Source: Phyllobacteriaceae bacterium
Lineage (GTDB): Bacteria; Pseudomonadota; Alphaproteobacteria; Rhizobiales; Rhizobiaceae
Assembly: GCA_031423755.1 (NCBI GenBank)
Contig: JANPGC010000174.1
Location: 1 to 62,426, forward strand
DNA length: 62,426 nucleotides
Direction of reading: 5' to 3'
Positions within the stretch are counted from its first letter, which is position 1. Every line of letters begins with the position of its first letter. Positions 1-62,426 of this stretch are shown here, piece by piece. The notes below the pieces were generated by a model. That model did not search any database and was not told where the DNA came from. It saw only the letters and a list, made by a program, of their open reading frames with translations. The position numbers and the translations under genes were made by a program.

Positions 1-325
1 CTTGCAGGCCGGCCACGCGCTTCTCGGTGAGGCCAATGCCCGAAGTGATCAGGTTTGTGTAGAGCCCGGCTTCGGCCGCGCCTCTTGTGAGATCTTCCAA
101 ATCCCGGCGCGAGGCAGGTTCGCCGCCGGACAGATGCAGATGCAACACACCGAGCGCTGCGGCCTGCTGAAAGACGTATATCCACTCAGCCGTGGTGAGC
201 TCGTCCGCGTGGGATTTCAGCTCCATCGGGTTGGAGCAATAGGGGCACGCCAGCGGGCAGCGATGGGTCAGTTCGGCAAGCAGCGAATCGGGCAGCGGCA
301 GGCGCGACGCGGCGGAGGCATTCAT
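1..325 (-). CDS. pqqE: PqqE, PQQ biosynthesis radical-SAM protein (N-terminal 108 codons only; gene runs off left edge)
   Basis: Minus-strand translation from ATG at 325 gives [33 protein letters not shown]..., with the CxxxCxxC radical-SAM motif. ATGA overlap with the pqqD stop. Position after pqqABCD. Absent from the ORF track because there is no stop in the window. Confidence 0.9.
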
Positions 326-609
326 GGCCCGATCTCCAGCATGCGCCGATCCGAGAGGTCCAGCAGAAATTTTACGACATCCGTTCTGATCAGCTCCGGG
401 TCTGCCGCGTATTTCGCTGCGAGAGAGGCGACAATCGCATCAAGTGTATTGGCTCCGTCAATCTCGCCCAGAATGGCTACGGCAATCGGGTCCACCACGA
501 CGGCCCGCTCAGGTGCAAGCAGCACCATGCGACCGCGTACCTTGTCCTCTTTAAGCCGGACGCCAGTGGGAAGATGCACAACAGAGCCGCCCGATATCTT
601 AACGCTCAT
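322..609 (-). CDS. pqqD: PqqD, PQQ biosynthesis peptide chaperone
   Basis: 95-aa ORF of PqqD size and sequence type. ATGA overlaps with both the pqqC stop and the pqqE start. Conserved pqq gene order. Confidence 0.9.
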
Positions 610-1358
610 GATGCAGCGCCCTTCATCAAGCCATCGCTGCCGTTCCAGCTGCCGGGCGGGATGCGGCCGGGCTCCACATAGGCTGAATGCAGCGCGTCAA
701 TCTGCGCCCACAAGACGTCCGTCTTGAACGTCAGGGCTGCTGCAGCTGCGTCCTGCCGCTCCTCATTGTCTGCCCGATCCAGCACCCATGACAGGCCGAA
801 CGCGACGTCCTTCGGTGCTTCGCGCAGACGGGTTTTGAAATAGGCCAGCGATTGTTCATTGGCGAAATCATAATGCTGCAACAGGCCTTCAATGCGCTCG
901 GCATGGATGTTGGCGGCGAAAAGCTCGGTGAGCGAGGAGGCCACCGCCTCCAGAAGGCTCTTCTCTCGGACAAAGTGCACATAGGCATCCACCGCAAAGC
1001 GCGTGGCGGGCAGGACGCCGCCGCAGGAGGCGACGTAGGCCGGGTCGAGCCCGACCGCTTCCGCCAGCTTGAGCCAGCGCCTGATGCCGCCGCCTTCGCT
1101 AATCCCCCCGTCATGATCCTCGATGCGCGAGCGCCAGACGCGGCGCAGGTCCGCATCCTCGCAGCGCGAGAGAATGCCAGCGTCCTTGAGCGGTATCCGG
1201 CTCTGGTAATAATAGCGGTTGATGACCCATGCGCGCACCTGGGTTGGGGTGCACTTGCCGCCATGCAGCAATTTGTGAAACGGATGCTTGTCGTGATAGC
1301 GCGCCGCGCCGATGGAGCGCAGCCGCTCTTCAAACCGATCGCGGGAAAGCGCGGTCAC
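606..1358 (-). CDS. pqqC: PqqC, pyrroloquinoline-quinone synthase
   Basis: 250 aa with typical PqqC segments (RYHDKHPFHKLLHGG, WVINRYYYQ). GTG start overlapping the pqqB stop (GTGA). Confidence 0.95.
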   Translation of the reverse strand: MTALSRDRFEERLRSIGAARYHDKHPFHKLLHGGKCTPTQVRAWVINRYYYQSRIPLKDAGILSRCEDADLRRVWRSRIEDHDGGISEGGGIRRWLKLAEAVGLDPAYVASCGGVLPATRFAVDAYVHFVREKSLLEAVASSLTELFAANIHAERIEGLLQHYDFANEQSLAYFKTRLREAPKDVAFGLSWVLDRADNEERQDAAAAALTFKTDVLWAQIDALHSAYVEPGRIPPGSWNGSDGLMKGAAS

Positions 1359-2251
1359 AGCGTGATCTCCATGCCGTCATGGCCGATTTCCCAGCCGCAG
1401 TCTTGCGCATGCGACCGCTCAGCGCTGTCCGGCAGCCAGACCGGGTTTGTGTTGTTCATGTGGACATAGATTTTGCGCACATGGTCGTAGGGCTTGAATG
1501 TTTCCAGCGAGCCGCCTGCCCCGCTCATCGGCATATGGCCCATGCGCCGCCCGGTTTTCTGGCCAAGTCCCGCTATGATCATTTCATCATCGGCATAAAG
1601 CGTTCCGTCAAAGAACAGCAGGTCAGCGTCGCCGATTTTGGCGTCAATCACGTCAGTCATCGCCGCGCATCCCGGAATGTAGACAAGCCTTGCGCCGTTC
1701 GCCTCATATTCAACGCCAACCGTCTGTTCGCCGAGCATCTGTGTGTCAACCGTGCCGCTTTCCATGAACAGCGGCACTTTGCCGGGCACCGCAAAAAGCC
1801 GCGCCCGTGATGTCCTGTTCAGCTCGAACCACTCGTCCAACTTGCACATCCTTCGCTCTACCAGCGCGTTGTCCATGGTGAGGAACACGGGATTGGCCCG
1901 CAGCACCGCGTCAATCGCCTCGGTCAGATAGATGGTGAACGGCTGTTTTTCGCGCAGCGTCAACAGGCCGCCGATATGATCGATGTCGCCGTTGGTGATG
2001 ATGAGCGAGTGCAGCGGCGAGCTTCTCGGGCCGGTGGGCCACATCTGCGCGTTTGCTGCCAGTTGCGCGCGGATATCCGGCGATGCGTTCAGGACGGTCC
2101 AATGTGCGCCGTCAGCGGTAACAGCCAGCGAAGATTGGGTTTGCGTCGCGATCACGCCCTTGCGTGCCGACTCGCAGTTTGCGCAGCCGCAATTCCACTG
2201 TGGCAATCCGCCACCTGCGGCAGCGCCAAGAACAAGGGCGCGCATTCGCAT
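1355..2251 (-). CDS. pqqB: PqqB, PQQ biosynthesis MBL-fold protein
   Basis: 298 aa. The N-terminus LGAAAGGGLPQWNCGC is characteristic of PqqB. Lies between pqqA and pqqC. Confidence 0.9.
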   Translation of the reverse strand: MRMRALVLGAAAGGGLPQWNCGCANCESARKGVIATQTQSSLAVTADGAHWTVLNASPDIRAQLAANAQMWPTGPRSSPLHSLIITNGDIDHIGGLLTLREKQPFTIYLTEAIDAVLRANPVFLTMDNALVERRMCKLDEWFELNRTSRARLFAVPGKVPLFMESGTVDTQMLGEQTVGVEYEANGARLVYIPGCAAMTDVIDAKIGDADLLFFDGTLYADDEMIIAGLGQKTGRRMGHMPMSGAGGSLETFKPYDHVRKIYVHMNNTNPVWLPDSAERSHAQDCGWEIGHDGMEITL

Positions 2252-2279
2252 CGAGAAACGCGCCCCTGATTGCTGTTAA

Positions 2280-2375
2280 TCAGAACTGAACCGGATCAGT
2301 GCCGTCAGCCGGCGCATAGCGGTTGATTTCCATGCCGCAGCTGATTTCGAGAATTTTTGGTGCAGACCAAGCCAT
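2280..2375 (-). CDS. pqqA: PqqA, PQQ precursor peptide (31 aa)
   Basis: Manual translation gives MAWSAPKILEISCGMEINRYAPADGTDPVQF*, with the E-x3-Y precursor motif (EINRY). Located 28 nt upstream of pqqB. Too short for the ORF track. Confidence 0.85.
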   Translation of the reverse strand: MAWSAPKILEISCGMEINRYAPADGTDPVQF

Positions 2376-2549
2376 GACTTCCTCCATTGACCGTTAAATC
2401 CGGCATCAAACGGGAAAAGAACCCGAAATTTCGCTGGATCAGGAAAATGAAGAAATCACAGTTATCGGGGGGCGGCAATTGCACTTAGGTGCATAGGCTG
2501 GCGGTTGGCATCAGCGCGGAAGTTTGTCAGGACAAGGCACGCTGGCGGC

Positions 2550-3752
2550 TTAAACCCGCTCGAGTACAATGGCGATGCCCTGCCCGACGCCGATGCACAT
2601 GGTGGCGAGGCCGTATTTCGCGCCGGACAGCTGCATCTCGATCGCTGCGGTCCCCGTAATGCGCGCCCCGCTCATGCCAAGCGGATGGCCGAGCGCAATG
2701 GCCCCGCCGTTGCGGTTCACACGTTCATCATAATCAGCAATTCCAAGATCGCGCAATGTGGCAAGACCTTGGCTGGCGAATGCCTCGTTGAGTTCGATCA
2801 CGCCGATAGCATCCATGTTCAAATTGAGACGTGTCATCAGCTTTCTCGTCGCGGGGGCCGGGCCAAAGCCCATGATGCGCGGTGCAACGCCTGTTGCCGC
2901 ACCACCAAGAATGCGGGCAATCGGGGTCAGCCCATGGCGCTTTGCCGCCGCTTCCGAGGCGATGATCAAGGCTGCGGCACCATCATTGACACCGGACGAA
3001 TTGCCGGCGGTCACCGACCCGCCTGCGCGGAATGGCGCTTTCAGTTTGGCCAGCGCTTCAATGCTTGTCGCACGCGGATGCTCATCTTTGTCGACTACGG
3101 TCACTTCGCCCTTGCGCTGCGCAATCGAAACCGGTGTTATTTCCTGCGCCAGACGGCCGTTCTCCTGCGCCTTTGCCGCAGCGTTCTGGCTGCGAACGGC
3201 AAACGCATCCTGATCAGAGCGGCTGATGTTGAAATCCGCCGCGACATTCTCGGCGGTTTCCGGCATCGAGTCGACGCCATACATCTCGCGCATTAATGGA
3301 TTGACGAAGCGCCAGCCGATTGTTGTGTCGTAGATTTCGGCAGCACGCGAAAACGCCGCCTCAGCTTTGGGCATAACGAATGGCGCGCGGCTCATGCTCT
3401 CGACACCACCGGCAATCATCAATTCCGCCTCGCCGGATTTGATCACCCGCGCCGCGTCGATGACCGCATTCATGCCCGAACCGCACAAGCGGTTGACTGT
3501 TGCGCCGGGCACTTCCTTGGGAAAACCTGCCAGCAAAAGGCTCATCCGCGCGATATTGCGATTGTCCTCGCCCGCCTGGTTGGCACAACCGAAGATCACG
3601 TCATCAATGGCACCAAAATCCATCGATGGATTGCGGCCTATTAGCGCCTTCAGCGGCACAGCACCGAGATCATCCGCCCGGACAGAAGACAGCGTACCGC
3701 CAAACCGTCCGATTGGCGTGCGGATGTAATCACAGATAAACGCCTCAACCAT
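2550..3752 (-). CDS. pcaF: 3-oxoadipyl-CoA thiolase / acetyl-CoA C-acyltransferase
   Basis: 400 aa. The thiolase N-terminus MVEAFICDYIRTPIGRFGG...ADDLGA is typical of PcaF/PaaJ. Last gene of the hydroxyquinol/3-oxoadipate operon; overlaps the CoA-transferase B stop. Confidence 0.85.
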   Translation of the reverse strand: MVEAFICDYIRTPIGRFGGTLSSVRADDLGAVPLKALIGRNPSMDFGAIDDVIFGCANQAGEDNRNIARMSLLLAGFPKEVPGATVNRLCGSGMNAVIDAARVIKSGEAELMIAGGVESMSRAPFVMPKAEAAFSRAAEIYDTTIGWRFVNPLMREMYGVDSMPETAENVAADFNISRSDQDAFAVRSQNAAAKAQENGRLAQEITPVSIAQRKGEVTVVDKDEHPRATSIEALAKLKAPFRAGGSVTAGNSSGVNDGAAALIIASEAAAKRHGLTPIARILGGAATGVAPRIMGFGPAPATRKLMTRLNLNMDAIGVIELNEAFASQGLATLRDLGIADYDERVNRNGGAIALGHPLGMSGARITGTAAIEMQLSGAKYGLATMCIGVGQGIAIVLERV

Positions 3753-4533
3753 CGGCAGCCACCTTCGCTCCGCTGTGGGCCGCCCTCGTCCGGGCCTGCA
3801 AGTCCCGAAGCGTTGTCAGTTCCAAAGCCGTTGGCGCTGGCGTCACATCCAACGCATCAGCAAATTTGACCACCCAGCCGCAACTCGCCTGCACGTCTTC
3901 ACGGCTTACGCCCGGGTGCAGCGAAACAACGATAAACTCCTTGGTCACCGGATCCGGTTTCCAGATGGCCAGATCCGTGATCAGCAGCGTCGGACCTTTG
4001 GTTGTCATGCCGAGGCGCTTTCGATGGTCGCCGCCCGTCCCGTGTCCGAACGAGGTGAAGAAGTCGATGGTCTCGACCATGCCGCGCTTCGACTGTGCCA
4101 TGGTGATGTAAATCTCCTGCGCCGATGACGCGATCTCCGGTGCGCCGCCACCTCCGGGAAGCCGGGTTTTCGGCTTGGCATAGTCGCCGATCACCGTGGT
4201 GTTGATGTTGCCGAACTTGTCCAACTGCGCAGCGCCAAGAAAGCCGATGGTGACATGGCCGCCTTGCAGCCAGTAGCGGAACATTTCCGGGACACTGACC
4301 GTGGTGAGCGCCGTGTCGCAAAGCTCTCCGTCGCCAATTGACAGTGGCAGGACATCAGGTGCGGTGCCAAGCGTGCCGCTCTCGTAGATCAGCGTGATGT
4401 CCGGCGCATGGGTGAGGCGCGCGACATTACAGGCAGCCGATGGCGCGCCGATGCCGACAAAGCAAACGTCGCTGGATTTCAGCACACGCGATGCGGCAAT
4501 TGTCATCATTTCATTGGGTGTGAACTCACTCAT
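3745..4533 (-). CDS. pcaJ: CoA-transferase subunit B (GctB-like); probable 3-oxoadipate:succinyl-CoA transferase beta
   Basis: Start trimmed to ATG 4533 (MSEFTPNEMMTIAASR...), which forms an ATGA overlap with the subunit A stop. Contains the ESG catalytic-Glu motif (LIYESGTLG). Context lies between the thiolase and ring-cleavage genes. Confidence 0.75.
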   Translation of the reverse strand: MSEFTPNEMMTIAASRVLKSSDVCFVGIGAPSAACNVARLTHAPDITLIYESGTLGTAPDVLPLSIGDGELCDTALTTVSVPEMFRYWLQGGHVTIGFLGAAQLDKFGNINTTVIGDYAKPKTRLPGGGGAPEIASSAQEIYITMAQSKRGMVETIDFFTSFGHGTGGDHRKRLGMTTKGPTLLITDLAIWKPDPVTKEFIVVSLHPGVSREDVQASCGWVVKFADALDVTPAPTALELTTLRDLQARTRAAHSGAKVAADG

Positions 4534-5387
4534 CGCGCAATCCTCAAAGGCGCAACGCGCGATGCAAATGCATCGGCATCTGACTGCATGACATTGGTCT
4601 CCATCCACGCAAGAAAGCTCTCCCGCTCGGCGGCGATCTTGTCCCATTCGAGATATGCCGCGTTGTCGCGCGCATAGTAGCCGTGCGTATAGGACGGATG
4701 CGCTCCGCCCGGCACAACAGCAATCGCCTCAGGAATGAAATGTGGAAGAATGGTCAGGTTCGGATGCAGGTCATCAAAGTTCTCGACCACCTCTTCCACC
4801 GTCACGACACATCGTTTTGCGGCCAGCGCCGCTTCCTTCTGAATGCCGATGATGCCTTCGATCAGGATATCGCCGCGCTTTGTGGCCTTCTGCGCGTGGA
4901 TGAACGTCACGTCCGGGCGCAGCGCCGGGACTGCTGACAGCACTTCGCCGGTGAAGGGGCAGGCGACACTTTTGATGTTTGCGTTGACAGCGGGAAGTCC
5001 CGCGCCAAGATAGCCGCGGAACACGGCGAACGGCATGCCGGCCGCGCCCGCCTCCCATGCATTGGCCATCGCCGAATGGCTGTGCTCTTCGATCTTGATG
5101 GCATGCGGATGATTATTTTCTATGGCGTCTCGCATGCGGCGCAGAAGACCAACGCCCGGGTTTCCGGCATAAGAAAACACGACCTTTTTCGCCATGCCCA
5201 TGCCGACCATCTGATCGTAGATGAGATCCGGCGTCATGCGGATCAGCGTCAGGTCACGAAAGCCCTGGCGGATGGCTTCATGGGCTGCCGCAGTCGGAAT
5301 GAGATGCGTGAACCCTTCAAAGGCCACGCTGTCGCCATTGTTGAGATTTTGCCGGACAGCCTCTGCCAGGCTCATGAATTTGCTCAT
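4530..5387 (-). CDS. pcaI: CoA-transferase subunit A (GctA-like); probable 3-oxoadipate:succinyl-CoA transferase alpha
   Basis: The ORF-track start at 5405 is GTG. The ATG at 5387 (MSKFMSLAEAV...) has an AGGA RBS 8 nt upstream. Family recognised from sequence, function inferred from context. Confidence 0.75.
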   Translation of the reverse strand: MSKFMSLAEAVRQNLNNGDSVAFEGFTHLIPTAAAHEAIRQGFRDLTLIRMTPDLIYDQMVGMGMAKKVVFSYAGNPGVGLLRRMRDAIENNHPHAIKIEEHSHSAMANAWEAGAAGMPFAVFRGYLGAGLPAVNANIKSVACPFTGEVLSAVPALRPDVTFIHAQKATKRGDILIEGIIGIQKEAALAAKRCVVTVEEVVENFDDLHPNLTILPHFIPEAIAVVPGGAHPSYTHGYYARDNAAYLEWDKIAAERESFLAWMETNVMQSDADAFASRVAPLRIAR

Positions 5388-5401
5388 CGAATCGTCCTGC
5401 T

Positions 5402-6292
5402 TCACTCGGCCTTGGCCAGACGGAAATCCCAGTCCACTGACCAGAACGGCCCGTCAAAACCCGCCTTGGCTGCGGCATCGGGATCAGTATTGTGTTTGAA
5501 ATCACCGACAAGGCTTTCCTTCACGCCAAACACCGCATCGACCTCCAGATACGGACAGTCCGGAGGGAAAACATGGGTAATGACGGTCTCAAAGCCTTCT
5601 GCTTTGACAATGAAATGGATATGCGCGGCACGGTTGATACCCCGGCCCATCGCCGCAAGCATTTCGCCAACAGGGCCGTCGCCGGGGATGGGATAGAAGC
5701 GTGGCTTGACCGAGCGGAACCAAAAGTTCCCGTCTGCGTCCGATTTGAAAATACCACGCAGGTTCATGTCAGGCTGAACATCTTTTTGTTGAACGTCATA
5801 GAACCCGTCGTCGTTGGTTTGCCAGGCATCAACCGTCGCACCGGCAATCGGTTTTCCATGCGTGTCCAGTACACGGCCGCGCACGATCAGCGGCTCGCCT
5901 TTGCCGTCCAGACAGATGTTTGCACCGTTCTCCCGGTGCGGCGGGTTCTCGACATAGAACGGTCCGAGAATGGTGTTCTCTGTCGCCTCCGAGCCGTGAT
6001 CATTGTTGATGGCATCGACCAGCATCGTCACGCCGATGGTGTCGGACAAGAGAATAAACTCCTGCCGCCAGTCGTTGCACATCTGGCCCGTGCGGGTCAG
6101 GAACTGGATCGCCTGCAGCCACTCTTCATGGCTCGGCCTGATTTCCTTGACCGCCGCATGCAGATGGCGGATGACCGCGCTCATCACCTCGCGCGTGCGC
6201 GGCGCGACATCCTCGCCCATGCGGGCAATGACCACGTCAGCGGAGGTTTCTTCCTCAAAGTACGGATATTTGGTCCAGGTTCGTTTTGCCAT
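5402..6292 (-). CDS. Intradiol ring-cleavage dioxygenase, hydroxyquinol 1,2-dioxygenase type
   Basis: 296 aa. Intradiol dioxygenase core (GRVLD..G.P..GA.VD.WQ....G.Y...; RAAHIHF) with a catechol-dioxygenase N-terminal domain. GAGGAG RBS. Co-operonic with maleylacetate reductase, and no muconate cycloisomerase is present, which favours hydroxyquinol over catechol. Confidence 0.8.
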   Translation of the reverse strand: MAKRTWTKYPYFEEETSADVVIARMGEDVAPRTREVMSAVIRHLHAAVKEIRPSHEEWLQAIQFLTRTGQMCNDWRQEFILLSDTIGVTMLVDAINNDHGSEATENTILGPFYVENPPHRENGANICLDGKGEPLIVRGRVLDTHGKPIAGATVDAWQTNDDGFYDVQQKDVQPDMNLRGIFKSDADGNFWFRSVKPRFYPIPGDGPVGEMLAAMGRGINRAAHIHFIVKAEGFETVITHVFPPDCPYLEVDAVFGVKESLVGDFKHNTDPDAAAKAGFDGPFWSVDWDFRLAKAE

Positions 6293-6304
6293 GATCTGCG
6301 CTCC

Positions 6305-8059
6305 TCACCGTGCCAGAATTAATGTCAGAACGTGGCGCAGATCGTTCGTTTCGTCTCCGGTACCCGTCTTGCTGCGCCATCCAACATGCTGGTCCGGGCG
6401 GACGAGCACGCAGCCGCTGTCGGCAATTTCCCGTGCGCGCGCCCAATCGCCGGTGTGATCTTCATAATCGCGGCGCGGTCCGATCACGGTGGCAACAAGA
6501 TCAATTTTCAACTCAGCTGCAATCGCCTGCGCTGCCTTGACCCAGGCCTCACCGCCGATGCCGGTGAGCAAGGTGAAGCGCCCCTTGCCGGTGATATCCA
6601 GTGTCGAATGCTGCTTGCCGGATTTGTCGAACACCCAGACATGCGGCAACCGCGCGCCGGCCCATGTTGTCGGCGCATAATGCAGTTCCTTGTCTTTCGA
6701 GAACGCCGGCTCGGGCTCGCCATCCGTGATCGCAGCGCTTGAGGTGTAACGCTGGTTCATCTCTACGCCGTGGCAATCGAATTCGTACTTTTTGAATTCG
6801 ATAGCCTTGCGCAAGGCCTCGCGCTGCTTCTCAGCCGCCGGAGTCGCATCGCAGCGCGCATCCATGTTGCGCTGGATTTTCTCGTGATCAACGCCGCCAT
6901 CCATGCCGAGCGCCTCGAAGATCGGACCGAACTCACCGATGGATTGGTTGGCGCGCGTGACGATCTGCTTGGCAATCGGAGCGCGCTCGGCAGTGTAGCT
7001 GTCGAGCAGCTTTTCCCCTGCCTGACCCTTCACCACCATGGCCAGTTTCCAGGCGAGGTTGAACCCATCCTGAATGGAGGTGTTGGAGCCAAGGCCGTTC
7101 GACGGCGGGTGGCGGTGCGCGGCATCGCCCATCACGAACACACGCCGGTTCTGCATGTTGGTGGCGTAACAGTTGTTGACTGTCCAGGTGTTGGCAGAGA
7201 TGAGATCAATCTCAAGTTCGGGATCGCCGACCAACTGCCGGGCAACCTGCGTTGCCATGGCAGCGTCAACTTCCGGCGCCGGCTGGTTGATGTCATAGCC
7301 CCAGACAATCAGCCACTCGTTCCACGGCCGGATCATCCGTACGAGGCCCATGCCGATGCCGCCGACATCTGCGCCGGGCTGCATCACCCAATAGAGCACC
7401 GACGGGCGGTGCGCGACATAGCGCGACAGGTCGGCGCGGAACAGGATGTTCATCGATCCGCCGACGCCCATCTTGCCCTCGAGCGGAATGCCCGCATGGT
7501 CGGCGACAAGCGAATTGCCGCCGTCGGCGCCGATGAGATAGTCAGACCGGATCGTGATGTGCTTGCCGGTCAGCCGGTCAAGACATGTGGTCGTCACGCC
7601 GGTTTCGTCCTGGACGTGACTGACATATTCCGTGCTCATGCGCGCCTGCGTCCCGCGCGAGCAGGCGGTCTTGAACAGGATGGGCTCCATGAATGTCTGC
7701 GGCAGGTCATTCATCATGGTGGGAGAGGACAATTGGTGCTCGGCGCGGCTGAGCGGGTGCTTGCCCCAGCTTTTCATGCGGCCGATTTCTTCACCCGCAA
7801 GGCTTTCGCAGAACACGTTCTCGCCCATCAGGTCTTGTTCGGCTGCGTGCATGTAGGCTTCGGCCTCAACATTTTTGCCAAGGTCGCGCAGGACCTCCAT
7901 GGTGCGCTGGTTGGTGATGTGGGCGCGCGGCGTGTTGGCAAGCCAGCGGTAGCGGTTCACGACCATGTTTTCGACACCATAGGTCGAAAGAAGCGCGGCT
8001 GTGGACGAACCGGCGGGGCCGGTCCCGATGATCAGCACTTTGGTTGTGATATCAGCCAT
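6305..8059 (-). CDS. FAD-dependent aromatic monooxygenase (PheA/TfdB phenol-hydroxylase family)
   Basis: 584 aa. N-terminal GxGxxG fold (VLIIGTGPAGSS), a DAAH motif (MGDAAHRHPPSNGLG) and a C-terminal thioredoxin-like domain length typical of single-component phenol/resorcinol hydroxylases. Confidence 0.8.
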   Translation of the reverse strand: MADITTKVLIIGTGPAGSSTAALLSTYGVENMVVNRYRWLANTPRAHITNQRTMEVLRDLGKNVEAEAYMHAAEQDLMGENVFCESLAGEEIGRMKSWGKHPLSRAEHQLSSPTMMNDLPQTFMEPILFKTACSRGTQARMSTEYVSHVQDETGVTTTCLDRLTGKHITIRSDYLIGADGGNSLVADHAGIPLEGKMGVGGSMNILFRADLSRYVAHRPSVLYWVMQPGADVGGIGMGLVRMIRPWNEWLIVWGYDINQPAPEVDAAMATQVARQLVGDPELEIDLISANTWTVNNCYATNMQNRRVFVMGDAAHRHPPSNGLGSNTSIQDGFNLAWKLAMVVKGQAGEKLLDSYTAERAPIAKQIVTRANQSIGEFGPIFEALGMDGGVDHEKIQRNMDARCDATPAAEKQREALRKAIEFKKYEFDCHGVEMNQRYTSSAAITDGEPEPAFSKDKELHYAPTTWAGARLPHVWVFDKSGKQHSTLDITGKGRFTLLTGIGGEAWVKAAQAIAAELKIDLVATVIGPRRDYEDHTGDWARAREIADSGCVLVRPDQHVGWRSKTGTGDETNDLRHVLTLILAR

Positions 8060-9137
8060 TTTTGTCTCCGGTTTTCGCTTTGGTGATGAGACGGCGCTGC
8101 AACGGAAAGAGTTGCCAGCCGGTCCGTTTGGAAATCAGGCCCCAGATACCATTCGGGGCAAAGAGCATGGTCAGGATGCCGAGAATCCCGAGCGCCATCA
8201 AATACCAGCTGCCATAGTCGGCAAACAGGCTCTGTAGAATGTAGAACAGGATGATGCCGACAATCGGCCCTTCAATGGTGCCGATGCCGCCGATGACGAC
8301 GATGAAAATCACATAGGCAGTCCAGTCCTGCACACTGAACGCAGCGTCCGGCGAGATGCGCGCTTTTTGCACGTAGATCAACGCTCCGGTCAGGCCGGTG
8401 CCGAATGCAGCCGTCAGGTAGACAAACCAGCGCATCGCCCGTGCATCAACGCCAACTGATCTGGCAGCCTCCATATTGTCGCGCACTGCTGAAAGCGCGA
8501 GGCCGCGTTTGGTGCGCAGCAGCCAGTAGATGCCGGCTATTGTTCCCGCCGCCAAAACCAGTGCCAGCCAATAGGCCAGAATATCGCGTGCCGCCGCATC
8601 GCGGACACTGAACAGATCGCCGATTGCGCGGGTAAACATCATGTCGCTTGTGGCACTGCGAGGCAGCGATGTTCCGGTGCCGCCGCCGAGTGTCTTCCAT
8701 TGCGCAACAAGGAGCCGCACGACTTCGGCGATCACCCATGTACCGATAGCGAAATAGGCACCCTGCAGCCGGAAGGCGAAGAACCCGGTCGGGATGGCAA
8801 GGAGCAGTGCCGCAATACCGCCCGCCAATATCGCCGGAACGGGATCGAGGCCGAGCAGGATAACGCAAGCAAACATCGCATAGGCACCAAGACCGACAAA
8901 TGCCTGCTGCCCGACCGAAACCAGCCCGCCGAAGCCGGCCAGCAGGTTCCATAGCTGTGCCAGCGTCAGCATGGTGAGAATGAAGAACATGTCCTGGATC
9001 ACGCTTCGCCCGACAAACGCGGGCAGGGCAATGCCGATCACCAGTAGGATGAGCGAAACAACGAGAGCAACGCTCGAAACCTTGGTGCGGGTTTCAACGC
9101 GGTACTTGTTTCCGAAGTTTTGAGAAAGTGCGCTCAT
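8052..9137 (-). CDS. Branched-chain-type ABC transporter permease (LivM-like)
   Basis: Polytopic membrane protein of the LivM family. Start trimmed to ATG 9137 (MSALSQNFG...), giving an ATGA overlap with the LivH-like stop. Confidence 0.85.
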   Translation of the reverse strand: MSALSQNFGNKYRVETRTKVSSVALVVSLILLVIGIALPAFVGRSVIQDMFFILTMLTLAQLWNLLAGFGGLVSVGQQAFVGLGAYAMFACVILLGLDPVPAILAGGIAALLLAIPTGFFAFRLQGAYFAIGTWVIAEVVRLLVAQWKTLGGGTGTSLPRSATSDMMFTRAIGDLFSVRDAAARDILAYWLALVLAAGTIAGIYWLLRTKRGLALSAVRDNMEAARSVGVDARAMRWFVYLTAAFGTGLTGALIYVQKARISPDAAFSVQDWTAYVIFIVVIGGIGTIEGPIVGIILFYILQSLFADYGSWYLMALGILGILTMLFAPNGIWGLISKRTGWQLFPLQRRLITKAKTGDKNG

Positions 9138-10000
9138 CAGTCGTAAGCCCTCGGGAAAAGGCCGCGCGGACGCACGATAAGGACGATCAGGAACGCGATA
9201 TGCCCTGACAAAATCTGCCATTCCGGATTGATCGATGCGCCAAGCGTTTGCGCCACGCCGATGATGATGCCGCCTGCCAAAGTGCCCCAAAGGCTGCCAA
9301 GCCCGCCGATAATGACCGCTTCAAATGCATATATCAGACGGGCCGGACCGATGGACGGGTCAAAATTGGCGCGCATGCCGAGATACAGGGCGGCGAGTGT
9401 CACGACCAGCATCGCTATGGCAGTGGCCTGCGAGAAGATGGTCTGCGGCCTGATGCCCATGAGGCGGGCAGTCACCGGATCGTCCGAAGTGGCGCGAAAG
9501 GCGCGGCCCAGCGATGTGCGATAAAAAACCTGATTGAGCGCGACGATCACAAGAATGGCCGAGGCAAATGTCAAAAGCGGCAGGATGCCGACCGTGACGC
9601 CGCCAAGATTGACCGATGCGGTTTCAAGCGCCCCGCCGGGGAGTTTCCGGCTGTCGGCGGTAAAGCTCTGCAACAGCAGATTCTGAAGGGCAATCGAAAG
9701 TCCGAATGTAACCAACAATGGCGGCAAGATATCCTTGCCGAGCGTGCGGTTGAGAACAAAATGCTGCAACGCAAATCCGAGGCCGAACATCAAGGGTGCC
9801 GCGATCAGTACGGCCAGAAACGGATCAATTCCAAGCACTGTGACGAACAGCAAAATCAGATAGGCACCCATCACAATGAGGTCGCCATGTGCCAAGTTGA
9901 CCAGCCGCATGATGCCGAAGGTCAGTGACAGGCCGGCAGCGAAAAGCGCGTAGAGACCACCCAGCAAAACCCCTTGGACGATGGTGTCGATGACCGTCAT
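9137..10000 (-). CDS. Branched-chain-type ABC transporter permease (LivH-like)
   Basis: 287-aa hydrophobic LivH-type sequence. ATGA overlap with the upstream ATPase gene. Confidence 0.9.
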   Translation of the reverse strand: MTVIDTIVQGVLLGGLYALFAAGLSLTFGIMRLVNLAHGDLIVMGAYLILLFVTVLGIDPFLAVLIAAPLMFGLGFALQHFVLNRTLGKDILPPLLVTFGLSIALQNLLLQSFTADSRKLPGGALETASVNLGGVTVGILPLLTFASAILVIVALNQVFYRTSLGRAFRATSDDPVTARLMGIRPQTIFSQATAIAMLVVTLAALYLGMRANFDPSIGPARLIYAFEAVIIGGLGSLWGTLAGGIIIGVAQTLGASINPEWQILSGHIAFLIVLIVRPRGLFPRAYD

Positions 10001-10701
10001 GCCGCGACCCCGAAATAGGCGGCATGCACCTCTTCGCGCGTGATTTCCGATGGCTTGCCGGAGAGCGAAATGCGTCCCTCCATCATGCAGTAGACGCGGT
10101 CCGCCACCTTCAGCGCCTGCCCGACATCCTGCTCGATAATCACGATGCTGGCGCCAGTCGCCTTGATCTTCGGCATGTTGGCGTAAATGTCCTTGATGAC
10201 GACCGGGGCGAGGCCGAGCGAGATTTCATCGCACAGTAGGATGCGCGGGTTGCTCATCAGCGCCCGCCCGATCGCAACCATCTGCTGCTGGCCGCCGGAC
10301 AGCGATGTCGACGGATTTCCCCGCTTTTCCTTGAGGATCGGGAACAGGTCATAGACGGCTGCAAGGTTCCAATACTTGCCAGCCCGGCCGGAGTAGGCGC
10401 CGATCAGCAGGTTCTCTTCGACTGATAAAGACGGGAACAGTTTGCGCCCCTCCGGCACCATCGCAATACCTCGTGCCACGAGCGCATCAGCGGGCACATC
10501 GCCAACCGGATTGTCGTCGTAAAGGACCATGCCGGGAGCATTGGCGAGCACACCGGAAATTGAGCGCAGCAATGTTGTCTTGCCCGCACCATTGGCACCG
10601 ATGATGGCAATTGTCTCGCCTTCGCTCAGCGCAATATTGACGCCGAACAGTGCCTGAAAGTCGCCGTAAAAGGCCGTGAGGTCGCGGGTTTCGAGCAGCA
10701 T
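9997..10701 (-). CDS. ABC transporter ATP-binding protein (LivF-like)
   Basis: 234 aa. Walker A GANGAGKTT, signature LSGGQQQ, Walker B LLCDE. Confidence 0.9.
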   Translation of the reverse strand: MLLETRDLTAFYGDFQALFGVNIALSEGETIAIIGANGAGKTTLLRSISGVLANAPGMVLYDDNPVGDVPADALVARGIAMVPEGRKLFPSLSVEENLLIGAYSGRAGKYWNLAAVYDLFPILKEKRGNPSTSLSGGQQQMVAIGRALMSNPRILLCDEISLGLAPVVIKDIYANMPKIKATGASIVIIEQDVGQALKVADRVYCMMEGRISLSGKPSEITREEVHAAYFGVAA

Positions 10702-11420
10702 CAGACATCGACCCCGAGATAGATTTCCTTGACCGATTGCATGGCCATCACCTCGTCAGGTTTGCCGGTGGCAATCAGCTTGCCGAAATCAAGCACTACG
10801 AGCCTTTCGACGACACTCGTCAAGGCATGCAGCACATGTTCGATCCAGACAATCGTGATGCCGCGGGCATGAATGGATTTTATGGTTGCGACCAGCGACT
10901 GGCATTCGCCTTCGGTCAGCCCGCCAGCGATTTCATCCAAGAGCAGAATGCGCGGACCGGTCGCCAATGCCCTCGCCAGTTCAAGCCGCTTGCGATCCAG
11001 CAATGGCAAAGCGCCGGCCAGCATGTTGGCGCGATGCATCAATTCTGTTTGTTCAAGGATCGCAGCACAATCATCGGCAACATCCTTTTCCGACGCGCCG
11101 CGCCCAAAGCTGGCTGCAACCAGCAGATTCTCGAAGACCGACAGTTTTTCAAACGGCTGCGGGATCTGAAACGACCGTCCGACACCATCGCGCACCCGCG
11201 CCATTGCCGAAGCGCGGGTCACATCCTTGCCAAAGAGCGTGATTGTCCCAGCCTGCGGCTGCACATTGCCATTGATCAGATTGAACAGCGTCGACTTGCC
11301 CGCGCCGTTGGGACCGATAATGCCCAAAGCTTCGCCCTCGGCAACATCGAAGGTGACGTTATCCGTCACCTTCAAGGCACCGTAGCTTTTGGACACATTG
11401 GCAAGTGAAAGCGCAGTCAA
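10701..11420 (-). CDS. ABC transporter ATP-binding protein (LivG-like)
   Basis: 239 aa. Walker A GPNGAGKST, Walker B LLLDE. TTG start as given by the ORF track; no nearby ATG. Confidence 0.85.
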   Translation of the reverse strand: MTALSLANVSKSYGALKVTDNVTFDVAEGEALGIIGPNGAGKSTLFNLINGNVQPQAGTITLFGKDVTRASAMARVRDGVGRSFQIPQPFEKLSVFENLLVAASFGRGASEKDVADDCAAILEQTELMHRANMLAGALPLLDRKRLELARALATGPRILLLDEIAGGLTEGECQSLVATIKSIHARGITIVWIEHVLHALTSVVERLVVLDFGKLIATGKPDEVMAMQSVKEIYLGVDV

Positions 11421-11444
11421 ATCTTCAATCCGTTAAAGCAGGAA

Positions 11445-11469
11445 ATGCCCGGCGCTTGTCGCCGGGCAT
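11445..11469 (-). terminator. Intra-operon stem-loop (10-bp GC-rich stem) between the SBP gene and the ATPase genes
   Basis: ATGCCCGGCG-cttgt-CGCCGGGCAT, 26 nt after the SBP stop. On the minus strand it is followed by TTCCTGCTTT. Pattern typical of partial terminators or mRNA stabilisers after ABC binding-protein genes. Confidence 0.45.
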
Positions 11470-11494
11470 CTGTGTTGAACTCCGGCATCTGGCC

Positions 11495-12769
11495 TTACAT
11501 CAAGGCTTCCATGGTGCCGCCGGTTGGAATGTTCGGCGCTGTCTTGTTGTCGACGATGACAAGATCAAACTTGCCGTCAGCGCTGCGCCGCCATTGGCCG
11601 CCGACGAGCTGCGTCTTGCAGACATTCTTGGCCGCAAATGGCGGCAGGCCTGCACCATCCCATGCGATCTTGCCGACCATCGTATCCATGCTGGTGGCGG
11701 CAATCGCTGCGGCGACAGCGTCCGCGTCCTTCACGTCGGTGACGCGTCCCATGACGTTGGAGGCAACCTCGAACAGCGAATGGACAAAGCCGATCGGCTG
11801 CGTCCACTGGCGTCCGGATTGCGCGGTATAGTCTGCTGCCAGTTCGGCAGCGGTCTTTCCGGTGAGCGATGACTTGAACGGATGGTTTGGCGACCACCAG
11901 ACTTCCGACGAAAGGTTGTGTCCGGCCTCGCCCAAGGCCTCGACGGACTGCGGGAACAGGATGGCCTTGGCAACGGTGATCGCTTTCGGGTTCAGGCCCT
12001 GCTGTTTGGACTGGTTGCGGAACGTGGTGAAATCCGGCGGAATGACAACGCCGGTGATGATGTCGACGCTGCCATTCTTGAAGGCGTTGATCTGTGCCGA
12101 AAAATCATCGGTCAGGTTCTGGTAGCGGCCCGGATCGAGAAGTTCAAAGCCGGCTGCTGCCAGTCCTGGCTTGAGCCCGACATTCGGATCACCCCAGGCA
12201 TTGCCGTCGCCATCATTGGGGAACAGGCCGCCAACTTTCTTGTTCGTCTCAAGCTGCGCCCACATGTTGGTGAAGACGGCGATGACATCCTCAAGGCCCC
12301 AGAAATAGTGGAACGCATAGTTGAACGGCTTCCAGCTGGCCGGATCGCCCGGGTTGCCCTGCTGGCCGATGAACCATGGCTGCCATGGAGCCTTGGTCGA
12401 GATGACCGGCATGCCCTCTGCTTCGCAGGTGGTTGCAACCGGATTGGTGGTTTCCGGCGTCGAGGCAACCAGCATCAGGTCGATCTCGTCTGAAACAATT
12501 AATTCCTTGGCAACCTCAGCTGCACGGTTCGGATTGGACTGCGAATCCTTGACGATCACCTCGAAGTTCTTGCCCACTTCCGTCGCGAGGAATGCGGCAA
12601 TATTGTAGGCGTCGCTCTCGGCAAAACCCGCCAGCGGGCCCGATTGCGGGCTGACATAACCGAGCTTGATTTTTGCGCCCTGTGCAATGGCAGGGCTGGC
12701 CAAGCCGCCCGTGATCGCAACCAGACCCGTGGCACCTGCCGATTGAAGTAATTTGCGTCTCGTAAGCAT
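11495..12769 (-). CDS. ABC transporter periplasmic substrate-binding protein (LivK/Amino-acid-type, Tat/Sec signal)
   Basis: ATG at 12769 preceded by GGAGGAG (the ORF-track start at 12775 is GTG). N-terminus MLTRRKLLQSAGATGLVAITGGLASPAIAQG. Type-1 periplasmic binding fold, recognised by sequence type. Confidence 0.85.
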   Translation of the reverse strand: MLTRRKLLQSAGATGLVAITGGLASPAIAQGAKIKLGYVSPQSGPLAGFAESDAYNIAAFLATEVGKNFEVIVKDSQSNPNRAAEVAKELIVSDEIDLMLVASTPETTNPVATTCEAEGMPVISTKAPWQPWFIGQQGNPGDPASWKPFNYAFHYFWGLEDVIAVFTNMWAQLETNKKVGGLFPNDGDGNAWGDPNVGLKPGLAAAGFELLDPGRYQNLTDDFSAQINAFKNGSVDIITGVVIPPDFTTFRNQSKQQGLNPKAITVAKAILFPQSVEALGEAGHNLSSEVWWSPNHPFKSSLTGKTAAELAADYTAQSGRQWTQPIGFVHSLFEVASNVMGRVTDVKDADAVAAAIAATSMDTMVGKIAWDGAGLPPFAAKNVCKTQLVGGQWRRSADGKFDLVIVDNKTAPNIPTGGTMEALM

Positions 12770-12808
12770 GTCCACTCCTCCGTTGACATCGTGGTTTTCA
12801 TCGAAACT

Positions 12809-13876
12809 TCAGCTGCGCGGGCGCTCCCCCGACCATGCATCCTGAAGCAAAGCGCGTATCTCGTCGCGGCCAAAAGGCCGCGGGTTTGTGTAGGGGTTGA
12901 GCGTGGCGATATCGGCAGCCTTGTCAATGTCAGCCTCGGCAAACCCAAGTTCGGCGAGGCTCATCGGCGCGCCGAGCGATTTGGCAAAATCATAAATTCC
13001 GCCACCGGGACTGCTGCCGAAAATGTAACTGACCGGCCTGAGCAATTCCGGCACGGCAACCGAATTAAAGGCGGTTGTGTGCGGAATCATCACCGCATGT
13101 GTCTCTGCATGTGGCATCCCGAACGATCCGCCAAGCACATGGCAGAGCTTGTGGTGCAAAGCCATCGACACGTAACCGAGCGCAGTTGAACACAGCCATG
13201 CTCCATAGAGCACCTGTCCCCGCGCTTCGGTGTTGGAAGGCTCTTTTACAACAACCGGAAGCGCTTCATAAAACGACCGGAATGCCGCAATGCACATCTG
13301 CTCGATAACCGGGTTCCGGTCTGGCGCGTACAGGGCCTCGACACCGTGCGCAATGGCATTGAGCGCAGATGTCACTGTCATGGGGACCGGCAGCGTCAAG
13401 GTCAGGTCAACATCATAGATCACGGTTTCCGGGCGGATGGCGGCGTCGCGCTTGGTAATCTTTGCCCCATCGGCGGTCTCACCCAGAATGTCGGTCATCT
13501 CGGAACCGGCGTAGGTCGTCGGGATGACAATCTGGTCGGCCCCGCTGCGCAAGGCGATGGCTTTGCCGAGACCCGTTGTCGAGCCGCCGCCAAGCGACAC
13601 AACTGCTGTAGCGCCGCTGGACTTGAACGCTGCCAATGCCGTTTCCGTCACATCGGTCGGCGTATGCATGACGGCACCGGTAAAGACGCCTGCGGATAGA
13701 CCGCCAATCTGTGCTGCCAGCGCTTCCGCTTCCGCCTTCTGATGCGAAGTGGAGAGGACCAAGGCTTTCTTGTGGTTCAGCCGTTCAATCTCATGTCCGG
13801 TCTGCACAATCGTTCCACGGCCAAAGATGACACGCGTTGAAATCCCCGGGAAAGTGAAGTCACGGATCGCGGTCAT
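12809..13876 (-). CDS. Maleylacetate reductase (iron-containing alcohol dehydrogenase family)
   Basis: 355 aa. The N-terminus FTFPGISTRVIFGRGT and length are typical of maleylacetate reductases. Same operon as the hydroxyquinol-type dioxygenase. Confidence 0.8.
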   Translation of the reverse strand: MTAIRDFTFPGISTRVIFGRGTIVQTGHEIERLNHKKALVLSTSHQKAEAEALAAQIGGLSAGVFTGAVMHTPTDVTETALAAFKSSGATAVVSLGGGSTTGLGKAIALRSGADQIVIPTTYAGSEMTDILGETADGAKITKRDAAIRPETVIYDVDLTLTLPVPMTVTSALNAIAHGVEALYAPDRNPVIEQMCIAAFRSFYEALPVVVKEPSNTEARGQVLYGAWLCSTALGYVSMALHHKLCHVLGGSFGMPHAETHAVMIPHTTAFNSVAVPELLRPVSYIFGSSPGGGIYDFAKSLGAPMSLAELGFAEADIDKAADIATLNPYTNPRPFGRDEIRALLQDAWSGERPRS

Positions 13877-14532
13877 GCCGCAGCGTCCGCTTGAGCGTGT
13901 TGGTCTGCCTGCAATCGGGACAAGATCAACTTGAGCTCGACAATTTCGGCATCGCTGATGGAATGGTCACGCCCCGGAAACAGTTCTGTCTTGAGCCGGG
14001 CCCGCGCACGACCGAATGCGTGTGAAGCTTCCGCGTATGCGCTCACTGGAATCCACGGGTCATTGTCCGATCCGGTGAGATAAACCGGCAGTGCTGCAAG
14101 GTCGGCCAAAGGGAGATTGTCAGCCTGCGTGCCAACCCTGCAACCGGTGAGGCACGCCAAGGCCCCATGCCAGGGCCCGCTGCTGAACGCGTACTCCATG
14201 GAAAGGCATGCGCCTTGGCTGAAACCGATCAACATAAGCGGTTTTTCAGTACCGGCTTCTTTGCGCAGGTGATCAATCGTCGAACCAAGATAGGCCAATG
14301 AATCATTCAGCTGCGCCCGTGTCGTTTCATTGAGCGGGTCGATAGCCTTTGCATTGTACCAAGTGTTTCCGGCCGCGCGTGGCAAGGCAAATGCCACGCC
14401 CTGCACGGCCAGCCTGTCGACAATCCAATCCTTCATGATTTCCGGGGACTGCGTCCGGCCATGAACGACAACGCAAAGCACGGACGCTTGCTGTGGCGTC
14501 GCTCCCAGTAGCAAAGCGGTTTCATGAGCCAA
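13873..14532 (-). CDS. Phospholipase/carboxylesterase-family alpha/beta hydrolase (MhqD-like)
   Basis: Hydrolase core with nucleophile elbow GFSQGA. The ORF-track N-terminal 88 aa overlap the upstream dioxygenase gene and look non-protein-like. I propose a TTG start at 14532 with a GGGGGA RBS; the start is uncertain. Confidence 0.6.
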   Translation of the reverse strand: MAHETALLLGATPQQASVLCVVVHGRTQSPEIMKDWIVDRLAVQGVAFALPRAAGNTWYNAKAIDPLNETTRAQLNDSLAYLGSTIDHLRKEAGTEKPLMLIGFSQGACLSMEYAFSSGPWHGALACLTGCRVGTQADNLPLADLAALPVYLTGSDNDPWIPVSAYAEASHAFGRARARLKTELFPGRDHSISDAEIVELKLILSRLQADQHAQADAAA

Positions 14533-14557
14533 TTTCGCAGTCCCCCGATTACTGAGC

Positions 14558-15514
14558 TCAGAATTCCGCCGCTTCAAGTCCGGCAACCATCTCGTCCTTG
14601 CGGTCGGCGAACCAGGGCGGGAACACGAGCGTGGATCCGATGGCGTCTGCCGGTTCATCGAGCGCCCAGCCGCCGGGCACTGACCACGCGATCTCAAACA
14701 GTGCCCCGCCAGGCGATCGGACATAGCAGGACTTGAAATACATCCGGTCCTTCTGCTCGGAAATGTCGGTGAAACCGAGGCCCTCGATGTGGGCACGCAG
14801 TTTCAACTGGTTTTCCTCGTTGCCGGTGTTCAGCGCCAGATGGTGGATGGTGCCGCCTGCCAGTGTCCAAGTGCCCTGCGCGCGTTCGGGTTCGTGCAAG
14901 ACCTCCACCATGGATCGCGGCCCGTCACCATTCGGGACTGAAAAGGCCAATCCTTCATGGTTATCGGCCTCTTTCTTCATCGGTATGGCGATGGTGAAAA
15001 AATCATCCATGGCTGTCCGGTCCGCGACCGAGATGGCGGCCCCGTAGATCCCCTTGATGCCGTGCTCGTTGGTAATGCCTTGCGCGTCATTGGTGATCGG
15101 CTGGCGTGTATCGCCGGGGTTTTCCACAAGCTCGTGCGGGATGCCGCACGGATGCTCGAACGACACGCGCGTCATGCCAAAACGCGAGATTTTGCTTGCC
15201 TTTATGCCTCTGCCGTTGAGCCGGTTCACCCAGAATTCGGATGCGCCGACGGGTATTGCCTGCTGGATGATTTTGGACTGATTGGTGCCGCGGCGGCCAT
15301 AGATTGCGGGCTTGCGGAAAGGAAACGTCGTAATGATTGTCGAAGCATCGCCGTTTCTTGAGCCATAGTACAAATGATACACCGGCAAGACGCCATCAAA
15401 AAGCACTGTGCGCTTGACCGAATGCAGCCCGAGCGTCTTGGTGTAAAAGTCATAGTCCTCCTGCACGCCGTCGGTGCTGAGCGTCAGGTGATGATATCCG
15501 CTGATCAACGCCAT
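14558..15514 (-). CDS. VOC-fold ring-cleaving dioxygenase, hydroquinone type (PcpA/LinE/MhqO-like)
   Basis: 318 aa. The N-terminus GYHHLTLSTDG.QEDYDFYTKTLGL, a tandem glyoxalase/VOC repeat and the length match hydroquinone-type dioxygenases. GGGAGG RBS. Confidence 0.75.
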   Translation of the reverse strand: MALISGYHHLTLSTDGVQEDYDFYTKTLGLHSVKRTVLFDGVLPVYHLYYGSRNGDASTIITTFPFRKPAIYGRRGTNQSKIIQQAIPVGASEFWVNRLNGRGIKASKISRFGMTRVSFEHPCGIPHELVENPGDTRQPITNDAQGITNEHGIKGIYGAAISVADRTAMDDFFTIAIPMKKEADNHEGLAFSVPNGDGPRSMVEVLHEPERAQGTWTLAGGTIHHLALNTGNEENQLKLRAHIEGLGFTDISEQKDRMYFKSCYVRSPGGALFEIAWSVPGGWALDEPADAIGSTLVFPPWFADRKDEMVAGLEAAEF

Positions 15515-15602
15515 TGGTTTTTCCTCCCGTCAAGAAGCGCATTCTTGCGTTTTTCCTGACACCGAATGTAGCGGGAGAAAAAATTTCATTGATATTTTCT
15601 TT

Positions 15603-15615
15603 TATGTCCAACATA
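15603..15615. promoter_or_regulatory. Candidate LysR-type T-N11-A box (TATGT-CCA-ACATA)
   Basis: 13-bp dyad in the 111-bp divergent region between the dioxygenase operon and the LysR gene, 11 nt upstream of the LysR ATG. Confidence 0.3.
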
Positions 15616-15625
15616 CCATTTTGTT

Positions 15626-16576
15626 ATGAAAATTGACGAACGCCATCTCGTCCAGCTTGCTGCCGTGATTGAAGCCGGCGGTGTCACCGAAGGCGCTGCG
15701 ATGCTGGGCATGAGCCAGCCCGGCATCTCGCGCACGCTGTCGATGCTCGAAAAACGCCTTGGCGAACCGCTGTTCACGCCCGGCCGGCGTCCGCTGCAGC
15801 CAACGGTGCTTGGCCGACAGCTTGGGCTGCATGGCAAGTCCATTCTGGCGGCATCACGCAAGGCCAGCGAGACCGTGCAGGGTTACAAGTCCGGCGTTTC
15901 GGGCCGGGTCCGGATTGGTGGCGTCCCGTTTTTCATGGATGCCGTGGTTTCAACCATGATCGCCTCGTTCCAAGTCAAGGAGCCGGACATACAAGTCGAT
16001 CAATCCTACGGCCATTTGTCCGAATTGATCCAGGAAGTGAACGCCAACCAGATCGACCTTGCCATCACTCCCGCCGGAACTGCCGATCTCGGCCCGGAAG
16101 TCCAGTTTGACGCCATCCTGCCCGGTCACAATATTATCGCCTGCGGTGTCGGCCATCCTCTGCTGCGCAAGCGCCGCCTCACTCCAAACGATGTGATGAG
16201 TTACCCGTGGGTCGCGCCGTTGCCGGGCTCACCACTGATGCTCGATCTGCATTCGCTGCTCTTGTCGCTCGGAATCAGTGAACTCGCCATCCGCTATTCC
16301 GGCGGCTCGCTGTTGAGTGTTGTCAACTACATCGCATCGACAAACGCGCTTGCCATTCTGCCGCATTCGGTCGTGTTCAGCCTGCGCCGCGAGAACAAAG
16401 TTTCGGTCGTGCCGCTTGAAATCCCGCAACCGGAACGCACGCTTGGCATTATCACCAAACAGCGCGGCACGATTAATCCCGCAGCCCGCAAACTGGGCGC
16501 GCATATTGCGCAGGAGTTTACCAACCTCAAGGCGATCATTTCGCGCCACGAGCGCTCAATCGCTTGGGGTACGTAA
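15626..16576 (+). CDS. LysR-family transcriptional regulator
   Basis: 316 aa. N-terminal wHTH (LVQLAAVIEAGGVTEGAAMLGMSQPGISRTLSMLEKRLG). Divergent from the aromatic operon. Confidence 0.9.
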   Translation: MKIDERHLVQLAAVIEAGGVTEGAAMLGMSQPGISRTLSMLEKRLGEPLFTPGRRPLQPTVLGRQLGLHGKSILAASRKASETVQGYKSGVSGRVRIGGVPFFMDAVVSTMIASFQVKEPDIQVDQSYGHLSELIQEVNANQIDLAITPAGTADLGPEVQFDAILPGHNIIACGVGHPLLRKRRLTPNDVMSYPWVAPLPGSPLMLDLHSLLLSLGISELAIRYSGGSLLSVVNYIASTNALAILPHSVVFSLRRENKVSVVPLEIPQPERTLGIITKQRGTINPAARKLGAHIAQEFTNLKAIISRHERSIAWGT

Positions 16577-16644
16577 GGGATTTAGGGTTGGTGGGTAATG
16601 ACCCGAAGCTCAACCGCACCAGACCGGACGGTTATAAGCAAGAC

Positions 16645-16667
16645 GGCCCCGCTTTATGGGCGGGGCC
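16645..16667 (-). terminator. GC-rich hairpin after the HU-like gene
   Basis: GGCCCCGC-tttatgg-GCGGGGCC, 10 nt after the hup stop. On the minus strand it is followed by GTCTTGCTT, an imperfect U-tract. Confidence 0.45.
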
Positions 16668-16676
16668 AAAATGATG

Positions 16677-16955
16677 TCAGCCGTTCAACGCATCCTTGAG
16701 CGCTTTGGCAGGACCGAACGTCAGCTTGCGGGACGCGGCGATTTTGATTGTGGCACCGGTGGCCGGATTACGACCGTCGCGGGCCGGCGTCTCCTTGACC
16801 TTGAACTTGCCAAAGCCGGGGACATTGATTTCATCGCCGCCCTTGGCTGCGTCGGCAATGGCCTTGAACACGCCATCGACAATTGTCTTGGCCTGGGACT
16901 TTGTGAGGTTGTTCTGATCTGCGAGCTTGTCGGCGATGTCGCTGGCTGTGGTCAT
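16677..16955 (-). CDS. hup: HU-family DNA-binding protein
   Basis: 92 aa. Classic HU sequence (...FGKFKVKETPARDGRNPATGATIKIAASRKLTFGPAKALKDAL). GGGAG RBS. Confidence 0.9.
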   Translation of the reverse strand: MTTASDIADKLADQNNLTKSQAKTIVDGVFKAIADAAKGGDEINVPGFGKFKVKETPARDGRNPATGATIKIAASRKLTFGPAKALKDALNG

Positions 16956-17055
16956 TGGATGCTCCCTTTAATTGATGTGCCGCTCCGTATCGCAGCGGAA
17001 ACGCAGATTGTCCAGCGGTGCGGGTCAACCAGACAGCTTGGACGGTTCCAAAAGA

Positions 17056-17080
17056 AACGTTTTGATGCGCAAATTGTTCC
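17056..17080 (-). promoter_or_regulatory. EcfG-type GSR promoter (GGAAC-N16-CGTT) upstream of hup
   Basis: Plus strand reads AACG-ttttgatgcgcaaatt-GTTCC, an exact match on the minus strand. Sits 10 nt after the vapC stop and about 100 nt upstream of the hup ATG. Confidence 0.6.
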
Positions 17081-17089
17081 TACGGGACG

Positions 17090-17539
17090 CTACAGCGGAA
17101 AGCGAGCCGGGTCATCGTTCCATGGGTCAAAGACGATCGCTCCCGATTCCCCGGTGTCCCTGACGTTCCTCGTCACCAGATAGAGCTGATGCTCGATAGC
17201 CGAGGCAGCAAGAAGAGTGTCGATCACCGGGGGTGCATGACTGGTCTGCCGCTTTACCCTGCCTGAGATTTCTCCCCAACGACGGACAATGCGATCACCA
17301 ACGGAAATCACGCGGCCCTTGAATCTCTCCTCCAGGGCGTCGCGATTGGCCATGTGCCGTTGCCGGTCAGGATGGTCTGCATCAAGGTTATGAATGCCCT
17401 TGTCATATTCGCCGAGGGTAAGGACACTGATAAAGAAATGGTTTTCGTTCTGGTTCTGCGCCCACATCTTCACTGATGGCGCGCCATTGGGGTTGATCAA
17501 TGCGGATATGACATTTGTGTCGAGCAACCAGCCTTTCAC
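17090..17539 (-). CDS. vapC: Type II toxin VapC (PIN-domain ribonuclease)
   Basis: 149 aa. The WLLDTNVIS N-terminus and conserved acidic residues are PIN features. GTGA overlap with the antitoxin stop. Confidence 0.85.
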   Translation of the reverse strand: MKGWLLDTNVISALINPNGAPSVKMWAQNQNENHFFISVLTLGEYDKGIHNLDADHPDRQRHMANRDALEERFKGRVISVGDRIVRRWGEISGRVKRQTSHAPPVIDTLLAASAIEHQLYLVTRNVRDTGESGAIVFDPWNDDPARFPL

Positions 17540-17844
17540 AGTTGAACGTCCCGCCCGCGGTCTTGTTCGCGCGCAAGATCAAGTTCGCCTAAGTGAAGGC
17601 CTTCCATGAATTGGATGAAGGGAACCTGCGGTTTGCGGGGCGCCAGCTGTTCGAGCTGTTCAACGCTGATAACAACAACCGCTTCACGTCCACGAACGGA
17701 GACCCGTTGCGGTCCCTCGCTGCGCGCAAGCCGGACGACTTCACTGAAGCGCGCCTTGGCGTCTTCGAGCTTCCATCCGCCACTTGCCAATCGCGTTGCG
17801 GCATCACCCTTGCCTGTCCCGGCACTTTTAACTGTCTTTCGCAT
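17536..17844 (-). CDS. Type II antitoxin, Phd/YefM-like
   Basis: Start trimmed to ATG 17844 (the ORF-track start is TTG). The core KLEDAKARFSEVVRLA...PQRVSVRGREAVVVISVEQLEQL is a Phd/YefM-type fold. Overlaps vapC. Confidence 0.75.
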   Translation of the reverse strand: MRKTVKSAGTGKGDAATRLASGGWKLEDAKARFSEVVRLARSEGPQRVSVRGREAVVVISVEQLEQLAPRKPQVPFIQFMEGLHLGELDLAREQDRGRDVQL

Positions 17845-17934
17845 CGCTTTTCCCAATCTAGTCAGATGGTCAGATAATAGCGCAAACGCGATTGAATTGC
17901 CAGATGGGTTTAGAGGTTCGAGAAAACGCTGAAA

Positions 17935-20454
17935 TCAGGTCAGATCCACTTCAATTCTGCAACGCAGTCCGTCTGACAAAAACTCCCGTGCGACAATGGC
18001 GCCAGCCAGGCTCTTGTCGATCAGTTTTGCGCCATAGGCGTCTTGACCGTGTGGCTGTGAGATCCCCGCGCCGTGCTCCTGCCAAAGGACGACAAGCCTG
18101 CGCTTCCCTCCGGCGGCCCCAGCCATGGTCCATGACAGGCAGACGGTTCCCGTCTCTCCGGACAGAGCGCCATGTCTCATCGCATTGGAAGCAAGTTCAT
18201 TAAAAATCAGGCTGAATGGCACCGAATGCTCCGGGGGCAGCCTGACCTCAGGCCCTTCGATATCGACCCTGTGACGAATGCGCGACATGTATGGTGCCAG
18301 TTGCCGCCGTGCCAGATCGCCAAGCTCAGCGCCCTTCCAGTCATTGTCAGTCAAAACGTCTTGCGCGACGGAGAGACTGTGCACACGGCCGGAGAATGCC
18401 ACAGCAAACTCTTCCGGGTTCGAAGATGATTTGAGTGTGGAGCGTAGGATCGATTGAAGAACGGCAAACGAATTCTTCACGCGATGCGCCAGCTCGCGCG
18501 ACATCAGGATCTGGCGCGCCTCCCATTCCTTGCGGTCTGAAATATCGCGCACAGTGGCGGCTATCCCGGTCACAGTCCCGTCAGAGGCGCGCACGGGAGA
18601 CACTGACAATGACGCGAAAAAGCTGGTTCCGTCCTTGCGCAGCCTTTTGGTTTCCAAAGGACCCGCAATTTCGCCGGACCTGACTTTGACCATGATCCCG
18701 GCCTGTTCGGCACTGAATTCATCTGCCGCGAGAAGCGATATGTCACAGCCGACTATCTCTTCGGCAGAATAGCCAAACAGCCTTTCTGCAGCCGGATTCC
18801 ACGCCTCGATCTTTCCGTTCAACTTTACGCCGAACAAGGCGTCCTGGGATGCAGAGGCGACTGCCGCCATGCGGGCGGTGCCTGCTTCCGCGCGCTTTCT
18901 CTCAGTCACGTCATGGTTGGTTTCAAGAATGAAAATCTCGCCCTGCAATTCCATTATCTGATGCCGGCTCTCGACGAAAATGGTGTCTCCGGTTTTGGTG
19001 GTCTGACGAAGTTCCCCGGACCATGAGCCTTCTTTCAAAAGCTGTGCCATGATGTCGGTCCAAGGCATGGGGTGATGCGACTTCAAAAGCCCGTGGCTTT
19101 GCCGCCCCAGCGCCTCCTCGCGCGAAAAGCCGTAGAGCTGTTCGGCGCCCTTGTTCCAATCGACAATGCCGTGTTGGGGGTTCCAGACAAATATCGGCTC
19201 AAACGAAAGCTCAATCAGGCTTGCCTTCCGGTGGAGGGACTGTTCAGCTTCCTTGCGCGCCGAAATGTCGATGGTGGAACCCAGATAGCGCGTGATTTGG
19301 CCGCTTTCGTTGCGGAAAACCCGCCCTGAATCCATTACCCAGACATAATGGCCATCCTTGTGCGCCACGCGGTATTCAACCGTATAGTGATCGCTGGCGG
19401 ACACGTATGAATTCGTGTTCAGACCGCTGGTTGGCAGACGGTCATCGGGATGTTTGAGCGCAGCCCAGCCCTCAGGCGTTGCTGGTATCTCATCAGCGCC
19501 CCAACCGAGCAGCCTGGTCATGCCGCTGCTGCGCCAGACGGTGCCATTTTCAATGTCCGTGTCGTAGCTAAGCGTGCCAGCCGCAGCCTCGGTGGCGGCA
19601 AAACGCTCCGCGCTGATGCGCAAAGCATTCTCGAACCGCTTTTGCCGCGTGATGTTTTCCGTCACGCCAATAGCCCGTTCAACGACGCCGGTTGCGCCGC
19701 GCATGAACTTTCCGCTCACCCGCCAGAATGCCCGGTCGCCTCGCGGATCAATGCCGCGATACTCCAATGTGTAAGTGTCGCCGCGTGTCTGCGCCTCCTC
19801 GAAGGCTTGCAGGAGTTTGGGGCGGTCCTCCGGCAAGACAAAAAAGGCGCCATCTTCCGGGCGGTCGGTCAAGCTGCCTTCCGGGCAGCCTATGATCAGG
19901 GCCGAATTTTCCGCCCAATGCATTTTGTGGCCGACGAGATCTATTTCCCAAGCGAACATGCCCGCTGTTTCGGTCGCAAGACGCAAGCGTTCTTCTGCCT
20001 GTAGCTTGGCCTCATGTGATTCCTTCAGTTGTGTTATGTCCCATGCGACACCGACCAGGCGCGTCGGCCCTTCAGATGTGCGGTCAAGCACGCTGCCGCG
20101 CGCGGCAATCCAGTGCGTCTTGCCTCCCCAGACCGTACGGTATTCGAATTCATAGGAATCAAGACCGGCCCGCAGTTGCTCATGCAGGGCCCGCTGCCGC
20201 TGCCTGTCTTCCGGATGTATCAGCGCATCCGTCAATTCGACATTTTCCACATCAATCTTGTCTGGGCTGACGCCGTGCAGGGCGCACGTCTGATCCGACC
20301 AGCGCCGCTGACCGGTGACCAGATTCATCTCCCAGGTGCCCATTCCATTGGCAGAAAGCGAGAGCTTGAGTGTCTCCAGTTGCTTGCGCAGCCAGAAATC
20401 ATCGTTTGCCGATACCGATGTGCCGCCTGAAAAACCGTCAGAAGATGAGTCCAT
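17935..20454 (-). CDS. Multi-PAS HWE-family sensor histidine kinase (839 aa)
   Basis: Several PAS/PAC repeats. C-terminal H-box AHRVKNSFAVLQSIL and W-x-E motif (LWQEHG) define the HWE family. Start moved to ATG 20454 (GAGGG RBS), because an EcfG-type promoter lies inside the ORF-track extension. Confidence 0.85.
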   Translation of the reverse strand: MDSSSDGFSGGTSVSANDDFWLRKQLETLKLSLSANGMGTWEMNLVTGQRRWSDQTCALHGVSPDKIDVENVELTDALIHPEDRQRQRALHEQLRAGLDSYEFEYRTVWGGKTHWIAARGSVLDRTSEGPTRLVGVAWDITQLKESHEAKLQAEERLRLATETAGMFAWEIDLVGHKMHWAENSALIIGCPEGSLTDRPEDGAFFVLPEDRPKLLQAFEEAQTRGDTYTLEYRGIDPRGDRAFWRVSGKFMRGATGVVERAIGVTENITRQKRFENALRISAERFAATEAAAGTLSYDTDIENGTVWRSSGMTRLLGWGADEIPATPEGWAALKHPDDRLPTSGLNTNSYVSASDHYTVEYRVAHKDGHYVWVMDSGRVFRNESGQITRYLGSTIDISARKEAEQSLHRKASLIELSFEPIFVWNPQHGIVDWNKGAEQLYGFSREEALGRQSHGLLKSHHPMPWTDIMAQLLKEGSWSGELRQTTKTGDTIFVESRHQIMELQGEIFILETNHDVTERKRAEAGTARMAAVASASQDALFGVKLNGKIEAWNPAAERLFGYSAEEIVGCDISLLAADEFSAEQAGIMVKVRSGEIAGPLETKRLRKDGTSFFASLSVSPVRASDGTVTGIAATVRDISDRKEWEARQILMSRELAHRVKNSFAVLQSILRSTLKSSSNPEEFAVAFSGRVHSLSVAQDVLTDNDWKGAELGDLARRQLAPYMSRIRHRVDIEGPEVRLPPEHSVPFSLIFNELASNAMRHGALSGETGTVCLSWTMAGAAGGKRRLVVLWQEHGAGISQPHGQDAYGAKLIDKSLAGAIVAREFLSDGLRCRIEVDLT

Positions 20455-20565
20455 TAGCTGACCCTCGTCTTCCAACACTGAATGCAATCCAACCGCATCT
20501 CTAACCCATGTGACCAGTTCGGAGTTTCTGTTTGGCACAATTTGGAGCATGCCCGCCGACCGGAC

Positions 20566-20591
20566 AACGCTGCAATGCCCATAATTGTTCC
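20566..20591 (-). promoter_or_regulatory. EcfG-type GSR promoter (GGAAC-N17-CGTT) for the HWE kinase
   Basis: Plus strand reads AACG-ctgcaatgcccataatt-GTTCC, an exact match on the minus strand. Back-to-back with the phyR promoter. Confidence 0.6.
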
Positions 20592-20658
20592 ACATTTTCA
20601 AAGAGCTGCGCCAAGATCAATACTGGCGCATATCCGTCTCATCCGCATCTGCGACAAC

Positions 20659-20683
20659 GGAACTTTTTCAAATTTGCGGCGTT
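20659..20683 (+). promoter_or_regulatory. EcfG-type GSR promoter (GGAAC-N16-CGTT) for phyR
   Basis: GGAAC-tttttcaaatttgcgg-CGTT, 75 nt upstream of the phyR ATG. phyR autoregulation via EcfG is the known arrangement. Confidence 0.7.
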
Positions 20684-20757
20684 CGTGCTAAAATACGCTT
20701 AAAATGACGTTTTGTATGAAGCCGCATACTGGTCCTGAACATAAGGCGCAGCCGGCA

Positions 20758-21552
20758 ATGAACCTTTCGTCGACAGTTTCGCCACACCTGCCCTTTTTGC
20801 GGCGGTTTTCGCGTGCGCTCACGGGCAGCCAGCATAGCGGCGATTCTTACGTTGCGGCGGTTCTCGATTCGATCATCGCAGACCCCGCGTGCCTTAAATC
20901 CGCGACGGACATCCGTGTTTCCCTTTACCGGCAGTATTGCAGGATTTGGCAATCCGTTTCGTTCAACATGAAATCCAATGAGATTGCCGATCCGTTTGGC
21001 GGGCGGGCGCATCAAACGATGGCCCCGATATCACCCAAAGCACGCGAAGCATTTCTGCTTTCAGGCGTTGAAGGCTTTGGCGTTGACGATATCGGCCTGA
21101 TTTTGGACTGCAGTGCCGAGCAGGTCGAATTGCTGCTCGCCGAGTCTGCGGCCTCCTTTGCTTCTCAAGCAGCCACCGATGTTCTTGTGATCGAAGATGA
21201 GCCGATCATCGCAATGGACATTGAAGACATACTGCAATCCCTTGGCCATCGCATCACCGGCATTGCGCGCACGGAAAATCAGGCGCTTGAGCTCGCGGCC
21301 CGCGAACCGCCGGGCCTCATTCTTGCCGATATCCAGCTTGCAGACGGCAGTTCCGGCTTGGACGCGGTGACCAAAATCCTGCAGCGGTTTTCCGTGCCGG
21401 TCATTTTCATCACCGCATTTCCGGAGAGCGTCCTGACCGGAGAGCGCCCTGAACCGGCATTCCTGATCAGCAAGCCTTATTTGCCCGGCATGGTCAAGGC
21501 GGTTATCAGCCAAGCGCTTCTCACGCATGTCGAGTCAAGAGCAGCGGCTTAA
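20758..21552 (+). CDS. phyR: PhyR, anti-anti-sigma factor / response regulator of the general stress response
   Basis: 264 aa from ATG 20758. N-terminal sigma-like domain (PHLPFLRRFSRALTGSQHSGDSYV) and C-terminal receiver (VLVIEDEPIIAMDIEDIL...LILADIQLADGSSG), which is the diagnostic PhyR architecture. Confidence 0.9.
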   Translation: MNLSSTVSPHLPFLRRFSRALTGSQHSGDSYVAAVLDSIIADPACLKSATDIRVSLYRQYCRIWQSVSFNMKSNEIADPFGGRAHQTMAPISPKAREAFLLSGVEGFGVDDIGLILDCSAEQVELLLAESAASFASQAATDVLVIEDEPIIAMDIEDILQSLGHRITGIARTENQALELAAREPPGLILADIQLADGSSGLDAVTKILQRFSVPVIFITAFPESVLTGERPEPAFLISKPYLPGMVKAVISQALLTHVESRAAA

Positions 21553-21571
21553 GGCGCGCAGCGTGTCTGTT

Positions 21572-21597
21572 GGAACCTTTGGCATGTCTGCCGCGTT
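21572..21597 (+). promoter_or_regulatory. EcfG-type GSR promoter (GGAAC-N17-CGTT) for the 98-aa ORF
   Basis: GGAAC-ctttggcatgtctgccg-CGTT, starting 20 nt after the phyR stop and 59 nt upstream of ATG 21656. Confidence 0.65.
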
Positions 21598-21655
21598 ACA
21601 AATGGTGCTGCGTTCAAGCGCGCGCGAACCCAAGATGCTGTTGAAGGAGAACGCC

Positions 21656-21952
21656 ATGTATTCTGCCAAAGACTATGATCAGGCGCTTCTGACGCCCGAG
21701 AGCATTTTCAATGATCCGATGGATGTGGTGACGACAGAGTCGCTTACGCCCGAGCAGAAAATGACTGTTCTGAAACGTTGGGAGGCCAACGCGCGGGATC
21801 TGGAGGTCGCCTCCAGCGAGAGCATGACGGGCGGCGCCCTGTCGAAACTGGATGAAGTCGGCGCTGCGATCGCTGTGCTGATGGAGCGCGAGCCGGTTGA
21901 CGAGAACACTGTCGTTCAGGTGCAGGCGAGCCCGTCGAGCACCGCTGCATGA
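21656..21952 (+). CDS. Small acidic hypothetical protein (98 aa), predicted GSR target
   Basis: ATG 21656 has a strong GAAGGAGAA RBS. The ORF-track upstream extension overlaps the promoter. I recognise no family. Confidence 0.6.
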   Translation: MYSAKDYDQALLTPESIFNDPMDVVTTESLTPEQKMTVLKRWEANARDLEVASSESMTGGALSKLDEVGAAIAVLMEREPVDENTVVQVQASPSSTAA

Positions 21953-21980
21953 CATCACCGAGACGGTTTGACTGACTTCG

Positions 21981-22005
21981 AGGCGGACCTGCGGGCCCGC
22001 CTTTC
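21981..22005. terminator. Possible hairpin between the convergent small ORF and galU
   Basis: AGGCGG-acctgcgggc-CCGCCT followed by TTC. Weak U-tract. Confidence 0.3.
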
Positions 22006-22052
22006 ATGCATGCCGCACTTTCCGCGCTTGCAGCAGCTTCCGGCAGGTCTGG

Positions 22053-23015
22053 TCAGGCCGCAGCGGGCTGTTTTCTTGTAACCGGCATCCCCGCCCGCTC
22101 GTTGGCGTTGACGACACGCAGCGCCTCAGACGCGAGGGACCGCTGCAACAGTTTCTCAAGTCCAACCCTGAATGCGGGGCCGATGTCATCGCGCATCAAT
22201 CCATGAGCCACGTTTGCCATCAGGAACCCGAGCTTGTCGCCGCAGTCGAAGGTCACGCCTTCGAACTTGCAGCCCCAGAACGGCTGCTCGGCCATCAGCG
22301 CAATCATAGCATCAGTCAGCTGAATTTCGCCGCCGGCGCCTGGCTTTGCAGTCTCTATTTTGCCAAAGATTTCCGGCTGCAAAATGTAGCGGCCGGATAT
22401 GATGTGATTGGAAGGTGCTTGCTCGCGCTCCGGCTTCTCGATCATGCCTTTGATCGCCAGCGCCAAACCATCAGTTTTGCTGAAATCGACCACACCATAG
22501 CGGCTGACCTCTGCCCAAGGCACTTCTTCAACGGCAATGATGTTGCCGCCGCCTGTCTCGGCGTAGATGTCCATCATCTGTTTGAGGCAGCCGGGCTCGG
22601 ATTGCATCACCATATCAGGCAGCAACAGCGCGAAGGGCTCATCGCCAATCATGTTGCGCGCGCACCACACTGCATGCCCGAGCCCCAGCGGCTCCTGCTG
22701 CCGGGTGAAACTGGTCTGGCCCGCGCTAGGCAGATCATTTTCCAACAGGCCAAGCTCTTCCGATTTGCCGCGCTTGCGCAGGACAGATTCAAGCTCGGTC
22801 TGCTTGTCGAAGTGATCTTCAATCGCATTCTTGTTGCGCCCGGTGACAAAAACAAAATGCTCGATGCCCGCCTCGCGCGCCTCATCGACCGCCATCTGAA
22901 TGACGGGCCGGTCGACAATTGTCAGCATTTCCTTGGGGATAGCCTTTGTCGCGGGAAGGAACCTCGTTCCAAGTCCTGCCACGGGAAAAACGGCTTTGCG
23001 GATGCGCTTGCGCAT
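22053..23015 (-). CDS. galU: UTP--glucose-1-phosphate uridylyltransferase
   Basis: 320 aa. The N-terminus [34 protein letters not shown] is the canonical GalU motif. Confidence 0.9.
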
Positions 23016-23102
23016 GGAGCGGCTCCTGAATTTGAACGGGCGGCTTCAAGGTTGATTGAGTACTCGCAAACCGCTTGAGCGACACACTGCCCACGCTACC
23101 GA

Positions 23103-23127
23103 AACGCGTTTGAAGCGACTTCGTTCC
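23103..23127 (-). promoter_or_regulatory. EcfG-type GSR promoter (GGAAC-N16-CGTT) for galU
   Basis: Plus strand reads AACG-cgtttgaagcgacttc-GTTCC, exact on the minus strand, 88 nt upstream of the galU ATG. Confidence 0.6.
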
Positions 23128-23174
23128 TGCTGTCCGTCACATTCGTGAAATGCGACAAGATCAGGAAACGGACT

Positions 23175-24215
23175 TCATGCAGCCGTTGCCAGGATGGATG
23201 TGAACGTTGCCCGCGTGATGGTGATCGTCGTGCCACCGCTGCTCGTTTCGGTCTCAACCCTGCCATCCAGCTGCTTGGCCAAAGCTTGAACAAGCGTTGT
23301 GCCAAGGCCGCCTTTTTTGCCGACGGCTCTTTCCTTGATACCGCCGCCATTGTCGGACACGGACAGTTTCCAGTCTTCGCCGCTCACCTCATATCCGACC
23401 ACAACGCGGCCATCCTGCACGTCTAGCGGAAAGGCGTGCTTGAGCGCATTCATCACAAGCTCTGTAACGATCAAACCGATGCTGACCGCCTGCTGCGACG
23501 GCACCGCGCCGTCGTCTGCGACAACGGTGAGGGAAATTGGTCTGCGCTCCCGGATCATGGAGTCTTTGAGCGTCTCGCACAGCGTCGTCAAATAGTCGCT
23601 GACTTTGATATTATCGCCCGTTCCGGACGCCCGCAGGTGCTGCTGCAGCGTCGCGATGGACATCACCCTGCGATGCGCATCCTCAAGATGGCCGCGCGAT
23701 TCCTCCGAACTGACAGAGCGCGCCTTGAGCATCAGTATGCTGGCGACGATCTGCAGGCTGTTGGCCACCCGGTGGCTCATCTCGGAGAGAAGCGTGTCTT
23801 TTTGCTCGCTGAGAGTGATAAGCTGCCGCTCTGCTGCCCGGCGGGTGGTGACGTCCTCAATCGCGAGCAGAAGAGTGCTGTTGAGGTCGCCCTCGTAAAA
23901 GACTTTGCGCGCATTCAGCATCATCGTGCGCTGGCCGATGTGCGGAAAGTTTTGCTCGATCTCAAAATGGTCCATTACGCCGTGTTCGGGCAGGATCCGG
24001 TCAAGCAGATCGCGCAAATCGGGGTTGTTCCATTCACCTGAGCCAAGGTCATAAATTTTGTGACCCAATGTCTCGCCAGCGGTGGTCTGGAAAGTTGAAT
24101 AGAAGGAACGGCTGGCGGAAACCACGCGCAGGTCGCCGTCAAGCACGAGCAGAGAATCCCGCACTGTATCGACCATGGCCTGTGCCAATGCACGTCCGTC
24201 CTCAATGGTGTCCAT
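23175..24215 (-). CDS. PAS + HisKA_2 sensor histidine kinase (PhyK/LovK-like)
   Basis: 346 aa. N-terminal PAS domain, H-box SHRVANSLQIVASIL (HisKA_2), and a HATPase_c G-boxes region (DNGGGI, GGLGTTLV). Confidence 0.85.
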   Translation of the reverse strand: MDTIEDGRALAQAMVDTVRDSLLVLDGDLRVVSASRSFYSTFQTTAGETLGHKIYDLGSGEWNNPDLRDLLDRILPEHGVMDHFEIEQNFPHIGQRTMMLNARKVFYEGDLNSTLLLAIEDVTTRRAAERQLITLSEQKDTLLSEMSHRVANSLQIVASILMLKARSVSSEESRGHLEDAHRRVMSIATLQQHLRASGTGDNIKVSDYLTTLCETLKDSMIRERRPISLTVVADDGAVPSQQAVSIGLIVTELVMNALKHAFPLDVQDGRVVVGYEVSGEDWKLSVSDNGGGIKERAVGKKGGLGTTLVQALAKQLDGRVETETSSGGTTITITRATFTSILATAA

Positions 24216-24246
24216 AAGGTTCTTTCAGATCTGCGCATTCCCGAAT

Positions 24247-24271
24247 TGAACCACTTTACAGCTATTGCGTT
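24247..24271 (+). promoter_or_regulatory. Near-consensus EcfG-type motif (TGAAC-N16-CGTT) upstream of the RHH gene
   Basis: One mismatch in the -35 element. Located 80 nt upstream of ATG 24352. Weaker than the eight exact sites. Confidence 0.3.
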
Positions 24272-24351
24272 ACATTGACAGAACTAATCGCGCACCCATT
24301 GAAATTAGAATTAAAACATCCATATACCATCCACACAGATGGAAAGTTGTC

Positions 24352-24771
24352 ATGTCAGCAGAAATTTTGCGCCTTCACGACCGCATCAGCGAAAGCGAAA
24401 AGATCACGATCAACCTTGGATATGTTGATCTCGGTCACATCGACCTTTTGGTGCAGGACGGCTTCTACTCCAACCGGACCGATTTCATCCGCACAGCGAT
24501 CCGCCACCAATTGGCAAACCACGCCGATCAGGCGAAAAAGCTGATTGTGCGTCAGACGCTTGATCTTGGCCTCCGCCGCTACACCAAGGCAGATCTGGAA
24601 GCAGTGAAGGCGTCGGGAGAAACCCTGAGCATCAAGGTGCTTGGCTTGGTTACCATTGACACAGATGTGCCGCCAGCGCTCGCAGCAGAGACCATTCAAT
24701 CCATAACAGTCCTTGGCGCGCTGCATGCGGCCAAAGACGTGAAGGCCGCCCTGTCCGGGCGGATCAGCTGA
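24352..24771 (+). CDS. Ribbon-helix-helix (CopG-like) domain protein, 139 aa
   Basis: Start trimmed to ATG 24352. The RHH pattern is KITINLGYVDLGHIDLLVQDGFYSNRTDFIRTAIRHQL. Confidence 0.65.
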   Translation: MSAEILRLHDRISESEKITINLGYVDLGHIDLLVQDGFYSNRTDFIRTAIRHQLANHADQAKKLIVRQTLDLGLRRYTKADLEAVKASGETLSIKVLGLVTIDTDVPPALAAETIQSITVLGALHAAKDVKAALSGRIS

Positions 24772-24809
24772 ACCGCAACCCGACTTAACCCCACTTAAGG
24801 CAATAATTC

Positions 24810-25883
24810 ATGACCTTTGACATCAAATCCACCATGGCTGAGGCCTTGCGTCTCACGAAAGCTGGCCGTCTTGACGACGCGACCTCGGCGATCCAGCAGG
24901 CATTAACCGGCAAACACACCGAGCCGGACAAATCGCGCCAGCGCCGTCCGCTGGCCGATACAGTCAAGGCGCTTGGCACATTGCGAAAAGCCGCAACGGT
25001 GCGCAAAACCACGCCAATTGACGCGCCTGTCTCTCTCAAAACGCCCGGCGGCGCGCAATTCCTGACCAAGACCTTCTCCTGCCATGCCGGCAAGCGCGAG
25101 TATAAGCTCTACATCCCCTCCCATCAGCCCCAAGGCCGACGCCCGCTGCTGATCATGCTGCATGGCTGCACCCAGAACGCCGATGACTTTGCTGCCGGCA
25201 CCCGCATGAATGCGCTGGCTGAGGAGCACGGCATGCTTGTCGCCTACCCGGTCCAGCCAAAGACCGCCAATGTGTCCGCCTGCTGGAACTGGTTCAATCC
25301 GGGCGACCAGCAACGCGGTGCTGGCGAACCGGCTATTCTTGCCGGGATCACCCAAGAGATTGCCGCAGGGCACAAGATTGATCCAACCCGGATCTACGTC
25401 GCGGGTCTGTCTGCTGGCGGAGCGATGGCGATGGTCATGGGCGCGGCCTACCCCGCGCTCTATGCCGCCGTCGGCGTGCATTCCGGCCTGCCCTATCAGT
25501 CGGCTAATGACGTGATGTCCGCACTCAACGTCATGCGCAGCGGTACGGCCAATGCCCGTCCGCAGCCGAATATCCGCACCATTGTCTTTCACGGCGACGC
25601 TGACACAACCGTCCACCCGGCAAATGCCGAAAAGATCGCGGACAGAGTGAAAATGCGCCAAAGCGTCACGCAAGGCCAAGCACGGGTTCCCGGCGGGCGA
25701 AGCTATGCCCGGACGGTTATTGAAAGCGCAGAAGATCAAACTGCCACGGTTGAACTCTGGATGATCAAGGGCGCAGGCCACGCATGGGCGGGTGGCAGTG
25801 CTGACGGCAGTTACACCGACCCCAAAGGACCGGACGCCTCTGCTGAAATGCTGCGCTTCTTTCTGTCGGACTACACATCCTGA
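24810..25883 (+). CDS. Esterase, PHB-depolymerase family (LpqC-like alpha/beta hydrolase)
   Basis: 357 aa. Motifs LLIMLHGCTQNADDFA, WNWF and nucleophile elbow GLSAGGAM are typical of the extracellular PHB-depolymerase esterase family. Confidence 0.8.
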   Translation: MTFDIKSTMAEALRLTKAGRLDDATSAIQQALTGKHTEPDKSRQRRPLADTVKALGTLRKAATVRKTTPIDAPVSLKTPGGAQFLTKTFSCHAGKREYKLYIPSHQPQGRRPLLIMLHGCTQNADDFAAGTRMNALAEEHGMLVAYPVQPKTANVSACWNWFNPGDQQRGAGEPAILAGITQEIAAGHKIDPTRIYVAGLSAGGAMAMVMGAAYPALYAAVGVHSGLPYQSANDVMSALNVMRSGTANARPQPNIRTIVFHGDADTTVHPANAEKIADRVKMRQSVTQGQARVPGGRSYARTVIESAEDQTATVELWMIKGAGHAWAGGSADGSYTDPKGPDASAEMLRFFLSDYTS

Positions 25884-25936
25884 GTTTGGTGCAATTGTTC
25901 GGACGCACGCTCAGAGCCAACGTTACCAAGACAAAT

Positions 25937-25967
25937 CGCCGCCGGTTGACCGGCGGCGTGTTGTTAT
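25937..25967 (+). terminator. Rho-independent terminator after the esterase gene
   Basis: CGCCGCCGG-ttga-CCGGCGGCG (9-bp GC stem) followed by TGTTGTTAT. Lies between convergent genes. Confidence 0.55.
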
Positions 25968-26018
25968 AACCGTGTTGCGTCGGCTGCCACGTAGCGAGCG
26001 CAGCGCCTGCTGCCACCG

Positions 26019-26510
26019 CTACATTGCCACTCTTGCATGCTGCGCGGCGTCTGTCTCCGAGGGCCTCTCGCCCTTGATATAGGCCTTGAGCGCCGTCATC
26101 GCATAGCTTACGCCTTCCAAACCGGAATTGTCCCAATACTCGGCGTCTGTCGGATCGATCTTCATGATGACCAGCGATGGATCCTCTTTCCCCTCCGGGA
26201 ACCACACTTTCCACGCTTCCGACCACAGCCTGTCGATCAAGGCGGGGTCGGTCGAAAGTTCCGCGGTGCCCTGCAGCGAAACATAGACGGACCCGTCCTG
26301 CATGATCAGCGTCACGTCCGGATTGATGGCGATATCGCGCAGCTTTGCAGAATCGAGTGATGTGGCAAAATACAGTCCGCCGTCCTCGCCGATTTCGGCA
26401 ATGGCCATCGGCCGCGCATGCATTGATCTGTCGCCTGAGGTGGTAATCATCATGGCGGTCGAAAAGCCCTTGAGGAGATCAACAAGGTGGCGTTTTGGCT
26501 GATGGTTCAT
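26019..26510 (-). CDS. Pyridoxamine-5'-phosphate-oxidase-like general stress protein 26 family
   Basis: 163 aa. PNPOx-like split-barrel sequence type (FSTAMMITTSGD...HARPM...YFATS..S.K...I..NP.V). Confidence 0.75.
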   Translation of the reverse strand: MNHQPKRHLVDLLKGFSTAMMITTSGDRSMHARPMAIAEIGEDGGLYFATSLDSAKLRDIAINPDVTLIMQDGSVYVSLQGTAELSTDPALIDRLWSEAWKVWFPEGKEDPSLVIMKIDPTDAEYWDNSGLEGVSYAMTALKAYIKGERPSETDAAQHARVAM

Positions 26511-26547
26511 GGTTCAAAATCCTGCTTCAGTTGGCTACTGCAAGTGA

Positions 26548-26572
26548 AACGGACTCGGCTCGATATGGTTCC
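26548..26572 (-). promoter_or_regulatory. EcfG-type GSR promoter (GGAAC-N16-CGTT) for the Gsp26-like gene
   Basis: Plus strand reads AACG-gactcggctcgatatg-GTTCC, exact on the minus strand, 38 nt upstream of ATG 26510 and 21 nt after the ndvB stop. Confidence 0.65.
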
Positions 26573-26592
26573 GAAGACCGCCTGTCACACCG

Positions 26593-29500
26593 CTAGGCTG
26601 TGGCCAGTGGCAAGCCAATTGCATGGACTTTTCCATCGTTAGCCAACGTGATCAGAAACTCGCCCGGCCCGGCCATCTCGACACCCGCAGGCAGCGCAAT
26701 ATCCTGTGCGAGGTCGCGCGAAATGCTGATGTCGTAACGGGACTCGCCAATCTTTACACTGACGTCGAAGCCCGGCCATTCGGCAGGAATGCACGGCTTG
26801 ACGCGCAGCTTTCCGCCTTCTCGTGTGACTCCCAGTATCGCCTCAAGCCCGGCGCGATGCATCCAGCTGGCGGAACCCGTGTACCAGGTCCAACCGCCGC
26901 GCCCGATATGCGGCGCAACGGAATAGACGTCTGCCGCCATGACATAGGGCTCCACACGATATCGCGCGGCGTCTACCGGCGTGCGGGAATGGTTGATCGG
27001 ATTGAGCATCGAGAACAGCTGCATCGCGCGTTCAGACTGACCAAGTTTCGCATGGGCAAAAATCGACCAGATGACACCATGCGTATACTGTCCGCCATTC
27101 TCGCGGATGCCCGGCGGGTAGGCTTTGACGTAGCCCGGCTCTTGCGCTGATTTGTCGAACGGCGGCGTGAATAAAAGCGCCAGACCATCATCGGGGCGCA
27201 CGAGCTGGCGCCAGGATTGCTCCATCGCCGCCGCCGCGCGTTCCGGTGAAGCACCGCCAGAGATCACGGCCCATGATTGCGCAATGGCGTCGATGCGGCA
27301 CTCCTCGCTTTGCGCTGATCCGAGCGGTGAGCCGTCGTCGAAAAATCCCCGCCGGTACCACTCGCCGTCCCAGCCATCCCTCTCAAGAGAGACAGACAAG
27401 TCAGCCATCCGCAGCTTCCACGCCGTGGCCCGGGCTCTGTCCCTGCGCTTTTCAGCCACGGGAATAAATGCCCGCAGCGTTGACAGCAGGAACCAGCCGA
27501 GCCAGACGCTCTCGCCCTTGCCGCCCTCGCCGACACGGTTCATGCCGTCATTCCAGTCGCCGGTGCCCATCAGCGGCAATCCGTGCGCTCCCTGTGCCAG
27601 GCTGCGGTCCAAGGCGCGCGCGCAATGCTCATACAAGCTGCCGCTCTCTTCCGGGATAGAAGGGACAAAAAACGCATCATGCGCGCCGGGCTCGAGATGC
27701 TGGCCATCAATGAACAGTATTTGCTCTTCCAAAATCGCCCTGTCGCCGGTGACCGTGAGATATTGGCTCACGCAATTGGCGAGCCAGACCATGTCGTCTG
27801 ATATCCGCGTTCTGACGCCTGCGCCCGTCTCCGGGAGCCACCAATGCTGGAAGTCGCCTTCAACAAATTGCCGTGAAGCAGCGCGCAGTATCTGTTCGCG
27901 CGCATAGTCCGGGCGGGTTATCAGCAGCGACAGAGAATCCTGCAGCTGGTCACGGAAACCATAGGCGCCGCTCGCCTGATAAAAGCCCGACCTTGCCCAC
28001 ATCCTGCATGCAAGGGACTGATAGAGCAGCCAGCCGTTCATCATGATGTCAAATGACCGATCCGGCGTCCTGACTTGGACTGCGCCAAGCGTGTCGCGCC
28101 AGAAGGCTTTCACGTCGGCCCATACCGCGTCCGATGGCTTCTGCCGCGATTGCAGGATCAGCTCCTGGGCCGCGCCTTCGTTTGTCGCAGCGCCAAACAG
28201 TATGGTGACCTCGTCCGTCTCTCCGGGTGCAATCTCCAATGTCGTCTGCATTGCGCAGCACGGGTCCAGCCCCGCACCGGTGCGCTTGGACAGGACCACG
28301 CCAGCAGCCAGCGCCTTCGGGTTGGCCAGACTTCCGAACGCGCCGAGAAACTCGCGCCGGTCGCCCGTCCACGCTGTCTGACGCCCAAGCATGTCCGCAA
28401 AGGCAACCTGACCGCCAGACTGTATGCTCCACGGGTTCCTGGCAAACAGCGCCCCCGTCTTCTCATCTATCGCAGTGGTGATGAACGGAGCAGATGCCGC
28501 CCGCGGCGGGCCGAGCACCAGATCGGCATAAAATGTGACTGTGACACGCATCGTTGCGGCAGAACGGTTGGTCAGCTTGAGGCGCGAAATCTTGACCGAG
28601 CCCTCCAGTGGCACCGTCTGCAAAAGCTCAAGCTGAAGATCATCCCTCTCGCGTTCGAAGATTGAATAGCCGAAACCGTGCCGGGCCGTATGCGTTCCAT
28701 CCGCGGAATTCAGCGGTTTGAGCGTCGGCGATACCAAGCTTCCGTCGGCGTCATTCCTGACAAAGATCGCCTCACTCGCCGGGTTGCTGACCGGGTCATT
28801 CGTCCATTGCGTCAGCTGATTTTCGCGGCTGTTGCCAAACCATGTGTAGCCGCCGCCATCTGCCGAGCATTGAAATCCGAAGGTTTTGTTGGCAATCACG
28901 TTCAACCAGGGCGCAGGCGTTGGCATGGCGCTGCTCACTTGCGTGACATACTCGCGCCCATCATCCAGAAAGCTTCCGATGCCATTGTGAAATTCCCCGT
29001 TTTGCGTCTCTTTGCCCTGAAGCTTGAGGGATCGCCGCACTGGAAGCATGGCCGTGGCCGGAAGCGTCACAGGCTCCGGAGCGTCGGTAATCCGGCTCAA
29101 TTGACTGGCCAGACCGCCGCGCCGGGCAATCATCACCACGCGGGCCACGGCAGGCAGTACCCGCTGGCTTTCCGATGGCAGGAGATCGGCGCGCAGCGTG
29201 AACACATCGCCGGCTCCCGCATTTGATCCGTCCACCTTAGGGGTTGTGCTCTTTCGCACCAGCGCCTCAATCGCGACCTGCAAATCCTGCGTATACGAAG
29301 ACATGCGGTCGTTCACAATGATGACATCGACCGCCAGCCGCTTGGTTTTCCAGTACTCAAACGCGCGCAAAATATCGTGGACGAGATCGATATGCTCAAT
29401 GTCGTCGATCCGCACCAACAGGATCGGCCGGTCGCCGGAAATGCCATGCGGCCACAGCGATGACTGCGGCCCGATGTTGTCCTGCAGAAACCTTGATGAC

Positions 29501-32500
29501 GGCCGAAGCGCAGCGCTCGGATGGATCAAATGGCTCGCCAGCTGCTGATACAGATGTGCTTCTTCATGACTGATCGACAAATGACGCAGCTGGATTTGCG
29601 CTTGCGTCCACGCCAGCGTCAGCGCCCGCTCATACGCGGCTTCCTGACGATGACGGTCAACAAGATCGAGCACCGCCTCGCGCGAGGCGGCGGCGACCAT
29701 CCAAAGCGTGCATTTCACTTGCCTACCAGCAGGGATGCGCAGCCGCAGCTTGAACGCAAAAATCGGGTCAAGCACCGCGCCAAGGGTCTTGGACAGCGCT
29801 TGGCCGGTTACAAACGCCTGCGGGCTGCGGCGCGAATTTCCGATCCCGACAAAGCGCTCGCGATCGGTTTCATACTCAAGCTCGCCAACTTTCAACCCAT
29901 CCCAGACCAGAAACTGAGCCGTCCAGACTTCAGGTTCCGAAGGAGACCGCCTGCGACGCGTGGCGATCAGCGTCTCAAGCTCCGGCACATACTCCGTTTC
30001 AACAAACATCTTTGAGAATGCCGGATGGGCATTGTCGGCAGCGCGCGGCGCAAGGACCAATTCGGCATAAGAAGTCAGCTCGACATCCCTTGCTGACGAC
30101 GAACGGTTGGTGATGGTCACACGGCGCGCCTCAGCGTCGTCTTCGGGCGAAACCAGGCACTCCAGCGACGTGGTGAAGGAACCGTCCGTGCGGCCGATCT
30201 CGGCCTTGTCCTCGCTGAACGAAGCTTGGTAGAAATCCGGCTTGCGCCCAAGCGGCATGAAGCCCGCCGACCATTTCTGTTCGGTTCTGGCATCGCGCAC
30301 GTAAAAGAAACTGCCCCAGTCGTCGCTCACACTGTCTTCGCGCCAGCGGGTAAGCGCGATGTCGTTCCATGTGCTGTAACCCCCGCCTGCCGCGTTCAGC
30401 ATGACGCTGTAGCTGCCGTTTGACATCAGGTGGGTCACCGGTGTGCCCAACTCTGCGAAGCCAACGCGCCGGACCGTCGGCGCAAGCGGTCCGGCGGCGG
30501 CGTTGCCAGCGGACGTTTCCGCGCGTGCAAGCATGATCGGCACATCGCGCGGCGCGCGCTCCTGCAGCAAAAGCTCGGTCGCGCGGACAATCGGCTCGGC
30601 GTGGAACCGGTCCCGCATCTGGCCGTCTTTCACGGTGTTGAGTATCGCAGTGATCGTCATGCCCTGATGATGGGCAAAATAGGCCCGCACAATGGCTGCC
30701 GTCTCGCCCATTTGCAGGCGCGAGGGTGTGAAGTCCAGCGCTTCGTAAAATCCATAAATGCCATCGGCGCCAAGGGCTGCAAGGCGTTCATAATTCCTGA
30801 CGGCCATTTTTGGCGAAACCATCGATGCCAGCCCGGTAGCATAGGGCGCGATCACGAGATTTTCCGACAGACCCCGCTTCAAGCCAAGGCCGGGAATGCC
30901 GAAGTTGGAATACTGATAGGTGAATTCAATATCACGGGCGTTGAAGGCAGATTCCGAAACACCCCAGGGAACCCCGTGGCTGTTTCCATAGTCGATCTGA
31001 CGCCGCACGATGAGCCGTGTTGTCTGGTCAAGCAGGCTGCCGAACGGCGCGCGCATCACGAGTGATGGCATGAGATACTCGAACATCGAGCCGGACCACG
31101 AGACAAGCGCCGCCCCGCCCTTGACCGCCGTCACCGTCCTGCCCAGCCGGAACCAATGGCGGGTGCGAAGGTCGCCCTTGGCGATGGCAAAGAAGCTGCC
31201 AAGCCGCGCCTCGGACGCCAGCATGTCGTAACAGCTTTCGTCCCGCATCGCCTCTGGAACGCGGAACCCGATGGAAAAGAGCAGGCGTTGGGGATCAAGC
31301 AGAAATCCGAACTCCATTCGATCGGCAAGCGAGCGCGATTCGTGCGCCAGTTCTTCCAACCGCTCGCGCTGTTTGAGCAGCGCTTCATGGCCTATCGAAC
31401 CATCACGGAAATGGCTTTCAATTGTCTGCTGCAGAGTCTCGGCCCACGCAGGCAATTGCCGCCCTGCCGGCGAAGCCAGCGCGGTGTCGAACTCTTTCAC
31501 CGCATCGAGAATTCCATTTGCCTGAACGGCAAATTCAATCAGCCGCATCGGCAACAGCTCGGGCGTCTGCCTGGCGTTGTTGATCCTGTCACGCAATGCG
31601 GCAAGCTTTGTTTCAATACCTTTGCGCATGGCCCGCAAATTGCGGCGGTCATCCGGAATGGCAGCCAGACCGTCTGCCAGAATATCAACAACGTCACTCA
31701 AGCCGTCGAGCTTTGACAGATTGTCTGGCGGCTCGCTTTTCCATTGGTCGCAATAGTTCGCCAGTGCAATGAAATGCCCGGCAAGATTGCCGCTGTCGAC
31801 AGTCGAGACATACTTTGGCTCAAGCGGCAGAAGCGTCTGCGTGTCGTACCAATTATAGAGATGCCCCCTGTAGGCCTCCATGCGCCGCACGGTGTCGATG
31901 GTCTTCTCCAAACGCGAGACCGCATCGCCAAGCCCAAGCCAGCCAAACTCCTTGGCGCTGGCGACGGCGAGAAGGTAAAGGCCGATGTTGGTAGGCGACG
32001 TCCGGTGCGCGATTCTCGGATCGGGATCTTCCTGGAAATTGTCCGGCGGAAGCATCGAATCTTCGCTGGTGACAAATGTCTCGAAAAACCGCCAGGTCTT
32101 GCGCGCCACGCGGCGCAGCGCCTTGATGTCTTGCGGAGCAATTGTTTCAGCGTCCACCAGCTTGGGACGCTGACTGAGCCAATGGGCGCAAGCGGGCGCC
32201 AGGAGCCAAGCCAGGGCAAAGGGTGTGATCGCAATTGACGTGGCGTCCGCTCGCAATACGGCAATGGCAAGAGCAATGAGGCCGAGCAGAATGCTGCCGG
32301 TCATCATCCGGAACAGAACGCCTATTCCTGGCGTCGGGCTGGAAGCGGCTTGCGCTGCGGTTGTCCATTCGAGCATGTTCTTGCCGCTGATCTTCAGCCG
32401 GTAGATTGTGCGCAACACCGCGTCGCCCATCAGCCAAGCCTGATGGCCAAGGAACACCAAGGTGGCAAGCGCATAGGCCAGCGCATGGCCGAAATCGTCC

Positions 32501-35112
32501 AGATTCGCCCGGACCTGACTGTCGATGGTTACACCTTTGCGTTTCGGCACTGATCCGAGAACGGAGGGTAGAAAGACAGGAAACGCACCGATCAATGCCA
32601 TCGCCATCGTCCAGCGGACGGCAGTTTCTGCGGGCAGCAGAAGCCAGCCAAGCATAAAGCTCAAGACAAGCGCGATAGGCGTTAACGACCGCCTCAGATT
32701 ATCCGCCATCTTCCAGACGCCCAACGCCGGAATGGCCGCCGTTGAAACGCCCTTCGTTCCAAACCATTGCGAGCCGAGCCAAGGCAGCAGTTGCCAGTCG
32801 CCACGAACCCAGCGGTGCTGGCGGGACGCTGCAACGGTGTAACGGTCCGGGTATTCCTCGACAACTTCGATGTCCGTGACCAGAGCGGAGCGCGCAAAAA
32901 CGCCTTCAAACAGATCGTGGCTCAGCATCGCGTTCTCAGGGATTTTGCCCTTGATCGCAGCTTCAAATGCCTCAATGTCGTAGATGCCTTTGCCGGCGAA
33001 TGACCCCTCTCCAAACAGGTCCTGATAGACATCCGACACGGCGAACACATAAGGATCAGTCCCGCGCGGCGTGGAAAATATGCGCTGGAACAAAGATCCA
33101 TTGTGGCCAGTCGGCAAGGAAGGCGTGACGCGGGGCTGCAACACGCCATAACCGCTCGTGACCCGCCCCAGATCAGCATCGAACACAGGCCGGTTGAGTG
33201 GATGCGCCAGCTTGCCGACGAGCCTGCGCGCGGCGTCTCGCGGCAGCTTTGTATCAGCATCAAGCGTCAGCACGAACCTGACCGCGTCCGGAATTTCGCC
33301 GCCAATTGTCGTGAAGCTTGTGTCTGCTGCACCCGTGAGCAGGCGGTTCAGCTCATGCAGTTTCCCGCGCTTGCGCTCCCAGCCCATCCACTTGTTTTCG
33401 AGGTCGTTCCATTTTCTGGAGCGGTGCAGCAAAAGGAAGCAATTGGTGTTGTGGTCTGCGTTAAGCCGGGCAATGCCAGCCAAGGCTTCGTTCAAAAGCT
33501 CATCGTCGCCGCCCCTTGTCTCGGTCGCGGAATCGGTCCAGTCGGTGACAAGCGCAAAGTAGAGCTCGCCGGCCGAATTGGAGAGATAATGCACCTCCAG
33601 CCGGTCGATCATTTCAGCAATGTCGTCGCGTGATGTCAAAAGTGTTGGAACCGCAACGAGGGTCCGATAATGCGCCGGCACGCCATCGCGCAAGGCCAGA
33701 CCTGGAATGACCGAGGCCTCCAACATTCGCGTCACGGCGAAATTCACCAGCGAAAGTGCAGTCTCAACAAGCGGCAGAAGCGCTGCAACGGCGAGTGCGA
33801 TAAGAAGCACGGTTGAGGTTTCAACTGCAAAAACTTTGCTGAACAACGCCCAGAACACTGCCAGCGTCACCAAAATGATCGCGCCGCCATAACCAGCCAG
33901 TCCCAGCGACTTCAGTGTTGTTCTGACGCGCCGAAGCAGTGGCGGCTTGAAATTCAACTGCTGTTCAAATTCTGCGCGCCCCGCGCCAATGAGAAAATAA
34001 CCCGGATCCCGCTGCGCCGAACCGCCGTTTCCGGCAGCGTTTGCGGCTTTGGCCAACGCCGTGCGCGCAACGTCAAGTTCATCCGAGGCGGAACCGCGCG
34101 AAAGCTCTTCAACGGCGGTGCGGTAGAGAGTCCTGCTTGGAAAATCCATCTCGCCGAAATCAGACTTGTCCCGCAGCTCGCGGTCGACAAGGCTCACCTC
34201 GTCAAACCAGTTCTCCCAGTTGACGTCCGACACGTAACGCATGCTGGTGATGATGTTGCGGACGGTCACATTGGCAGAACTCTGACGATGATGCTCATCA
34301 GTGACGGTAGACTCGAGTGAGTGGCCTTGCATTTCAACGCGGCGTTTGAGCCATTCCAGCGAATGGGCGGCCAAACCGTCCTGATCGCGCAGCCTGTGGA
34401 TGAGCTGGACAGCAAATGCGTTGGAAAGATCCTTGCCTTCCAGCTGCCGGTACTGCTCCTCTGCTGCGGCCGGGATGGCTTGCGGCTGCAAGACCATGTC
34501 TGCAAGCCTGTCCGCCTGTTCGCGGGCGCGCCGGGCGGCCGTTATCCGCACCGATATCCGGCGAAGATTCTCGATCAGGATCAGCCGCAAACTGATCGCT
34601 ACCGCCCATAGCTCGCCAATGGTAAGCGGCTGCACCTGCTGATACTCATTGACGAAATCGCTCAGCAGTGCGGGATTGAAGGCGCTGTCCGTGTGCGCCA
34701 CATGGGCCCAGACCAAGCCGAAAATCCGTGGATGTCCGGCAAGGGGACCGGTGCCAAGTTTCGGCAACTGGCTATAGTAGCCTGGAGGCAAATCGGCTCT
34801 GGTCTGGCGTATCTGCTCTTCGACGAGATGATAGTTGTCGATCAGCCATTCGGCAGCAGGTGTTATCGGCTTGCCCTCACCGATTGCCACGGTGATTTCC
34901 CGGACGCATTTCAGCAACTCGGCAGCGTTGTCGTTCAGGCGGTTGATAATGGAGTGGACCCGCTGCGGATTATCGGTCACCGTCTGCGATTCAGCCAGTG
35001 TGCGGGCGTGCTGCTTTGAGCGTTCGGGACCGAATATTTCCGCGCTGATAGGCTGGCTGTCGTCCCACTGCGCCTTTGGCCGGTCAATTTGCTGCATAAG
35101 CTTTTGAAACAT
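26593..35112 (-). CDS. ndvB: Cyclic beta-1,2-glucan synthase (GT84 + GH94 domains), 2839 aa
   Basis: Giant ORF with NdvB/ChvB/Cgs organisation and size: N-terminal TM-flanked glycosyltransferase and C-terminal GH94 phosphorylase-like region. Start set to ATG 35112, because the ORF-track TTG at 35193 lies 8 nt from the -10 of the promoter. Confidence 0.93.
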   Translation of the reverse strand: MFQKLMQQIDRPKAQWDDSQPISAEIFGPERSKQHARTLAESQTVTDNPQRVHSIINRLNDNAAELLKCVREITVAIGEGKPITPAAEWLIDNYHLVEEQIRQTRADLPPGYYSQLPKLGTGPLAGHPRIFGLVWAHVAHTDSAFNPALLSDFVNEYQQVQPLTIGELWAVAISLRLILIENLRRISVRITAARRAREQADRLADMVLQPQAIPAAAEEQYRQLEGKDLSNAFAVQLIHRLRDQDGLAAHSLEWLKRRVEMQGHSLESTVTDEHHRQSSANVTVRNIITSMRYVSDVNWENWFDEVSLVDRELRDKSDFGEMDFPSRTLYRTAVEELSRGSASDELDVARTALAKAANAAGNGGSAQRDPGYFLIGAGRAEFEQQLNFKPPLLRRVRTTLKSLGLAGYGGAIILVTLAVFWALFSKVFAVETSTVLLIALAVAALLPLVETALSLVNFAVTRMLEASVIPGLALRDGVPAHYRTLVAVPTLLTSRDDIAEMIDRLEVHYLSNSAGELYFALVTDWTDSATETRGGDDELLNEALAGIARLNADHNTNCFLLLHRSRKWNDLENKWMGWERKRGKLHELNRLLTGAADTSFTTIGGEIPDAVRFVLTLDADTKLPRDAARRLVGKLAHPLNRPVFDADLGRVTSGYGVLQPRVTPSLPTGHNGSLFQRIFSTPRGTDPYVFAVSDVYQDLFGEGSFAGKGIYDIEAFEAAIKGKIPENAMLSHDLFEGVFARSALVTDIEVVEEYPDRYTVAASRQHRWVRGDWQLLPWLGSQWFGTKGVSTAAIPALGVWKMADNLRRSLTPIALVLSFMLGWLLLPAETAVRWTMAMALIGAFPVFLPSVLGSVPKRKGVTIDSQVRANLDDFGHALAYALATLVFLGHQAWLMGDAVLRTIYRLKISGKNMLEWTTAAQAASSPTPGIGVLFRMMTGSILLGLIALAIAVLRADATSIAITPFALAWLLAPACAHWLSQRPKLVDAETIAPQDIKALRRVARKTWRFFETFVTSEDSMLPPDNFQEDPDPRIAHRTSPTNIGLYLLAVASAKEFGWLGLGDAVSRLEKTIDTVRRMEAYRGHLYNWYDTQTLLPLEPKYVSTVDSGNLAGHFIALANYCDQWKSEPPDNLSKLDGLSDVVDILADGLAAIPDDRRNLRAMRKGIETKLAALRDRINNARQTPELLPMRLIEFAVQANGILDAVKEFDTALASPAGRQLPAWAETLQQTIESHFRDGSIGHEALLKQRERLEELAHESRSLADRMEFGFLLDPQRLLFSIGFRVPEAMRDESCYDMLASEARLGSFFAIAKGDLRTRHWFRLGRTVTAVKGGAALVSWSGSMFEYLMPSLVMRAPFGSLLDQTTRLIVRRQIDYGNSHGVPWGVSESAFNARDIEFTYQYSNFGIPGLGLKRGLSENLVIAPYATGLASMVSPKMAVRNYERLAALGADGIYGFYEALDFTPSRLQMGETAAIVRAYFAHHQGMTITAILNTVKDGQMRDRFHAEPIVRATELLLQERAPRDVPIMLARAETSAGNAAAGPLAPTVRRVGFAELGTPVTHLMSNGSYSVMLNAAGGGYSTWNDIALTRWREDSVSDDWGSFFYVRDARTEQKWSAGFMPLGRKPDFYQASFSEDKAEIGRTDGSFTTSLECLVSPEDDAEARRVTITNRSSSARDVELTSYAELVLAPRAADNAHPAFSKMFVETEYVPELETLIATRRRRSPSEPEVWTAQFLVWDGLKVGELEYETDRERFVGIGNSRRSPQAFVTGQALSKTLGAVLDPIFAFKLRLRIPAGRQVKCTLWMVAAASREAVLDLVDRHRQEAAYERALTLAWTQAQIQLRHLSISHEEAHLYQQLASHLIHPSAALRPSSRFLQDNIGPQSSLWPHGISGDRPILLVRIDDIEHIDLVHDILRAFEYWKTKRLAVDVIIVNDRMSSYTQDLQVAIEALVRKSTTPKVDGSNAGAGDVFTLRADLLPSESQRVLPAVARVVMIARRGGLASQLSRITDAPEPVTLPATAMLPVRRSLKLQGKETQNGEFHNGIGSFLDDGREYVTQVSSAMPTPAPWLNVIANKTFGFQCSADGGGYTWFGNSRENQLTQWTNDPVSNPASEAIFVRNDADGSLVSPTLKPLNSADGTHTARHGFGYSIFERERDDLQLELLQTVPLEGSVKISRLKLTNRSAATMRVTVTFYADLVLGPPRAASAPFITTAIDEKTGALFARNPWSIQSGGQVAFADMLGRQTAWTGDRREFLGAFGSLANPKALAAGVVLSKRTGAGLDPCCAMQTTLEIAPGETDEVTILFGAATNEGAAQELILQSRQKPSDAVWADVKAFWRDTLGAVQVRTPDRSFDIMMNGWLLYQSLACRMWARSGFYQASGAYGFRDQLQDSLSLLITRPDYAREQILRAASRQFVEGDFQHWWLPETGAGVRTRISDDMVWLANCVSQYLTVTGDRAILEEQILFIDGQHLEPGAHDAFFVPSIPEESGSLYEHCARALDRSLAQGAHGLPLMGTGDWNDGMNRVGEGGKGESVWLGWFLLSTLRAFIPVAEKRRDRARATAWKLRMADLSVSLERDGWDGEWYRRGFFDDGSPLGSAQSEECRIDAIAQSWAVISGGASPERAAAAMEQSWRQLVRPDDGLALLFTPPFDKSAQEPGYVKAYPPGIRENGGQYTHGVIWSIFAHAKLGQSERAMQLFSMLNPINHSRTPVDAARYRVEPYVMAADVYSVAPHIGRGGWTWYTGSASWMHRAGLEAILGVTREGGKLRVKPCIPAEWPGFDVSVKIGESRYDISISRDLAQDIALPAGVEMAGPGEFLITLANDGKVHAIGLPLATA

Positions 35113-35200
35113 GGACAGCGGCTTTCCCTTCAAGTGGAAACTGATGAGGCCGCAAATCCAGTCGCGCCTATGGACGAGGGTTTCCCAGCTCAATCCGATT

Positions 35201-35225
35201 AACGGTTGAGCGCGCTATTGGTTCC
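35201..35225 (-). promoter_or_regulatory. EcfG-type GSR promoter (GGAAC-N16-CGTT) for ndvB
   Basis: Plus strand reads AACG-gttgagcgcgctattg-GTTCC, exact on the minus strand, 89 nt upstream of ATG 35112. Confidence 0.65.
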
Positions 35226-35375
35226 GGCAACCAGGAAAGCCGCCTCCTGAATCTGCGTTTGCGGGTTCAACAGTCTGCCAGACGGCGGCACGTGCTTTCG
35301 TCCTGCCCGATCAAGCGAAAACCGGCGCACCAGGTAAATTGGCGCGCCGGGCCATACAAGTATGAATTGCAATCA

Positions 35376-35957
35376 TCAGATGACGCGGCGGGTTCGTTCG
35401 ATCTCAGCTTCTTTGTCCGCCATGGACTCTTCGGCTGTTTCAAACTTGGTCCATCCGCTGTTGCGGTACTCGGTGCCGAGTTCAGTCGGATCAAGCGGGC
35501 GATGCTCATCAAGGATTGAATGGACCTGATCAAGTTGACCGTCACCTGATCGCACGGAAAGCAGCGTGCCGCCGCGGCGAACGGCTTCAGAGTAGACCTG
35601 CGCATGCTCGTCATCAAGACCGGAACTGACCAGCGATCCCACTATTCCGCCCGTCGCACCACCTGCAACAGCGCCAACGGCGGTGCTCACGAGCCAGCCG
35701 GCGGCGACAACCGGTCCGACACCGGGAATAGCCATAAGTCCAAGGCCAGTCAGCAGGCCAGCTGCACCACCGACTGCCGCGCCGATGCCCGCTCCGGTTC
35801 CAGCTTCTGAAACGCCGTCGTCATTTGCAGGGCGTTCGTCATTTTTGTTGTTGGCAATCATGCTGATCTCGGACGAGTGGATGCCCGCCGCTTCAAGCGC
35901 TCTGACAGCGCGCTTTGCCTGATCGTAATTGTCGAAAACTTTGGTAATGGTTTGCAT
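35376..35957 (-). CDS. General stress protein 17M (YflT)-like domain protein with glycine-zipper membrane segment
   Basis: 193 aa. N-terminus VFDNYDQAKRAVRALEAAGIHSSEISMIANN followed by a Gly/Ala-rich zipper (GAGIGAAVGGAAGLLTGLGL...). Confidence 0.7.
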   Translation of the reverse strand: MQTITKVFDNYDQAKRAVRALEAAGIHSSEISMIANNKNDERPANDDGVSEAGTGAGIGAAVGGAAGLLTGLGLMAIPGVGPVVAAGWLVSTAVGAVAGGATGGIVGSLVSSGLDDEHAQVYSEAVRRGGTLLSVRSGDGQLDQVHSILDEHRPLDPTELGTEYRNSGWTKFETAEESMADKEAEIERTRRVI

Positions 35958-35992
35958 TTTTCGTGCCTTTCATAAGATTGAAGTGATGGAAT

Positions 35993-36442
35993 TTACTGCG
36001 CGACGACGTTGCCCTTGAAATCAACGGCGACATTCACTGACTTGCCGTCTTTCATGGCAGTGCCACGCCAAATGCCCTTGTCGTCTTTCGCCAATGCCGT
36101 CGGAGCGATCATTCCGGCTGCCACAATGCGGTCACCGGCTTGGCCTTCTGTAAAGCTGTTTGCACCCTCGAGCGGCGCGCCTTCATCCACCGCAGCGGTG
36201 GCGAAAACATCAGCCTTGCAATTTTCCTGGAACATCGCCTCATTCAGCATCGTGCCCTCGGCCAACGGCTTCTCCGAAAGCCTCAGCCACGCCGCATAGC
36301 GGTCGCCCTCGCTCCCGTTAAGCATTCCATCGCCATTTGTGTCAGCTTGTTTCCACATTGCAGAACAGTCAGCATCCGTCATGGCGAACGCAGGCGCGCT
36401 GATGAATAGGCAAGCGGCCGCGGTGAGAAGTAACTTCTTCAT
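35993..36442 (-). CDS. Secreted EF-hand-like protein (149 aa)
   Basis: ATG 36442 (AAGGA RBS) gives the signal peptide MKKLLLTAAACLFISAPAFA. Contains the Ca-binding-like loop DTNGDGMLNGSE. An alternative ATG exists at 36460. The ORF-track start lies upstream of the promoter. Confidence 0.6.
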   Translation of the reverse strand: MKKLLLTAAACLFISAPAFAMTDADCSAMWKQADTNGDGMLNGSEGDRYAAWLRLSEKPLAEGTMLNEAMFQENCKADVFATAAVDEGAPLEGANSFTEGQAGDRIVAAGMIAPTALAKDDKGIWRGTAMKDGKSVNVAVDFKGNVVAQ

Positions 36443-36498
36443 GAGGTTCATCCTTGTCATTGGTTCGTTGATCGCAGCATTGTGCGGCTCAGCAGAAC

Positions 36499-36523
36499 AA
36501 CGCCGCTGACGGCACACGGTTCC
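36499..36523 (-). promoter_or_regulatory. EcfG-type GSR promoter (GGAAC-N16-CGTT) for the EF-hand / YflT-like gene pair
   Basis: Plus strand reads AACG-ccgctgacggcacacg-GTTCC, exact on the minus strand, 57 nt upstream of ATG 36442. Confidence 0.65.
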
Positions 36524-36833
36524 ACCTGCATTTTGAGGGATCCACAACTCGAAGCGCGAGTTTGACGCGGTTCACTGTCAACCATTGGATCGCGCAAGTT
36601 TGAAAACCGCAAGGCAAGTGCTGCTCTTCAGCCAAGTCGCCAATTGCAGTGCTTGTCATCTGGACCACAGCGCAGCGCAATTTGTCCGTAGCGACAGCAC
36701 TGGATATGTTCAACTCAGGTACACCGCTTGGCCCGGTAGAGCAGACGGCAAGCTATGGAACAATGCGCTTGAGCTGAAACTGCGGAAATCAGCCAAATCA
36801 TGTATGAAATTGATATCTTTTTGGATCTTCAAA

Positions 36834-36851
36834 AGTTGACAGCTGTCAACT
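36834..36851. repeat. 18-bp perfect palindrome AGTTGACAGCTGTCAACT (possible hpa-operon terminator or operator)
   Basis: Perfect dyad 65 nt downstream of the hpaI stop. On the minus strand it is followed by TTTG. AT-rich short stem with a 4-nt loop. Confidence 0.35.
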
Positions 36852-36915
36852 ATTGCGGGCGCGCCTGCTTATCCCGGAACTCATTCGATGGTCTCAACAG
36901 GCCGACCCCATCATT

Positions 36916-37719
36916 TCAATAGCCGGCGTCACGTTTGACTTGACCATCGCCACCTTGACGGACACTGCGCGCCAGATTGGCCATTGCGTTGCTGAACAGT
37001 GTCACGTCGTTGCCGACTGCCACGAACGTGCAGCCAAGCGACAGGTAGCGTTGCACCAGAGATTGGTCTGAGGTCAGAATCCCGGCAGCCTTGCTGCAGG
37101 CGATGATGCGCAAGATCGCGTCCTCGACCGCTGCCTGCACCTCCGGCGCGCCGGGCCTGCCGAGGTAACCCATATCGGCGGCAAGATCGGCCGGGCCGAT
37201 AAACACACCATCGACGCCCTCGGTATTGGCAATGTCCTCGAGCGCCGCCAGACCCGCGCGGCTTTCGATTTGCAGGAGGAGGCAGACCTGTTCGTTTGCC
37301 GTTTGCAGATAGTCAGGAATGGCATTGAACCTCGACGCCCGTGCCAACGCAGCGCCGACGCCGCGCATTCCGCGTGGCGGATAGAGCATCGCTCTTACCA
37401 GTTCCTCGGCTTGCGCACCGCTTTCCACCATCGGGACCAGAATGGTCTGCGCCCCGATATCGAGAACCTGCTTGATCATCCAGCTCTCGCCGATTGGAAG
37501 ACGCGCCACCGGATGCGACGGCGAGGCGGACAGGGCCTGAAGTTGAGCCAAAAGCAAAGGAATGTCATTGGGCGCATGCTCGCCGTCGAGCAGCAGCCAA
37601 TCAAACCCGGCACCACCAGAAATTTCAGCGGTGTAGGCATTGGCCAGTGCCAGCCAGAAGCCGATCTGCGGCTTTCCGGCCTTCAGCGCGGCTTTGAATG
37701 GATTGACGGGAGCGGGCAT
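36916..37719 (-). CDS. hpaI: 4-hydroxy-2-oxoheptanedioate (HKHD) aldolase
   Basis: 267 aa from ATG 37719. Near-colinear with E. coli HpaI ([16 protein letters not shown]...[15 protein letters not shown]...[17 protein letters not shown]). Confidence 0.88.
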
Positions 37720-37726
37720 TCTGGCC

Positions 37727-38527
37727 TCAAACAAATGTGCATGACACGGAGCCGAACGGACCGAAGTCTGCTTCGACAAGACTGCCGGACGGCGCTTCGA
37801 CGGGACGGATAAACGAGCCTGACAGCACGACATCCCCGGCGTTGATCGAACCGCCGTAGACTTCAAGACGGTTTGCCAGCCACGCGATGCCCATGGCCGG
37901 ATCGTTCAGCACCCCGGCGCCAAGGCCGGTTTCCTCGACCTCGCCATTGCGCGATACGATTGCGCCCACCCAGCGCAAATCCATTGCGCGTGGGTCGTGC
38001 TTCTGGCGGCCAAGCACGATGCCGGCATTGGCGGCATTGTCGGAAATGGTGTCGAAGATGGTGCGGGCTTTCTTGGTTTCCGGGTCCGTGCGCACAATGC
38101 GCGTATCAAGAATTTCGAGAGACGGCGCGACGTAATCCGTGGCTGCCAGCACCTGCTCTGTCGTACAATCCGGACCTGACAGGTCTGATTTCATCACGAA
38201 CGCAATTTCGGCTTCGATGCGCGGCTGGATGAAGCGGTGCTTCGGGATCGCCTCGCCATCCTGGAAGAACATGTCATCAAGCAAAACGCCGGAATCCGGG
38301 ATGTCAATGTTGAGCGCATATTGCATCGCCTTCGATGTCAGTCCGATTTTCCAGCCTTTGACGATGCGGCCACGCGCAATCTTGCGGCGCACCCATGCTG
38401 CCTGAATGGCATAAGCGTCGTCCATGGTGATTGACGGATGGGCAAGGCTGAGCAGGCCAATTTGCTTGCGGCAGCGTTCAGCGCTGTCCAGCGAGGCCGC
38501 CGCAACTTCGATGTCTTGGGGCGTCAT
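37727..38527 (-). CDS. hpaH: 2-oxo-hept-4-ene-1,7-dioate hydratase
   Basis: 266 aa. Strong resemblance to E. coli HpaH ([32 protein letters not shown]; [12 protein letters not shown]; GVLN.PA.G.AWLAN). Confidence 0.88.
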
Positions 38528-39399
38528 TTGAGCACCTCGTCGACCACGGTATTGGACAATTTCCCGATGCCCTCGGCTTCCACCTCAACCACATCGCCGG
38601 GCTTCAGCCAGATCGGCGGATCAAACCGCGCACCTGCCCCTGTTGGCGTGCCGCAAACAATCGTGTCGCCAGGAGCCAGCGTCGCGAAGGTCGAGATGTA
38701 ATTGATGATTTTGCGGAAGGAAAAAATCATCCTGCTGGTGCGGTCGTCTTGCCGAAGCTCCCTGTTTACGCGGGTGGTCAAACGGATATCCGCCAGCTGG
38801 CTTTCATGGACGAAAGGCACCAGCCATGGACCGATGGCACCGGAGCGGTCAAAATTTTTGCCTTGTGTGACGTTGAATTTGGCGTGGCGTACCCAGTCGC
38901 GAAGCGTGCCTTCGTTGCACAGCGAGAGCGCGGCGATGTGCGTGAGTGCATCGTTTTCGGGGATGCGCCGTCCGCCTTTGCCGATGATGATGACAATCTC
39001 GCCTTCGTAGTCGAACTGTGGCGATTCAGGCGGGCGGATGATCGCTTCTGCGTGCCCGACAAATGAGCGCGGAAAGCGGATGAACAGCGACATGTTGTTC
39101 GGCGCTTCCTGTCCGTCCTTGTATTCCTCATTACGGTCCAGAAAGTTGACGCCGACGCATATGATTTTTTCCGGATTTGGCACGGGAATATCAAAGGCCA
39201 CCTCCTCCAGCCCAAAGTCCGTTGCGTGGCGCTGGCCTTCGTGGAACAGCTCCTTCAGCGCGTCAGCCTCGATCACATTGCGCACGGTCGGCCATTTGTT
39301 GCCAAGCCGCGCTGACAGATCGACAACCCCGCCCTCTTTGGCAAGGCCGTAGCCCGGCTTGCCATTGCGGATGAAGGAAAGGAGACGCAGCTGGGTCAT
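38524..39399 (-). CDS. FAH-family protein, probable OPET decarboxylase / HHDD isomerase (HpaG-like, single domain)
   Basis: 291 aa. FAH fold motifs (KIICVGVNF, DYEGEIVIIIGKGG, GD.I..GTP.G). ATGA overlaps on both sides within the hpa operon. Confidence 0.75.
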   Translation of the reverse strand: MTQLRLLSFIRNGKPGYGLAKEGGVVDLSARLGNKWPTVRNVIEADALKELFHEGQRHATDFGLEEVAFDIPVPNPEKIICVGVNFLDRNEEYKDGQEAPNNMSLFIRFPRSFVGHAEAIIRPPESPQFDYEGEIVIIIGKGGRRIPENDALTHIAALSLCNEGTLRDWVRHAKFNVTQGKNFDRSGAIGPWLVPFVHESQLADIRLTTRVNRELRQDDRTSRMIFSFRKIINYISTFATLAPGDTIVCGTPTGAGARFDPPIWLKPGDVVEVEAEGIGKLSNTVVDEVLK

Positions 39400-40820
39400 G
39401 GGTTGTTCCGTTGCATGCGGGAGGCGATTTTGGTGATGGCGACAAAGGCGATTTCGGCATCAGCTTCTGCCATGGCAAACGAGCCGGCCTGAAAGCGGAT
39501 GACGATGCGGCCATCGAGATTTGTCTGGGTCAGATAAATCCGGCCATCGGCGTTTATGGCGTTGACCAAATCGAGATTGTGCCCGTCAAGGTCCATCACA
39601 CCTTTTGGCTCGTGCCGGAACGAGAACAGCGACAGCATTGGCTGGCTGGCAACGCGGAAATCCGGAGTGGCGGCCAGTCGGCCGGCAAGTTTCTGCGACC
39701 AGCGAACATGGTTGCGGATCATGGACCTTAATCCGTCGAGACCGTAGGCCCGCAACAGGAACCAGATTTTCAGTGCGCGGAATCGGCGGCCAAGCGGCAC
39801 TGACCACTCCGAATAATTGATGATGCCGTCGGTGCCGTGGGTTTTCAGATATTCGGGCTTGATGGCGAGCGTGCGCACCAGATCATCCGGATCGCGGATG
39901 AAATGGGCGGCACAGTCAAACTGTGCGCCAAGCCATTTGTGGGGGTTGAAGACGATGGAATCGACCTTCTCAATACCGCACCAATAGTGCCTGAATTCCG
40001 CGCAGATCATTGCCGAGCCCGCCCAAGCCGCGTCAACATGTACGAACAACCCATGCTTTGCCGCCACCGCGCAAACAGCGGCAATGTCGTCGGTCGCGCC
40101 GACGCTGGTGCCACCGACACAGGCGATGATGCCCGCAGGCAAGTATCCGGCCGCCTTGTCAGCGGTGATCACGGCCTCCAGTGCGGCAACATCCATGCCA
40201 CGCAACTCGCCTTGGACGGCGATACGCACCAGATTGTCTGCGCCAATGCCTGACACCCAGATAGCGCGGTCAATCGATGTGTGCACCTGACCGGAGCAAT
40301 AGACGCGCAGCGTCTTTTGCCCTGCCAAACCTTGGCTGTTGCCGCGCCATGCAAGCGCCCGTTCGCGCATCACCAGCACGGCGGCCAGTGTTGCAGATGA
40401 GGCGGAATCCTGAATGACGCCGGCGAAGCCTTCCGGCAATCCGATGGCTTGGCGCAGCCAGTCTAGCACGCGGGTTTCAAGCTCCGTCGCGGCTGGCGAG
40501 GTCTGCCAGAGCATGCACTGCGCGGCCATCGCATTGACCAGATGTTCGGCAACCACGGAAGCAGGCGCGGCGTTGGCTGGAAAGTAAGCAAAGAAGCGCG
40601 GATGCTGCCAATGGGTCATGCCCGGAACGATGGTGCGCTCAAAATCCGCGAAGATCGCATCCATCGGCTCGGCAGATTCCGGCGGCGTAGCGGGCACGGC
40701 GTTGAAAATTTCACCCGGCTTCACACTGGCCCTCACAGGCCGCTCACCAAGCGAGGCGCGGTAATCGACGCCCCAGTCAGCGGCCTTGCGGGCCCAAGTG
40801 CGAAACTCGTTCTCGTTCAT
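39396..40820 (-). CDS. PLP-dependent aromatic-L-amino-acid (DOPA/tyrosine-type) decarboxylase
   Basis: 474 aa group II decarboxylase. Motifs HWQHPRFFAYFP, PLP-lysine motif NPHKW, and LPLGRRFRALKIWF. Catalytic-loop Tyr (GIINYSEW) and active-site His (QVHTSIDRA) are retained. Confidence 0.85.
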   Translation of the reverse strand: MNENEFRTWARKAADWGVDYRASLGERPVRASVKPGEIFNAVPATPPESAEPMDAIFADFERTIVPGMTHWQHPRFFAYFPANAAPASVVAEHLVNAMAAQCMLWQTSPAATELETRVLDWLRQAIGLPEGFAGVIQDSASSATLAAVLVMRERALAWRGNSQGLAGQKTLRVYCSGQVHTSIDRAIWVSGIGADNLVRIAVQGELRGMDVAALEAVITADKAAGYLPAGIIACVGGTSVGATDDIAAVCAVAAKHGLFVHVDAAWAGSAMICAEFRHYWCGIEKVDSIVFNPHKWLGAQFDCAAHFIRDPDDLVRTLAIKPEYLKTHGTDGIINYSEWSVPLGRRFRALKIWFLLRAYGLDGLRSMIRNHVRWSQKLAGRLAATPDFRVASQPMLSLFSFRHEPKGVMDLDGHNLDLVNAINADGRIYLTQTNLDGRIVIRFQAGSFAMAEADAEIAFVAITKIASRMQRNNP

Positions 40821-40831
40821 TTTAAATGTCC

Positions 40832-41812
40832 TTATGGCGCAACAATCGGCTGTGCTTTCAGTATCGCGTCTGCAGTCTCGACGCCATCAAACAGGCTGCC
40901 TTCTTCGAACCAGCTCTTGGGCGCAGGGGCGCCCCAGAGCGTCTGGCGTTGCGGGTCTTTGAGGTCCCATTTGATCGGATCGAGGTCCGGATCGACGGTC
41001 TGGTAATCTGAACAGTAGATTTCGATGCGATGGCCATCCGGGTCGCGGATGTAGAGGAAAAAGGCGTTGGAAATGCCATGCCGGCCCGGACCGCGCTCAA
41101 TGTTCTTGAGGTAACCGGTGGTGGACATCAGGTCGAGTAGATCGATTATATTGAGCGGTGTCGGCACCCAGAACGCGACGTGATGCAGCCGCGGGCCGTG
41201 GCCGTTGGTGAAGGCCATGTCATGCACGCCGCCCTTGCGGTGCATCCATGCGGCCCACAGTTTCTTGCTCTCGTCATCTTCGGTGTATTCGGTGACGCGG
41301 AAGCCCATGGAATTGTAGAACTCCACGGATGCATCGACGCTTTGCGTAAAGCAATTGAAGTGGTCAATGCGCAGCGGCTTGACGCCCCGATAGAGCTTGT
41401 ACTGCTGGTGGATGGGCGAAAGCTTGTCGATTGACGCATAGAATTCGAGTGGAATGCCCTGATGGTCTGACGTAAGGAGTGTGCGCCCTTGGTATGGGCG
41501 CTTTACCCATTCTGCCTTGCGCCCGCGTGCCTCAAACCAGCCCTTGGCGGCATCGAGGTCATCCTCGGAATAGACCTTGAAACCAAGCACCCGCACCAGC
41601 GGCTTGTCGCCCTTGGTCAGAATGATGCAATGATGGCCTCGCTCCTCCATGGCCCGAAGATAGATGCGTTTGTCGTCTTCGCCCGTGACTTGAAGGCCAA
41701 GTGTGTCCGCCCAAAAGGCCCTGCTCGCGGCGAGGTCTGTCACGACCAGCTCAACGTGGCTGAGGCGCACGACGTTGAAATCGGGATAGAGATTTGATGT
41801 TGGAACCGGCAT
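40832..41812 (-). CDS. hpaD: 3,4-dihydroxyphenylacetate (homoprotocatechuate) 2,3-dioxygenase, type I extradiol (VOC fold)
   Basis: 326 aa. Two VOC modules (RLSHVELVVTDL..., RIDHFNCF..., HHVAF, HGISNAFFLY.RDPDGHRIE), like the Brevibacterium/Arthrobacter HPCD type. Sits between hpaE and the decarboxylase. Confidence 0.85.
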   Translation of the reverse strand: MPVPTSNLYPDFNVVRLSHVELVVTDLAASRAFWADTLGLQVTGEDDKRIYLRAMEERGHHCIILTKGDKPLVRVLGFKVYSEDDLDAAKGWFEARGRKAEWVKRPYQGRTLLTSDHQGIPLEFYASIDKLSPIHQQYKLYRGVKPLRIDHFNCFTQSVDASVEFYNSMGFRVTEYTEDDESKKLWAAWMHRKGGVHDMAFTNGHGPRLHHVAFWVPTPLNIIDLLDLMSTTGYLKNIERGPGRHGISNAFFLYIRDPDGHRIEIYCSDYQTVDPDLDPIKWDLKDPQRQTLWGAPAPKSWFEEGSLFDGVETADAILKAQPIVAP

Positions 41813-41815
41813 TGT

Positions 41816-43333
41816 TCAGCCCCCCAGCTTCTGGATCGCGTGCGGCGCAGTGGCGAATGCAATGTTCTTGGTTTCCATGTAAAAATCGAACGAATGATCG
41901 CCGCCATCGCGGCCAATGCCGGAGTTTTTCACGCCGCCGAACGGCGTCGGCAAATGGCGGACGTTCTCGGAATTCACCCAGATCATTCCGGCCTCCAGCC
42001 CATCTGAGAAACGGAAGGCGCGGGTGACATCGCTGGTCCAGAGGTAGCCGGTCAGGCCGTATTGAACATCATTGGCCAGCGCCAGCGCCTCGGCTTCGTC
42101 CTTGAACGGAATGGCTGTCAGCACAGGTCCGAAAATTTCCTCTTGCGCGATGCGCATCTGGTTGTTGGCACCGGTGAAGAGCGTCGGCGAGACATAGCAG
42201 CCGCCTCCGGGGCCATCGAACTTGTTGCCACCAGCCGCGACAATCGCGCCCTCGCTTTTGCCGATTTCTATGTATTCCAAGACTTTCTTTTCGTGCACCG
42301 GATGGATCAACGGGCCGACAACTGTTGCAGGATCAAGCGGATGGCCAACCTTGATGCGTTTGGCCTTCTCCGCGACCATGGCGGTGAATTTCTCGTAGAT
42401 CGATGCCTCTACCAAAAGGCGAGACGAAGAGGTGCAGCGTTCGCCGTTGAGCGAGTAGATCATGAAGACGGCGGCATCGGCGGCGCGTTCGAGATCGGCG
42501 TCGGCAAACACGACGCACGGGTTTTTGCCACCAAGTTCGAAGTGGACGCGCTTCAATGTTGCCGCCCCCTGGCGCATGATCATCGAACCGGTACGGCTTT
42601 CACCGACGAAGCCGATGGCCTTGATATCCGGATGTTCGGTGAGCGCCTTGCCTGCCTCTTCGCCAAGCCCGTTGATCAGGTTCCAGACGCCCTTCGGCAG
42701 CCCGGCTTCCTCGGCGATCTCAACCAAGAGCCGCGCCGTTAATGGCGAGAATTCGGCAGGCTTGTGCACAATGGTACAGCCTGCCGCCAGTGCCGGAGCG
42801 ATCTTCCAAGTGGACAGCATGAACGGCGTGTTCCATGGCGTTATCACACCAACCGGGCCAATCGGCACCCGCGTGGTCATGTTGACCTGGCCCTCCGTGC
42901 GCAGTGTTTCACCATCGCGGGCTTGCGGCGCAAGATCGGCGAAATAGCGGAAATTTTCCGCCCCGCGCAGTGCGGCTTTGGCCATGAATTTCAGCGATTG
43001 GCCGGTGTCCATGCACTCGACGAACGCAAGCTCTTCGGCGCGGGCAGCGATGGCATCGGCGATCTGGTGCAAAAGCCTTTTGCGCGCTGTGCCCGGCATT
43101 GCCGCCCAATCCTTGAAGGCAGCCTTGGCAGCCTTGGCCGCGCGGTCGATGTCTTCCGCTTTGCCTCGCGCGACACGGGCCATGGGTTTCAGATCAATGG
43201 GCGAAATGATCTCGAACGTGGACCCGTCGGCGGCGGGCACAGCTTCGCCGCCGATCTGATTCAAGACGCCATGGTCGCGGAACCGCTTGAGATACAGGTT
43301 CGCTTTTGCAATGTTGGCTTCAAGTTGCGACAT
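41816..43333 (-). CDS. hpaE: 5-carboxymethyl-2-hydroxymuconate semialdehyde dehydrogenase
   Basis: 505-aa NAD aldehyde dehydrogenase (ELGGKNP, catalytic Cys in GERCTSSSR). hpa operon context. Confidence 0.85.
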   Translation of the reverse strand: MSQLEANIAKANLYLKRFRDHGVLNQIGGEAVPAADGSTFEIISPIDLKPMARVARGKAEDIDRAAKAAKAAFKDWAAMPGTARKRLLHQIADAIAARAEELAFVECMDTGQSLKFMAKAALRGAENFRYFADLAPQARDGETLRTEGQVNMTTRVPIGPVGVITPWNTPFMLSTWKIAPALAAGCTIVHKPAEFSPLTARLLVEIAEEAGLPKGVWNLINGLGEEAGKALTEHPDIKAIGFVGESRTGSMIMRQGAATLKRVHFELGGKNPCVVFADADLERAADAAVFMIYSLNGERCTSSSRLLVEASIYEKFTAMVAEKAKRIKVGHPLDPATVVGPLIHPVHEKKVLEYIEIGKSEGAIVAAGGNKFDGPGGGCYVSPTLFTGANNQMRIAQEEIFGPVLTAIPFKDEAEALALANDVQYGLTGYLWTSDVTRAFRFSDGLEAGMIWVNSENVRHLPTPFGGVKNSGIGRDGGDHSFDFYMETKNIAFATAPHAIQKLGG

Positions 43334-43344
43334 GGTTGCTCCCG

Positions 43345-43731
43345 TCAGGATCCGCGCAGCCGCGCGTGGATGGCATTTTTCTTCCAGCTCAATGCCGGAT
43401 CGTTTTCGACAAGGTCAACTGAAAGAGCAAAGTGAGGCGTCGCAAACAGCGGCGCGAGCATTTGCGAAAGTGTCGAATGCAATGTCTCTCCGACGCGCTT
43501 CTTTTCCTCAAGCGTACGCCCTGCCCCGATGCGAACAAGCACGGCGAGAAACGCATTCTCCCGCGCTTCGTCTGCAATCGCATAATGATCGCAACGAAGC
43601 GCCCGCACACGCACGGCGCCAAGCTCGAACAGGCCGGTGTCCATCATTGTGGCCTTGGCCGCCTTGCACAGCTCGGCGATATCAACCGTGGCCTCCAGAT
43701 TGGCTGAATATTCCATCGTCAGATGCGGCAA
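43345..43731 (-). CDS. hpaF: 5-carboxymethyl-2-hydroxymuconate isomerase (tautomerase superfamily)
   Basis: 128 aa. TTG start giving (M)PHLTMEYSANL, colinear with E. coli HpcD MPHFIVECSDNI. GGGGAGAG RBS. Confidence 0.85.
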   Translation of the reverse strand: MPHLTMEYSANLEATVDIAELCKAAKATMMDTGLFELGAVRVRALRCDHYAIADEARENAFLAVLVRIGAGRTLEEKKRVGETLHSTLSQMLAPLFATPHFALSVDLVENDPALSWKKNAIHARLRGS

Positions 43732-43756
43732 CGCTCTCTCCCCAACCGTTATTTGA

Positions 43757-43768
43757 TTAACATGTTAA
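43757..43768. promoter_or_regulatory. 12-bp perfect palindrome TTAACATGTTAA, candidate HpaR (MarR) operator
   Basis: Lies in the 105-bp divergent hpaF/hpaR region, 26 nt upstream of the hpaF start. Confidence 0.4.
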
Positions 43769-43836
43769 ATATAAGCGGTTCTGTCAAGCCGATTTTGCCG
43801 TTTGCGATGAGAATCGGAATCTGGAATAAGCGGCCC

Positions 43837-44319
43837 ATGGTTACAGGATCAGATCCCCTCGTTGGCGACAATTCCAACAACGCGCCTGTTGATGGCGTGC
43901 AGCCACGACTGACGCGCCGCTCACTGCCAATTGCTCTGCTTCGTGCGCGTGAATCCGTGATGGCCAAGTTCCGCCCGATGCTTGCCAGACATGACATGAA
44001 CGAACAGCAATGGCGCGTCATCCGCATTCTTGGCGAGGCCGGAGAGTTGGACGCAACGGAACTGGCGGACCGGGCGCTGGTGCTGGCCCCGAGCCTGACC
44101 CGCATGATCAAATCGCTGAAAACCCGCAAGTTGATCACGCTGCGCAAAGACAAGGAGGACGGCCGCCGGACGCTGATTTCAATCACGCCAGCAGCACGGA
44201 AGCTGATCGCAGAAATTTCTCCGGAAAGCATGCAGATCTACCGCGATCTCGAAAAGTCCTTCGGCAAGGACGAAATGGAACGGCTGCTTGATCTGCTCGA
44301 GGCTGTATCGAAGCTTTAG
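43837..44319 (+). CDS. hpaR: Homoprotocatechuate degradation operon regulator, MarR family
   Basis: 160 aa from ATG 43837 (alternative ATG at 43807). Colinear with E. coli HpaR (IALLRARESVMAKFRPMLARHDMNEQQWRVIRIL). Confidence 0.8.
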   Translation: MVTGSDPLVGDNSNNAPVDGVQPRLTRRSLPIALLRARESVMAKFRPMLARHDMNEQQWRVIRILGEAGELDATELADRALVLAPSLTRMIKSLKTRKLITLRKDKEDGRRTLISITPAARKLIAEISPESMQIYRDLEKSFGKDEMERLLDLLEAVSKL

Positions 44320-44321
44320 CA

Positions 44322-45539
44322 TTAGCTTGTCAGGAACGCCTTCAGGCTGAATCCGGACTGTCCGGCCTGTTCACGGGTCAGCACCTTGCCGCTGTCCAGA
44401 AGCTTGCGTGACATGGCAAAAGTAACCGGATCATTGAAACAATCCGCAGCAAGGAACGCTCCGTCACGGAAATAAAGATGCGCCCGCGTCGAGCCGGTGC
44501 CGGATTGAACCAGAATATCATCATAGCCCGTATTCAAGCCGGCAATTTGCAGCTTCATGTCAAACTGGTCCGACCAGAACCACGGTGTGGAGCGGTAGAC
44601 GAGTTCTTGTCCGGTAATATTTGCGGCGGCAACGGCACCTTGGTCATTGGCATTTTGGACCGACTCAAGGCGGATGTGACCGCCTTCATAGGGAAAGCTG
44701 GCGCAGTCACCGACAGCATAGACGCAAGGGTCGGAGGTGCGCATGCAGCTATCAACGACAACACCGTTGCCGATTGAAAGCCCGGCGTTCTCGGCGACGT
44801 GTGTGTTGGGCGAAATGCCGATGCCCACCACCACAAAGTCCGCAGGAACTGTCTCGCCGCCCTCAAGTTCAACGCCGACCGCTGATCCGTTGCTGCCGGC
44901 AATCCGGTCAATATGCACACCCTCGCGAATTGTCACGCCGTGGCCCTGATGCAGGGCGCGCAAATGGTCCGAGGTTTGGCGGGCAGCCACACGTTTGACG
45001 ATGCGGTCGGCCGCTTCCAACACCGTCACCTGCACGCCTTTCTTGGCCGCCTCTGATGCCGCCTCAAGCCCGATATAGCCGCCACCGATAACCACCAGAC
45101 GTCTGCCTTCGACCATCTCGTGCTTGAGCCGATCCGCATCGCCCAGATCGCGCATGGTATGAACGCCCTTGAGCGCACCGCCCCTGTCCGCCGGAAATTG
45201 GCGGGGCGACGCGCCGGTTGCCAGCACGAGTGCGTCGTAGGACAGGTTCTGGCCGGACGAGAGCGAGACTGTCTGGGCCGCGCGGTCAATCGTTGTGGCA
45301 GTCATACCGCGCAGCAAATTGATACTGTTTTCGGCAAACCAGCTTGCAGGTCGCAAAGCGATAGTCTCAAGCGCCGCCTTGCCGGACAGGTAAGCCTTGG
45401 AGAGAACCGGGCGCTGGTATGGATGGGCATCCTCTGCGCTGACGACGGTGATTTGGGCCAATGGATCTAGCGCGCGCAACCTGGCGGCAGCGGCAATGCC
45501 GCCGTGGCTTGCTCCAACAATGACCGTATGGCGCGCCAT
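44322..45539 (-). CDS. NAD(P)H-dependent ferredoxin reductase (putidaredoxin-reductase type FAD oxidoreductase)
   Basis: 405 aa from ATG 45539 (MARHTVIVGASHGG). Two Rossmann GxGxxG motifs (VIGGGYIGLE). Located immediately downstream of the ferredoxin gene. Confidence 0.85.
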   Translation of the reverse strand: MARHTVIVGASHGGIAAAARLRALDPLAQITVVSAEDAHPYQRPVLSKAYLSGKAALETIALRPASWFAENSINLLRGMTATTIDRAAQTVSLSSGQNLSYDALVLATGASPRQFPADRGGALKGVHTMRDLGDADRLKHEMVEGRRLVVIGGGYIGLEAASEAAKKGVQVTVLEAADRIVKRVAARQTSDHLRALHQGHGVTIREGVHIDRIAGSNGSAVGVELEGGETVPADFVVVGIGISPNTHVAENAGLSIGNGVVVDSCMRTSDPCVYAVGDCASFPYEGGHIRLESVQNANDQGAVAAANITGQELVYRSTPWFWSDQFDMKLQIAGLNTGYDDILVQSGTGSTRAHLYFRDGAFLAADCFNDPVTFAMSRKLLDSGKVLTREQAGQSGFSLKAFLTS

Positions 45540-45543
45540 CAAA

Positions 45544-45864
45544 TCAGCCTTGAGGAACGATGAGTACGAGGCCATCCAGCGCCGGAGAGACGATGACCTG
45601 GCAGCTCAAGCGGCTGAACTCCGTCTTCGGGGCTTCCGTGATTTCAAGCATCGCATCCTCAATGTCGCCTGGCTTTCCTGCGCGGTCGGTCCAGTCTTCA
45701 TCGACATAGACATGACACGTTGCGCAAGAAAGGCACCCGCCGCATTCGCCGACAACGCCGGCGACATTGTTGGCCACTGCGGCGTTCATCAGGTTCATTC
45801 CGTCAGCAACTTCGGCGCTGATTATCGAACCGTTCGCCAGGTTCCAGGTGATCTTGGCCATCAT
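45544..45864 (-). CDS. [2Fe-2S] ferredoxin, adrenodoxin/putidaredoxin type
   Basis: 106 aa. Cys ligand pattern ECGGCLSCATCH...LSCQ. Confidence 0.85.
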   Translation of the reverse strand: MMAKITWNLANGSIISAEVADGMNLMNAAVANNVAGVVGECGGCLSCATCHVYVDEDWTDRAGKPGDIEDAMLEITEAPKTEFSRLSCQVIVSPALDGLVLIVPQG

Positions 45865-45880
45865 GTTTGTTCCGAATCTG

Positions 45881-47155
45881 TCAGATGTAATGGATGTAGA
45901 AGTCGCGCAGCGCGTCGCCTTCCAGCTGGGATGTCTTTTCGATTTCGTCGCGCTTGATGAAGACATGATTTTCACAAAGCAGCCGACCGACGGCCTCCAT
46001 CAGGGCGCCATCTGCCTCCAGCGCATCGAGTGCGCCGCCCAGCGTTTCAGTAACGCCATCAACGGCTTCGTGTTCGGTCAGGCAATTGGCTGTTTCCATC
46101 GGTGGCAGCGGATATTTGTTGACGAAACCCAGCCGCGCCGCCTGCAGCGTCGTCGCCACCAGCGTATAGGGATTGGACGCGCCATCGCCCATCCGGTGCT
46201 CGATGCGCGCCTTGGGACCGCGTTCGGCGGAGATCCGCGTGGTGACGCCGCGATGGTCACCGCCCCAGTTGCGCCAGTAGCCGGACAGCGATGATGGTTT
46301 GAGGCGCTGGTAGGAGTTGACCGTCGGCGCAACCAGCGCTGCCATCGCCTGATGATGGTGCATGAGCCCGGCAATGCAGCCCTGCGCCACCGGGCTCAGA
46401 CTATCCGGTTCGCCAACCGCATTGTTGCCGTGCTCGTCCTTGAATGAGAAGTTCACGTGCAGCCCGCTGCCACCTTTGGACAGGATGGGTTTGGGCATGA
46501 ATGTCAGCACAATTCCGAATTCCAACGCCGTTTCCCGTGCCAATTGGCGGAACAGGAAAATGTCATCCACGGCCTTCAGGGCACGGTCATAGGTCAGCGT
46601 AAACTCGTATTGCGGCGTGTCAAACTCGGAGGTCATGGAGTCGATGGCAAAGCCGAGCGCCGTGGCCCGCTCCCATATCTCGTCCATGAACCCGCGCGGA
46701 TCAGCAAATGGGCCGGTGGCGTAGACATAGCCTTTGGGCGTCTCATATGGCACGAGCTTGCCGTCATCGTCGTGCTGGAAGGCGAAGCACTCCAGCTCCA
46801 GCCCGATCATCGGGTCAAATCCAATCGTATTCCAATCGCTGATCGCCTTCTTCAGCGCCTGACGCCCGCACGCGCCGAACGGCTGGCCTTCTTCATAGAG
46901 ATCACCGACGACGATCCTGGTGTTGTCTTCCCAGCCGTCGCGCACATCCGCGCCAAGGTAGCGCACTTCCAAGTCTGGCAGGCCTTCCAGAACCTTGGAG
47001 CCCGGCGACGGGATGAGATCCCTGTCGTAGGTCACTCCAAAGGTGCTCTGGCAAACGCGCGTGCTGTTCGTGCCAATTTTTGAGGCGGGCAGATACTTTC
47101 CGCGCGCCAGATTCAAATGGTCACAGAACAAGACCCGCAATCGTTCGTTGGACAT
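45881..47155 (-). CDS. Glutamine-synthetase-family gamma-glutamyl-amine ligase (PuuA/IpuC-like)
   Basis: 424 aa from ATG 47155 (GGGAGGGG RBS; the ORF-track start is GTG). GS catalytic-domain motifs (GLELECF, KP...GSGLHVNFS, NSYQRL, RIEHR). Confidence 0.8.
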   Translation of the reverse strand: MSNERLRVLFCDHLNLARGKYLPASKIGTNSTRVCQSTFGVTYDRDLIPSPGSKVLEGLPDLEVRYLGADVRDGWEDNTRIVVGDLYEEGQPFGACGRQALKKAISDWNTIGFDPMIGLELECFAFQHDDDGKLVPYETPKGYVYATGPFADPRGFMDEIWERATALGFAIDSMTSEFDTPQYEFTLTYDRALKAVDDIFLFRQLARETALEFGIVLTFMPKPILSKGGSGLHVNFSFKDEHGNNAVGEPDSLSPVAQGCIAGLMHHHQAMAALVAPTVNSYQRLKPSSLSGYWRNWGGDHRGVTTRISAERGPKARIEHRMGDGASNPYTLVATTLQAARLGFVNKYPLPPMETANCLTEHEAVDGVTETLGGALDALEADGALMEAVGRLLCENHVFIKRDEIEKTSQLEGDALRDFYIHYI

Positions 47156-47177
47156 CGCTACCCCTCCCACAGTCTAT

Positions 47178-48440
47178 TCAATTCAGCTCAATCTTGACCG
47201 GCATGCTCTTGATGCCGCCGACAAAATTGGAGCGCAGATAATGCTGTTCGCCGGTCTGCTTGATCGATTTGACCCGCTTGGCGAATTCCTGAAACAACAG
47301 CCGGATTTCAAGTCGTGCCAGCCACATGCCGAGGCACACATGCGCCCCGCCCTGCCCGAAAGCCACGTGCCGGTTTGGCGAGCGGCGGAAATCCACCTTG
47401 AATGGATTGTCGAACACCGCTTCATCTCGGTTCCCGGACACAAACCACAAAAGCACCTTGTCGCCCTCGCGCAGTGTTTTGCCATGCAGCTCGTGATCGC
47501 GCGTCACCGTGCGGCGGAAATACATGGCAGGCGACGCCCAGCGGATCACTTCGTCCGGCATGGTGTCCCAGATGGTTTCATCATTGCCCTGAAGGTCTTC
47601 CAGCAATCCCGGCTGGTTGGCGAGCGCCTGCAATCCGGCTGCGATCGAATAGCGCGTCGTGTCGTTGCCCGCCGCCACCAGTAGGCAGAAGAAATTGCGG
47701 AACTCTTCCTCGGAAATCACATTGCCTAGGGAATCCGGCTGCATGATCAGATTGAGCACGCCTGTCGTGTCGCCCTTGCGCCGCTTGTCTGCCATCAGCT
47801 TCTTTGCGTAGTCGAAAAGGTCCGCGCCAGCCGGCGAGCGGAACGGCATCAGCCGGTAGGCATCCGTGTCAGCCTTGTCGAGCACATGGTCGGTGAAGTC
47901 GGAATCCGTGTTTGCGATGAGCGCGTCGCCCTTTTCGACCAGCCAGTTCAAATCCTCGTCCGGCGTGCCCATGATCTGCCCAAGCATCCGCATCGGCAAT
48001 TGCCGCGCCAGACTTTTGACCGCATCGAATTCGCCAAGCGGTAGAACGTCGTCGAGTATCTCGTCGCATAGCTGGCGGATTTGCGTTTCAAACAGCGCGA
48101 CGACCGGCTTGGAAAATGCCTTGGCAACCAGAATGCGCATGCGGGTATGGTCTGGCGGATCGGTTTCCTGAAAGGTCCGCCGCGCCAGATATTCCTCGTA
48201 GGTCTGGTCTTCCATGCGAATGCCGTGCGCCGAGGAATAGAGCGCATTGTTGCGGTTGCACTCGTGGATGTCTTCGTTGCGCGTGATCGACCAGAAGCCC
48301 TGTCCCGCCGGATAGTCGCACCAGGCAACCGGTTCCTCGCTTCTCAGCCGTGCAAACGTGTTGTGCGGCGCACCGGACACGAACGCATCGTGGCTCGAGA
48401 GATCGGCGTGGCCGTCGTCATTGGGAACCCAGACCGTCAC
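47178..48440 (-). CDS. Cytochrome P450 monooxygenase
   Basis: Heme-binding loop FGQGGAHVCLG, ExxR motif and I-helix AGNDTT. GTG 48440 is preferred (GGAGAA RBS) over the ORF-track TTG at 48455. Confidence 0.85.
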   Translation of the reverse strand: MTVWVPNDDGHADLSSHDAFVSGAPHNTFARLRSEEPVAWCDYPAGQGFWSITRNEDIHECNRNNALYSSAHGIRMEDQTYEEYLARRTFQETDPPDHTRMRILVAKAFSKPVVALFETQIRQLCDEILDDVLPLGEFDAVKSLARQLPMRMLGQIMGTPDEDLNWLVEKGDALIANTDSDFTDHVLDKADTDAYRLMPFRSPAGADLFDYAKKLMADKRRKGDTTGVLNLIMQPDSLGNVISEEEFRNFFCLLVAAGNDTTRYSIAAGLQALANQPGLLEDLQGNDETIWDTMPDEVIRWASPAMYFRRTVTRDHELHGKTLREGDKVLLWFVSGNRDEAVFDNPFKVDFRRSPNRHVAFGQGGAHVCLGMWLARLEIRLLFQEFAKRVKSIKQTGEQHYLRSNFVGGIKSMPVKIELN

Positions 48441-48552
48441 GAACTTTCTCCTCAAAAACTTCGTTGCAAAATGTAGAACACATGTTAAATATATTTACAA
48501 GCCTCATTTGCACACATATAAAATATTCCTGCATGCACAATTGGAGAAAGTC

Positions 48553-49269
48553 ATGAAACGACGCATTGGAATTCTGCTGACCTGCGTCGACGATTCGGAA
48601 TTCGCCAAGCGCTTCCCGGACGACGGCGAAAAGTTCCGCCGTCTGTTGCAGCCGCTGCGGCCGGAATGGAAATTTGTGACGGTGCCGGTCAAGGATGGTG
48701 TGTTTCCTGAACAAGCCAGTGATTTTGACGGCTATATTATCACCGGCAGTCCGGTTTCGGTGAATGCAAATTCCAAATGGATCAAGCAGCTGTTTGGCTT
48801 CATCCGCGAGCTGGACGCCAAGAAAGTTCCGACGTTCGGCGCCTGCTTCGGACATCAGGCTATTGCCATGGCGCTGGGTGGCACAGTCGAAAAATCAGAT
48901 AAGGGTTGGGGACTGGGCACGGCCAAAACCGAGTTCGACAACTTCGCCCCTTGGATGGAGCCGCAACAGAAGAAGATGACGCTGTTCGCGGCGCATGAGG
49001 ACCAAGTGACGACGCTGCCGAAAGACGCCGTGGTTTTGGGTGGCAGCGAATTCTGTCCCTATGGGTCCTACCGCATCGGTTCGCACATTTTTACCACTGA
49101 ATATCACCCTGAGATGACGCAGGAGTTTGTATCGGCGCTTTTGGATGAGCTTGAATCCGGGCTTGACGTTGAGACGATTGCCGCAAGTCGCCGATCCCTG
49201 AGCGCGCCGGCGGAAGGTCCGGCATTTGCACAGTGGATCGTTAATTTTCTCGATAAATCAGCTTGTTAG
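48553..49269 (+). CDS. Class I glutamine amidotransferase-like hydrolase (candidate gamma-glutamyl-amide hydrolase, PuuD/IpuF role)
   Basis: 238 aa from ATG 48553 (GGAGAAAG RBS). Nucleophile GACFGHQ and His-Glu pair YHPE. Confidence 0.75.
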   Translation: MKRRIGILLTCVDDSEFAKRFPDDGEKFRRLLQPLRPEWKFVTVPVKDGVFPEQASDFDGYIITGSPVSVNANSKWIKQLFGFIRELDAKKVPTFGACFGHQAIAMALGGTVEKSDKGWGLGTAKTEFDNFAPWMEPQQKKMTLFAAHEDQVTTLPKDAVVLGGSEFCPYGSYRIGSHIFTTEYHPEMTQEFVSALLDELESGLDVETIAASRRSLSAPAEGPAFAQWIVNFLDKSAC

Positions 49270-49929
49270 ATGACGAGACTTTGACAGCATGGCGATGAGG
49301 TCCATGGCGGTCACACTGTCAAAGGTCACATGCTTGACCATGGCTTCCTCTGCACCCGTTACGTCCCGGTCCACAATCAGCGCGGCGATTTTGCTGTGCT
49401 CGATTGCTGACTGCGGAATGCTGCCCTTGTAGGCATAGCGGGCGCGATAGTAGGCGAGGAGCTTGCGGCCATTGGTGCGGATCATCTCCATCAAAAACGG
49501 ATTGTGCGCGGCAAGGCCGACAGTTTTGTGGAAGGCCAGATTGTGCTGATAGTAGGCATTGGGCATGGTGTCAGCGAGCGTTGCCACATGGTGATCGCAA
49601 GCAGCGCAGGCGCGTTCCAGCGCGGCAGCGTCATCGACGGAAAGGCGGCGCGCAGCCAATGCCGCGGCGTGGCCCTCGAGCTTGGCATGGACTTCGAGAA
49701 TGGCGAGGAATTCCTCCAGCGTCGGCTGAAACACTTCCGCCCCGCCACGGGCCTTGCGCCGCAAAATACCAACCGCATCAAGTTGCAGCAGCGCTTCGCG
49801 CACAGGCGTTCTGGAGAGGCCAAATTCGCTGACCAGCGCCTTCTCCTCCAGCACATCGCCGGGCGACAGCGTGCCGTCTTCGATGCGTTTGACGATGTGC
49901 TCAACGATCATGTCAGTTTGATTGCTCAT
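49258..49929 (-). CDS. GntR-family (FadR/FCD subfamily) transcriptional regulator
   Basis: 223 aa. wHTH (LVSEFGLSRTPVREALLQLDAVGIL) plus an all-helical FCD-like C-terminal domain. Confidence 0.85.
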   Translation of the reverse strand: MSNQTDMIVEHIVKRIEDGTLSPGDVLEEKALVSEFGLSRTPVREALLQLDAVGILRRKARGGAEVFQPTLEEFLAILEVHAKLEGHAAALAARRLSVDDAAALERACAACDHHVATLADTMPNAYYQHNLAFHKTVGLAAHNPFLMEMIRTNGRKLLAYYRARYAYKGSIPQSAIEHSKIAALIVDRDVTGAEEAMVKHVTFDSVTAMDLIAMLSKSRHLTS

Positions 49930-49938
49930 GCTGCATCA

Positions 49939-49971
49939 TATGTATTTTCAACATGCTTGTGAATATACATA
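49939..49971. promoter_or_regulatory. 33-bp imperfect palindrome (TATGTATTTTCA-N9-TGAATATACATA), candidate GntR operator
   Basis: 12-bp arms matching 11/12. Located 10-42 nt upstream of the GntR ATG, in the 50-bp gap after the aldehyde dehydrogenase gene. Confidence 0.35.
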
Positions 49972-49979
49972 CTTTCCGG

Positions 49980-51464
49980 TCAGAGCTGTATCCACGCCGT
50001 TTTCAGGTCGGAAAACTTGTCCAGCGCATGCAGCGACTTGTCATGGCCATTGCCGGATTGACCGACGCCGCCGAGCGGCACCGTGTTGTCCGACCCGCCG
50101 TAGGTGTTCACATGCACCACCCCTGCGCGGATGTTGCGCACCATGCGGTGTGCCTTGGAAAGGTTTGACGTCCAAACCGCTGAAGCCAATCCATAGACTG
50201 TAGAATTGGCAATCCGCACCGCATCCGCCTCGTCCTTGAACTTCATCACGCCCAGCACCGGTCCGAACACTTCCTCTTGAGCCAGATGCATCTTCGGCTC
50301 AATGCCGGAAAAGACGGTCGGCGACATGTAGAAACCACCGGTCTCCTCAAGAATGCGCTTGCCGCCGGTCTGCAAAAATCCGACTTCCACTTCGGCGCGA
50401 TGGACGAATTCCAGATCTTTTTCCAACTGGTCCAGACTGGTCACCGCACCGGCTTCGGTGCTGAGATCAAGCGGGTCGCCAACTTTGATCTTCGATGCGA
50501 TGGAAGAAACCCTGGCCACAAACTCGTCATGGATGCTCTCTTCCACCAACAGCCGCGATCCTGCCACACACACCTGCCCGGAATTGCGGAAGATGCCATA
50601 GGCGGAAATCTTCGCGGCTTGGTCCAAGTCGGGCGCGTCGGCGAAGACAACGTTTGGAGACTTGCCGCCAAGTTCGAGATAGCAGCGCTTCATGTTTGAG
50701 CGGGCGGAATATTCCATCAGCTTGCGGCCGACAAAGCCGGACCCCGTGAACGCCATCACGTCGACATCCATGTGGAGGCCGAGCGCCTCACCGCAGACCG
50801 AGCCTTTGCCCGTGACGACATTCAATACTCCGTCCGGAAGCCCTGCTTCTGAACACAGTTCTGTCAAACGCAACAATGACAGCGAAGCGGCTTCGGCAGG
50901 TTTCAGCACCACAGAATTTCCAGCCGCAAGCGCTGGTGCAATTTTCCAGGAGCCGATCATCATCGGAAAATTCCACGGCACAATTGCCGCGACGACGCCA
51001 ACAGGTTCGCGGTGGATCAGGCCGAGTATATTGGGCGCAGTCGGGGCGATTTCTCCATAAACCTTGTCGATGGCTTCAGCATAATAGCGGAACGTGCCCG
51101 CTGCACTGCCCGGCTCTGCCTTCAGCGCCATGGAAATTTCCGTACCATTGTCGCGTACGCCAAGCACCGCGAGTTCAACCGCATGCTTCTCGATCAGGTC
51201 GGCGATGCGGTGCATCACCCTTTTGCGTTCGGCAGGCGCCGCGCGCGACCAGACGCCGCTGTCGAATGCCTTGCGTGCGGCAGCAACTGCACGATCCGCG
51301 TCCGCCGCTGATGCGCGGGCGATACTGGTGAACACCTTGCCATCAATAGGCGAAATGACATCCAGTCTGCCTCCGTCTTCAGCCTTGGACCAAGCGCCGT
51401 CGATGAACAGGTCGCGCCCGGATACGGGCAGCACGCGCAGGCGATCGATTTCGGATTGACTCAT
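49980..51464 (-). CDS. NAD-dependent aldehyde dehydrogenase, PuuC-like (gamma-glutamyl-aminoaldehyde type)
   Basis: 494 aa from ATG 51464 (GAGGA RBS). Motifs ELGGKSP, catalytic Cys GQVCVAGSR, and the RYYAEAIDKVYGE segment resembling E. coli PuuC. Confidence 0.8.
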   Translation of the reverse strand: MSQSEIDRLRVLPVSGRDLFIDGAWSKAEDGGRLDVISPIDGKVFTSIARASAADADRAVAAARKAFDSGVWSRAAPAERKRVMHRIADLIEKHAVELAVLGVRDNGTEISMALKAEPGSAAGTFRYYAEAIDKVYGEIAPTAPNILGLIHREPVGVVAAIVPWNFPMMIGSWKIAPALAAGNSVVLKPAEAASLSLLRLTELCSEAGLPDGVLNVVTGKGSVCGEALGLHMDVDVMAFTGSGFVGRKLMEYSARSNMKRCYLELGGKSPNVVFADAPDLDQAAKISAYGIFRNSGQVCVAGSRLLVEESIHDEFVARVSSIASKIKVGDPLDLSTEAGAVTSLDQLEKDLEFVHRAEVEVGFLQTGGKRILEETGGFYMSPTVFSGIEPKMHLAQEEVFGPVLGVMKFKDEADAVRIANSTVYGLASAVWTSNLSKAHRMVRNIRAGVVHVNTYGGSDNTVPLGGVGQSGNGHDKSLHALDKFSDLKTAWIQL

Positions 51465-51525
51465 TTTGTCCTCGTTTGAAATGGCAAGGGCGGCAGTCTC
51501 CCGCCGCCCTCGATAGCTCAATGTA

Positions 51526-52965
51526 TCAAGTGTTGCGGCCGAGTTCGCTGAACTTGACCGGGTTGCGTCTTTCTAGGCTGCCTGCTGACAGGTAGCCGAT
51601 GATTGCCGCGACAAGCACCAGCGACGGCAGCGCCACGCCGAGCGTGCCAGACGCGCCGGTGAGATCGCCAAACTTCGCGAAGATGTAGACAAACAGCAAT
51701 GCGAGGATGGCACCGGTGATCATCGGCAATATCTTGGTGGCAAGCGCCGTTTCGCCCAAGTCGCTCTTGCCGAAGAACGACACCACGGCAAAGGACGTGA
51801 TGCCCATCAGGCCGAGAATACCCAGCGTGCCGAGCTGCGTCAGCCAAGTGAACAGCTGCAGCACCGGATCCATGCCCATGATGGCAAAGAAGCCGACGAC
51901 AACAACCGCAAGCACGGTCTGGATGATGGAGCCGACATGCGGGCTTTGGTAAGTGTCATGAGTCACGCCGACAGATGCCGGAAGAATGCCCTCGCGACCA
52001 GCCACATATTTGTAGCGCGCCACACCATTGTGGAAGGCCAGAACGCCGGCAAAGAGACTCGATACGAACAGGAAGCCCATGATCGTTGGAACCGGTCCGC
52101 CGACGTAACGACCGGCAAGTTCAAACAGGAACGTCGTCGGATCAGCCAGCGACTGCAATGTCGGAACCAGCTTGTCCACACCCGCGCCGTTGGCCATCAG
52201 CCAAGCGGTGACCATGTAGAACACGCCGATCAGAATTACCGAGAGATAAGTCGCCTTCGGCACCGTTGTGTGGGGATCGCGCGCTTCTTCGGAATAGATG
52301 GTTGTCGCTTCAAAGCCGATAAAGGCGGCGAAGCAGAACAGTATGCCGATGGCGGGTGAGCCGCTCATGATCTGGCTGATGCTGAATGGTGCCATTGAAA
52401 GGCCGCTGTCGCCGCCTTTGACGAAAATCGCCACGTCGACAATCAAAACGATGACATATTCAAGCAATACCAGCGCCATCAATATCTTGGCCGAAAGGTC
52501 CACCTGCCGATAACCCAGAACGGCGCAGAACGCGATGCCGACGAAGCTCCACACCCACCAGGGCAGATCGATTCCGATGGAGGCAAATGTCCCTGCCGAC
52601 GCTGCGCCCAAAAGGCCGAGAATGCCGATCTGCATCGCGTTGTAGCTGAGGATGGCAATCAGCGCGGCGGCACCGCCGATTTTGCCGCCAAGGCCGCGCG
52701 CTGCAAATGCGTAGAAGCCGCCCGCGCTTGATATATGCCTTGCCATCGCAACGTAGCCGACTGCGAAGGCGATCAGGATGATTGTTGTGAGCAGAAATGA
52801 TCCGGCAATGCCGGCACCGTTTCCGAGCAGCATGCTGATTGGCACACCGCCCGCCACTGCGGTCAGAGGCGCTGCCGCCGATATGACCAGAAATGTGACA
52901 GCGCCGACCCCGAGGCTGTTTTTGCGCAGCTGGTTTGCCCCCGCCGCATTTGTTGAATTTGCCAT
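51526..52965 (-). CDS. APC-superfamily amino acid/amine permease
   Basis: 479 aa from ATG 52965 (GGAGGG RBS; the ORF-track start is TTG). About 12 TM helices with an APC-type N-terminus. Confidence 0.85.
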   Translation of the reverse strand: MANSTNAAGANQLRKNSLGVGAVTFLVISAAAPLTAVAGGVPISMLLGNGAGIAGSFLLTTIILIAFAVGYVAMARHISSAGGFYAFAARGLGGKIGGAAALIAILSYNAMQIGILGLLGAASAGTFASIGIDLPWWVWSFVGIAFCAVLGYRQVDLSAKILMALVLLEYVIVLIVDVAIFVKGGDSGLSMAPFSISQIMSGSPAIGILFCFAAFIGFEATTIYSEEARDPHTTVPKATYLSVILIGVFYMVTAWLMANGAGVDKLVPTLQSLADPTTFLFELAGRYVGGPVPTIMGFLFVSSLFAGVLAFHNGVARYKYVAGREGILPASVGVTHDTYQSPHVGSIIQTVLAVVVVGFFAIMGMDPVLQLFTWLTQLGTLGILGLMGITSFAVVSFFGKSDLGETALATKILPMITGAILALLFVYIFAKFGDLTGASGTLGVALPSLVLVAAIIGYLSAGSLERRNPVKFSELGRNT

Positions 52966-53104
52966 TGTACCCTCCAATTTGCAATTCGCCCCAACAGATC
53001 CCCTGTTTCATTATTTGAACCATCGGTGCAAATAGAGACTTGCAAAATTCCAAATGTGATGTCAAGTTATTTCACATGTTAAGCGACTAGGGAGTTCGAC
53101 CTTG

Positions 53105-53878
53105 ATGGGCACTGTCAGCAAAGCGCTTGGATTGATTGAGCTTTTGCGTGGAAGCGGCCATCCGCTCGGCCTGACCGAACTTGCCCGCCTTGCCGGGTTC
53201 GACAAGGCGACAACGCGCCGCCTGCTGTTGGAACTTGCCGCAAACGGCTATGTCGAGCAGGACGGAGAGTCGCGCGGCTATGCGCTTGGTCCTGCGTTGC
53301 AAATGCTTGGGCGCGCCCGGGAAAACCGATTTCCGCTGAACCGCGCCATTCAGCCAGCCGTCCGCTCCCTGTCTGAACTCACCGGCGAAACTGTCCATGC
53401 TACCGAATATTGCGCCGGGTCTCTCGCTTCAATCTTCACGGTCGAGTCGGGCAAGGCGAACCGGGTGATCCTCGAGCATGGCCAGAAGCTTCCCCTTCAC
53501 GCCACAGCATCGGGCTACGCGTTTCTTGCCGCTTCTTCGGACGCATTCGTTGAAAGCGTTTGCCGCAGACAGTTTGAGGTTTACACGCCAACCACGCCAA
53601 CGGACAGCAATGCATTGCTGGACATCGTGCGCGCAACGCGCGAGCGCGGCTACTCCATCTCCAACCAATCAATGGAAGAAGGCGTTTCGAGTGTCGCTGC
53701 AGCCATTCGCGGCGTTGGCGGCAAGCCTGTCGGAACAATGGCAATCGCCATGCCGGCGAGCCGTGTCACGCCTGATGTGATCCGTGAGTATGGCGAGCTG
53801 GTGCGCCAAAGCGCGGCCCAAGTCTCTGCGCGCCTCTTTGGCAAATCAACCGTCCAACCCTTCCGCAAGGCTTCTTGA
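53105..53878 (+). CDS. IclR-family transcriptional regulator
   Basis: 257 aa. N-terminal wHTH (VSKALGLIELLRGSGHPLGLTELARLAGFDKATTRRLLLEL) and a C-terminal IclR effector domain. Confidence 0.85.
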   Translation: MGTVSKALGLIELLRGSGHPLGLTELARLAGFDKATTRRLLLELAANGYVEQDGESRGYALGPALQMLGRARENRFPLNRAIQPAVRSLSELTGETVHATEYCAGSLASIFTVESGKANRVILEHGQKLPLHATASGYAFLAASSDAFVESVCRRQFEVYTPTTPTDSNALLDIVRATRERGYSISNQSMEEGVSSVAAAIRGVGGKPVGTMAIAMPASRVTPDVIREYGELVRQSAAQVSARLFGKSTVQPFRKAS

Positions 53879-53881
53879 CAC

Positions 53882-55132
53882 ATGGCTGCTTCCACACCCC
53901 GCATTCTGCTGATCGGCACTGGTGATACCAAGTCCGATGAGCTCAATTTCATGAAGTCCTGCATTGAAGACGCAGGTGGCATTGCTGTGATGATGGACGT
54001 TTCCGTCCTCGGCAACCCGCAATATGTGCCGGACTATTCCAAGCATGACATCGCCGCTGCAGCGGGCACGACCATTGAAGGCATCATCAATTCCGGTGAC
54101 GAAAACTCGGCCATGGCGTTGATGGCATCCGGCGCATCAAAACTTGCGCGCAAGCTTTATGATGACGGCAAGATGGATGGCACGATCATTCTTGGCGGTT
54201 CCATGGGTACGGATCTGGCGCTGGATGTCGCCGCCGCGCTGCCGCTCGGGGTGCCGAAATTTGTGGTGTCGACCATCTCCTTCTCGCACCTCATCCCGCC
54301 TGACCGCATCTCGACGGACTTGATGATGATCCTTTGGGCGGGTGGGCTTTATGGCCTCAACAGCATCTGCAAATCCGTGCTCAGCCAAGCCTGCGGCGCG
54401 GTCGTTGGGGCGGCGAAAGCCAGTGTCCGGCCGCAGACCGAACGTCCCATCATCGGCATGACCTCGCTCGGCAAGAGCTGCCTGAAATACATGGTGCCGA
54501 TTAAACCGGCGCTGGAAGCGCGCGGCTATGAAGTGGCGGTCTTTCATACAACAGGCATGGGCGGGCGGGCATTTGAATCCGTTGCCTCACAGAACGGGTT
54601 CGCCGCAGTGATGGATTTTTCGTTGCAGGAAATCGTCAACCACGAGAACGGCGTGCTTGCCACTTCGTCCGGCTGGGACCGGTTGGAGAACGCAGCAAAA
54701 CTTGGCATCCCGCAGATCGTCGCGCCGGGCGCGGTCGATATGGTGGATATCCAATCCTGGGCACCGCTGCCACAGCACTTTGCCGACCGGCCATACCATG
54801 CGCACAACCGGCTGATCGGCTCGATCACCACCGACCCTGAAGGACGCCGCCAGACGGCGCGCACCATTGGCCACAAGCTGGAACGGGCATGGGGTCCGGT
54901 CGCGTTCATCCTGCCTGCAGGTGGCATTGAAGAATGGGATCAGGAGGGCGAGCCGCTGCATGATCCCGAAGGTTTGCGCGCTTTCAGCGAAGCGATGCGG
55001 CTGGCCATCAAACCGCCCGTCGAGTTCCACGAAATTCCGGACCATATCAACAGCCCGGCGTTTGCAACCAAGGCGCTTGAGGTCTTTGACGCGTGGGTCG
55101 CGGATGGCATCATACCGGCAGGCGTCAAATGA
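53882..55132 (+). CDS. UPF0261 / Tm-1-like ATP-binding protein (function unknown)
   Basis: 416 aa. The N-terminus RILLIGTGDTKSDELNFMKSCIEDAGG and the length match the UPF0261 family as I remember it. Confidence 0.65.
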   Translation: MAASTPRILLIGTGDTKSDELNFMKSCIEDAGGIAVMMDVSVLGNPQYVPDYSKHDIAAAAGTTIEGIINSGDENSAMALMASGASKLARKLYDDGKMDGTIILGGSMGTDLALDVAAALPLGVPKFVVSTISFSHLIPPDRISTDLMMILWAGGLYGLNSICKSVLSQACGAVVGAAKASVRPQTERPIIGMTSLGKSCLKYMVPIKPALEARGYEVAVFHTTGMGGRAFESVASQNGFAAVMDFSLQEIVNHENGVLATSSGWDRLENAAKLGIPQIVAPGAVDMVDIQSWAPLPQHFADRPYHAHNRLIGSITTDPEGRRQTARTIGHKLERAWGPVAFILPAGGIEEWDQEGEPLHDPEGLRAFSEAMRLAIKPPVEFHEIPDHINSPAFATKALEVFDAWVADGIIPAGVK

Positions 55133-55803
55133 CTTTGCAGAAAGCGCTGATCCTCGACTTCGGCGGCGTCGTCACGCGCACATTGTTTGAGACACATGAC
55201 CTCACCGAGAGGGCGCTTGGCCTTGATCCCGGTACGCTGACTTGGCGCGGTCCATTTGCGCCGGAGACTGATCCGCTCTGGGTGTCGATGCAAAACCGGG
55301 AGATCACCGAGCGTGACTATTGGATGACCCGCACGCGCGAAGTCGGAAGGCTTGTGGGTGAGGAATGGACATCGATGATGCAGTTCGTGCAAAGCGCGCG
55401 TGGGGCGGAACCTGCTCTGGTGCTGCGAACGGAGGCACGCGAAGCGATTCTGGCAACCAAGGCGTCGGGGCTGAAACTTGCGATATTGTCCAACGAACTC
55501 GACCTATTTTACGGCGTCGAGTTTCGCAAGCGCTTCCCGTTGATCGAACTGTTCGACGTGATCATCGACGCCACATACACGCAAATTCTCAAGCCTGATC
55601 CACAAGCCTACCAGCTTTGTCTCGATGCTTTGAACCTGAAAGCATCCGACTGTGTGTTTGTGGATGACCAGATGAAGAATGTGGAGGGCGCGCTCGCCCT
55701 AGGCATTCCCACCGTCCATTTTGATGTGACAGATCCCGGCAAGAGCTACGCTGAAGCGTTGGCTTTGCTGGGTTTATATGACAAGGAAAAAGCCCATGCG
55801 TGA
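55129..55803 (+). CDS. HAD-superfamily hydrolase (subfamily IA-like phosphatase)
   Basis: 224 aa from ATG 55129 (ATGA overlap). Motif I LILDFGGVV, motif III/IV K...FVDD. Confidence 0.8.
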   Translation: MTLQKALILDFGGVVTRTLFETHDLTERALGLDPGTLTWRGPFAPETDPLWVSMQNREITERDYWMTRTREVGRLVGEEWTSMMQFVQSARGAEPALVLRTEAREAILATKASGLKLAILSNELDLFYGVEFRKRFPLIELFDVIIDATYTQILKPDPQAYQLCLDALNLKASDCVFVDDQMKNVEGALALGIPTVHFDVTDPGKSYAEALALLGLYDKEKAHA

Positions 55804-57148
55804 AGCCAATTTTCTGACTGAAAACAACGCCAAACATCTCTGGCACCCGATGGCGCACGCAGGCGAAATGCGCAGCAATCCACCGAAAATCATCAAGGCC
55901 GCATCCGGTGTCGAGATTACCGACTTGAACGGCAAGACTGTGCTCGATGCTGTAGGCGGCCTTTGGAATGTCAACCTTGGCTATTCTTGCGAGCCGGTGA
56001 AGAAGGCGATCCGCGACCAACTGGATCTGCTGCCGTATTACTCATCGTTCCGAGGAACCACAAATCCGCCCATGATCGAATTGTCCTGGGAGCTGTCCGA
56101 ATTCTTCAAGCCTGATGGCCTTACCCGCGCGTTCTTCACATCCGGTGGCTCGGACTCAGTGGAGAGCGCATTGCGCCTTGCCCGCCAGTATCACAAGCTC
56201 AAGGGGCAGCCCGAGCGCACCAAGTTCATTGCCTTGAAAAAGGGCTATCACGGCACCCATTTCGGTGGCGCGTCCGTCAATGGCAACGCCAATTTCCGCC
56301 GCGCCTACGAGCCGCTGTTGCCCGGCGTGTTTCATCTGCCTGCGCCATGGGATTACCGCAACCCGTTCAACACCACGGACGGCGCTGAGATCGCCACGCG
56401 GATTGCCGCGTTGTTTGAAGAGGAGGTCGCCTTCCAGGGTGCCGACACAATTGCCGCGTTCATCATGGAGCCAGTGCTTGGAGCGGGCGGCGTCATCGTT
56501 CCGCATGAAACCTTCATGTCGCTGATGCGGAAAATTTGTGACAAGCACGGAATTTTGCTGATCGCCGATGAAGTCATCACAGCTTTCGGCCGCGCTGGCG
56601 CATGGTCAGGCTCGCGACTTTGGGGCGTGCAGCCTGACATGATGTGCACGGCAAAAGCGGTCACCAACGGCTACTATCCATTCGGCGCAGTGATGATCCA
56701 CGAGAAGCTGACGGAAGTTTTCGAAACTTCGAAATCCCCGCTTGCGTCCATCGGTCACGGTTACACCTACTCAGGTCACCCGGTCGGCGCTGCGGCGGCA
56801 ATCGCCACTCTGGCAGAAACGAAACGCCTCAATGTTGCGTCAAATGCCGAGATGCGTGGGGTAGAATTGATGGCTGGATTGCAAGGCCTCTTTGCCAAGC
56901 ATGAACTTGTCGGAAACGCCCGGGGCATTGGCTTGATGTGTGCGTTGGAACTGGTCTCGAACCGCGACACGAAATCGGCACCTGCCAAAGAGGCCGTTCA
57001 GAAAGTGCAGGATGTGGCCTATGATGCCGGTGTCATGGTGCGCACATCCGGTCCCAACATCATCATCTCGCCGCCGCTGATCATCACAGCAAACGATGTG
57101 CACAAAATCGTCTCCGCTCTCGATGCGGGGTTGGCCGCAGCATCATGA
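55796..57148 (+). CDS. Class-III (omega) aminotransferase
   Basis: 450 aa from ATG 55796 (AAGGAAAAAG RBS; overlaps the HAD stop). Motifs HLWHP, GSDSVE and LIADEV, with the PLP-Lys region CTAKAVTNGY. Confidence 0.85.
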   Translation: MREANFLTENNAKHLWHPMAHAGEMRSNPPKIIKAASGVEITDLNGKTVLDAVGGLWNVNLGYSCEPVKKAIRDQLDLLPYYSSFRGTTNPPMIELSWELSEFFKPDGLTRAFFTSGGSDSVESALRLARQYHKLKGQPERTKFIALKKGYHGTHFGGASVNGNANFRRAYEPLLPGVFHLPAPWDYRNPFNTTDGAEIATRIAALFEEEVAFQGADTIAAFIMEPVLGAGGVIVPHETFMSLMRKICDKHGILLIADEVITAFGRAGAWSGSRLWGVQPDMMCTAKAVTNGYYPFGAVMIHEKLTEVFETSKSPLASIGHGYTYSGHPVGAAAAIATLAETKRLNVASNAEMRGVELMAGLQGLFAKHELVGNARGIGLMCALELVSNRDTKSAPAKEAVQKVQDVAYDAGVMVRTSGPNIIISPPLIITANDVHKIVSALDAGLAAAS

Positions 57149-58434
57149 TATCGGCGCAAACCAGAGCTTTGATGGATCGCCGCGACCGGCTGCTCGGACC
57201 GGGTGCACGGTTGTTTTACGATGAGCCGGTGCAGCTTGTTTCCGGCAAAGGCGTTCGTGTGAAAGATGCTGCCGGGCGCGAATATCTTGATTGCTACAAC
57301 AATGTTCCGCACGTCGGCCATTGCCATCCGCGTGTCGTAGAGGCGATCTGCCGCCAAGCCTCCATTATCAATACGCACACGCGCTATCTGCACGAGGGCA
57401 TTCTTGACTATGTCGAGCGGCTGACGGCGACATTTGGCGACAACATCACCTCGGCAATCATGGTCTGCACCGGCAGCGAGGCCAATGATGTCGCGCTTCG
57501 TATGGCGCAGGCCGTCACTGGCAAGACGGGGATCATCGCTTCTGATCACACCTACCACGGCAACACCACGGCCGTTTCCCAACTCTCAACCACCATGCCG
57601 CCCATCGGCGGCCATGGCGGACACGTGCGCCATGTCGCAGCGCCGGACAGTTACCGCCCGCTGGGTGGAACCGGCGGTGAAGCGCATGCGGCGGCGTTTG
57701 CGGCGGAAGTGGAGAAGGCCTGCCAGTCGCTCATCGAAAGCGGTCACGGTGTCTCCGGCATGATCCTTTGCCCGGCCTTCGTCAACGAGGGCTTTCCCGA
57801 TCTTCATGCCGGCTTCCTTGATGAGACTGTTGCAGTGGTGCGCAAGCATGGCGGCGTTATAATCGCCGACGAAGTGCAGCCAGGCTTTGGGCGCATCGGG
57901 TCGCACTTCTGGGGGCATCAAAAAATGGGCTTTGCGCCCGATATTGTCACCATGGGCAAACCGATGGGCAATGGCCACCCGGTTGCCGCCGTTGCCACCA
58001 GCCTCGATATCCTGACTTCATTCCGCAAAGCATTCCGCTATTTCAACACGTTTGGCGGCAATCCGGTTTCTTGCGCCGCAGCAAATGCGGTGCTCGATGT
58101 TCTGGAAGGCGAGCGGCTTCAAGCCAATGCGGCAAATGTTGGCGCATATGTCCGCGATGGACTGAAGCGGCTTGCCGACAAGCATGTCATCATTGGCGAC
58201 GTGCGCGGTTCAGGACTGGCGATTGGTGCCGAGCTGGTGATCGACCGCACGACGAGAGAGCCGGCACGAGAGATTGCAGCACGTGTCATAAACCTCTTGC
58301 GCGCGCGCGGTGTGCTCGCGGGGGCGAATGGCATCTCATACAATGTGCTCAAGATCCGCCCACCGATGCCATTCTCCAGGACTGATGGTGAGGAGCTGTT
58401 GTCTGCCTTGGATGACAGTCTGTCAGCGCTATGA
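57145..58434 (+). CDS. Class-III aminotransferase-fold enzyme of the AGXT2L / O-phospho-amino-alcohol phospho-lyase type
   Basis: 429 aa. Motifs DCYNNVPHVGHCHPRVV and DIVTMGKPMGNGHPVAAV resemble ethanolamine-phosphate / phosphohydroxylysine phospho-lyases. ATGA-coupled to the neighbouring genes. Confidence 0.7.
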   Translation: MISAQTRALMDRRDRLLGPGARLFYDEPVQLVSGKGVRVKDAAGREYLDCYNNVPHVGHCHPRVVEAICRQASIINTHTRYLHEGILDYVERLTATFGDNITSAIMVCTGSEANDVALRMAQAVTGKTGIIASDHTYHGNTTAVSQLSTTMPPIGGHGGHVRHVAAPDSYRPLGGTGGEAHAAAFAAEVEKACQSLIESGHGVSGMILCPAFVNEGFPDLHAGFLDETVAVVRKHGGVIIADEVQPGFGRIGSHFWGHQKMGFAPDIVTMGKPMGNGHPVAAVATSLDILTSFRKAFRYFNTFGGNPVSCAAANAVLDVLEGERLQANAANVGAYVRDGLKRLADKHVIIGDVRGSGLAIGAELVIDRTTREPAREIAARVINLLRARGVLAGANGISYNVLKIRPPMPFSRTDGEELLSALDDSLSAL

Positions 58435-59444
58435 TGGACCGTGCCAAGATGGCTGAAGAAGTGCTCGAAACGGTCACCAAAACGGCGCGCAAAGCGCTCG
58501 AATCCTGGTCGGACATTATCGGCGAGCCGCAACTCGTGATGCACCGGGAGAACTCGGTGTTTAGGGTCGAGACCAAGGCGGGGCCCGCCGCATTGCGCAT
58601 TCACCGGGCGGGCTATCATTCGCTGAATGCAATTCAATCCGAGCTCGACTGGATGGCGCATCTGGCAGCAAATGGTCTTGCAGTCCCTGCGCCGATCCCG
58701 ACATCAGATGGAGAATTGCTCGTCGAAATCAGCAATGGTTCCGGAAAGCGCTACGTCGCCGATCTGTTGACTTGGCTGGATGGCGCACCTCTCGGCAAGT
58801 CCGGTGTTCCACTCGCCGGGTCGGTTGATGAGCAGACAGAACTTTTCCGCGCGCTCGGCAAATCCATGGCGCAACTTCACCAAATCTCTGACAATTGGCG
58901 CGCCCCGCCGCACTTTGATCGCCATGCATGGGACCGGAATGGGTTAATTGGCGATACGCCGTTCTGGGGTCAATTCTGGACGATCTCGGATTGCTCTAAT
59001 GAGGAATTGACAACACTCACGGCAGTACGGCGACAGCTGGGGAATGATCTGGACCAATATTTTGCTGATGGCGCGGACTATGGACTCATTCATGCTGATC
59101 TCGTGCGGGAGAATGTGCTTGTGCATCAGGGTCAAATCCGGATGATTGACTTTGACGATGCAGGTTTCGGTTTCCGGATGTTCGACATCGCCACCGCGCT
59201 GATCAAGAACCGCAGCGAGCCGCACTATGAGGCGCTGAAGTTCGCTCTGCTTTCAGCCTATGGGTCGCAGCGCCAGATATCCCAACGTGATCTGGATACG
59301 CTTCCAATGTTCCTGCTGCTGCGAGCGCTTACCTATTTGGGGTGGGCCGAGTCGAGGAAGCACGAGCCCGACATGACGGCCCGCCGCCAGCGACACAAGA
59401 GCGAAGCGCTTGAGCTCGCCCGCACCTATCTTGCGCGGGAGTGA
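58431..59444 (+). CDS. APH-fold small-molecule kinase (homoserine-kinase-II / hydroxylysine-kinase-like)
   Basis: 337 aa. Brenner motif IHADLVRENVL and metal-binding IDFDD. Confidence 0.8.
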   Translation: MMDRAKMAEEVLETVTKTARKALESWSDIIGEPQLVMHRENSVFRVETKAGPAALRIHRAGYHSLNAIQSELDWMAHLAANGLAVPAPIPTSDGELLVEISNGSGKRYVADLLTWLDGAPLGKSGVPLAGSVDEQTELFRALGKSMAQLHQISDNWRAPPHFDRHAWDRNGLIGDTPFWGQFWTISDCSNEELTTLTAVRRQLGNDLDQYFADGADYGLIHADLVRENVLVHQGQIRMIDFDDAGFGFRMFDIATALIKNRSEPHYEALKFALLSAYGSQRQISQRDLDTLPMFLLLRALTYLGWAESRKHEPDMTARRQRHKSEALELARTYLARE

Positions 59445-59902
59445 CGACGGACATCCTCCGGCATGCGGATGGTTTCGATCCGCTCCAGCGAAGATAGCAG
59501 TTGCGCAGTCGCCCTGTTCCCAAGCGCCGCGACCAGATCGGCCTCGAACTGCCGCGCTGACTGCGAGAGTTTGGCAAATTGTACACGGCCTGTTTTCGTC
59601 AGTTGCAGCCACTCAACCCGCCGGTCTGCATCGTCAACTTTGCGCGCCAGCCACTTGCGCTCTTCCAGTGCGAACACCGCACGGCTGACCTTGGTCTTGT
59701 GCATATTGGCCTGCGCGCCAATGTCTGTCGCCGTCGTGCGGGCGAGCTGCGCGAGGATGGCCAGCACCCGCCATTCGGGACGGCTGAGCCCCTCCTGCTG
59801 TTTGTAAATTGCCGCGAACGCCAAGCTCACCTTTTCCGCGGCGTTGTGCAGCCTGTAGGGCAGAAAATCACGCAAGATCAATTCGGACTCTGCGGCGCAC
59901 AT
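59426..59902 (-). CDS. MarR-family transcriptional regulator (divergent from hmgA)
   Basis: 158 aa from ATG 59902. wHTH ([46 protein letters not shown]). Confidence 0.8.
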
Positions 59903-59952
59903 GGCAATTACCCCGTTGATAGTTACAAAATGGATCGTTACGAATGCAACCA

Positions 59953-59964
59953 TTAACGCGTTAA
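59953..59964. promoter_or_regulatory. 12-bp perfect palindrome TTAACGCGTTAA, candidate MarR operator at hmgA
   Basis: Lies in the 79-bp MarR/hmgA divergent region, 18 nt upstream of the hmgA ATG. Confidence 0.35.
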
Positions 59965-59981
59965 GCATGGGAGGGCCAGCC

Positions 59982-61298
59982 ATGACGTTGAAATATATGC
60001 CGGGCTTCGGCAATGATTTTGAGACGGAAAGCCTGCCCGGCGCGTTGCCGCAGGGCCAGAACTCGCCGCAACGCTGCGCCTACGGGCTCTATGCCGAGCA
60101 ATTGTCTGGCTCGCCATTTACCGCGCCGCGCGGCGCAAACGAGCGGTCATGGCTCTACCGCATCCGACCATCCGTACGCCACACCGGACGCTTCAAGCAG
60201 GTCGGGCACGCATTCTGGAAATCTGCGCCCAACACGGACGATCATGAGTTGCCGCTCGGCCAGTTGCGCTGGGACCCCGTGCCGATGCCCAAGGAGCGGA
60301 CGAATTTCATCGAAGGCATTCGCACAATCACCACGGCTGGCGATGTCAATGGACAAGCGGGCATGGCATCGCACATCTACGTTGCCAACTGCGACATGGT
60401 GGACGAGCATTTCTTCAACGCCGATGGCGAGCTGATGATAGTGCCCGAAACGGGCTGCCTGCGCATTGTCACAGAGATGGGCATTATCGAACTGGAGCCC
60501 TCGGAAATATGCATCATTCCGCGCGGAATGCTGTTCCGCGTTGAGCTTGTCGACACTGAAGCGCGCGGATATGTCTGTGAAAACTACGGCGCAAAATTCA
60601 CACTGCCGGAGCGCGGCCCGATCGGTGCGAATTGCCTTGCCAACCCGCGCGATTTCAAGACACCCGTGGCCTGGTTCGAGGAAAAAGACACGCCGACGCG
60701 GCTCCTGATTAAATGGTGCGGCAAGTTCCATGAAACCACGCTGCCACACTCGCCGATGGATGTCGTCGCTTGGCATGGCAATTATGTGCCATACAAATAT
60801 GATCTGCGCACTTTTTCGCCCGTTGGTGCCATTCTGTTTGATCATCCGGACCCGTCAATATTCACGGTGCTCTCAGCGCCATCAGGCGAAGAAGGCACTG
60901 CCAACATCGACTTCGTGATCTTTCCGCCGCGCTGGCTGGTGGCGGAGCATTCCTTCCGCCCGCCTTGGTATCACCGCAACATCATGTCCGAGTTCATGGG
61001 CCTTATCTATGGGCGCTACGATGCCAAGGAGGAAGGTTTCGTCCCTGGCGGCATGAGCCTGCACAACATGATGCTGGCACACGGCCCGGATGCGCCGGGC
61101 TATTGGAAGGCCTCGACGGTTGACCTGAAACCCGTCAAGCTCGACCACACAATGGCGTTCATGTTCGAAACACGTTTCCCGCAGCACATCACGCGCTTTG
61201 CCGCCGAACTTGAGACACTGCAGGACAATTACGCCGACTGCTGGAACGACCTGAAAAAGCGGTTCAACGGAACCATCGAAGGGGACTGGAGCGAATGA
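59982..61298 (+). CDS. hmgA: Homogentisate 1,2-dioxygenase
   Basis: 438 aa from ATG 59982 (GGGAGGG RBS). Canonical N-terminus [26 protein letters not shown]. Confidence 0.93.
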
Positions 61299-62317
61299 AG
61301 CTGGCGACACTCAAAAACGGCTCTCGTGACGGCAGGCTGGTGGTCGTCTCGCGCGATCTGACCCGTTGCACGGATGCCTCTTTCCTCGCGCCGACACTGC
61401 AGGCGGCGCTGGACAATTGGGCCAAATATGTCAGTCATCTCAAGAACCTTTCCGAGAGCCTTGAGCACGGATCTGTCCCCTCGGAGCGCTTTCACGAAAA
61501 TGACGCGCAATCGCCGCTGCCGCGCGCCTACCAATGGGCAGACGGCTCGGCCTATGTGAACCATGTCGAACTTGTTCGCAAAGCCCGCAATTCCGAAATG
61601 CCGGAAAGTTTCTGGACCGACCCACTGATCTATCAGGGCGGCTCGGACTCGTTTCTCAATCCGCGCGATCCGATTGTCATGGCCGACGAGGCCTACGGTA
61701 TCGACATGGAGGGCGAAGTGGCAGTGATTGTCGACGATGTGCCGATGGGTGCCTCGCCGGATCAGGCCGCCGCTGCTATCCGTCTCATCATGCTGGTCAA
61801 TGATGTCTCGTTGCGCAATCTCATTCCGGCGGAGCTTGCGAAAGGTTTCGGCTTCTTCCAGTCCAAGCCCTCTTCGGCCTTCTCCCCCGTGGCCGTGACG
61901 CCGGATGAACTTGGCGAGGCATGGAGGGATGGCAAGGTGCATCTGACCTTGTCCGTTGATCTCAACGGCAAGCCGTTCGGCCGCGCCAATGCGGGCATCG
62001 ATATGACGTTTGATTTCGGCCAGCTCGTCGCCCATGCCGCCAAGACCCGTCCGCTGTGCGCCGGCACAATCATCGGCTCCGGCACTGTGTCCAACAAGGA
62101 CAAGGATGGCGGGCCGGGCAAGCCGGTCGCGGCGGGGGGCCTCGGCTATTCCTGCATCGCCGAAATTCGCATGATCGAGACCATCGTCACCGGCAAACCG
62201 GAAACGCCGTTCATGCAATTCGGTGACACTGTGCGAATCGAAATGAAGGATGCCGCAGGCCGCTCGATCTTCGGCGCGATAGAACAGACTGTGCAAAAAT
62301 ATTCAGGGACCAATTGA
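61295..62317 (+). CDS. Fumarylacetoacetate-hydrolase-family protein (probable fumarylacetoacetase role)
   Basis: 340 aa. FAH fold ([20 protein letters not shown]). ATGA overlap with hmgA. Confidence 0.75.
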
Positions 62318-62426
62318 ATGGCCAAGCAATTTGCCTCGCAAGGCGACCTGTCGGAAAAGAACATCTCGTTTACGGAAATCGGCCGCGATCTCTGGGCATT
62401 CACCGCCGAGGGTGACCCGAACACTG
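62318..62426 (+). CDS. Partial CDS (36 codons), possibly MBL-fold hydrolase N-terminus
   Basis: The ATG directly follows the FAH stop (TGAATG). Translation is MAKQFASQGDLSEKNISFTEIGRDLWAFTAEGDPNT, and the gene runs off the window. The family guess is weak. Confidence 0.35.
   Translation, partial: MAKQFASQGDLSEKNISFTEIGRDLWAFTAEGDPNT

Follow-up and report, generated by a model that had tools for sequence, protein, structure and literature searches.

EcfG-type promoter motifs around phyR in a general stress response locus of an uncultured Hyphomicrobiales bacterium

Genes and predicted promoters of the phyR region

The stretch of DNA analysed here (62,426 bp, hereafter the window) comes from an uncultured Hyphomicrobiales bacterium and contains a general stress response (GSR) locus made up of phyR, two HRxxN kinase genes and target genes. 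The phyR gene (20758-21552, plus strand) encodes an anti-anti-sigma response regulator of 264 aa, also its length on record, which matched NF006623 with 332 bits (cutoff 240) and carries PhyR_sigma2, PhyR_sigma-like and receiver domains (PF22029, PF22233 and PF00072). The two HRxxN kinases near phyR are a sensor histidine kinase in which Pfam recognised five PAS_3 domains and an HWE_HK domain (17935-20454, minus strand; H-box HRVKN), with orthologs in the related loci L083 and L089, and a PhyK-like PAS-HisKA_2 kinase (23175-24215, minus strand; H-box HRVAN), which is part of the locus and has no EcfG motif. The phyR gene and both kinase genes are intact ORFs.

The motif GGAAC-N{16,17}-CGTT occurs exactly eight times on the two strands of the window, each time as an exact match ahead of one of the genes described below; distances to the start codons were computed with corrected starts and range from 37 to 111 nt. 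The leftmost site, GGAAC-N16-CGTT at 17056-17080 (-), lies 100 nt upstream of ATG 16955 of a gene for a 92-aa HU/IHF-family DNA-binding protein (16677-16955, -; PF00216, E=3.8e-29). The PAS-HWE kinase gene is preceded at 111 nt by a site with an N17 spacer (20566-20591, -), which diverges from the predicted autoregulatory promoter of phyR (20659-20683, +; 74 nt). A second N17 site (21572-21597, +) begins 20 nt past the phyR stop codon and lies 58 nt upstream of orf98 (21656-21952, +), a conserved gene downstream of phyR that gave no Pfam or NCBIfam match and is annotated with a length of 97-100 aa in L086, L087, L089 and L175. The site at 23103-23127 (-) is located 87 nt upstream of galU (22053-23015, -), encoding UTP--glucose-1-phosphate uridylyltransferase (TIGR01099, 341 bits, cutoff 326.8), and that at 26548-26572 (-) is located 37 nt upstream of a gene for a pyridoxamine-5'-phosphate-oxidase-like (PNPOx) protein of the general stress protein 26 (Gsp26) type (26019-26510, -; PF16242, E=5.4e-43). 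The site at 35201-35225 (-) precedes by 88 nt ndvB/cgs (26593-35112, -), which encodes a cyclic beta-1,2-glucan synthase of 2839 aa with GH94 domains and for whose relatives JGI gives the name cyclic beta-1,2-glucan synthetase. The last site (36499-36523, -) lies 56 nt upstream of orf149 (35993-36442, -), whose product, judged from its sequence, is secreted and has a signal peptide as well as an EF-hand-like loop, DTNGDGMLNGSE (EF-hand_1 match at E=0.011, below the Pfam cutoff). A gene for a YflT-domain stress protein (35376-35957, -; PF11181, 27.9 bits, cutoff 26.2) follows 35 nt downstream of orf149, and the two are probably co-transcribed.

These gene identities uphold those proposed in the initial annotation, which had also moved three start codons, for ndvB, the HWE kinase and the EF-hand gene. 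All three changes were borne out: ATG 35112 as the start of ndvB follows from the 2839 aa on record for the window's protein, the L171 ortholog of orf149 is called at 149 aa, and the longest-ORF start of the kinase (20601) falls upstream of the kinase's own promoter, its start probably being ATG 20454.

Motif statistics and conservation in relatives

The motif agrees with published sigma-EcfG consensus sequences, as had been recognised at the outset, namely GGAAC-N16-CGTT in R. etli (PMC3892343) and GAAC-N16,17-C/GGTT (PMC4814048). The eight matches first reported were all recovered at the same positions, and the rough estimate of about one match by chance was close to the mean of 1.03 (maximum 5) obtained from 100 dinucleotide-preserving shuffles of the window, with at least eight matches in 0/100. 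A scan by coding status and orientation placed 8/8 sites in intergenic DNA, which makes up 10.7% of the window, and 8/8 in the same orientation as the gene that follows; the sites do point toward start codons, at distances near the 40-110 nt originally given. The eight sites are independent and not copies of a repeat, identity between their flanks and spacers being only ~25%; an Rfam search of the window gave no match. When the motif was relaxed (GAAC..., ...GTT, GGAA..., or N15 and N18 spacers), the extra matches were coding with three exceptions: the site at 24247, an intergenic GGAAA-N17-CGTT at 35234-35259 (+) and a partly coding GAAC variant at 48441-48465 (+).

The first of these exceptions, TGAAC-N16-CGTT at 24247-24271 (+), had been put forward as a ninth site with one mismatch. 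It does exist, 80 nt upstream of ATG 24352 of an RHH_8 gene, and is present in L086, but both of its boxes are destroyed in L083, and its status as an EcfG promoter is doubtful. The exact motif was found upstream of none of five RHH_8 homologs. Another one-mismatch match, at 17545-17568, was rejected as a chance occurrence inside the coding sequence of a 102-aa Phd/YefM antitoxin (~17536-17856, -).

The sites were then compared with those of metagenomic relatives (in the lower-GC loci L001-L003, genes were mapped by tblastn). Six promoters (kinase, phyR, orf98, PNPOx, ndvB and orf149) kept GGAAC and CGTT while their spacers diverged. Specifically, both boxes of the kinase promoter were invariant in L083 and L086 around a diverged spacer, the phyR promoter was kept in L083-L090, nine of ten orf98 homologs had the exact motif upstream (L083 has neither orf98 nor its promoter), and PNPOx homologs carried it 34-38 nt upstream in 9/9 cases with variable spacers. 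The galU promoter was exact in L087-L090 and L002, and the aligned position in L083 and L086 reads GGAAC-N16-AGTT, with a weakened -10 box. For ndvB, L171, L172 and L173 have the exact motif at ~88 nt (85-86 nt by a second estimate), in L173 within a different gene neighbourhood; it was also exact in L002 and absent in L174, giving 4/5 homologs overall. In L171, whose orf149 ortholog is 90% identical, the promoter of this gene was kept at a distance of 56 nt. The HU promoter was intact in ~95%-identical strains, where seven nearby substitutions all fall outside GGAAC and CGTT; comparative support for this site is weak because the relatives at hand are so close. Overall, the comparisons favour function for most of the sites. 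Neighbouring genes served as internal negatives, the motif being found upstream of 0/19 HisKA_2, 0/5 RHH_8 and 0/7 esterase homologs; the 0/75 obtained for metagenome relatives of the YflT gene, all distant (<=52%), is a loose negative control only.

The eight sites are real EcfG-type promoter motifs around phyR, and the finding is correct and mostly ordinary. Around phyR in 80 loci from other Hyphomicrobiales, 418 motifs were counted vs ~23 expected, an enrichment of ~18-fold concentrated roughly between -7 and +4 kb with its peak at phyR, and 55 of these loci have an exact copy ahead of phyR itself. The window's "island" is therefore not special, promoter clusters around phyR being the norm in this order. 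The initial annotation had interpreted the eight sites as a contiguous regulon block rather than scattered targets; the block is real, but such blocks are usual, and one contig is silent on the rest of the genome.

Absence of nepR and ecfG from the locus

Searches with the EcfG and NepR proteins of M. loti and L089 (tblastn) found neither ecfG nor nepR in the 62-kb window. A 74-aa ORF (36489-36713) was discarded as a NepR candidate, its tblastn match being weak (E=8) and NepR features lacking. In 76 of the 80 reference loci ecfG adjoins phyR, whereas nepR-ecfG is absent next to phyR in the window, and also from the locus in L083 and L086. The absence had gone unremarked in the initial annotation. 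The divergent promoter opposite phyR leads into the five-PAS HWE kinase gene in place of nepR-ecfG. In L087-L090 the GGAAC-N16/17-CGTT motif precedes both nepR-ecfG and phyR, a hallmark of EcfG autoregulation, and in L089 and L090 the HWE kinase gene is found ~5 kb away, beyond nepR-ecfG-DUF3309-AI-2E-RR-Crp-DUF3008-279aa. The order phyR-orf98-galU is common to the window and the canonical loci, which makes the window's phyR an ortholog of the canonical one; the absence of nepR and ecfG is therefore a lineage-specific loss or relocation. If the sites are read by EcfG, this sigma factor and NepR would have to be encoded outside the 62-kb contig. A search for an EcfG homolog from the window's clade located none; the candidate examined belongs to a different MAG, whose locus is canonical.

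Predicted regulation and comparison with known systems

The eight sites are very probably promoters for RNA polymerase carrying EcfG (ECF15) in a core GSR locus. The analysis established directly how often and where the motif occurs, what the genes are, how far the sites are conserved in relatives and how general such clusters are; EcfG dependence, transcription starts, stress induction and the link from the kinases to PhyR are what we infer. According to established knowledge of the pathway, the HWE and HisKA_2 kinases would sense stress and phosphorylate PhyR, and phospho-PhyR would sequester the anti-sigma factor NepR, thereby freeing EcfG. Free EcfG would then read GGAAC (-35) and CGTT (-10) and the target genes would be transcribed. 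Positive feedback could arise from phyR itself and the PAS-HWE kinase gene, both predicted targets; the predicted effectors are the HU-like nucleoid protein, orf98, the Gsp26/PNPOx-like protein, YflT along with the secreted EF-hand protein, and the products of galU and ndvB.

An unlikely alternative is that a different ECF sigma factor with a consensus resembling GGAAC...CGTT reads these sites, their link to PhyR being one of proximity only. Many ECF sigma factors do recognise an AAC-containing -35 and a CGT-type -10 element (PMC8103513), and the window is without ecfG; against this, the full nine-base consensus with its N16/17 spacer is the published EcfG one (PMC3892343), the ORFs scanned in the window include no other ECF sigma gene, and where relatives still have the sigma gene, the motif precedes nepR-ecfG and phyR, which defines EcfG autoregulation. 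Less probable again is the idea that some sites are decaying relics of a GSR degenerating after the loss of nepR-ecfG, with too little time elapsed for them to disappear. Three observations would fit such decay: the window, L083 and L086 all lack nepR-ecfG at the locus, the galU -10 box is weakened in the latter two, and L083 has lost orf98 with its promoter. Against it, phyR and both kinase genes are intact, and three lineages without an adjacent sigma gene, whose PhyR proteins are only 81-83% identical to that of the window, have exact boxes despite diverged spacers and flanks, a pattern indicative of continued selection. Chance matches or copies of a dispersed motif-bearing repeat are conceivable for nine specified bases but highly improbable given the shuffles, the intergenic and correctly oriented placement, the dissimilar flanks and spacers and the orthologous positions conserved in relatives.

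With EcfG-dependent promoters as the preferred reading, the promoter type and the regulatory system are already well known; less routine are the absence of nepR-ecfG and the presence of promoters on both galU and ndvB. A rewired locus can be proposed tentatively, with a confidence just short of even: the nepR-ecfG block may have been excised from between phyR and the five-PAS HWE kinase gene, leaving the kinase behind an EcfG promoter as a new positive-feedback arm, and the glucan supply line of galU and ndvB/cgs may have been recruited as direct GSR targets. GalU yields UDP-glucose, which NdvB polymerises into periplasmic cyclic beta-1,2-glucan, and envelope glucan synthesis is a known factor in host interaction and osmoadaptation. 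The presence of EcfG-type promoters on galU (partly conserved) and on ndvB points to probable general-stress control of cyclic glucan production in the window's clade. Such control would couple the synthesis of envelope glucan to the general stress sigma factor, a link relevant to models of symbiosis and pathogenesis that depend on cyclic glucans. In S. meliloti, control by FeuP has been assigned to the glucan exporter gene ndvA. The analysis also provides a map of a GSR locus with eight predicted direct targets in an uncultured lineage, with several start codons corrected, and the ~18-fold concentration of the motif near phyR can serve for predicting targets of the GSR and for finding its loci in metagenomes.

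In the canonical GSR locus, as in Methylobacterium, Sinorhizobium (rsiB1-rsiA1-rpoE2), R. etli, Brucella and Caulobacter, phyR is divergent from nepR-ecfG and an HWE/HisKA_2 kinase gene lies nearby. The window resembles this arrangement in PhyR, the autoregulatory GGAAC-N16-CGTT of phyR, a second, divergent EcfG-type promoter, the nearby HRxxN kinases and stress-protein targets of the Gsp26 and YflT types, and differs from it in being without nepR and ecfG and in having a five-PAS HWE kinase behind the divergent promoter. In M. extorquens nepR presumably still lies beside phyR, whereas the window is without both genes. The phyR locus of Methylobacterium extorquens AM1 likewise has no ecfG gene (PMC4814048), and the canonical layout itself is published (PMC3892343, PMC4814048, PMC8103513).

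The predicted targets can also be set beside the GSR regulons of S. meliloti (PMC3616915), R. etli (PMC3892343) and S. melonis (PMC6599016). In the searchable parts of these texts the cyclic glucan synthase, galU and HU-like genes are unreported as targets, the portion of the S. meliloti supplementary tables consulted has no mention of ndvB or exoN, and no published report of ndvB, galU or HU as EcfG-dependent was found among the searchable literature. The window shares with the three regulons the promoter consensus, motifs enriched within ~100 bp of start codons, and targets that include regulators and small stress proteins; in S. melonis, EcfG motifs are enriched within 100 bp of start codons and one is found on a Gsp26 gene (PMC6599016). 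Finally, an EcfG-dependent transcript directly 3' of phyR is known in R. etli, the ReC64 sRNA (PMC3892343), of which the predicted orf98 transcript would be the counterpart in the window.

Motif placement and gene content of the locus

Scanning both strands of the 62,426-bp window for GGAAC-N16/17-CGTT gave exactly eight matches, which recovered every site listed in the initial annotation and added no ninth. In 100 dinucleotide-preserving shuffles the motif occurred 1.03 times on average and at most 5 times, none reaching eight. Although coding sequence fills 89% of the window according to a gene map that combines ORFs, GC3 and family searches, all eight sites are intergenic, and each is oriented like the gene that follows it, as had been claimed. 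Counted from the CGTT box to the corrected start codon, the distances were 100 nt for the HU gene (17056-17080, −), 111 nt for the PAS-HWE kinase (20566-20591, −), 74 nt for phyR (20659-20683, +), 58 nt for orf98 (21572-21597, +), 87 nt for galU (23103-23127, −), 37 nt for PNPOx (26548-26572, −), 88 nt for ndvB (35201-35225, −) and 56 nt for orf149 (36499-36523, −). The start-codon corrections are borne out by independent gene calls (PhyR, 264 aa; ndvB, 2839 aa; orf149 ortholog, 149 aa). A repeat family as the source of the sites was ruled out by the identity of only ~25% among their flanks and spacers. Relaxed patterns added matches mostly within coding regions, the exceptions being a TGAAC site at 24247, an intergenic GGAAA variant (35234-35259) and a partly coding GAAC match (48441-48465).

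The motif agrees, as was first proposed, with the published EcfG consensus, given as GGAAC-N16-CGTT for R. etli sigma-EcfG1 (PMC3892343) and also as GAAC-N16,17-C/GGTT (PMC4814048). The locus encodes an HU-family protein, an HWE histidine kinase with five PAS domains, PhyR (332 bits to NCBIfam NF006623, whose cutoff is 240), the 98-aa orf98 product, for which no family match was found, GalU (score above the TIGR01099 cutoff), a PAS-HisKA_2 kinase, an RHH_8 regulator (ATG 24352), a PHB-depolymerase-like esterase, a PNPOx/Gsp26-like protein, the GH94 cyclic beta-1,2-glucan synthase NdvB, a YflT-domain protein and the secreted orf149 product with a canonical EF-hand loop. These identities, together with the HRxxN H-box of both kinases, typical of kinases of the general stress response (GSR; PMC8103513), mark the region as the regulatory core of the alphaproteobacterial GSR, ringed by candidate target genes.

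The interval from the HU promoter to the kinase holds a toxin-antitoxin pair on the minus strand, consisting of a Phd/YefM antitoxin gene (~102 aa; ~17536-17856) and a PIN/VapC toxin gene (17090-17539). Near-identical strains have this pair too, but comparison locus L083 lacks it. In ~95% identical strains (L176, L179-L181) the HU gene directly adjoins the sequence from window ~2508 downward, so that ~2509-16644 is a strain-specific insertion of ~14 kb, whose gene content includes a catechol dioxygenase, an ABC transporter, LysR and a member of the glyoxalase family. Genes resembling orf149 and the YflT gene (45-58% identity) occur together, without the EcfG motif, in 11 distant metagenome contigs (L096, L099, L115, L118, L126, L136, L137, L140, L152, L156 and L164), and the couple is therefore conserved beyond the window's clade.

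Clustering and conservation of the sites

The survey was extended to 80 phyR neighbourhoods of other Hyphomicrobiales (1.48 Mb), which contained 418 exact motifs against ~23 expected from first-order Markov shuffles. Motif density reached 13 per 10 kb over the first kilobase before phyR, was 2.3-6.5 per 10 kb between -7 and +4 kb, and dropped to ~0.15 per 10 kb at distances above roughly 8 kb. In Mesorhizobium, 9-10 sites fall within ~10 kb; the window has eight in 19.5 kb, of which ndvB alone takes up 8.5 kb. Its cluster is typical of phyR neighbourhoods, and such an "island" is the rule. Of the contiguous GSR block first proposed, the clustering is real, while further sites may be scattered elsewhere in the genome, the scope here being one contig.

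Over all fetched loci, the exact motif was found upstream of 9/10 homologs of orf98, 9/9 of PNPOx, 4/5 of ndvB and 5/10 of galU. The high counts for the first three, against 0/19 for the HisKA_2 kinase, 0/5 for RHH_8 and 0/7 for the esterase, show that the motif follows specific genes and is not indiscriminate across the neighbourhood.

No close relative was present among reference genomes (best PhyR match ~60% identical). Metagenome assemblies contained closer relatives: L083 and L086/L171 (PhyR 81-83% identical), L087-L090 (PhyR 65-68%) and, for ndvB, L171-L174 (78-87%). The kinase, phyR and PNPOx promoters keep GGAAC and CGTT unchanged in relatives while spacers and flanks have diverged. 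The orf98 promoter is exact in L086, L087 and L089, L083 lacking both gene and promoter. For ndvB, L171, L172 and L173 have an exact promoter with the ~88-nt distance retained; L002 also has an exact one, and L174 has none. Since ndvB of L173 lies in an unrelated gene neighbourhood, promoter and gene move together. The orf149 promoter is exact 56 nt upstream of a 90%-identical ortholog in L171. The galU promoter is exact in L087-L090 and L002, the aligned site in L083 and L086 having a weakened -10 box (GGAAC-N16-AGTT). The HU motif is intact in the relatives available, all of them ~95% identical strains, a comparison of little power.

The initial annotation also listed the one-mismatch site upstream of RHH_8. 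The TGAAC match at 24247 exists and is kept in L086 (region 85% identical), but both boxes are destroyed in L083, making an EcfG promoter here doubtful. A hairpin (CCATC-N6-GATGG, 24327-24342) overlaps the RHH_8 Shine-Dalgarno sequence; its arms do not vary in L083 and L086, where one loop base does, and it may serve as an operator or control translation.

Many Rhizobium/Agrobacterium loci carry an exact motif ~20-50 nt past the phyR stop codon, as at window 21572 (~10811-10841, +, in L023, L027, L039, L049, L051, L056 and others). ReC64, an EcfG-dependent sRNA of R. etli, maps downstream of phyR-tcrY (PMC3892343). In L171, a relative from GCA_031422915.1, an exact motif just past the ndvB stop codon runs antisense into a CHRD-domain gene, and a GGAAC-N16-GGTT variant precedes that gene by 48 nt (sites at 18536-18560, +, and 19328-19352, −); the window has no CHRD gene.

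Absence of nepR-ecfG beside phyR

In the canonical layout phyR is divergent from nepR-ecfG, with GSR promoters on both (PMC8103513, PMC4814048), and ecfG adjoins phyR in 76/80 reference loci. Neither nepR nor ecfG was found anywhere in the 62-kb window, a layout common to the window, L083 and L086. The same phyR-orf98-galU backbone occurs in L087-L090 and L175, where the other side of phyR holds a ~5-kb nepR-ecfG-DUF3309-AI-2E-RR-Crp-DUF3008-279aa block, separating phyR from the kinase in L089/L090 and from a different HWE kinase in L175. This block is missing from the window (20454-20758 interval), L083 and L086. On the simplest reading the window's clade would have lost or relocated it, and a divergent EcfG-type promoter would then stand immediately in front of the kinase. 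With its N17 spacer, the kinase promoter stands 55-67 nt away from the -35 box of phyR, against 21 nt for the nepR promoter in relatives, whose spacer is N16.

Three diverged lineages show all the promoters still under apparent selection, so the genome very probably encodes EcfG at a site outside the contig. A homolog search did not locate an ecfG of the window's clade; M. extorquens provides a precedent for ecfG away from phyR (PMC4814048).

Regulatory model and glucan genes

Given the observed sites, their placement and their conservation, we infer from the established partner-switch model that the kinases would phosphorylate PhyR, phospho-PhyR would titrate NepR, and free EcfG would transcribe phyR and the kinase in a positive feedback, and likewise the effector genes. 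GalU (UDP-glucose synthesis) and NdvB (cyclic beta-1,2-glucan from UDP-glucose) form a coherent sub-module, each gene having a conserved EcfG-type promoter. No link between cyclic glucan synthase and EcfG was found in the literature searched, and the S. meliloti glucan exporter gene ndvA has been attributed to FeuP.

The original observation and its EcfG/GSR interpretation are judged correct. The eight-site feature is one more case of a promoter class and regulatory locus that are well known, and clustering of this kind is widespread; only the absence of nepR-ecfG and the glucan link merit follow-up.

Follow-up and report, generated by a model that had tools for sequence, protein, structure and literature searches.

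The window, meaning the whole 62,426-nt stretch of DNA that was analyzed, carries on its minus strand (26593..35112) an ndvB gene with Glycoamylase and GH94 Pfam domains (PF10091, PF06165 and PF17167). Residues 56–2801 of the encoded protein align with the Agrobacterium tumefaciens Cgs structures 8RF0 and 8RF9 at ∼2596 bits, and the architecture is that of one ∼2800-residue chain with an N-terminal glycosyltransferase, a middle Glycoamylase-like cyclization region and a C-terminal GH94 phosphorylase. The window NdvB is thereby predicted to make cyclic β-1,2-glucan from UDP-glucose. Cyclic β-1,2-glucans are osmoprotectants of the cell envelope and factors in host interaction, and their synthesis is mostly viewed as being regulated post-transcriptionally. 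A second gene on the same strand, galU (22053..23015), encodes a 320-residue UTP–glucose-1-phosphate uridylyltransferase that scores 341.2 bits against the curated equivalog model TIGR01099 (cut-off of 326.8) and matches PDB entry 2UX8 (2.8e-105). The identities assigned to both genes in the original prediction hold by domain, profile and structure matches. The exporter gene ndvA was not seen in the window, and the big flanking open reading frames encode catabolic enzymes and transporters.

Two start codons, TTG 35193 and ATG 35112, have been considered for ndvB. The gene-caller product initiated at the ATG (P0001) has 2839 residues, NdvB homologues have 2832–2844, and the first methionine is invariant in an alignment of these homologues (A1). 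In addition, the ATG and a GGAG-type ribosome-binding site line up across seven loci, and TTG 35193 lies only 8 nt past the −10 element of the promoter motif described below. Homologue lengths, the invariant first residue and the conserved ATG with its ribosome-binding site identify ATG 35112 as the true start of ndvB, as had been proposed.

Both genes lie behind an exact copy of the sequence GGAAC-N16-CGTT. The predicted σEcfG promoter of ndvB (GGAACCAATAGCGCGCTCAACCGTT) occupies 35201..35225 on the minus strand, with its −10 end 89 nt from the ATG; that of galU (GGAACGAAGTCGCTTCAAACGCGTT) occupies 23103..23127 on the same strand, with its −10 end 88 nt from the ATG at 23015. The original prediction had claimed one exact motif for each gene, ∼88–89 nt upstream of the ATG, and these positions and distances were recovered. 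Promoters recognized by σEcfG have GGAAC at −35 and CGTT at −10 with 16–17 nt between them, and lie between genes, in the orientation of the gene they serve and no more than ∼100–150 nt from its start, all of which was found at both sites. The published EcfG consensus is GGAAC-N17–20-GTT and is enriched <100 bp from coding starts (PMC6599016).

Six exact matches to GGAAC-N16-CGTT were counted in the window against an expectation of 0.55, and six or more were reached in none of 100 dinucleotide-preserving shuffles of the window. When N17 spacers were also counted, the number rose to eight, located between 17.0 and 36.6 kb, with the rest of the 62 kb empty. Each of the eight lies 5′ of a co-oriented gene. 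One of these is phyR (20758..21552, plus strand), which encodes the 264-residue anti-anti-sigma response regulator of the general stress response (NF006623, 332 bits; cut-off of 240) and whose product aligns over residues 1–264 with 264-residue homologues from related loci. The predicted promoter of phyR (20659..20683, plus strand), 75 nt 5′ of the start at 20758, provided a positive control for the motif within the window itself. Divergent from phyR is a gene for a multi-PAS HWE histidine kinase (17935..20550, minus strand; start codon uncertain), preceded by GGAAC-N17-CGTT at 20566–20591 (minus strand). A conserved 98-residue open reading frame after phyR (21656–21952, plus strand) also follows GGAAC-N17-CGTT (21572..21597, plus strand), an arrangement repeated in the related locus L081.

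The remaining motifs are all on the minus strand. A HU-family gene (16677–16955) lies behind a match at 17056..17080. The predicted promoter of a GSP26-like gene (26019–26510; Pyrid_ox_like PF16242, 5e-43) occupies 26548..26572 and starts 21 nt past the ndvB stop codon, and a motif was found at the equivalent position in seven loci. Just upstream of ndvB, an operon encoding a secreted 149-residue protein (35993–36442) and a YflT-domain stress protein (35376–35957) follows a match at 36499..36523; operon and promoter are arranged identically in L081. A second histidine kinase gene of the HisKA_2/HWE type (23175..24215, minus strand), PhyK-like by NF051872 (3.6e-32), lies directly upstream of galU, and its counterpart was likewise called HisKA_2 in L081, L084 and L087.

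Conservation of the ndvB motif was assessed among relatives of this lineage, which is known only from metagenome-assembled genomes (MAGs) and metagenome contigs. Exact-protein look-ups and a clade-specific N-terminal NdvB alignment scanned against metagenomes yielded 25 related ndvB loci, Aestuariivirga MAGs included, with NdvB identity down to ∼63%. Within 200 nt 5′ of ndvB, the exact motif was present in 19 of the 25 loci and GGAAC-N16-NGTT in 22, with a distance from the −10 element to the ATG of mostly 87–92 nt. Loci with the motif were L003, L012, L081, L082, L083, L084, L086, L088 and L089, the metagenome loci L090–L098, L101 and L103, and the Aestuariivirga-cluster loci L104 and L105. 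In a non-circular count over 23 loci, the sense strand gave 17 strict and 20 relaxed matches and the antisense strand none, compared with a shuffle expectation per locus of 0.0008 (strict) and 0.0026 (relaxed); the strict motif was also absent from 127 kb of ndvB coding sequence. Negative-control loci were drawn from a search of a genome collection with a full-length NdvB alignment and, among the matches listed, were taxonomically scattered and mostly from non-Alphaproteobacteria. Among these listed matches, none of 22 other Alphaproteobacteria and none of 41 non-Alphaproteobacteria had the motif 5′ of ndvB. It was likewise missing there from the loci of Rhizobium, Agrobacterium, Mesorhizobium and further Alphaproteobacteria that were sampled.

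In an unanchored MAFFT alignment of seven ndvB loci, the GGAAC block was the sole invariant run upstream of the leader; at the −10 position only TT was invariant, with CGTT in six of the seven. Spacers, flanks and upstream neighbors vary, the gene upstream of ndvB belonging to the YflT, MocA-type oxidoreductase, ParB-methylase, EamA or short-chain dehydrogenase type according to locus, while the motif stays with ndvB. An anchored promoter alignment gave 97% identity in motif columns versus 52% in the spacer, a comparison that is partly circular because its rows were picked by motif; the claim of conservation therefore rests on the unanchored alignment and on the hit frequencies with their controls. 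Given that the −10 element is degenerate (AATT) in L085 and that L099, L100 and L102 have no motif 5′ of ndvB, the link between motif and gene is not universal even inside the clade. As judged from the loci compared, it is specific to this lineage. In L085 the linkage of ndvB to phyR is missing along with the promoter motif, a hint that the two are coupled. Absence of the motif from orthologous upstream regions had been named in the original prediction as an outcome that would count against it; the frequencies for ndvB, together with those for galU given below, favor the finding.

The gene neighborhood is conserved as well. In 10 relatives (L003, L012, L081, L083, L084, L086–L089 and L105) phyR lies <10 kb from ndvB, and in four of these (L087, L088, L089 and L105) nepR-ecfG adjoin phyR. 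The core autoregulated genes carry the motif, which lies 5′ of phyR in the window, 5′ of both phyR and nepR-ecfG in relatives, and as a divergent pair between phyR and nepR in L087. It was also found 5′ of genes typical of EcfG regulons, namely those for CsbD, YflT, GSP26-like, DUF892 and BA14K proteins. Given the excess of motifs, their conservation amid divergence, their presence on phyR and stress genes, and the embedding of ndvB and galU in the phyR locus, the coordinated σEcfG control originally predicted is supported. It is considered likely, with a probability of roughly 0.75, that a separate σEcfG-dependent promoter drives each of ndvB and galU and that both belong to the general stress regulon of an Aestuariivirga-related lineage of Hyphomicrobiales. 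A stronger proposal, which falls somewhat short of even odds, is that ndvB, ancestrally with galU right behind it, may form an integral module of the phyR-nepR-ecfG core locus, with the EcfG promoter as its sole promoter. Were this so, the general stress response would have in cyclic β-1,2-glucan a dedicated effector, induced by stress at the transcriptional level, the reverse of the classical constitutive transcription and enzyme-level control in Rhizobiaceae and Brucella.

The motif 5′ of galU was kept in all six loci in which the gene is linked to ndvB. Its −10 element reads CGTT in four of them (the window, L083, L086 and L087) and AGTT in the two closest relatives, L081 and L084; in the literature, EcfG-dependent genes include one for a general stress protein 26, and some of the promoters end in AGTT (PMC6599016). 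Since many downstream pathways depend on GalU, a central enzyme, its stress promoter could feed other sinks for UDP-glucose, such as trehalose synthesis by OtsA, exopolysaccharide or lipopolysaccharide, and the pairing with ndvB could be coincidental. Such a reading draws on the EcfG regulon of Bradyrhizobium diazoefficiens, which has otsAB, OtsA being a consumer of UDP-glucose (PMC8092242). However, galU lies within ∼12 kb of ndvB in six loci, and in L083 and L086 it directly follows the ndvB stop codon, with its own motif in the gap between the two genes. Moreover, no further UDP-glucose-consuming gene was seen in the motif-bearing island of the window, and a coincidental pairing is considered unlikely.

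An intrinsic-terminator-like hairpin (35322..35350, minus strand; an 11-pair stem, 9 of the pairs GC, with TTTT after it) closes the upstream YflT operon ∼100 nt 5′ of the ndvB promoter. A structured leader or riboswitch in the ∼80-nt ndvB 5′-untranslated region was considered and rejected, with RNAalifold predicting no pairs across 12 leaders; Rfam gave no matches anywhere in the window. The EcfG-type promoters could be real and yet merely additive to a housekeeping σ70 promoter, such that ndvB is constitutive, as it is in the classical rhizobia, and stress only boosts its expression. This would accord with the classical enzyme-level control of cyclic glucan synthesis in Agrobacterium and Sinorhizobium (PMC4167512). 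In a scan with an E. coli-type consensus, from which alphaproteobacterial sites could escape, no σ70-like promoter was found for either ndvB or galU, the ndvB scan covering 35050–35450 and with it the interval from the terminator to the ATG. The invariance of GGAAC as the only such run upstream of the leader, with CGTT in six of seven loci, also speaks against a purely additive role, which is judged rather improbable.

Motifs of this kind might instead be read by a different ECF sigma factor with GGAAC/CGT-type promoters, given that AAC at −35 and CGT at −10 are common to many members of the family. Neither ecfG nor nepR was found in the window by a weak search (tblastn with the sigma-like domain of PhyR, for which phyR was the sole match), and the small open reading frames of the window gave no Pfam sigma or NepR matches. 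Against this stand the agreement of the motif with the published EcfG consensus (PMC6599016) and its recurrence 5′ of phyR, nepR-ecfG and the stress genes listed above, which together make another sigma factor very improbable. The last alternative, that the matches arose by chance or were kept only through close kinship of the genomes, finds some footing in the common ancestry of the loci (NdvB identity is 85–87% for L081 and L084, and L090 = L091 and L096 = L097 are identical pairs) but is effectively refuted by 17–20 matches in 23 loci where ∼0.001 per locus is expected, by the empty antisense, coding and outside-clade controls (0 of 63 loci among the matches listed), and by the persistence of GGAAC and CGTT at an almost fixed spacing from the ATG despite diverged spacers, flanks and neighbors and NdvB identities of 63–66%.

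Under σEcfG control of ndvB and galU, stress signals would be picked up by HWE/HisKA_2 kinases (the locus encodes two), and these would phosphorylate PhyR. Phosphorylated PhyR would sequester NepR and so free EcfG, and EcfG-RNA polymerase would then initiate a few nucleotides 3′ of each CGTT element (35201 for ndvB and 23103 for galU), so that the leaders would be ∼80 nt long. We infer that EcfG would be the sigma factor used, that transcription would be stress-induced and that glucan levels would follow. As an in silico prediction, the assignment of ndvB and galU as lineage-specific additions to a known type of regulon is well supported. [quoted passage not shown]

The predicted promoters resemble those of σEcfG (ECF15; RpoE2, SigT or RpoE4) in S. 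meliloti, R. etli, B. diazoefficiens and S. melonis, where GGAAC-N16/17-CGTT lies no more than ∼100 nt from the coding start. The regulons are also alike in having the motif on phyR and in sharing the GSP26-like, CsbD, YflT, HU and HWE kinase families; they differ in that ndvB is here physically part of the phyR locus. Neither ndvB/cgs nor galU appears in the searchable portions of the S. meliloti RpoE2 and R. etli EcfG regulon tables or of the S. melonis and B. diazoefficiens regulon texts and tables, and galU has no mention in the main text of the B. diazoefficiens paper (PMC8092242). Two Rhizobium species have GGAAC-N17-AGTT ∼240 nt 5′ of ndvB, for which the R. etli regulon tables give no support. 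The open-access literature yielded no prior report linking ndvB, cgs, chvB or galU with EcfG, RpoE2 or PhyR.

The Pseudomonas aeruginosa NdvB is a different enzyme, which makes cyclic β-1,3-glucan and is not known to be a Cgs with a GH94 domain. Expression of its gene is RpoS-dependent (Hall et al. 2018, PMC5861823, as described in PMC9322497), and, as far as that secondary account goes, a general-stress/stationary-phase sigma factor acts on a periplasmic cyclic-glucan synthase gene in both cases, although the sigma factor is RpoS there and an ECF member is predicted here. In S. meliloti, FeuP/FeuQ controls ndvA, the cyclic glucan exporter gene (PMC3616915). That system likewise places a cyclic-glucan gene under transcriptional control by envelope or osmotic signaling, but through a two-component regulator acting on the exporter gene, whereas a sigma factor is predicted here to act on the synthase and its substrate supply. 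Finally, EcfG controls trehalose synthesis (otsAB) in B. diazoefficiens (PMC8092242), a comparable case of general-stress control over a glucose-derived osmoprotectant that needs UDP-glucose, the product being cytoplasmic trehalose in that organism and periplasmic cyclic glucan in the present lineage.

Six perfect GGAAC-N16-CGTT sites were identified by pattern search of the 62,426-bp window, compared with a mean of 0.55 in dinucleotide-preserving shuffles, none of 100 of which reached six. The two motifs of the original prediction, at 23103-23127(-) and 35201-35225(-), were both recovered, and the predicted spacing of ∼88-89 nt was reproduced, with the CGTT end lying 88 nt from the galU ATG (23015) and 89 nt from the ndvB ATG (35112). 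When N17 spacers were also allowed, eight strict (CGTT) motifs were obtained, all between 17.0 and 36.6 kb; the remaining ∼42 kb contained no strict N16 or N17 motif, and its flanking, motif-free parts encode catabolic enzymes and transporters. All eight motifs lie upstream of a co-oriented gene. These are an HU-family gene (16677-16955(-)), a multi-PAS HWE kinase gene (17935-20550(-); N17 motif at 20566-20591(-)), phyR (true start 20758(+); 332 bits on NF006623), a conserved 98-aa ORF that follows phyR on the (+) strand, galU, a Pyrid_ox_like gene of the “general stress protein 26” (GSP26) type (26019-26510(-); motif at 26548-26572(-)), ndvB, and an operon encoding a secreted 149-aa protein and a YflT-domain stress protein. 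A second HisKA_2 kinase, which is PhyK-like, is encoded directly upstream of galU.

The motif preceding the PAS-HWE kinase ends 16 nt before the called ATG at 20550, and the same gap was observed in a related locus, L084 (motif 17638-17663, called start 17679). The transcript would thus have almost no leader, unless translation in fact begins at a methionine further downstream. A PIN-domain toxin and Phd/YefM antitoxin pair (17090-17856(-)) lies between the HU gene and this kinase, within the island of stress genes. A near-motif, TGAAC-N16-CGTT, at 24247-24271(+) is located upstream of an RHH_8 gene (24265-24771(+)) and may be a weaker stress promoter; the RHH_8 regulator and its partner, a PHB-depolymerase-like esterase, are transcribed opposite to ndvB and galU.

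The assignments of both genes were confirmed. The ORF at 22053-23015(-) scored 341 bits on TIGR01099 (cut-off 326.8) and matched PDB 2UX8 at 3e-105, as expected for galU. The ndvB product contains Glycoamylase and GH94 domains, and residues 56-2801 align (∼2596 bits) with 8RF0 and 8RF9, the cryo-EM structures of Agrobacterium Cgs. Given that the recorded NdvB product of the contig (P0001) comprises 2839 aa, ndvB starts at ATG 35112, as proposed originally, and not at TTG 35193, which lies merely 8 nt past the -10 element. The closest homologues are of 2832-2844 aa with an invariant M1 column in a 24-sequence alignment, and when the DNA of seven loci is aligned, the ATG coincides across them, as does a GGAG-type ribosome-binding site.

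In Alphaproteobacteria, an HWE/HisKA_2 kinase acts on PhyR, and phosphorylated PhyR titrates NepR such that EcfG is released, an established partner switch (PMC3616915, PMC3892343, PMC6599016). Here, RNA polymerase would be guided by the released EcfG to the promoters of ndvB and galU, and UDP-glucose supply and the glucan synthase would rise together. If EcfG is indeed the sigma factor in vivo, both genes would be expected to be inducible by stress, with an effect on glucan levels. Motif anatomy, excess over chance, positional conservation and genomic linkage are direct observations. As far as sequence analysis reaches, the reading of both motifs as stress promoters is supported, and the probability that the two are genuine EcfG-dependent promoters is put at about three in four. 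A rather unlikely reading, though compatible with this explanation, is that galU supplies UDP-glucose sinks other than cyclic glucan, for example the OtsA-dependent synthesis of trehalose, a pathway under EcfG control in B. diazoefficiens (PMC8092242). That a housekeeping promoter was missed and EcfG only boosts expression is unlikely; no sigma-70-like promoter was detected upstream of ndvB or galU in a scan with an E. coli-type consensus, which could overlook alphaproteobacterial sites, and the YflT operon ends in a terminator-like hairpin at 35322-35350(-), ∼100 nt upstream of the ndvB motif. Use of the motifs by a different ECF sigma factor is highly improbable. The same motif is found at the autoregulated phyR promoter and upstream of textbook general-stress genes of the same genome and thus provides an internal positive control; ecfG was not found by a weak search of the window and is therefore presumably located elsewhere in the genome.

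Conservation was assessed in close relatives, obtained by exact-protein look-up of NdvB homologues (87-66% identity), and in further relatives found by scanning metagenomes with an N-terminal alignment specific to the clade; among the matches listed, a genome-collection scan added L003 and L012, both related, together with a large set of outgroups. The motif upstream of ndvB was present in related genomes, in strict form in 19 of 25 loci and in relaxed form (NGTT) in 22 of 25, which favors the finding. The strict motif, with a variable spacer, was observed in L081, L084, L082, L083, L086, L088, L089, L003 and L012, also in L090/L091, L092, L093, L095, L098, L101 and L103, and the motif was present in L104 and L105 of the Aestuariivirga cluster. 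The -10 element reads AGTT in L087 and L094, TGTT in L096/L097 and a degenerate AATT in L085, and the motif is missing upstream of ndvB in L099, L100 and L102. In most loci, 87-92 nt separate the -10 end from the ndvB ATG. In a non-circular count over the 200 nt upstream of ndvB in 23 clade loci (L104 and L105, added afterwards, gave 25), the sense strand yielded 17 strict and 20 relaxed motifs and the antisense strand none of either, with shuffle expectations per locus of 0.0008 and 0.0026, respectively. The sense strand of ndvB coding sequence (127 kb) held no strict and four relaxed motifs. Among the matches listed, neither form was found in 22 loci of other Alphaproteobacteria, an outgroup that includes Rhizobium, Agrobacterium, Mesorhizobium, Aquamicrobium, Chelativorans, Rhodoblastus and Azospirillum, or in 41 loci of non-Alphaproteobacteria. 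The genes upstream of ndvB vary by locus (YflT, MocA-type oxidoreductases, ParB-methylase, EamA, short-chain dehydrogenases); the motif thus accompanies ndvB rather than the neighboring genes. Chance or recent shared ancestry is a negligible explanation, the GGAAC block being invariant in an unanchored MAFFT alignment of seven loci although the mean column identity is 55%. In two Rhizobium species (L031 and L080), GGAAC-N17-AGTT occurs ∼240 nt upstream of the ndvB homologue, at the same distance in both; it is a candidate weak EcfG-type site or may be part of another transcript, and the R. etli regulon tables, in which ndvB is not listed, give it no support.

In ten loci (L081, L083, L084, L086, L087, L088, L089, L003, L012 and L105), phyR is found no more than 10 kb downstream of ndvB; among the matches listed, this linkage was found in none of the outgroup Alphaproteobacteria. 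Genes for NepR and an ECF sigma factor are divergent from phyR in L087 (21843-22798), L088 (20054-21017), L089 (20050-21026) and L105 (11752-12716). This position is occupied by the multi-PAS HWE kinase in the window (17935-20683), L081 and L084, implying that, in the sublineage of the window, the core sigma/anti-sigma pair has left the locus. L085 (about 9100-9214 and 17733-27733), the sole clade member with a different region downstream of ndvB and no phyR neighborhood, is also the member with the decayed -10 element (GGAAC-N16-AATT); in this single case, loss of linkage and of the promoter may be coupled. Relatives with 65-67% NdvB identity are labeled Aestuariivirga sp. in NCBI, and the window lineage is thus taken as an uncultured Aestuariivirga relative within Hyphomicrobiales. 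In L083 (21533-27765), a phage-type integrase gene and an MmeI-family restriction-modification gene adjoin phyR, a sign that a mobile element inserted next to the stress-response locus.

In promoter type and regulon logic, the window conforms to the EcfG (ECF15; RpoE2/SigT) general stress response, and the predicted ndvB and galU promoters extend this known regulon in a lineage-specific manner rather than constituting a novel type of system. That the regulon includes ndvB and galU appears to be new: no report linking ndvB, cgs, chvB or galU with EcfG, RpoE2 or PhyR was found in open-access full text, the S. meliloti RpoE2 supplementary tables hold no ndvB or exoN entry, and the R. etli EcfG regulon tables hold no ndvB, glucan or galU entry. 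NdvB of Pseudomonas aeruginosa is a beta-1,3-glucan synthase that is not known to be homologous to the enzyme of the window. Expression of P. aeruginosa ndvB is, in the account of a citing paper, RpoS-dependent (Hall 2018, as cited in PMC9322497) and, on that account, would be the nearest functional analogue, although the sigma family differs from EcfG. In S. meliloti, the cyclic-glucan gene with known transcriptional regulation is that of the exporter, ndvA, via FeuP (PMC3616915). With an 8.5-kb gene for a glucan synthase built into the stress-response locus, a testable regulatory link is predicted, purely in silico and for an uncultured lineage.

In all six loci in which galU is linked to ndvB, a motif lies 71-89 nt upstream of the galU start, with a -10 element of CGTT in the window, L087, L083 and L086 and of AGTT in L081 and L084. 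EcfG-dependent genes identified experimentally in Sphingomonas melonis include the AGTT type, and the derived consensus is GGAAC-N17-20-GTT (PMC6599016). In seven loci, an EcfG-type motif also begins 3-25 nt past the ndvB stop codon (window, 26548-26572(-); L081, 18536-18560; L084, 12100-12124; L083, 18544-18568; L086, 18528-18552; L087, 13135-13159; L012, 18571-18596), irrespective of the next gene, which is a GSP26-like gene, galU, a 66-aa ORF or, in L081, nothing annotated on that strand. In the window, this motif is the predicted promoter of the GSP26-like gene. Given that galU immediately follows the ndvB stop codon in L083 and L086, with the motif within the short gap, the seven loci suggest an ancestral promoter-ndvB-promoter-galU order that was later split by insertions; alternatively, a small conserved transcript is suggested. 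The motif in the ndvB-galU gap of L083 (18544-18570) reads as GGAAC-N16-CGTT on either strand (GGAACGGAAGCAGAGTTCCGACGTT and its near-palindromic complement).

Follow-up and report, generated by a model that had tools for sequence, protein, structure and literature searches.

In Pseudomonas putida U, dopamine and tyramine are degraded through homoprotocatechuate (HPC), and P. putida KT2440 reportedly possesses an L-DOPA-specific, eukaryotic-type DOPA decarboxylase (DDC; Koyanagi et al. 2012, as cited in PMC12607914). We take PDB entry 7xin to be the P. putida-type, L-DOPA-specific, eukaryotic-type aromatic-L-amino-acid decarboxylase (AADC), the gene for which is presumably not embedded in an hpa operon. 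The 62,426-nt stretch of alphaproteobacterial DNA analyzed here (the window) shares the lower-pathway genes hpaD, E, F, G-like, H, I and R with the HPC catabolon of P. putida U and the hpa/hpc clusters of E. coli W/C, and the logic proposed for it, from amine to aldehyde to arylacetate to HPC, is that of P. putida U. The window pathway would, however, start one step earlier than in these organisms, with the amino acid and an operon-encoded AADC, and the window carries no TynA-type copper or flavin amine oxidase, such that deamination likely falls to a class-III transaminase. It also differs in its VOC-type HpaD (TIGR02295), where the E. coli dioxygenase is LigB-type, and in lacking hpaBC, which are part of the classical hpa cluster. 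Our full-text literature searches found no description of an AADC inside an hpa operon.

The plant and insect aromatic aldehyde synthases (AAS; PAAS, 4-HPAAS and DHPAA synthase) are homologous to the window enzyme (6eeq 9e-79, 6jrl 2e-72) and would yield the pathway aldehyde in one step, but the window enzyme lacks their substitutions. The gene cluster on the other side of hpaR resembles the Puu (putrescine) and Ipu (isopropylamine) gamma-glutamylation pathways in its glutamine-synthetase (GS)-like synthetase, GATase-type hydrolase, PuuC-like aldehyde dehydrogenase (ALDH), APC permease and class-III transaminase, and the Ipu system also in its P450 with ferredoxin and reductase; it differs from both in that its matches all lie below the equivalog cutoffs and in its physical link to an operon for aromatic ring cleavage. 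Finally, kinase/phospho-lyase pairs (M. smegmatis 6ef6; 6tor/5g4i) are the nearest relatives of the last two genes of the neighboring module, although the presumed context in the window is aromatic amine catabolism and not ethanolamine, aminopropanol or hydroxylysine metabolism.

Taking these comparisons together with the analyses below, we propose, with a probability of roughly 0.6, that the decarboxylase is a true amine-forming AADC that serves as the catabolic feeder enzyme of the HPC meta-cleavage operon.

Table 1. Coordinates, strands and supporting matches of the genes discussed in the text.
Feature	Position	Strand	Basis
FAD monooxygenase	6305..8059		
hpaI, 4-hydroxy-2-oxoheptanedioate aldolase	36916..37718	-	TIGR02311 390 bits, cutoff 369
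hpaH, 2-oxo-hept-4-ene-1,7-dioate hydratase	37727..38527	-	TIGR02312 411 bits, cutoff 351
FAH-family protein, presumed HpaG-type OPET decarboxylase	38524..39399	-	PF01557 1.7e-62
Aromatic-L-amino-acid (DOPA-type) decarboxylase, 474 aa	39396..40820	-	PF00282, PDB 7xin, residue mapping
hpaD, 3,4-dihydroxyphenylacetate 2,3-dioxygenase (VOC type)	40832..41812	-	TIGR02295 416 bits, cutoff 321
hpaE, 5-carboxymethyl-2-hydroxymuconate semialdehyde dehydrogenase	41816..43333	-	TIGR02299 770 bits, cutoff 638
hpaF, 5-carboxymethyl-2-hydroxymuconate isomerase, first gene of the operon	43345..43731	-	Pfam CHMI 7e-46
hpaR, MarR-type regulator, divergent from operon	43723..44319	+	TIGR02337 158 bits, cutoff 121
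Ferredoxin-NAD(+) reductase for P450	44322..45575	-	Pyr_redox_2 + Reductase_C
2Fe-2S ferredoxin, real gene ~105 aa within ORF	45544..45975	-	weak fdx_isc match
Glutamine-synthetase-like gamma-glutamyl-amine synthetase (PuuA/IpuC-like)	45881..47170	-	Gln-synt_C 8.6e-68
Cytochrome P450, CYP124/125/153-like	47178..48455	-	PDB: CYP125 ancestor 6e-93, CYP268A2, CYP124
Class-I glutamine amidotransferase-like, PuuD/IpuF-like gamma-glutamyl amide hydrolase candidate	48358..49269	+	GATase 3e-15
GntR/FCD regulator	49258..49929	-	domain match
Aldehyde dehydrogenase, PuuC/StyD-like, candidate arylacetaldehyde dehydrogenase	49980..51521	-	PuuC model 573 bits, below cutoff 850
APC-family amino acid/amine permease	51526..52977	-	AA_permease_2
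IclR-family regulator	53102..53878	+	domain match
UPF0261 / Tm-1-like ATP-binding protein	53882..55132	+	NF002676 650 bits, cutoff 556
HAD-IA hydrolase	55093..55803	+	profile + domain matches
Class-III omega-transaminase, candidate amine:pyruvate transaminase (arylacetaldehyde-forming)	55778..57148	+	NF005683 737 bits, cutoff 575
Class-III-fold homologue of phospho-lyases; nearest relatives argue against a transaminase	57145..58434	+	PDB 5g4i, 6tor
APH-fold small-molecule kinase, aminopropanol-kinase-like	58431..59444	+	PDB 6ef6 1e-40
hmgA and fumarylacetoacetase-like gene (homogentisate route)	59901..62317		

Results and Discussion

Operon Structure and Identity of the Decarboxylase

An earlier sequence-only reading of this DNA had placed a group-II PLP decarboxylase between hpaD and the FAH-family gene, and both the coordinates and the sequence agree with that description. 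The ORF begins with the ATG at 40820 and ends in an ATGA overlap (TCAT on the plus strand at 39396–39399), with the FAH start codon (ATG, 39399–39397) lying on the decarboxylase stop codon (TGA, 39398–39396). On the upstream side, an 11-nt gap (GGACATTTAAA) separates the end of the hpaD ORF from the decarboxylase ATG, and an AAGGA Shine–Dalgarno-like motif lies across the hpaD stop. The gene order hpaF-E-D-DDC-FAH-H-I is tightly packed, with every junction among these seven genes either overlapping or no longer than 11 nt, and a promoter and terminator scan found no promoter- or terminator-like sites within the operon above the frequency in shuffled sequence.

The hpa assignments are likewise firm for HpaD, HpaE, HpaH, HpaI and HpaR, all of which exceed the NCBIfam curated cutoffs. 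HpaF scores 89 bits against the CHM isomerase model of NCBIfam (cutoff 215) and the FAH protein 152 bits against the HpaG C-terminal model (cutoff 276); the positions of both genes are kept in all syntenic loci. The hpaI start is most likely the ATG at 37718, 8 nt past the hpaH stop. The TIGR02337 alignment begins only at residue 67 of the hpaR ORF, and HpaR orthologues are 159–160 aa long; the true hpaR start is probably located about 40 codons inside the ORF.

Homology searches place the decarboxylase among the AADC/DDC-type enzymes. Pyridoxal_deC (PF00282) is matched with an E value of 7e-93, residues 35–402 covering profile positions 1–373 of 375, and the best PDB match is 7xin (E 1.7e-115). 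The top 16 PDB matches (1.7e-115 to 2e-72) are all aromatic amino-acid decarboxylases (AADC, TyDC, TDC), AAS or HDC. A preference for a non-aromatic substrate, which the earlier reading had named as evidence against itself, was examined by homology: DABA, Glu and CSA decarboxylases are far weaker relatives, at 1e-46 or worse in the PDB comparison, and the equivalog model for DABA decarboxylase gives 164 bits (cutoff 900). On these homology grounds, we rejected a DABA or glutamate decarboxylase. The tyrosine decarboxylase acid-resistance operon of Enterococcus/Lactobacillus (TyrDC of ~620 aa plus TyrP) was rejected in the same way, as the Enterococcus-type TyrDC model TIGR03811 gives 33 bits (cutoff 905) and profile and domain annotation of the window genes finds no acid-resistance-type amino acid/amine antiporter adjacent to the decarboxylase.

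Catalytic Residues and Substrate Pocket

In the alignment with pig DDC, the PLP lysine K295 (NPHKW) corresponds to K303, the active-site histidine H180 (QVHTS) to H192, and the PLP-pyridine aspartate D263 to D271. While the sequence-only reading had identified the lysine and the histidine correctly, the tyrosine it named does not hold up: Y336 in GIINYSEW aligns with pig Y346, with F362 of CrTDC and with a Leu in 7xin, and is not the catalytic-loop tyrosine, which is instead Y324 in KPEYLK, aligned with pig Tyr332 and CrTDC Tyr348. This tyrosine protonates C-alpha and so lets an amine be released. The conclusion that the enzyme should form an amine nevertheless stands, because the residue at the true catalytic position is also Tyr. 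The substitutions diagnostic of AAS (Tyr332 to Phe, His192 to Asn) are absent, and on the basis of Tyr324 and His180 we rejected an aromatic aldehyde synthase. The PDB ranking and this residue alignment thus both uphold the assignment to AADC-type enzymes with decarboxylase-type catalytic residues.

Across the orthologues, K295, H180, D263 and G344 are invariant (85/85). The catalytic tyrosine position, in turn, carries Phe in 21 of the 85 bacterial sequences, and this natural Tyr/Phe variation could be used to study how decarboxylases and aldehyde synthases interconvert.

The window enzyme has its fold, subfamily, catalytic Lys/His/Tyr (PSYLQ in 7xin, PEYLK here) and PLGRRF loop in common with 7xin. 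The two differ, at 41% identity, in the pocket, which reads YFPS and LGL in 7xin but YFPA and QCM in the window enzyme. Compared to pig DDC, Thr82, which binds the catechol 4′-OH, is replaced by Ala, as in the tryptophan decarboxylase CrTDC, and Ile101-Gly-Phe103 by Gln-Cys-Met. As these pocket residues differ from those of characterized DDCs, L-DOPA specificity is not to be assumed. The Gly354/Ser372 marker that separates phenolic from indolic substrates in plant AAADs is uninformative here, since Gly is common to pig DDC, AtTyDC, CrTDC, 7xin and 85/85 orthologues. We consider L-DOPA the best substrate candidate, with tyrosine or m-tyrosine possible.

Conservation across Genomes

The insertion of the decarboxylase between hpaD and the FAH gene recurs in ~29 loci from Rhizobiaceae, Roseobacteraceae, Ahrensia, Roseibium and uncultured Hyphomicrobiales. 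The order hpaF-E-D-DDC-FAH-H(-I) is found in S. kostiense, S. fredii NGR234, R. leguminosarum, E. adhaerens, Shinella and Aquamicrobium, as well as in Ahrensia, Roseibium, Leisingera, Phaeobacter, Phycobacter and several MAGs. The tight packing and the recurrence of this order in several alphaproteobacterial families bear out the earlier claim that the decarboxylase is a member of the hpa operon rather than a chance neighbor.

Twelve syntenic loci also carry an adjacent accessory module (ALDH, APC permease, IclR, Tm-1-like, HAD, transaminase, phospho-lyase, kinase). In Shinella plasmid L082 and in L068 and L073, this module flanks the decarboxylase without hpa genes; the ALDH is co-located with the decarboxylase in L081–L084, and the APC permease is kept beside the ALDH in rhizobial plasmids. 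This supports the proposed tie between ALDH and decarboxylase: the ALDH, the permease and the 55.8–59.4 kb genes repeatedly accompany the decarboxylase, also at loci that lack hpa genes in the vicinity. The gamma-glutamyl/P450 cluster travels with the DDC-bearing operon in some lineages, including the closest relative (L166; decarboxylase 84% identical), which is laid out like the window and likewise keeps this cluster between hpaR and the ALDH. In Roseobacter loci, no transaminase/ALDH module lies within 10 kb of the operon. Most Mesorhizobium orthologues (72–76% identical) stand alone among unrelated genes, and annotation of their flanks, which hold unrelated ATP-grasp, Alpha-E, transglutaminase, DeoR and glpD-like genes, revealed no other partner kept in common; the decarboxylase is therefore evidently able to serve without an adjacent hpa operon.

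Proposed Route and Alternatives

In the route that we favor, an aromatic amino acid, for which L-DOPA is the best candidate, would be imported, plausibly via the APC permease, and decarboxylated to the amine (dopamine), from which the omega-transaminase conserved alongside would, as the simplest option, make the arylacetaldehyde. The PuuC/StyD-like ALDH would oxidize the aldehyde to HPC, and HpaD, E, F, FAH, H and I would carry HPC to pyruvate and succinic semialdehyde. HPC may also lift HpaR repression and so raise decarboxylase levels in a feed-forward loop. We note, however, that a feeder enzyme under a product-responsive repressor needs basal expression, which counts against the proposal, as do the altered substrate pocket, the identity of only 41% to 7xin, the stand-alone Mesorhizobium orthologues and the Roseobacter loci lacking the module.

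Its main competitor, to which we assign a minor but appreciable chance, is that the enzyme is mainly a tyrosine decarboxylase, with tyramine passing through 4-hydroxyphenylacetate to HPC and HpaBC, encoded elsewhere in the genome, still required. This would suit a pocket without the Thr that binds the catechol hydroxyl in pig DDC, and also the genomic surroundings of nine relatives, including S. fredii NGR234 and R. leguminosarum, where genes for HpaB, HpaC and an AraC regulator immediately adjoin the DDC-bearing operon (L002, L003, L027, L051, L066, L072, L081, L083 and L084). However, tblastn with Shinella HpaB and HpaC (E < 1e-10) found no homologue in the window, and no HpaB was found in the stretch examined of L166. 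The absence of hpaBC from the window noted by the earlier reading is thus real, but it is not a defining trait of this operon type, because hpaB is adjacent in the nine relatives. Tyrosine moreover has its own route in the window, through homogentisate, and therefore a non-tyrosine substrate such as L-DOPA would be more economical; animal DDC-type enzymes also generally handle p-tyrosine poorly. Two local substitutes for HpaBC were considered and rejected: the P450 cluster, whose P450 is of the aliphatic-hydroxylase type and which co-occurs with HpaB in L002, L051 and L072, and the FAD monooxygenase as a surrogate 4-HPA hydroxylase, which lies in a separate cluster (intradiol dioxygenase, pcaF) and has no HpaB homology.

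The deamination step was examined through the neighboring genes. The sequence-only reading had seen aminotransferases at 55.8–58.4 kb, and this is borne out for the first gene, an omega-transaminase by its matches to 5lh9 and 6s54 (~1e-120), its nearest solved relatives being broad-range. The second gene is instead a phospho-lyase homologue (5g4i phospholyase 4e-106; 6tor human ethanolamine-phosphate phospho-lyase 1e-103; next match 1e-51) paired with the kinase gene, which it overlaps by 4 nt. The kinase match 6ef6 is an aminopropanol kinase (PMC7314540). The activities of this candidate pair are assigned from nearest relatives.

The Puu/Ipu-type components of the P450 cluster are all present by domain, with every equivalog score below cutoff (gamma-glutamylputrescine synthetase model, 175 bits; NF004212 on the amidotransferase, 176 bits), and a 105-aa Fer2 orthologue occupies the position of the ferredoxin in L166. 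The nearest relatives of the P450 place it with the aliphatic hydroxylases of the CYP124/125/153 group. Among 47 P450-seeded metagenome loci of at least 10 kb, the P450–GS–GATase trio is kept in 34–45, a transaminase occurs in 21, an ALDH in 18 and UPF0261 in 15, with DDC or hpa genes in several. The earlier suggestion that this cluster deaminates the amine is upheld as regards linkage to the transaminase/ALDH module, but not as regards a role with aromatic amines. Both the cluster and the kinase/phospho-lyase pair are probably parallel entries for related amines, for example beta-hydroxylated or alkyl amines.

We consider it quite improbable that the amine is not transaminated but gamma-glutamylated and hydroxylated by the P450, or deaminated via the kinase and phospho-lyase. 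Hydroxylation at the carbon next to nitrogen would yield glutamine and the aldehyde; alternatively, beta-carbon hydroxylation and hydrolysis would give a noradrenaline/octopamine-type amino alcohol, from which, once phosphorylated, the phospho-lyase would release arylacetaldehyde, ammonia and phosphate. The full Puu/Ipu-like gene set, its placement between hpaR and ALDH, the metagenome linkage and the strong homologies of the kinase and phospho-lyase genes are all in line with such chemistry. Against this, the P450 cluster is missing from Rhizobiaceae that retain the DDC, the hpa genes and the kinase/lyase pair, and the nearest P450 relatives hydroxylate aliphatic termini, making small alkylamines an equally good substrate guess. 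The transaminase, always present, offers a simpler route, and the searched literature holds no precedent for either variant; in particular, full-text searches found no phospho-lyase linked to octopamine.

That the amine serves a non-catabolic use (signaling, auxin/tryptamine, allelochemical detoxification, pH homeostasis) and the hpa placement is a historical accident is very unlikely: stand-alone Mesorhizobium orthologues among housekeeping-type genes, and the interpretation of the P. putida DDC as an allelochemical response, would fit, but the hpaD-DDC-FAH position is conserved across distant families, the decarboxylase co-travels with ALDH, transaminase and permease, and both the antiporter and a TyrDC-type score are missing.

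Conclusions

A broader picture, which we regard as unlikely when taken as a whole, is that the ~23-kb supercluster constitutes an undescribed multi-entry catecholamine-type catabolic system, with one entry through AADC and L-DOPA and another through the P450 and the kinase/phospho-lyase pair, and with a Tyr/Phe-switching decarboxylase family. Within it, noradrenaline or octopamine would be imported or made by gamma-glutamyl-dependent P450 hydroxylation, an amino-alcohol kinase and a phospho-lyase would turn beta-hydroxylated amines into arylacetaldehyde with no oxidase involved, and the decarboxylases would have undergone repeated natural switches between amine-forming (Tyr) and aldehyde-forming (Phe) types, the latter being the first natural bacterial aromatic aldehyde synthases. 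If true, activities of the “octopamine hydro-lyase / synephrine dehydratase” type, still orphan to our knowledge, would thereby gain their genes.

Returning to the feeder role that we favor, L-DOPA, dopamine, tyramine and octopamine act as allelochemicals in plants and as signaling molecules in animals or algae, and all of them are encountered by rhizobia in the rhizosphere and by roseobacters on algae. Many soil and marine alphaproteobacteria have kept the arrangement, which probably supports growth on L-DOPA-type compounds; its presence in the tractable S. fredii NGR234, R. leguminosarum, Ensifer adhaerens and Phaeobacter makes the hypothesis directly testable. The locus would also offer candidate genes for oxidase-independent amine deamination. 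If true, the coupling of an AADC to ring cleavage would give a role to genes widely annotated just as “pyridoxal-dependent decarboxylase”, and would explain how L-DOPA-type compounds are consumed, as opposed to mere amine production or tolerance.

Operon Structure and Genomic Context

The 474-aa decarboxylase lies within an apparently complete homoprotocatechuate (HPC) meta-cleavage operon, a seven-gene unit in which all junctions overlap or span at most 11 nt. Its stop codon TGA (39398–39396) forms an ATGA overlap with the ATG of the downstream FAH-family gene (39399–39397), and 11 nt separate the end of the upstream hpaD ORF from its own ATG, with an AAGGA motif across the hpaD stop ahead of it. 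A consensus scan found no excess of promoters or terminators inside the operon. Coordinates and sequence thus bear out the sequence-only reading, which had placed the gene between hpaD and the FAH gene as an operon member, as do the tight junctions, the hpa equivalog and Pfam matches, and the outcome of the promoter and terminator scan.

Features of the window discussed in the text
Position	Strand	Feature	Basis or remark
2550–15514		Third aromatic catabolic cluster	3-Oxoadipyl-CoA thiolase pcaF, Liv/Urt-type ABC transporter, Fe-ADH-family protein, LysR regulator
5402–6292		Intradiol dioxygenase (catechol/hydroxyquinol-type)	In 2550–15514 cluster
6305–8059		FAD aromatic-ring monooxygenase	In 2550–15514 cluster
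17935–24215		General stress response locus	
17935–20601		Multi-PAS HWE histidine kinase	
20704–21552		PhyR-family anti-anti-sigma response regulator	
23175–24215		PhyK-like HWE kinase	
26593–35193	minus	Cyclic beta-1,2-glucan synthase (NdvB/ChvB type)	2866-aa ORF, GH94 domains
36916–37718	minus	hpaI	NCBIfam equivalog above curated cutoff
37727–38527	minus	hpaH	NCBIfam equivalog above curated cutoff
38524–39399	minus	FAH	Pfam FAA_hydrolase
39396–40820	minus	Decarboxylase	474 aa, ATG start
40832–41812	minus	hpaD	NCBIfam equivalog above curated cutoff
41816–43333	minus	hpaE	NCBIfam equivalog above curated cutoff
43345–43731	minus	hpaF	Pfam CHMI
43723–44319	divergent from operon	hpaR	NCBIfam equivalog above curated cutoff
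44322–49269		Ferredoxin reductase, ferredoxin, GS-like synthetase, P450, GATase-type hydrolase	GntR regulator alongside
49980–52977		PuuC/StyD-like aldehyde dehydrogenase, APC permease	
53102–59444		IclR regulator, UPF0261/Tm-1-like protein, HAD hydrolase, class-III transaminase, second class-III-fold protein, APH-fold kinase	
53882–55803		UPF0261/Tm-1-like ATP-binding protein, HAD-IA hydrolase	Conserved accessory-module members
57145–58434		Second class-III protein	Phospho-lyase relatives
58431–59444		Kinase	4-nt overlap with phospho-lyase gene
59901–62317		Homogentisate 1,2-dioxygenase hmgA, then fumarylacetoacetase-like gene	hmgA 700 bits; separate tyrosine/homogentisate route beside module

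With its three ring-cleavage systems, the window forms a catabolic hot spot. It also carries a general stress response locus and a cyclic beta-1,2-glucan synthase of a type typical of Hyphomicrobiales, which agrees with where the window is placed taxonomically.

Enzyme Family and Active-Site Residues

The decarboxylase matches Pfam Pyridoxal_deC (7e-93), and its best PDB match is a 476-aa bacterial "DOPA decarboxylase" (7xin, 1.7e-115; 41% identity by BLASTP), followed by plant tyrosine/tryptophan/DOPA decarboxylases, pig, human and fly DDC, histidine decarboxylase, and aromatic aldehyde synthases. A preference for a non-aromatic substrate, the scenario that the sequence-only reading had named against itself, finds no support in homology, since the top relatives act on aromatic substrates, no diaminobutyrate, glutamate or cysteine-sulfinate decarboxylase does better than 1e-46 in the PDB search, and the rhizobactin diaminobutyrate-decarboxylase equivalog reaches 164 bits, its cutoff being 900.

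When the window enzyme is aligned with pig DDC (1js3) and Catharanthus TDC (CrTDC, 6eew), its K295, H180 and D263 fall opposite pig K303, H192 and D271. The catalytic-loop tyrosine is Y324 (KPEYLK; codon 39849–39851), equivalent to pig Y332 and CrTDC Y348. The earlier statement that this tyrosine is kept is therefore right, but the residue cited for it, Y336 in GIINYSEW, aligns with pig Y346, a different position. Because Y324 is Tyr, the conclusion that the enzyme should release an amine stands as a prediction. Replacement of the catalytic Tyr by Phe is said, in work attributed to Bertoldi in 2002 and Torrens-Spence in 2013, to turn DDC-type enzymes into decarboxylating oxidative deaminases.

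The sequence does not reveal which substrate the enzyme prefers. At the position of pig Thr82, the residue that binds the catechol 4'-OH, the window enzyme has Ala, like CrTDC; the partner-subunit segment Ile101-Gly-Phe103 of the pig enzyme is replaced by Gln-Cys-Met; and the plant Gly/Ser marker is Gly in every enzyme compared, this one included.

In the close-orthologue alignment, the position equivalent to pig Y332 is Phe in 21 of 85 members (PEFLK vs PEYLK). These forms, mostly stand-alone Mesorhizobium copies, are scattered over the tree, implying many independent Tyr/Phe switches, and among the 26 hpa-embedded copies aligned, just 2 (locus L041 and the Aquamicrobium locus L070) carry Phe. 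By analogy with plant aromatic aldehyde synthases and the mammalian DDC Y332F mutant, the Phe-form orthologues are predicted to be natural bacterial aromatic aldehyde synthases.

Conservation of the Arrangement

Scanning one genome per GTDB species gave 588 relatives, and we mapped the 10-kb flanks of the best 80 (67–77% identity) with the window's proteins. Of these 80 loci, 22 keep the order hpaF-E-D-DDC-FAH-H(-I) together with hpaR, with Sinorhizobium kostiense, Ensifer, Shinella, Aquamicrobium, Ahrensia, Roseibium, Leisingera, Phaeobacter, Phycobacter, Sedimentitalea and several Hyphomicrobiales MAGs among the hosts. The same order is found on megaplasmids in S. fredii NGR234, R. leguminosarum bv. 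trifolii 9B and E. adhaerens Casida A, on one marine metagenome contig (L133), and on two further contigs with decarboxylases that share 84% identity with that of the window. One of the latter, L166 (a contig of MAG GCA_031373225.1), reproduces the window gene for gene: ALDH, GntR, GATase, P450, GS-like, ferredoxin, ferredoxin reductase and hpaR, then hpaF-E-D-DDC-FAH-H. The neighbor-joining tree is broadly taxonomic, with hpa-embedded copies in three of its four major clades; most Mesorhizobium orthologues stand alone amid unrelated genes. The DDC-in-hpa arrangement is either old or readily transferred, and is far beyond chance.

Several loci vary this theme. In the R. leguminosarum plasmid pRL9b4 (L081), a gabD succinate-semialdehyde dehydrogenase gene (16440–17894) sits between DDC and FAH, which fits succinic semialdehyde as the pathway end product and shows that an insertion can be accommodated at this junction. 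Roseobacter, Ahrensia and some Hyphomicrobiales operons hold a LigB-type extradiol dioxygenase beside the VOC-type hpaD, giving two non-homologous ring-cleavage enzymes per cluster (L064, L065, L071, L074, L076, L080, at about 8000–8950, and L165, at 5659–6510). In some genomes and metagenome contigs (L023, L040, L103, L107 and L117), an HpaI-like aldolase gene, 57–67% identical to the window hpaI, comes straight after DDC without other hpa genes.

A homologue search found no HpaB or HpaC in the 62-kb window, confirming the absence of the 4-hydroxyphenylacetate (4-HPA) 3-hydroxylase noted earlier, and no hpaBC in the L166 stretch compared. HpaB, HpaC and an AraC regulator nevertheless lie directly beside the DDC-bearing operon in nine relatives (L002, L003, L027, L051, L066, L072, L081, L083 and L084). 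Within the stretches compared, the absence is therefore a trait of the window's immediate lineage and not of the operon type.

Accessory Module and P450 Cluster

A second set of genes, the accessory module, accompanies the decarboxylase; it comprises the aldehyde dehydrogenase (ALDH) and APC permease of 49980–52977 and the six genes of 53102–59444. At 12 loci this module lies next to the DDC-bearing operon. On Shinella plasmid pbSHIWSC3 (L082), it lies to either side of DDC, and no hpa gene occurs in the surrounding 15 kb; two other loci (L068 and L073) are arranged similarly. The first transaminase resembles the broad-range omega-transaminases 5lh9 and 6s54 (about 1e-120), making this class-III enzyme the simplest candidate for the amine-to-aldehyde step. 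The second gene, previously also called an aminotransferase, is not one to judge by its relatives: the best matches are to a phospho-lyase from bacteria (5g4i, 4e-106) and to the human ethanolamine-phosphate phospho-lyase (6tor, 1e-103), and beyond these two the scores fall to 1e-51. The adjoining kinase is closest in the PDB to 6ef6, an aminopropanol kinase (PMC7314540). Together, the two look like an amino-alcohol kinase/phospho-lyase pair in an aromatic amine context, which might conceivably convert an octopamine- or noradrenaline-type substrate to the same arylacetaldehyde.

The gamma-glutamyl gene set resembles the Puu (putrescine) pathway in its GS-like synthetase, GATase, PuuC-like ALDH, APC permease and transaminase, but with the P450 replacing the oxidase; the Ipu pathway for isopropylamine is a further parallel. 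A metagenome scan seeded with the P450 alone yielded 47 loci of at least 10 kb, which carry GS-like (45/47), GATase (34/47), transaminase (21/47), ALDH (18/47), UPF0261 (15/47), phospho-lyase (7/47) and DDC (4/47) genes, while a handful have hpa genes. This points to a functional tie between the P450 cluster and the transaminase/ALDH module, and to a looser one with DDC and hpa. An IclR gene also occurs among the metagenome neighbors of the P450/GS-like/GATase trio. Rhizobiaceae keep all other elements without the P450 cluster.

The nearest solved relatives of the P450, the aliphatic hydroxylases CYP125, CYP124, CYP268 and CYP153, speak against a role in aromatic ring hydroxylation, and small alkylamines would be an equally good guess at its substrate.

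Proposed Route and Implications

Taking these observations together, we favor the decarboxylase as a feeder of the HPC meta-cleavage pathway, to which we assign a probability of roughly 60%, each reaction step being one that we infer. An aromatic amino acid would be imported and decarboxylated by the operon-encoded enzyme to the amine, which would be transaminated to the arylacetaldehyde; this would be oxidized to HPC or, given HpaBC, to 4-HPA, and the meta pathway would then cleave the ring. L-DOPA specifically is a tentative choice of substrate, at somewhat less than even odds, and is the most economical for the window because it would need no ring hydroxylase and tyrosine has its own homogentisate route.

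Eukaryotic-type DDC in bacteria (P. putida), HPC catabolons for dopamine and tyramine (P. putida U), hpa operons, the Puu and Ipu pathways, and phospho-lyase/kinase pairs are all known. In full-text searches of the literature, we found no description of an aromatic amino acid decarboxylase as a conserved internal hpa-operon gene, nor of the whole supercluster. The proposed feeder role lends itself to direct tests in model rhizobia and roseobacters.
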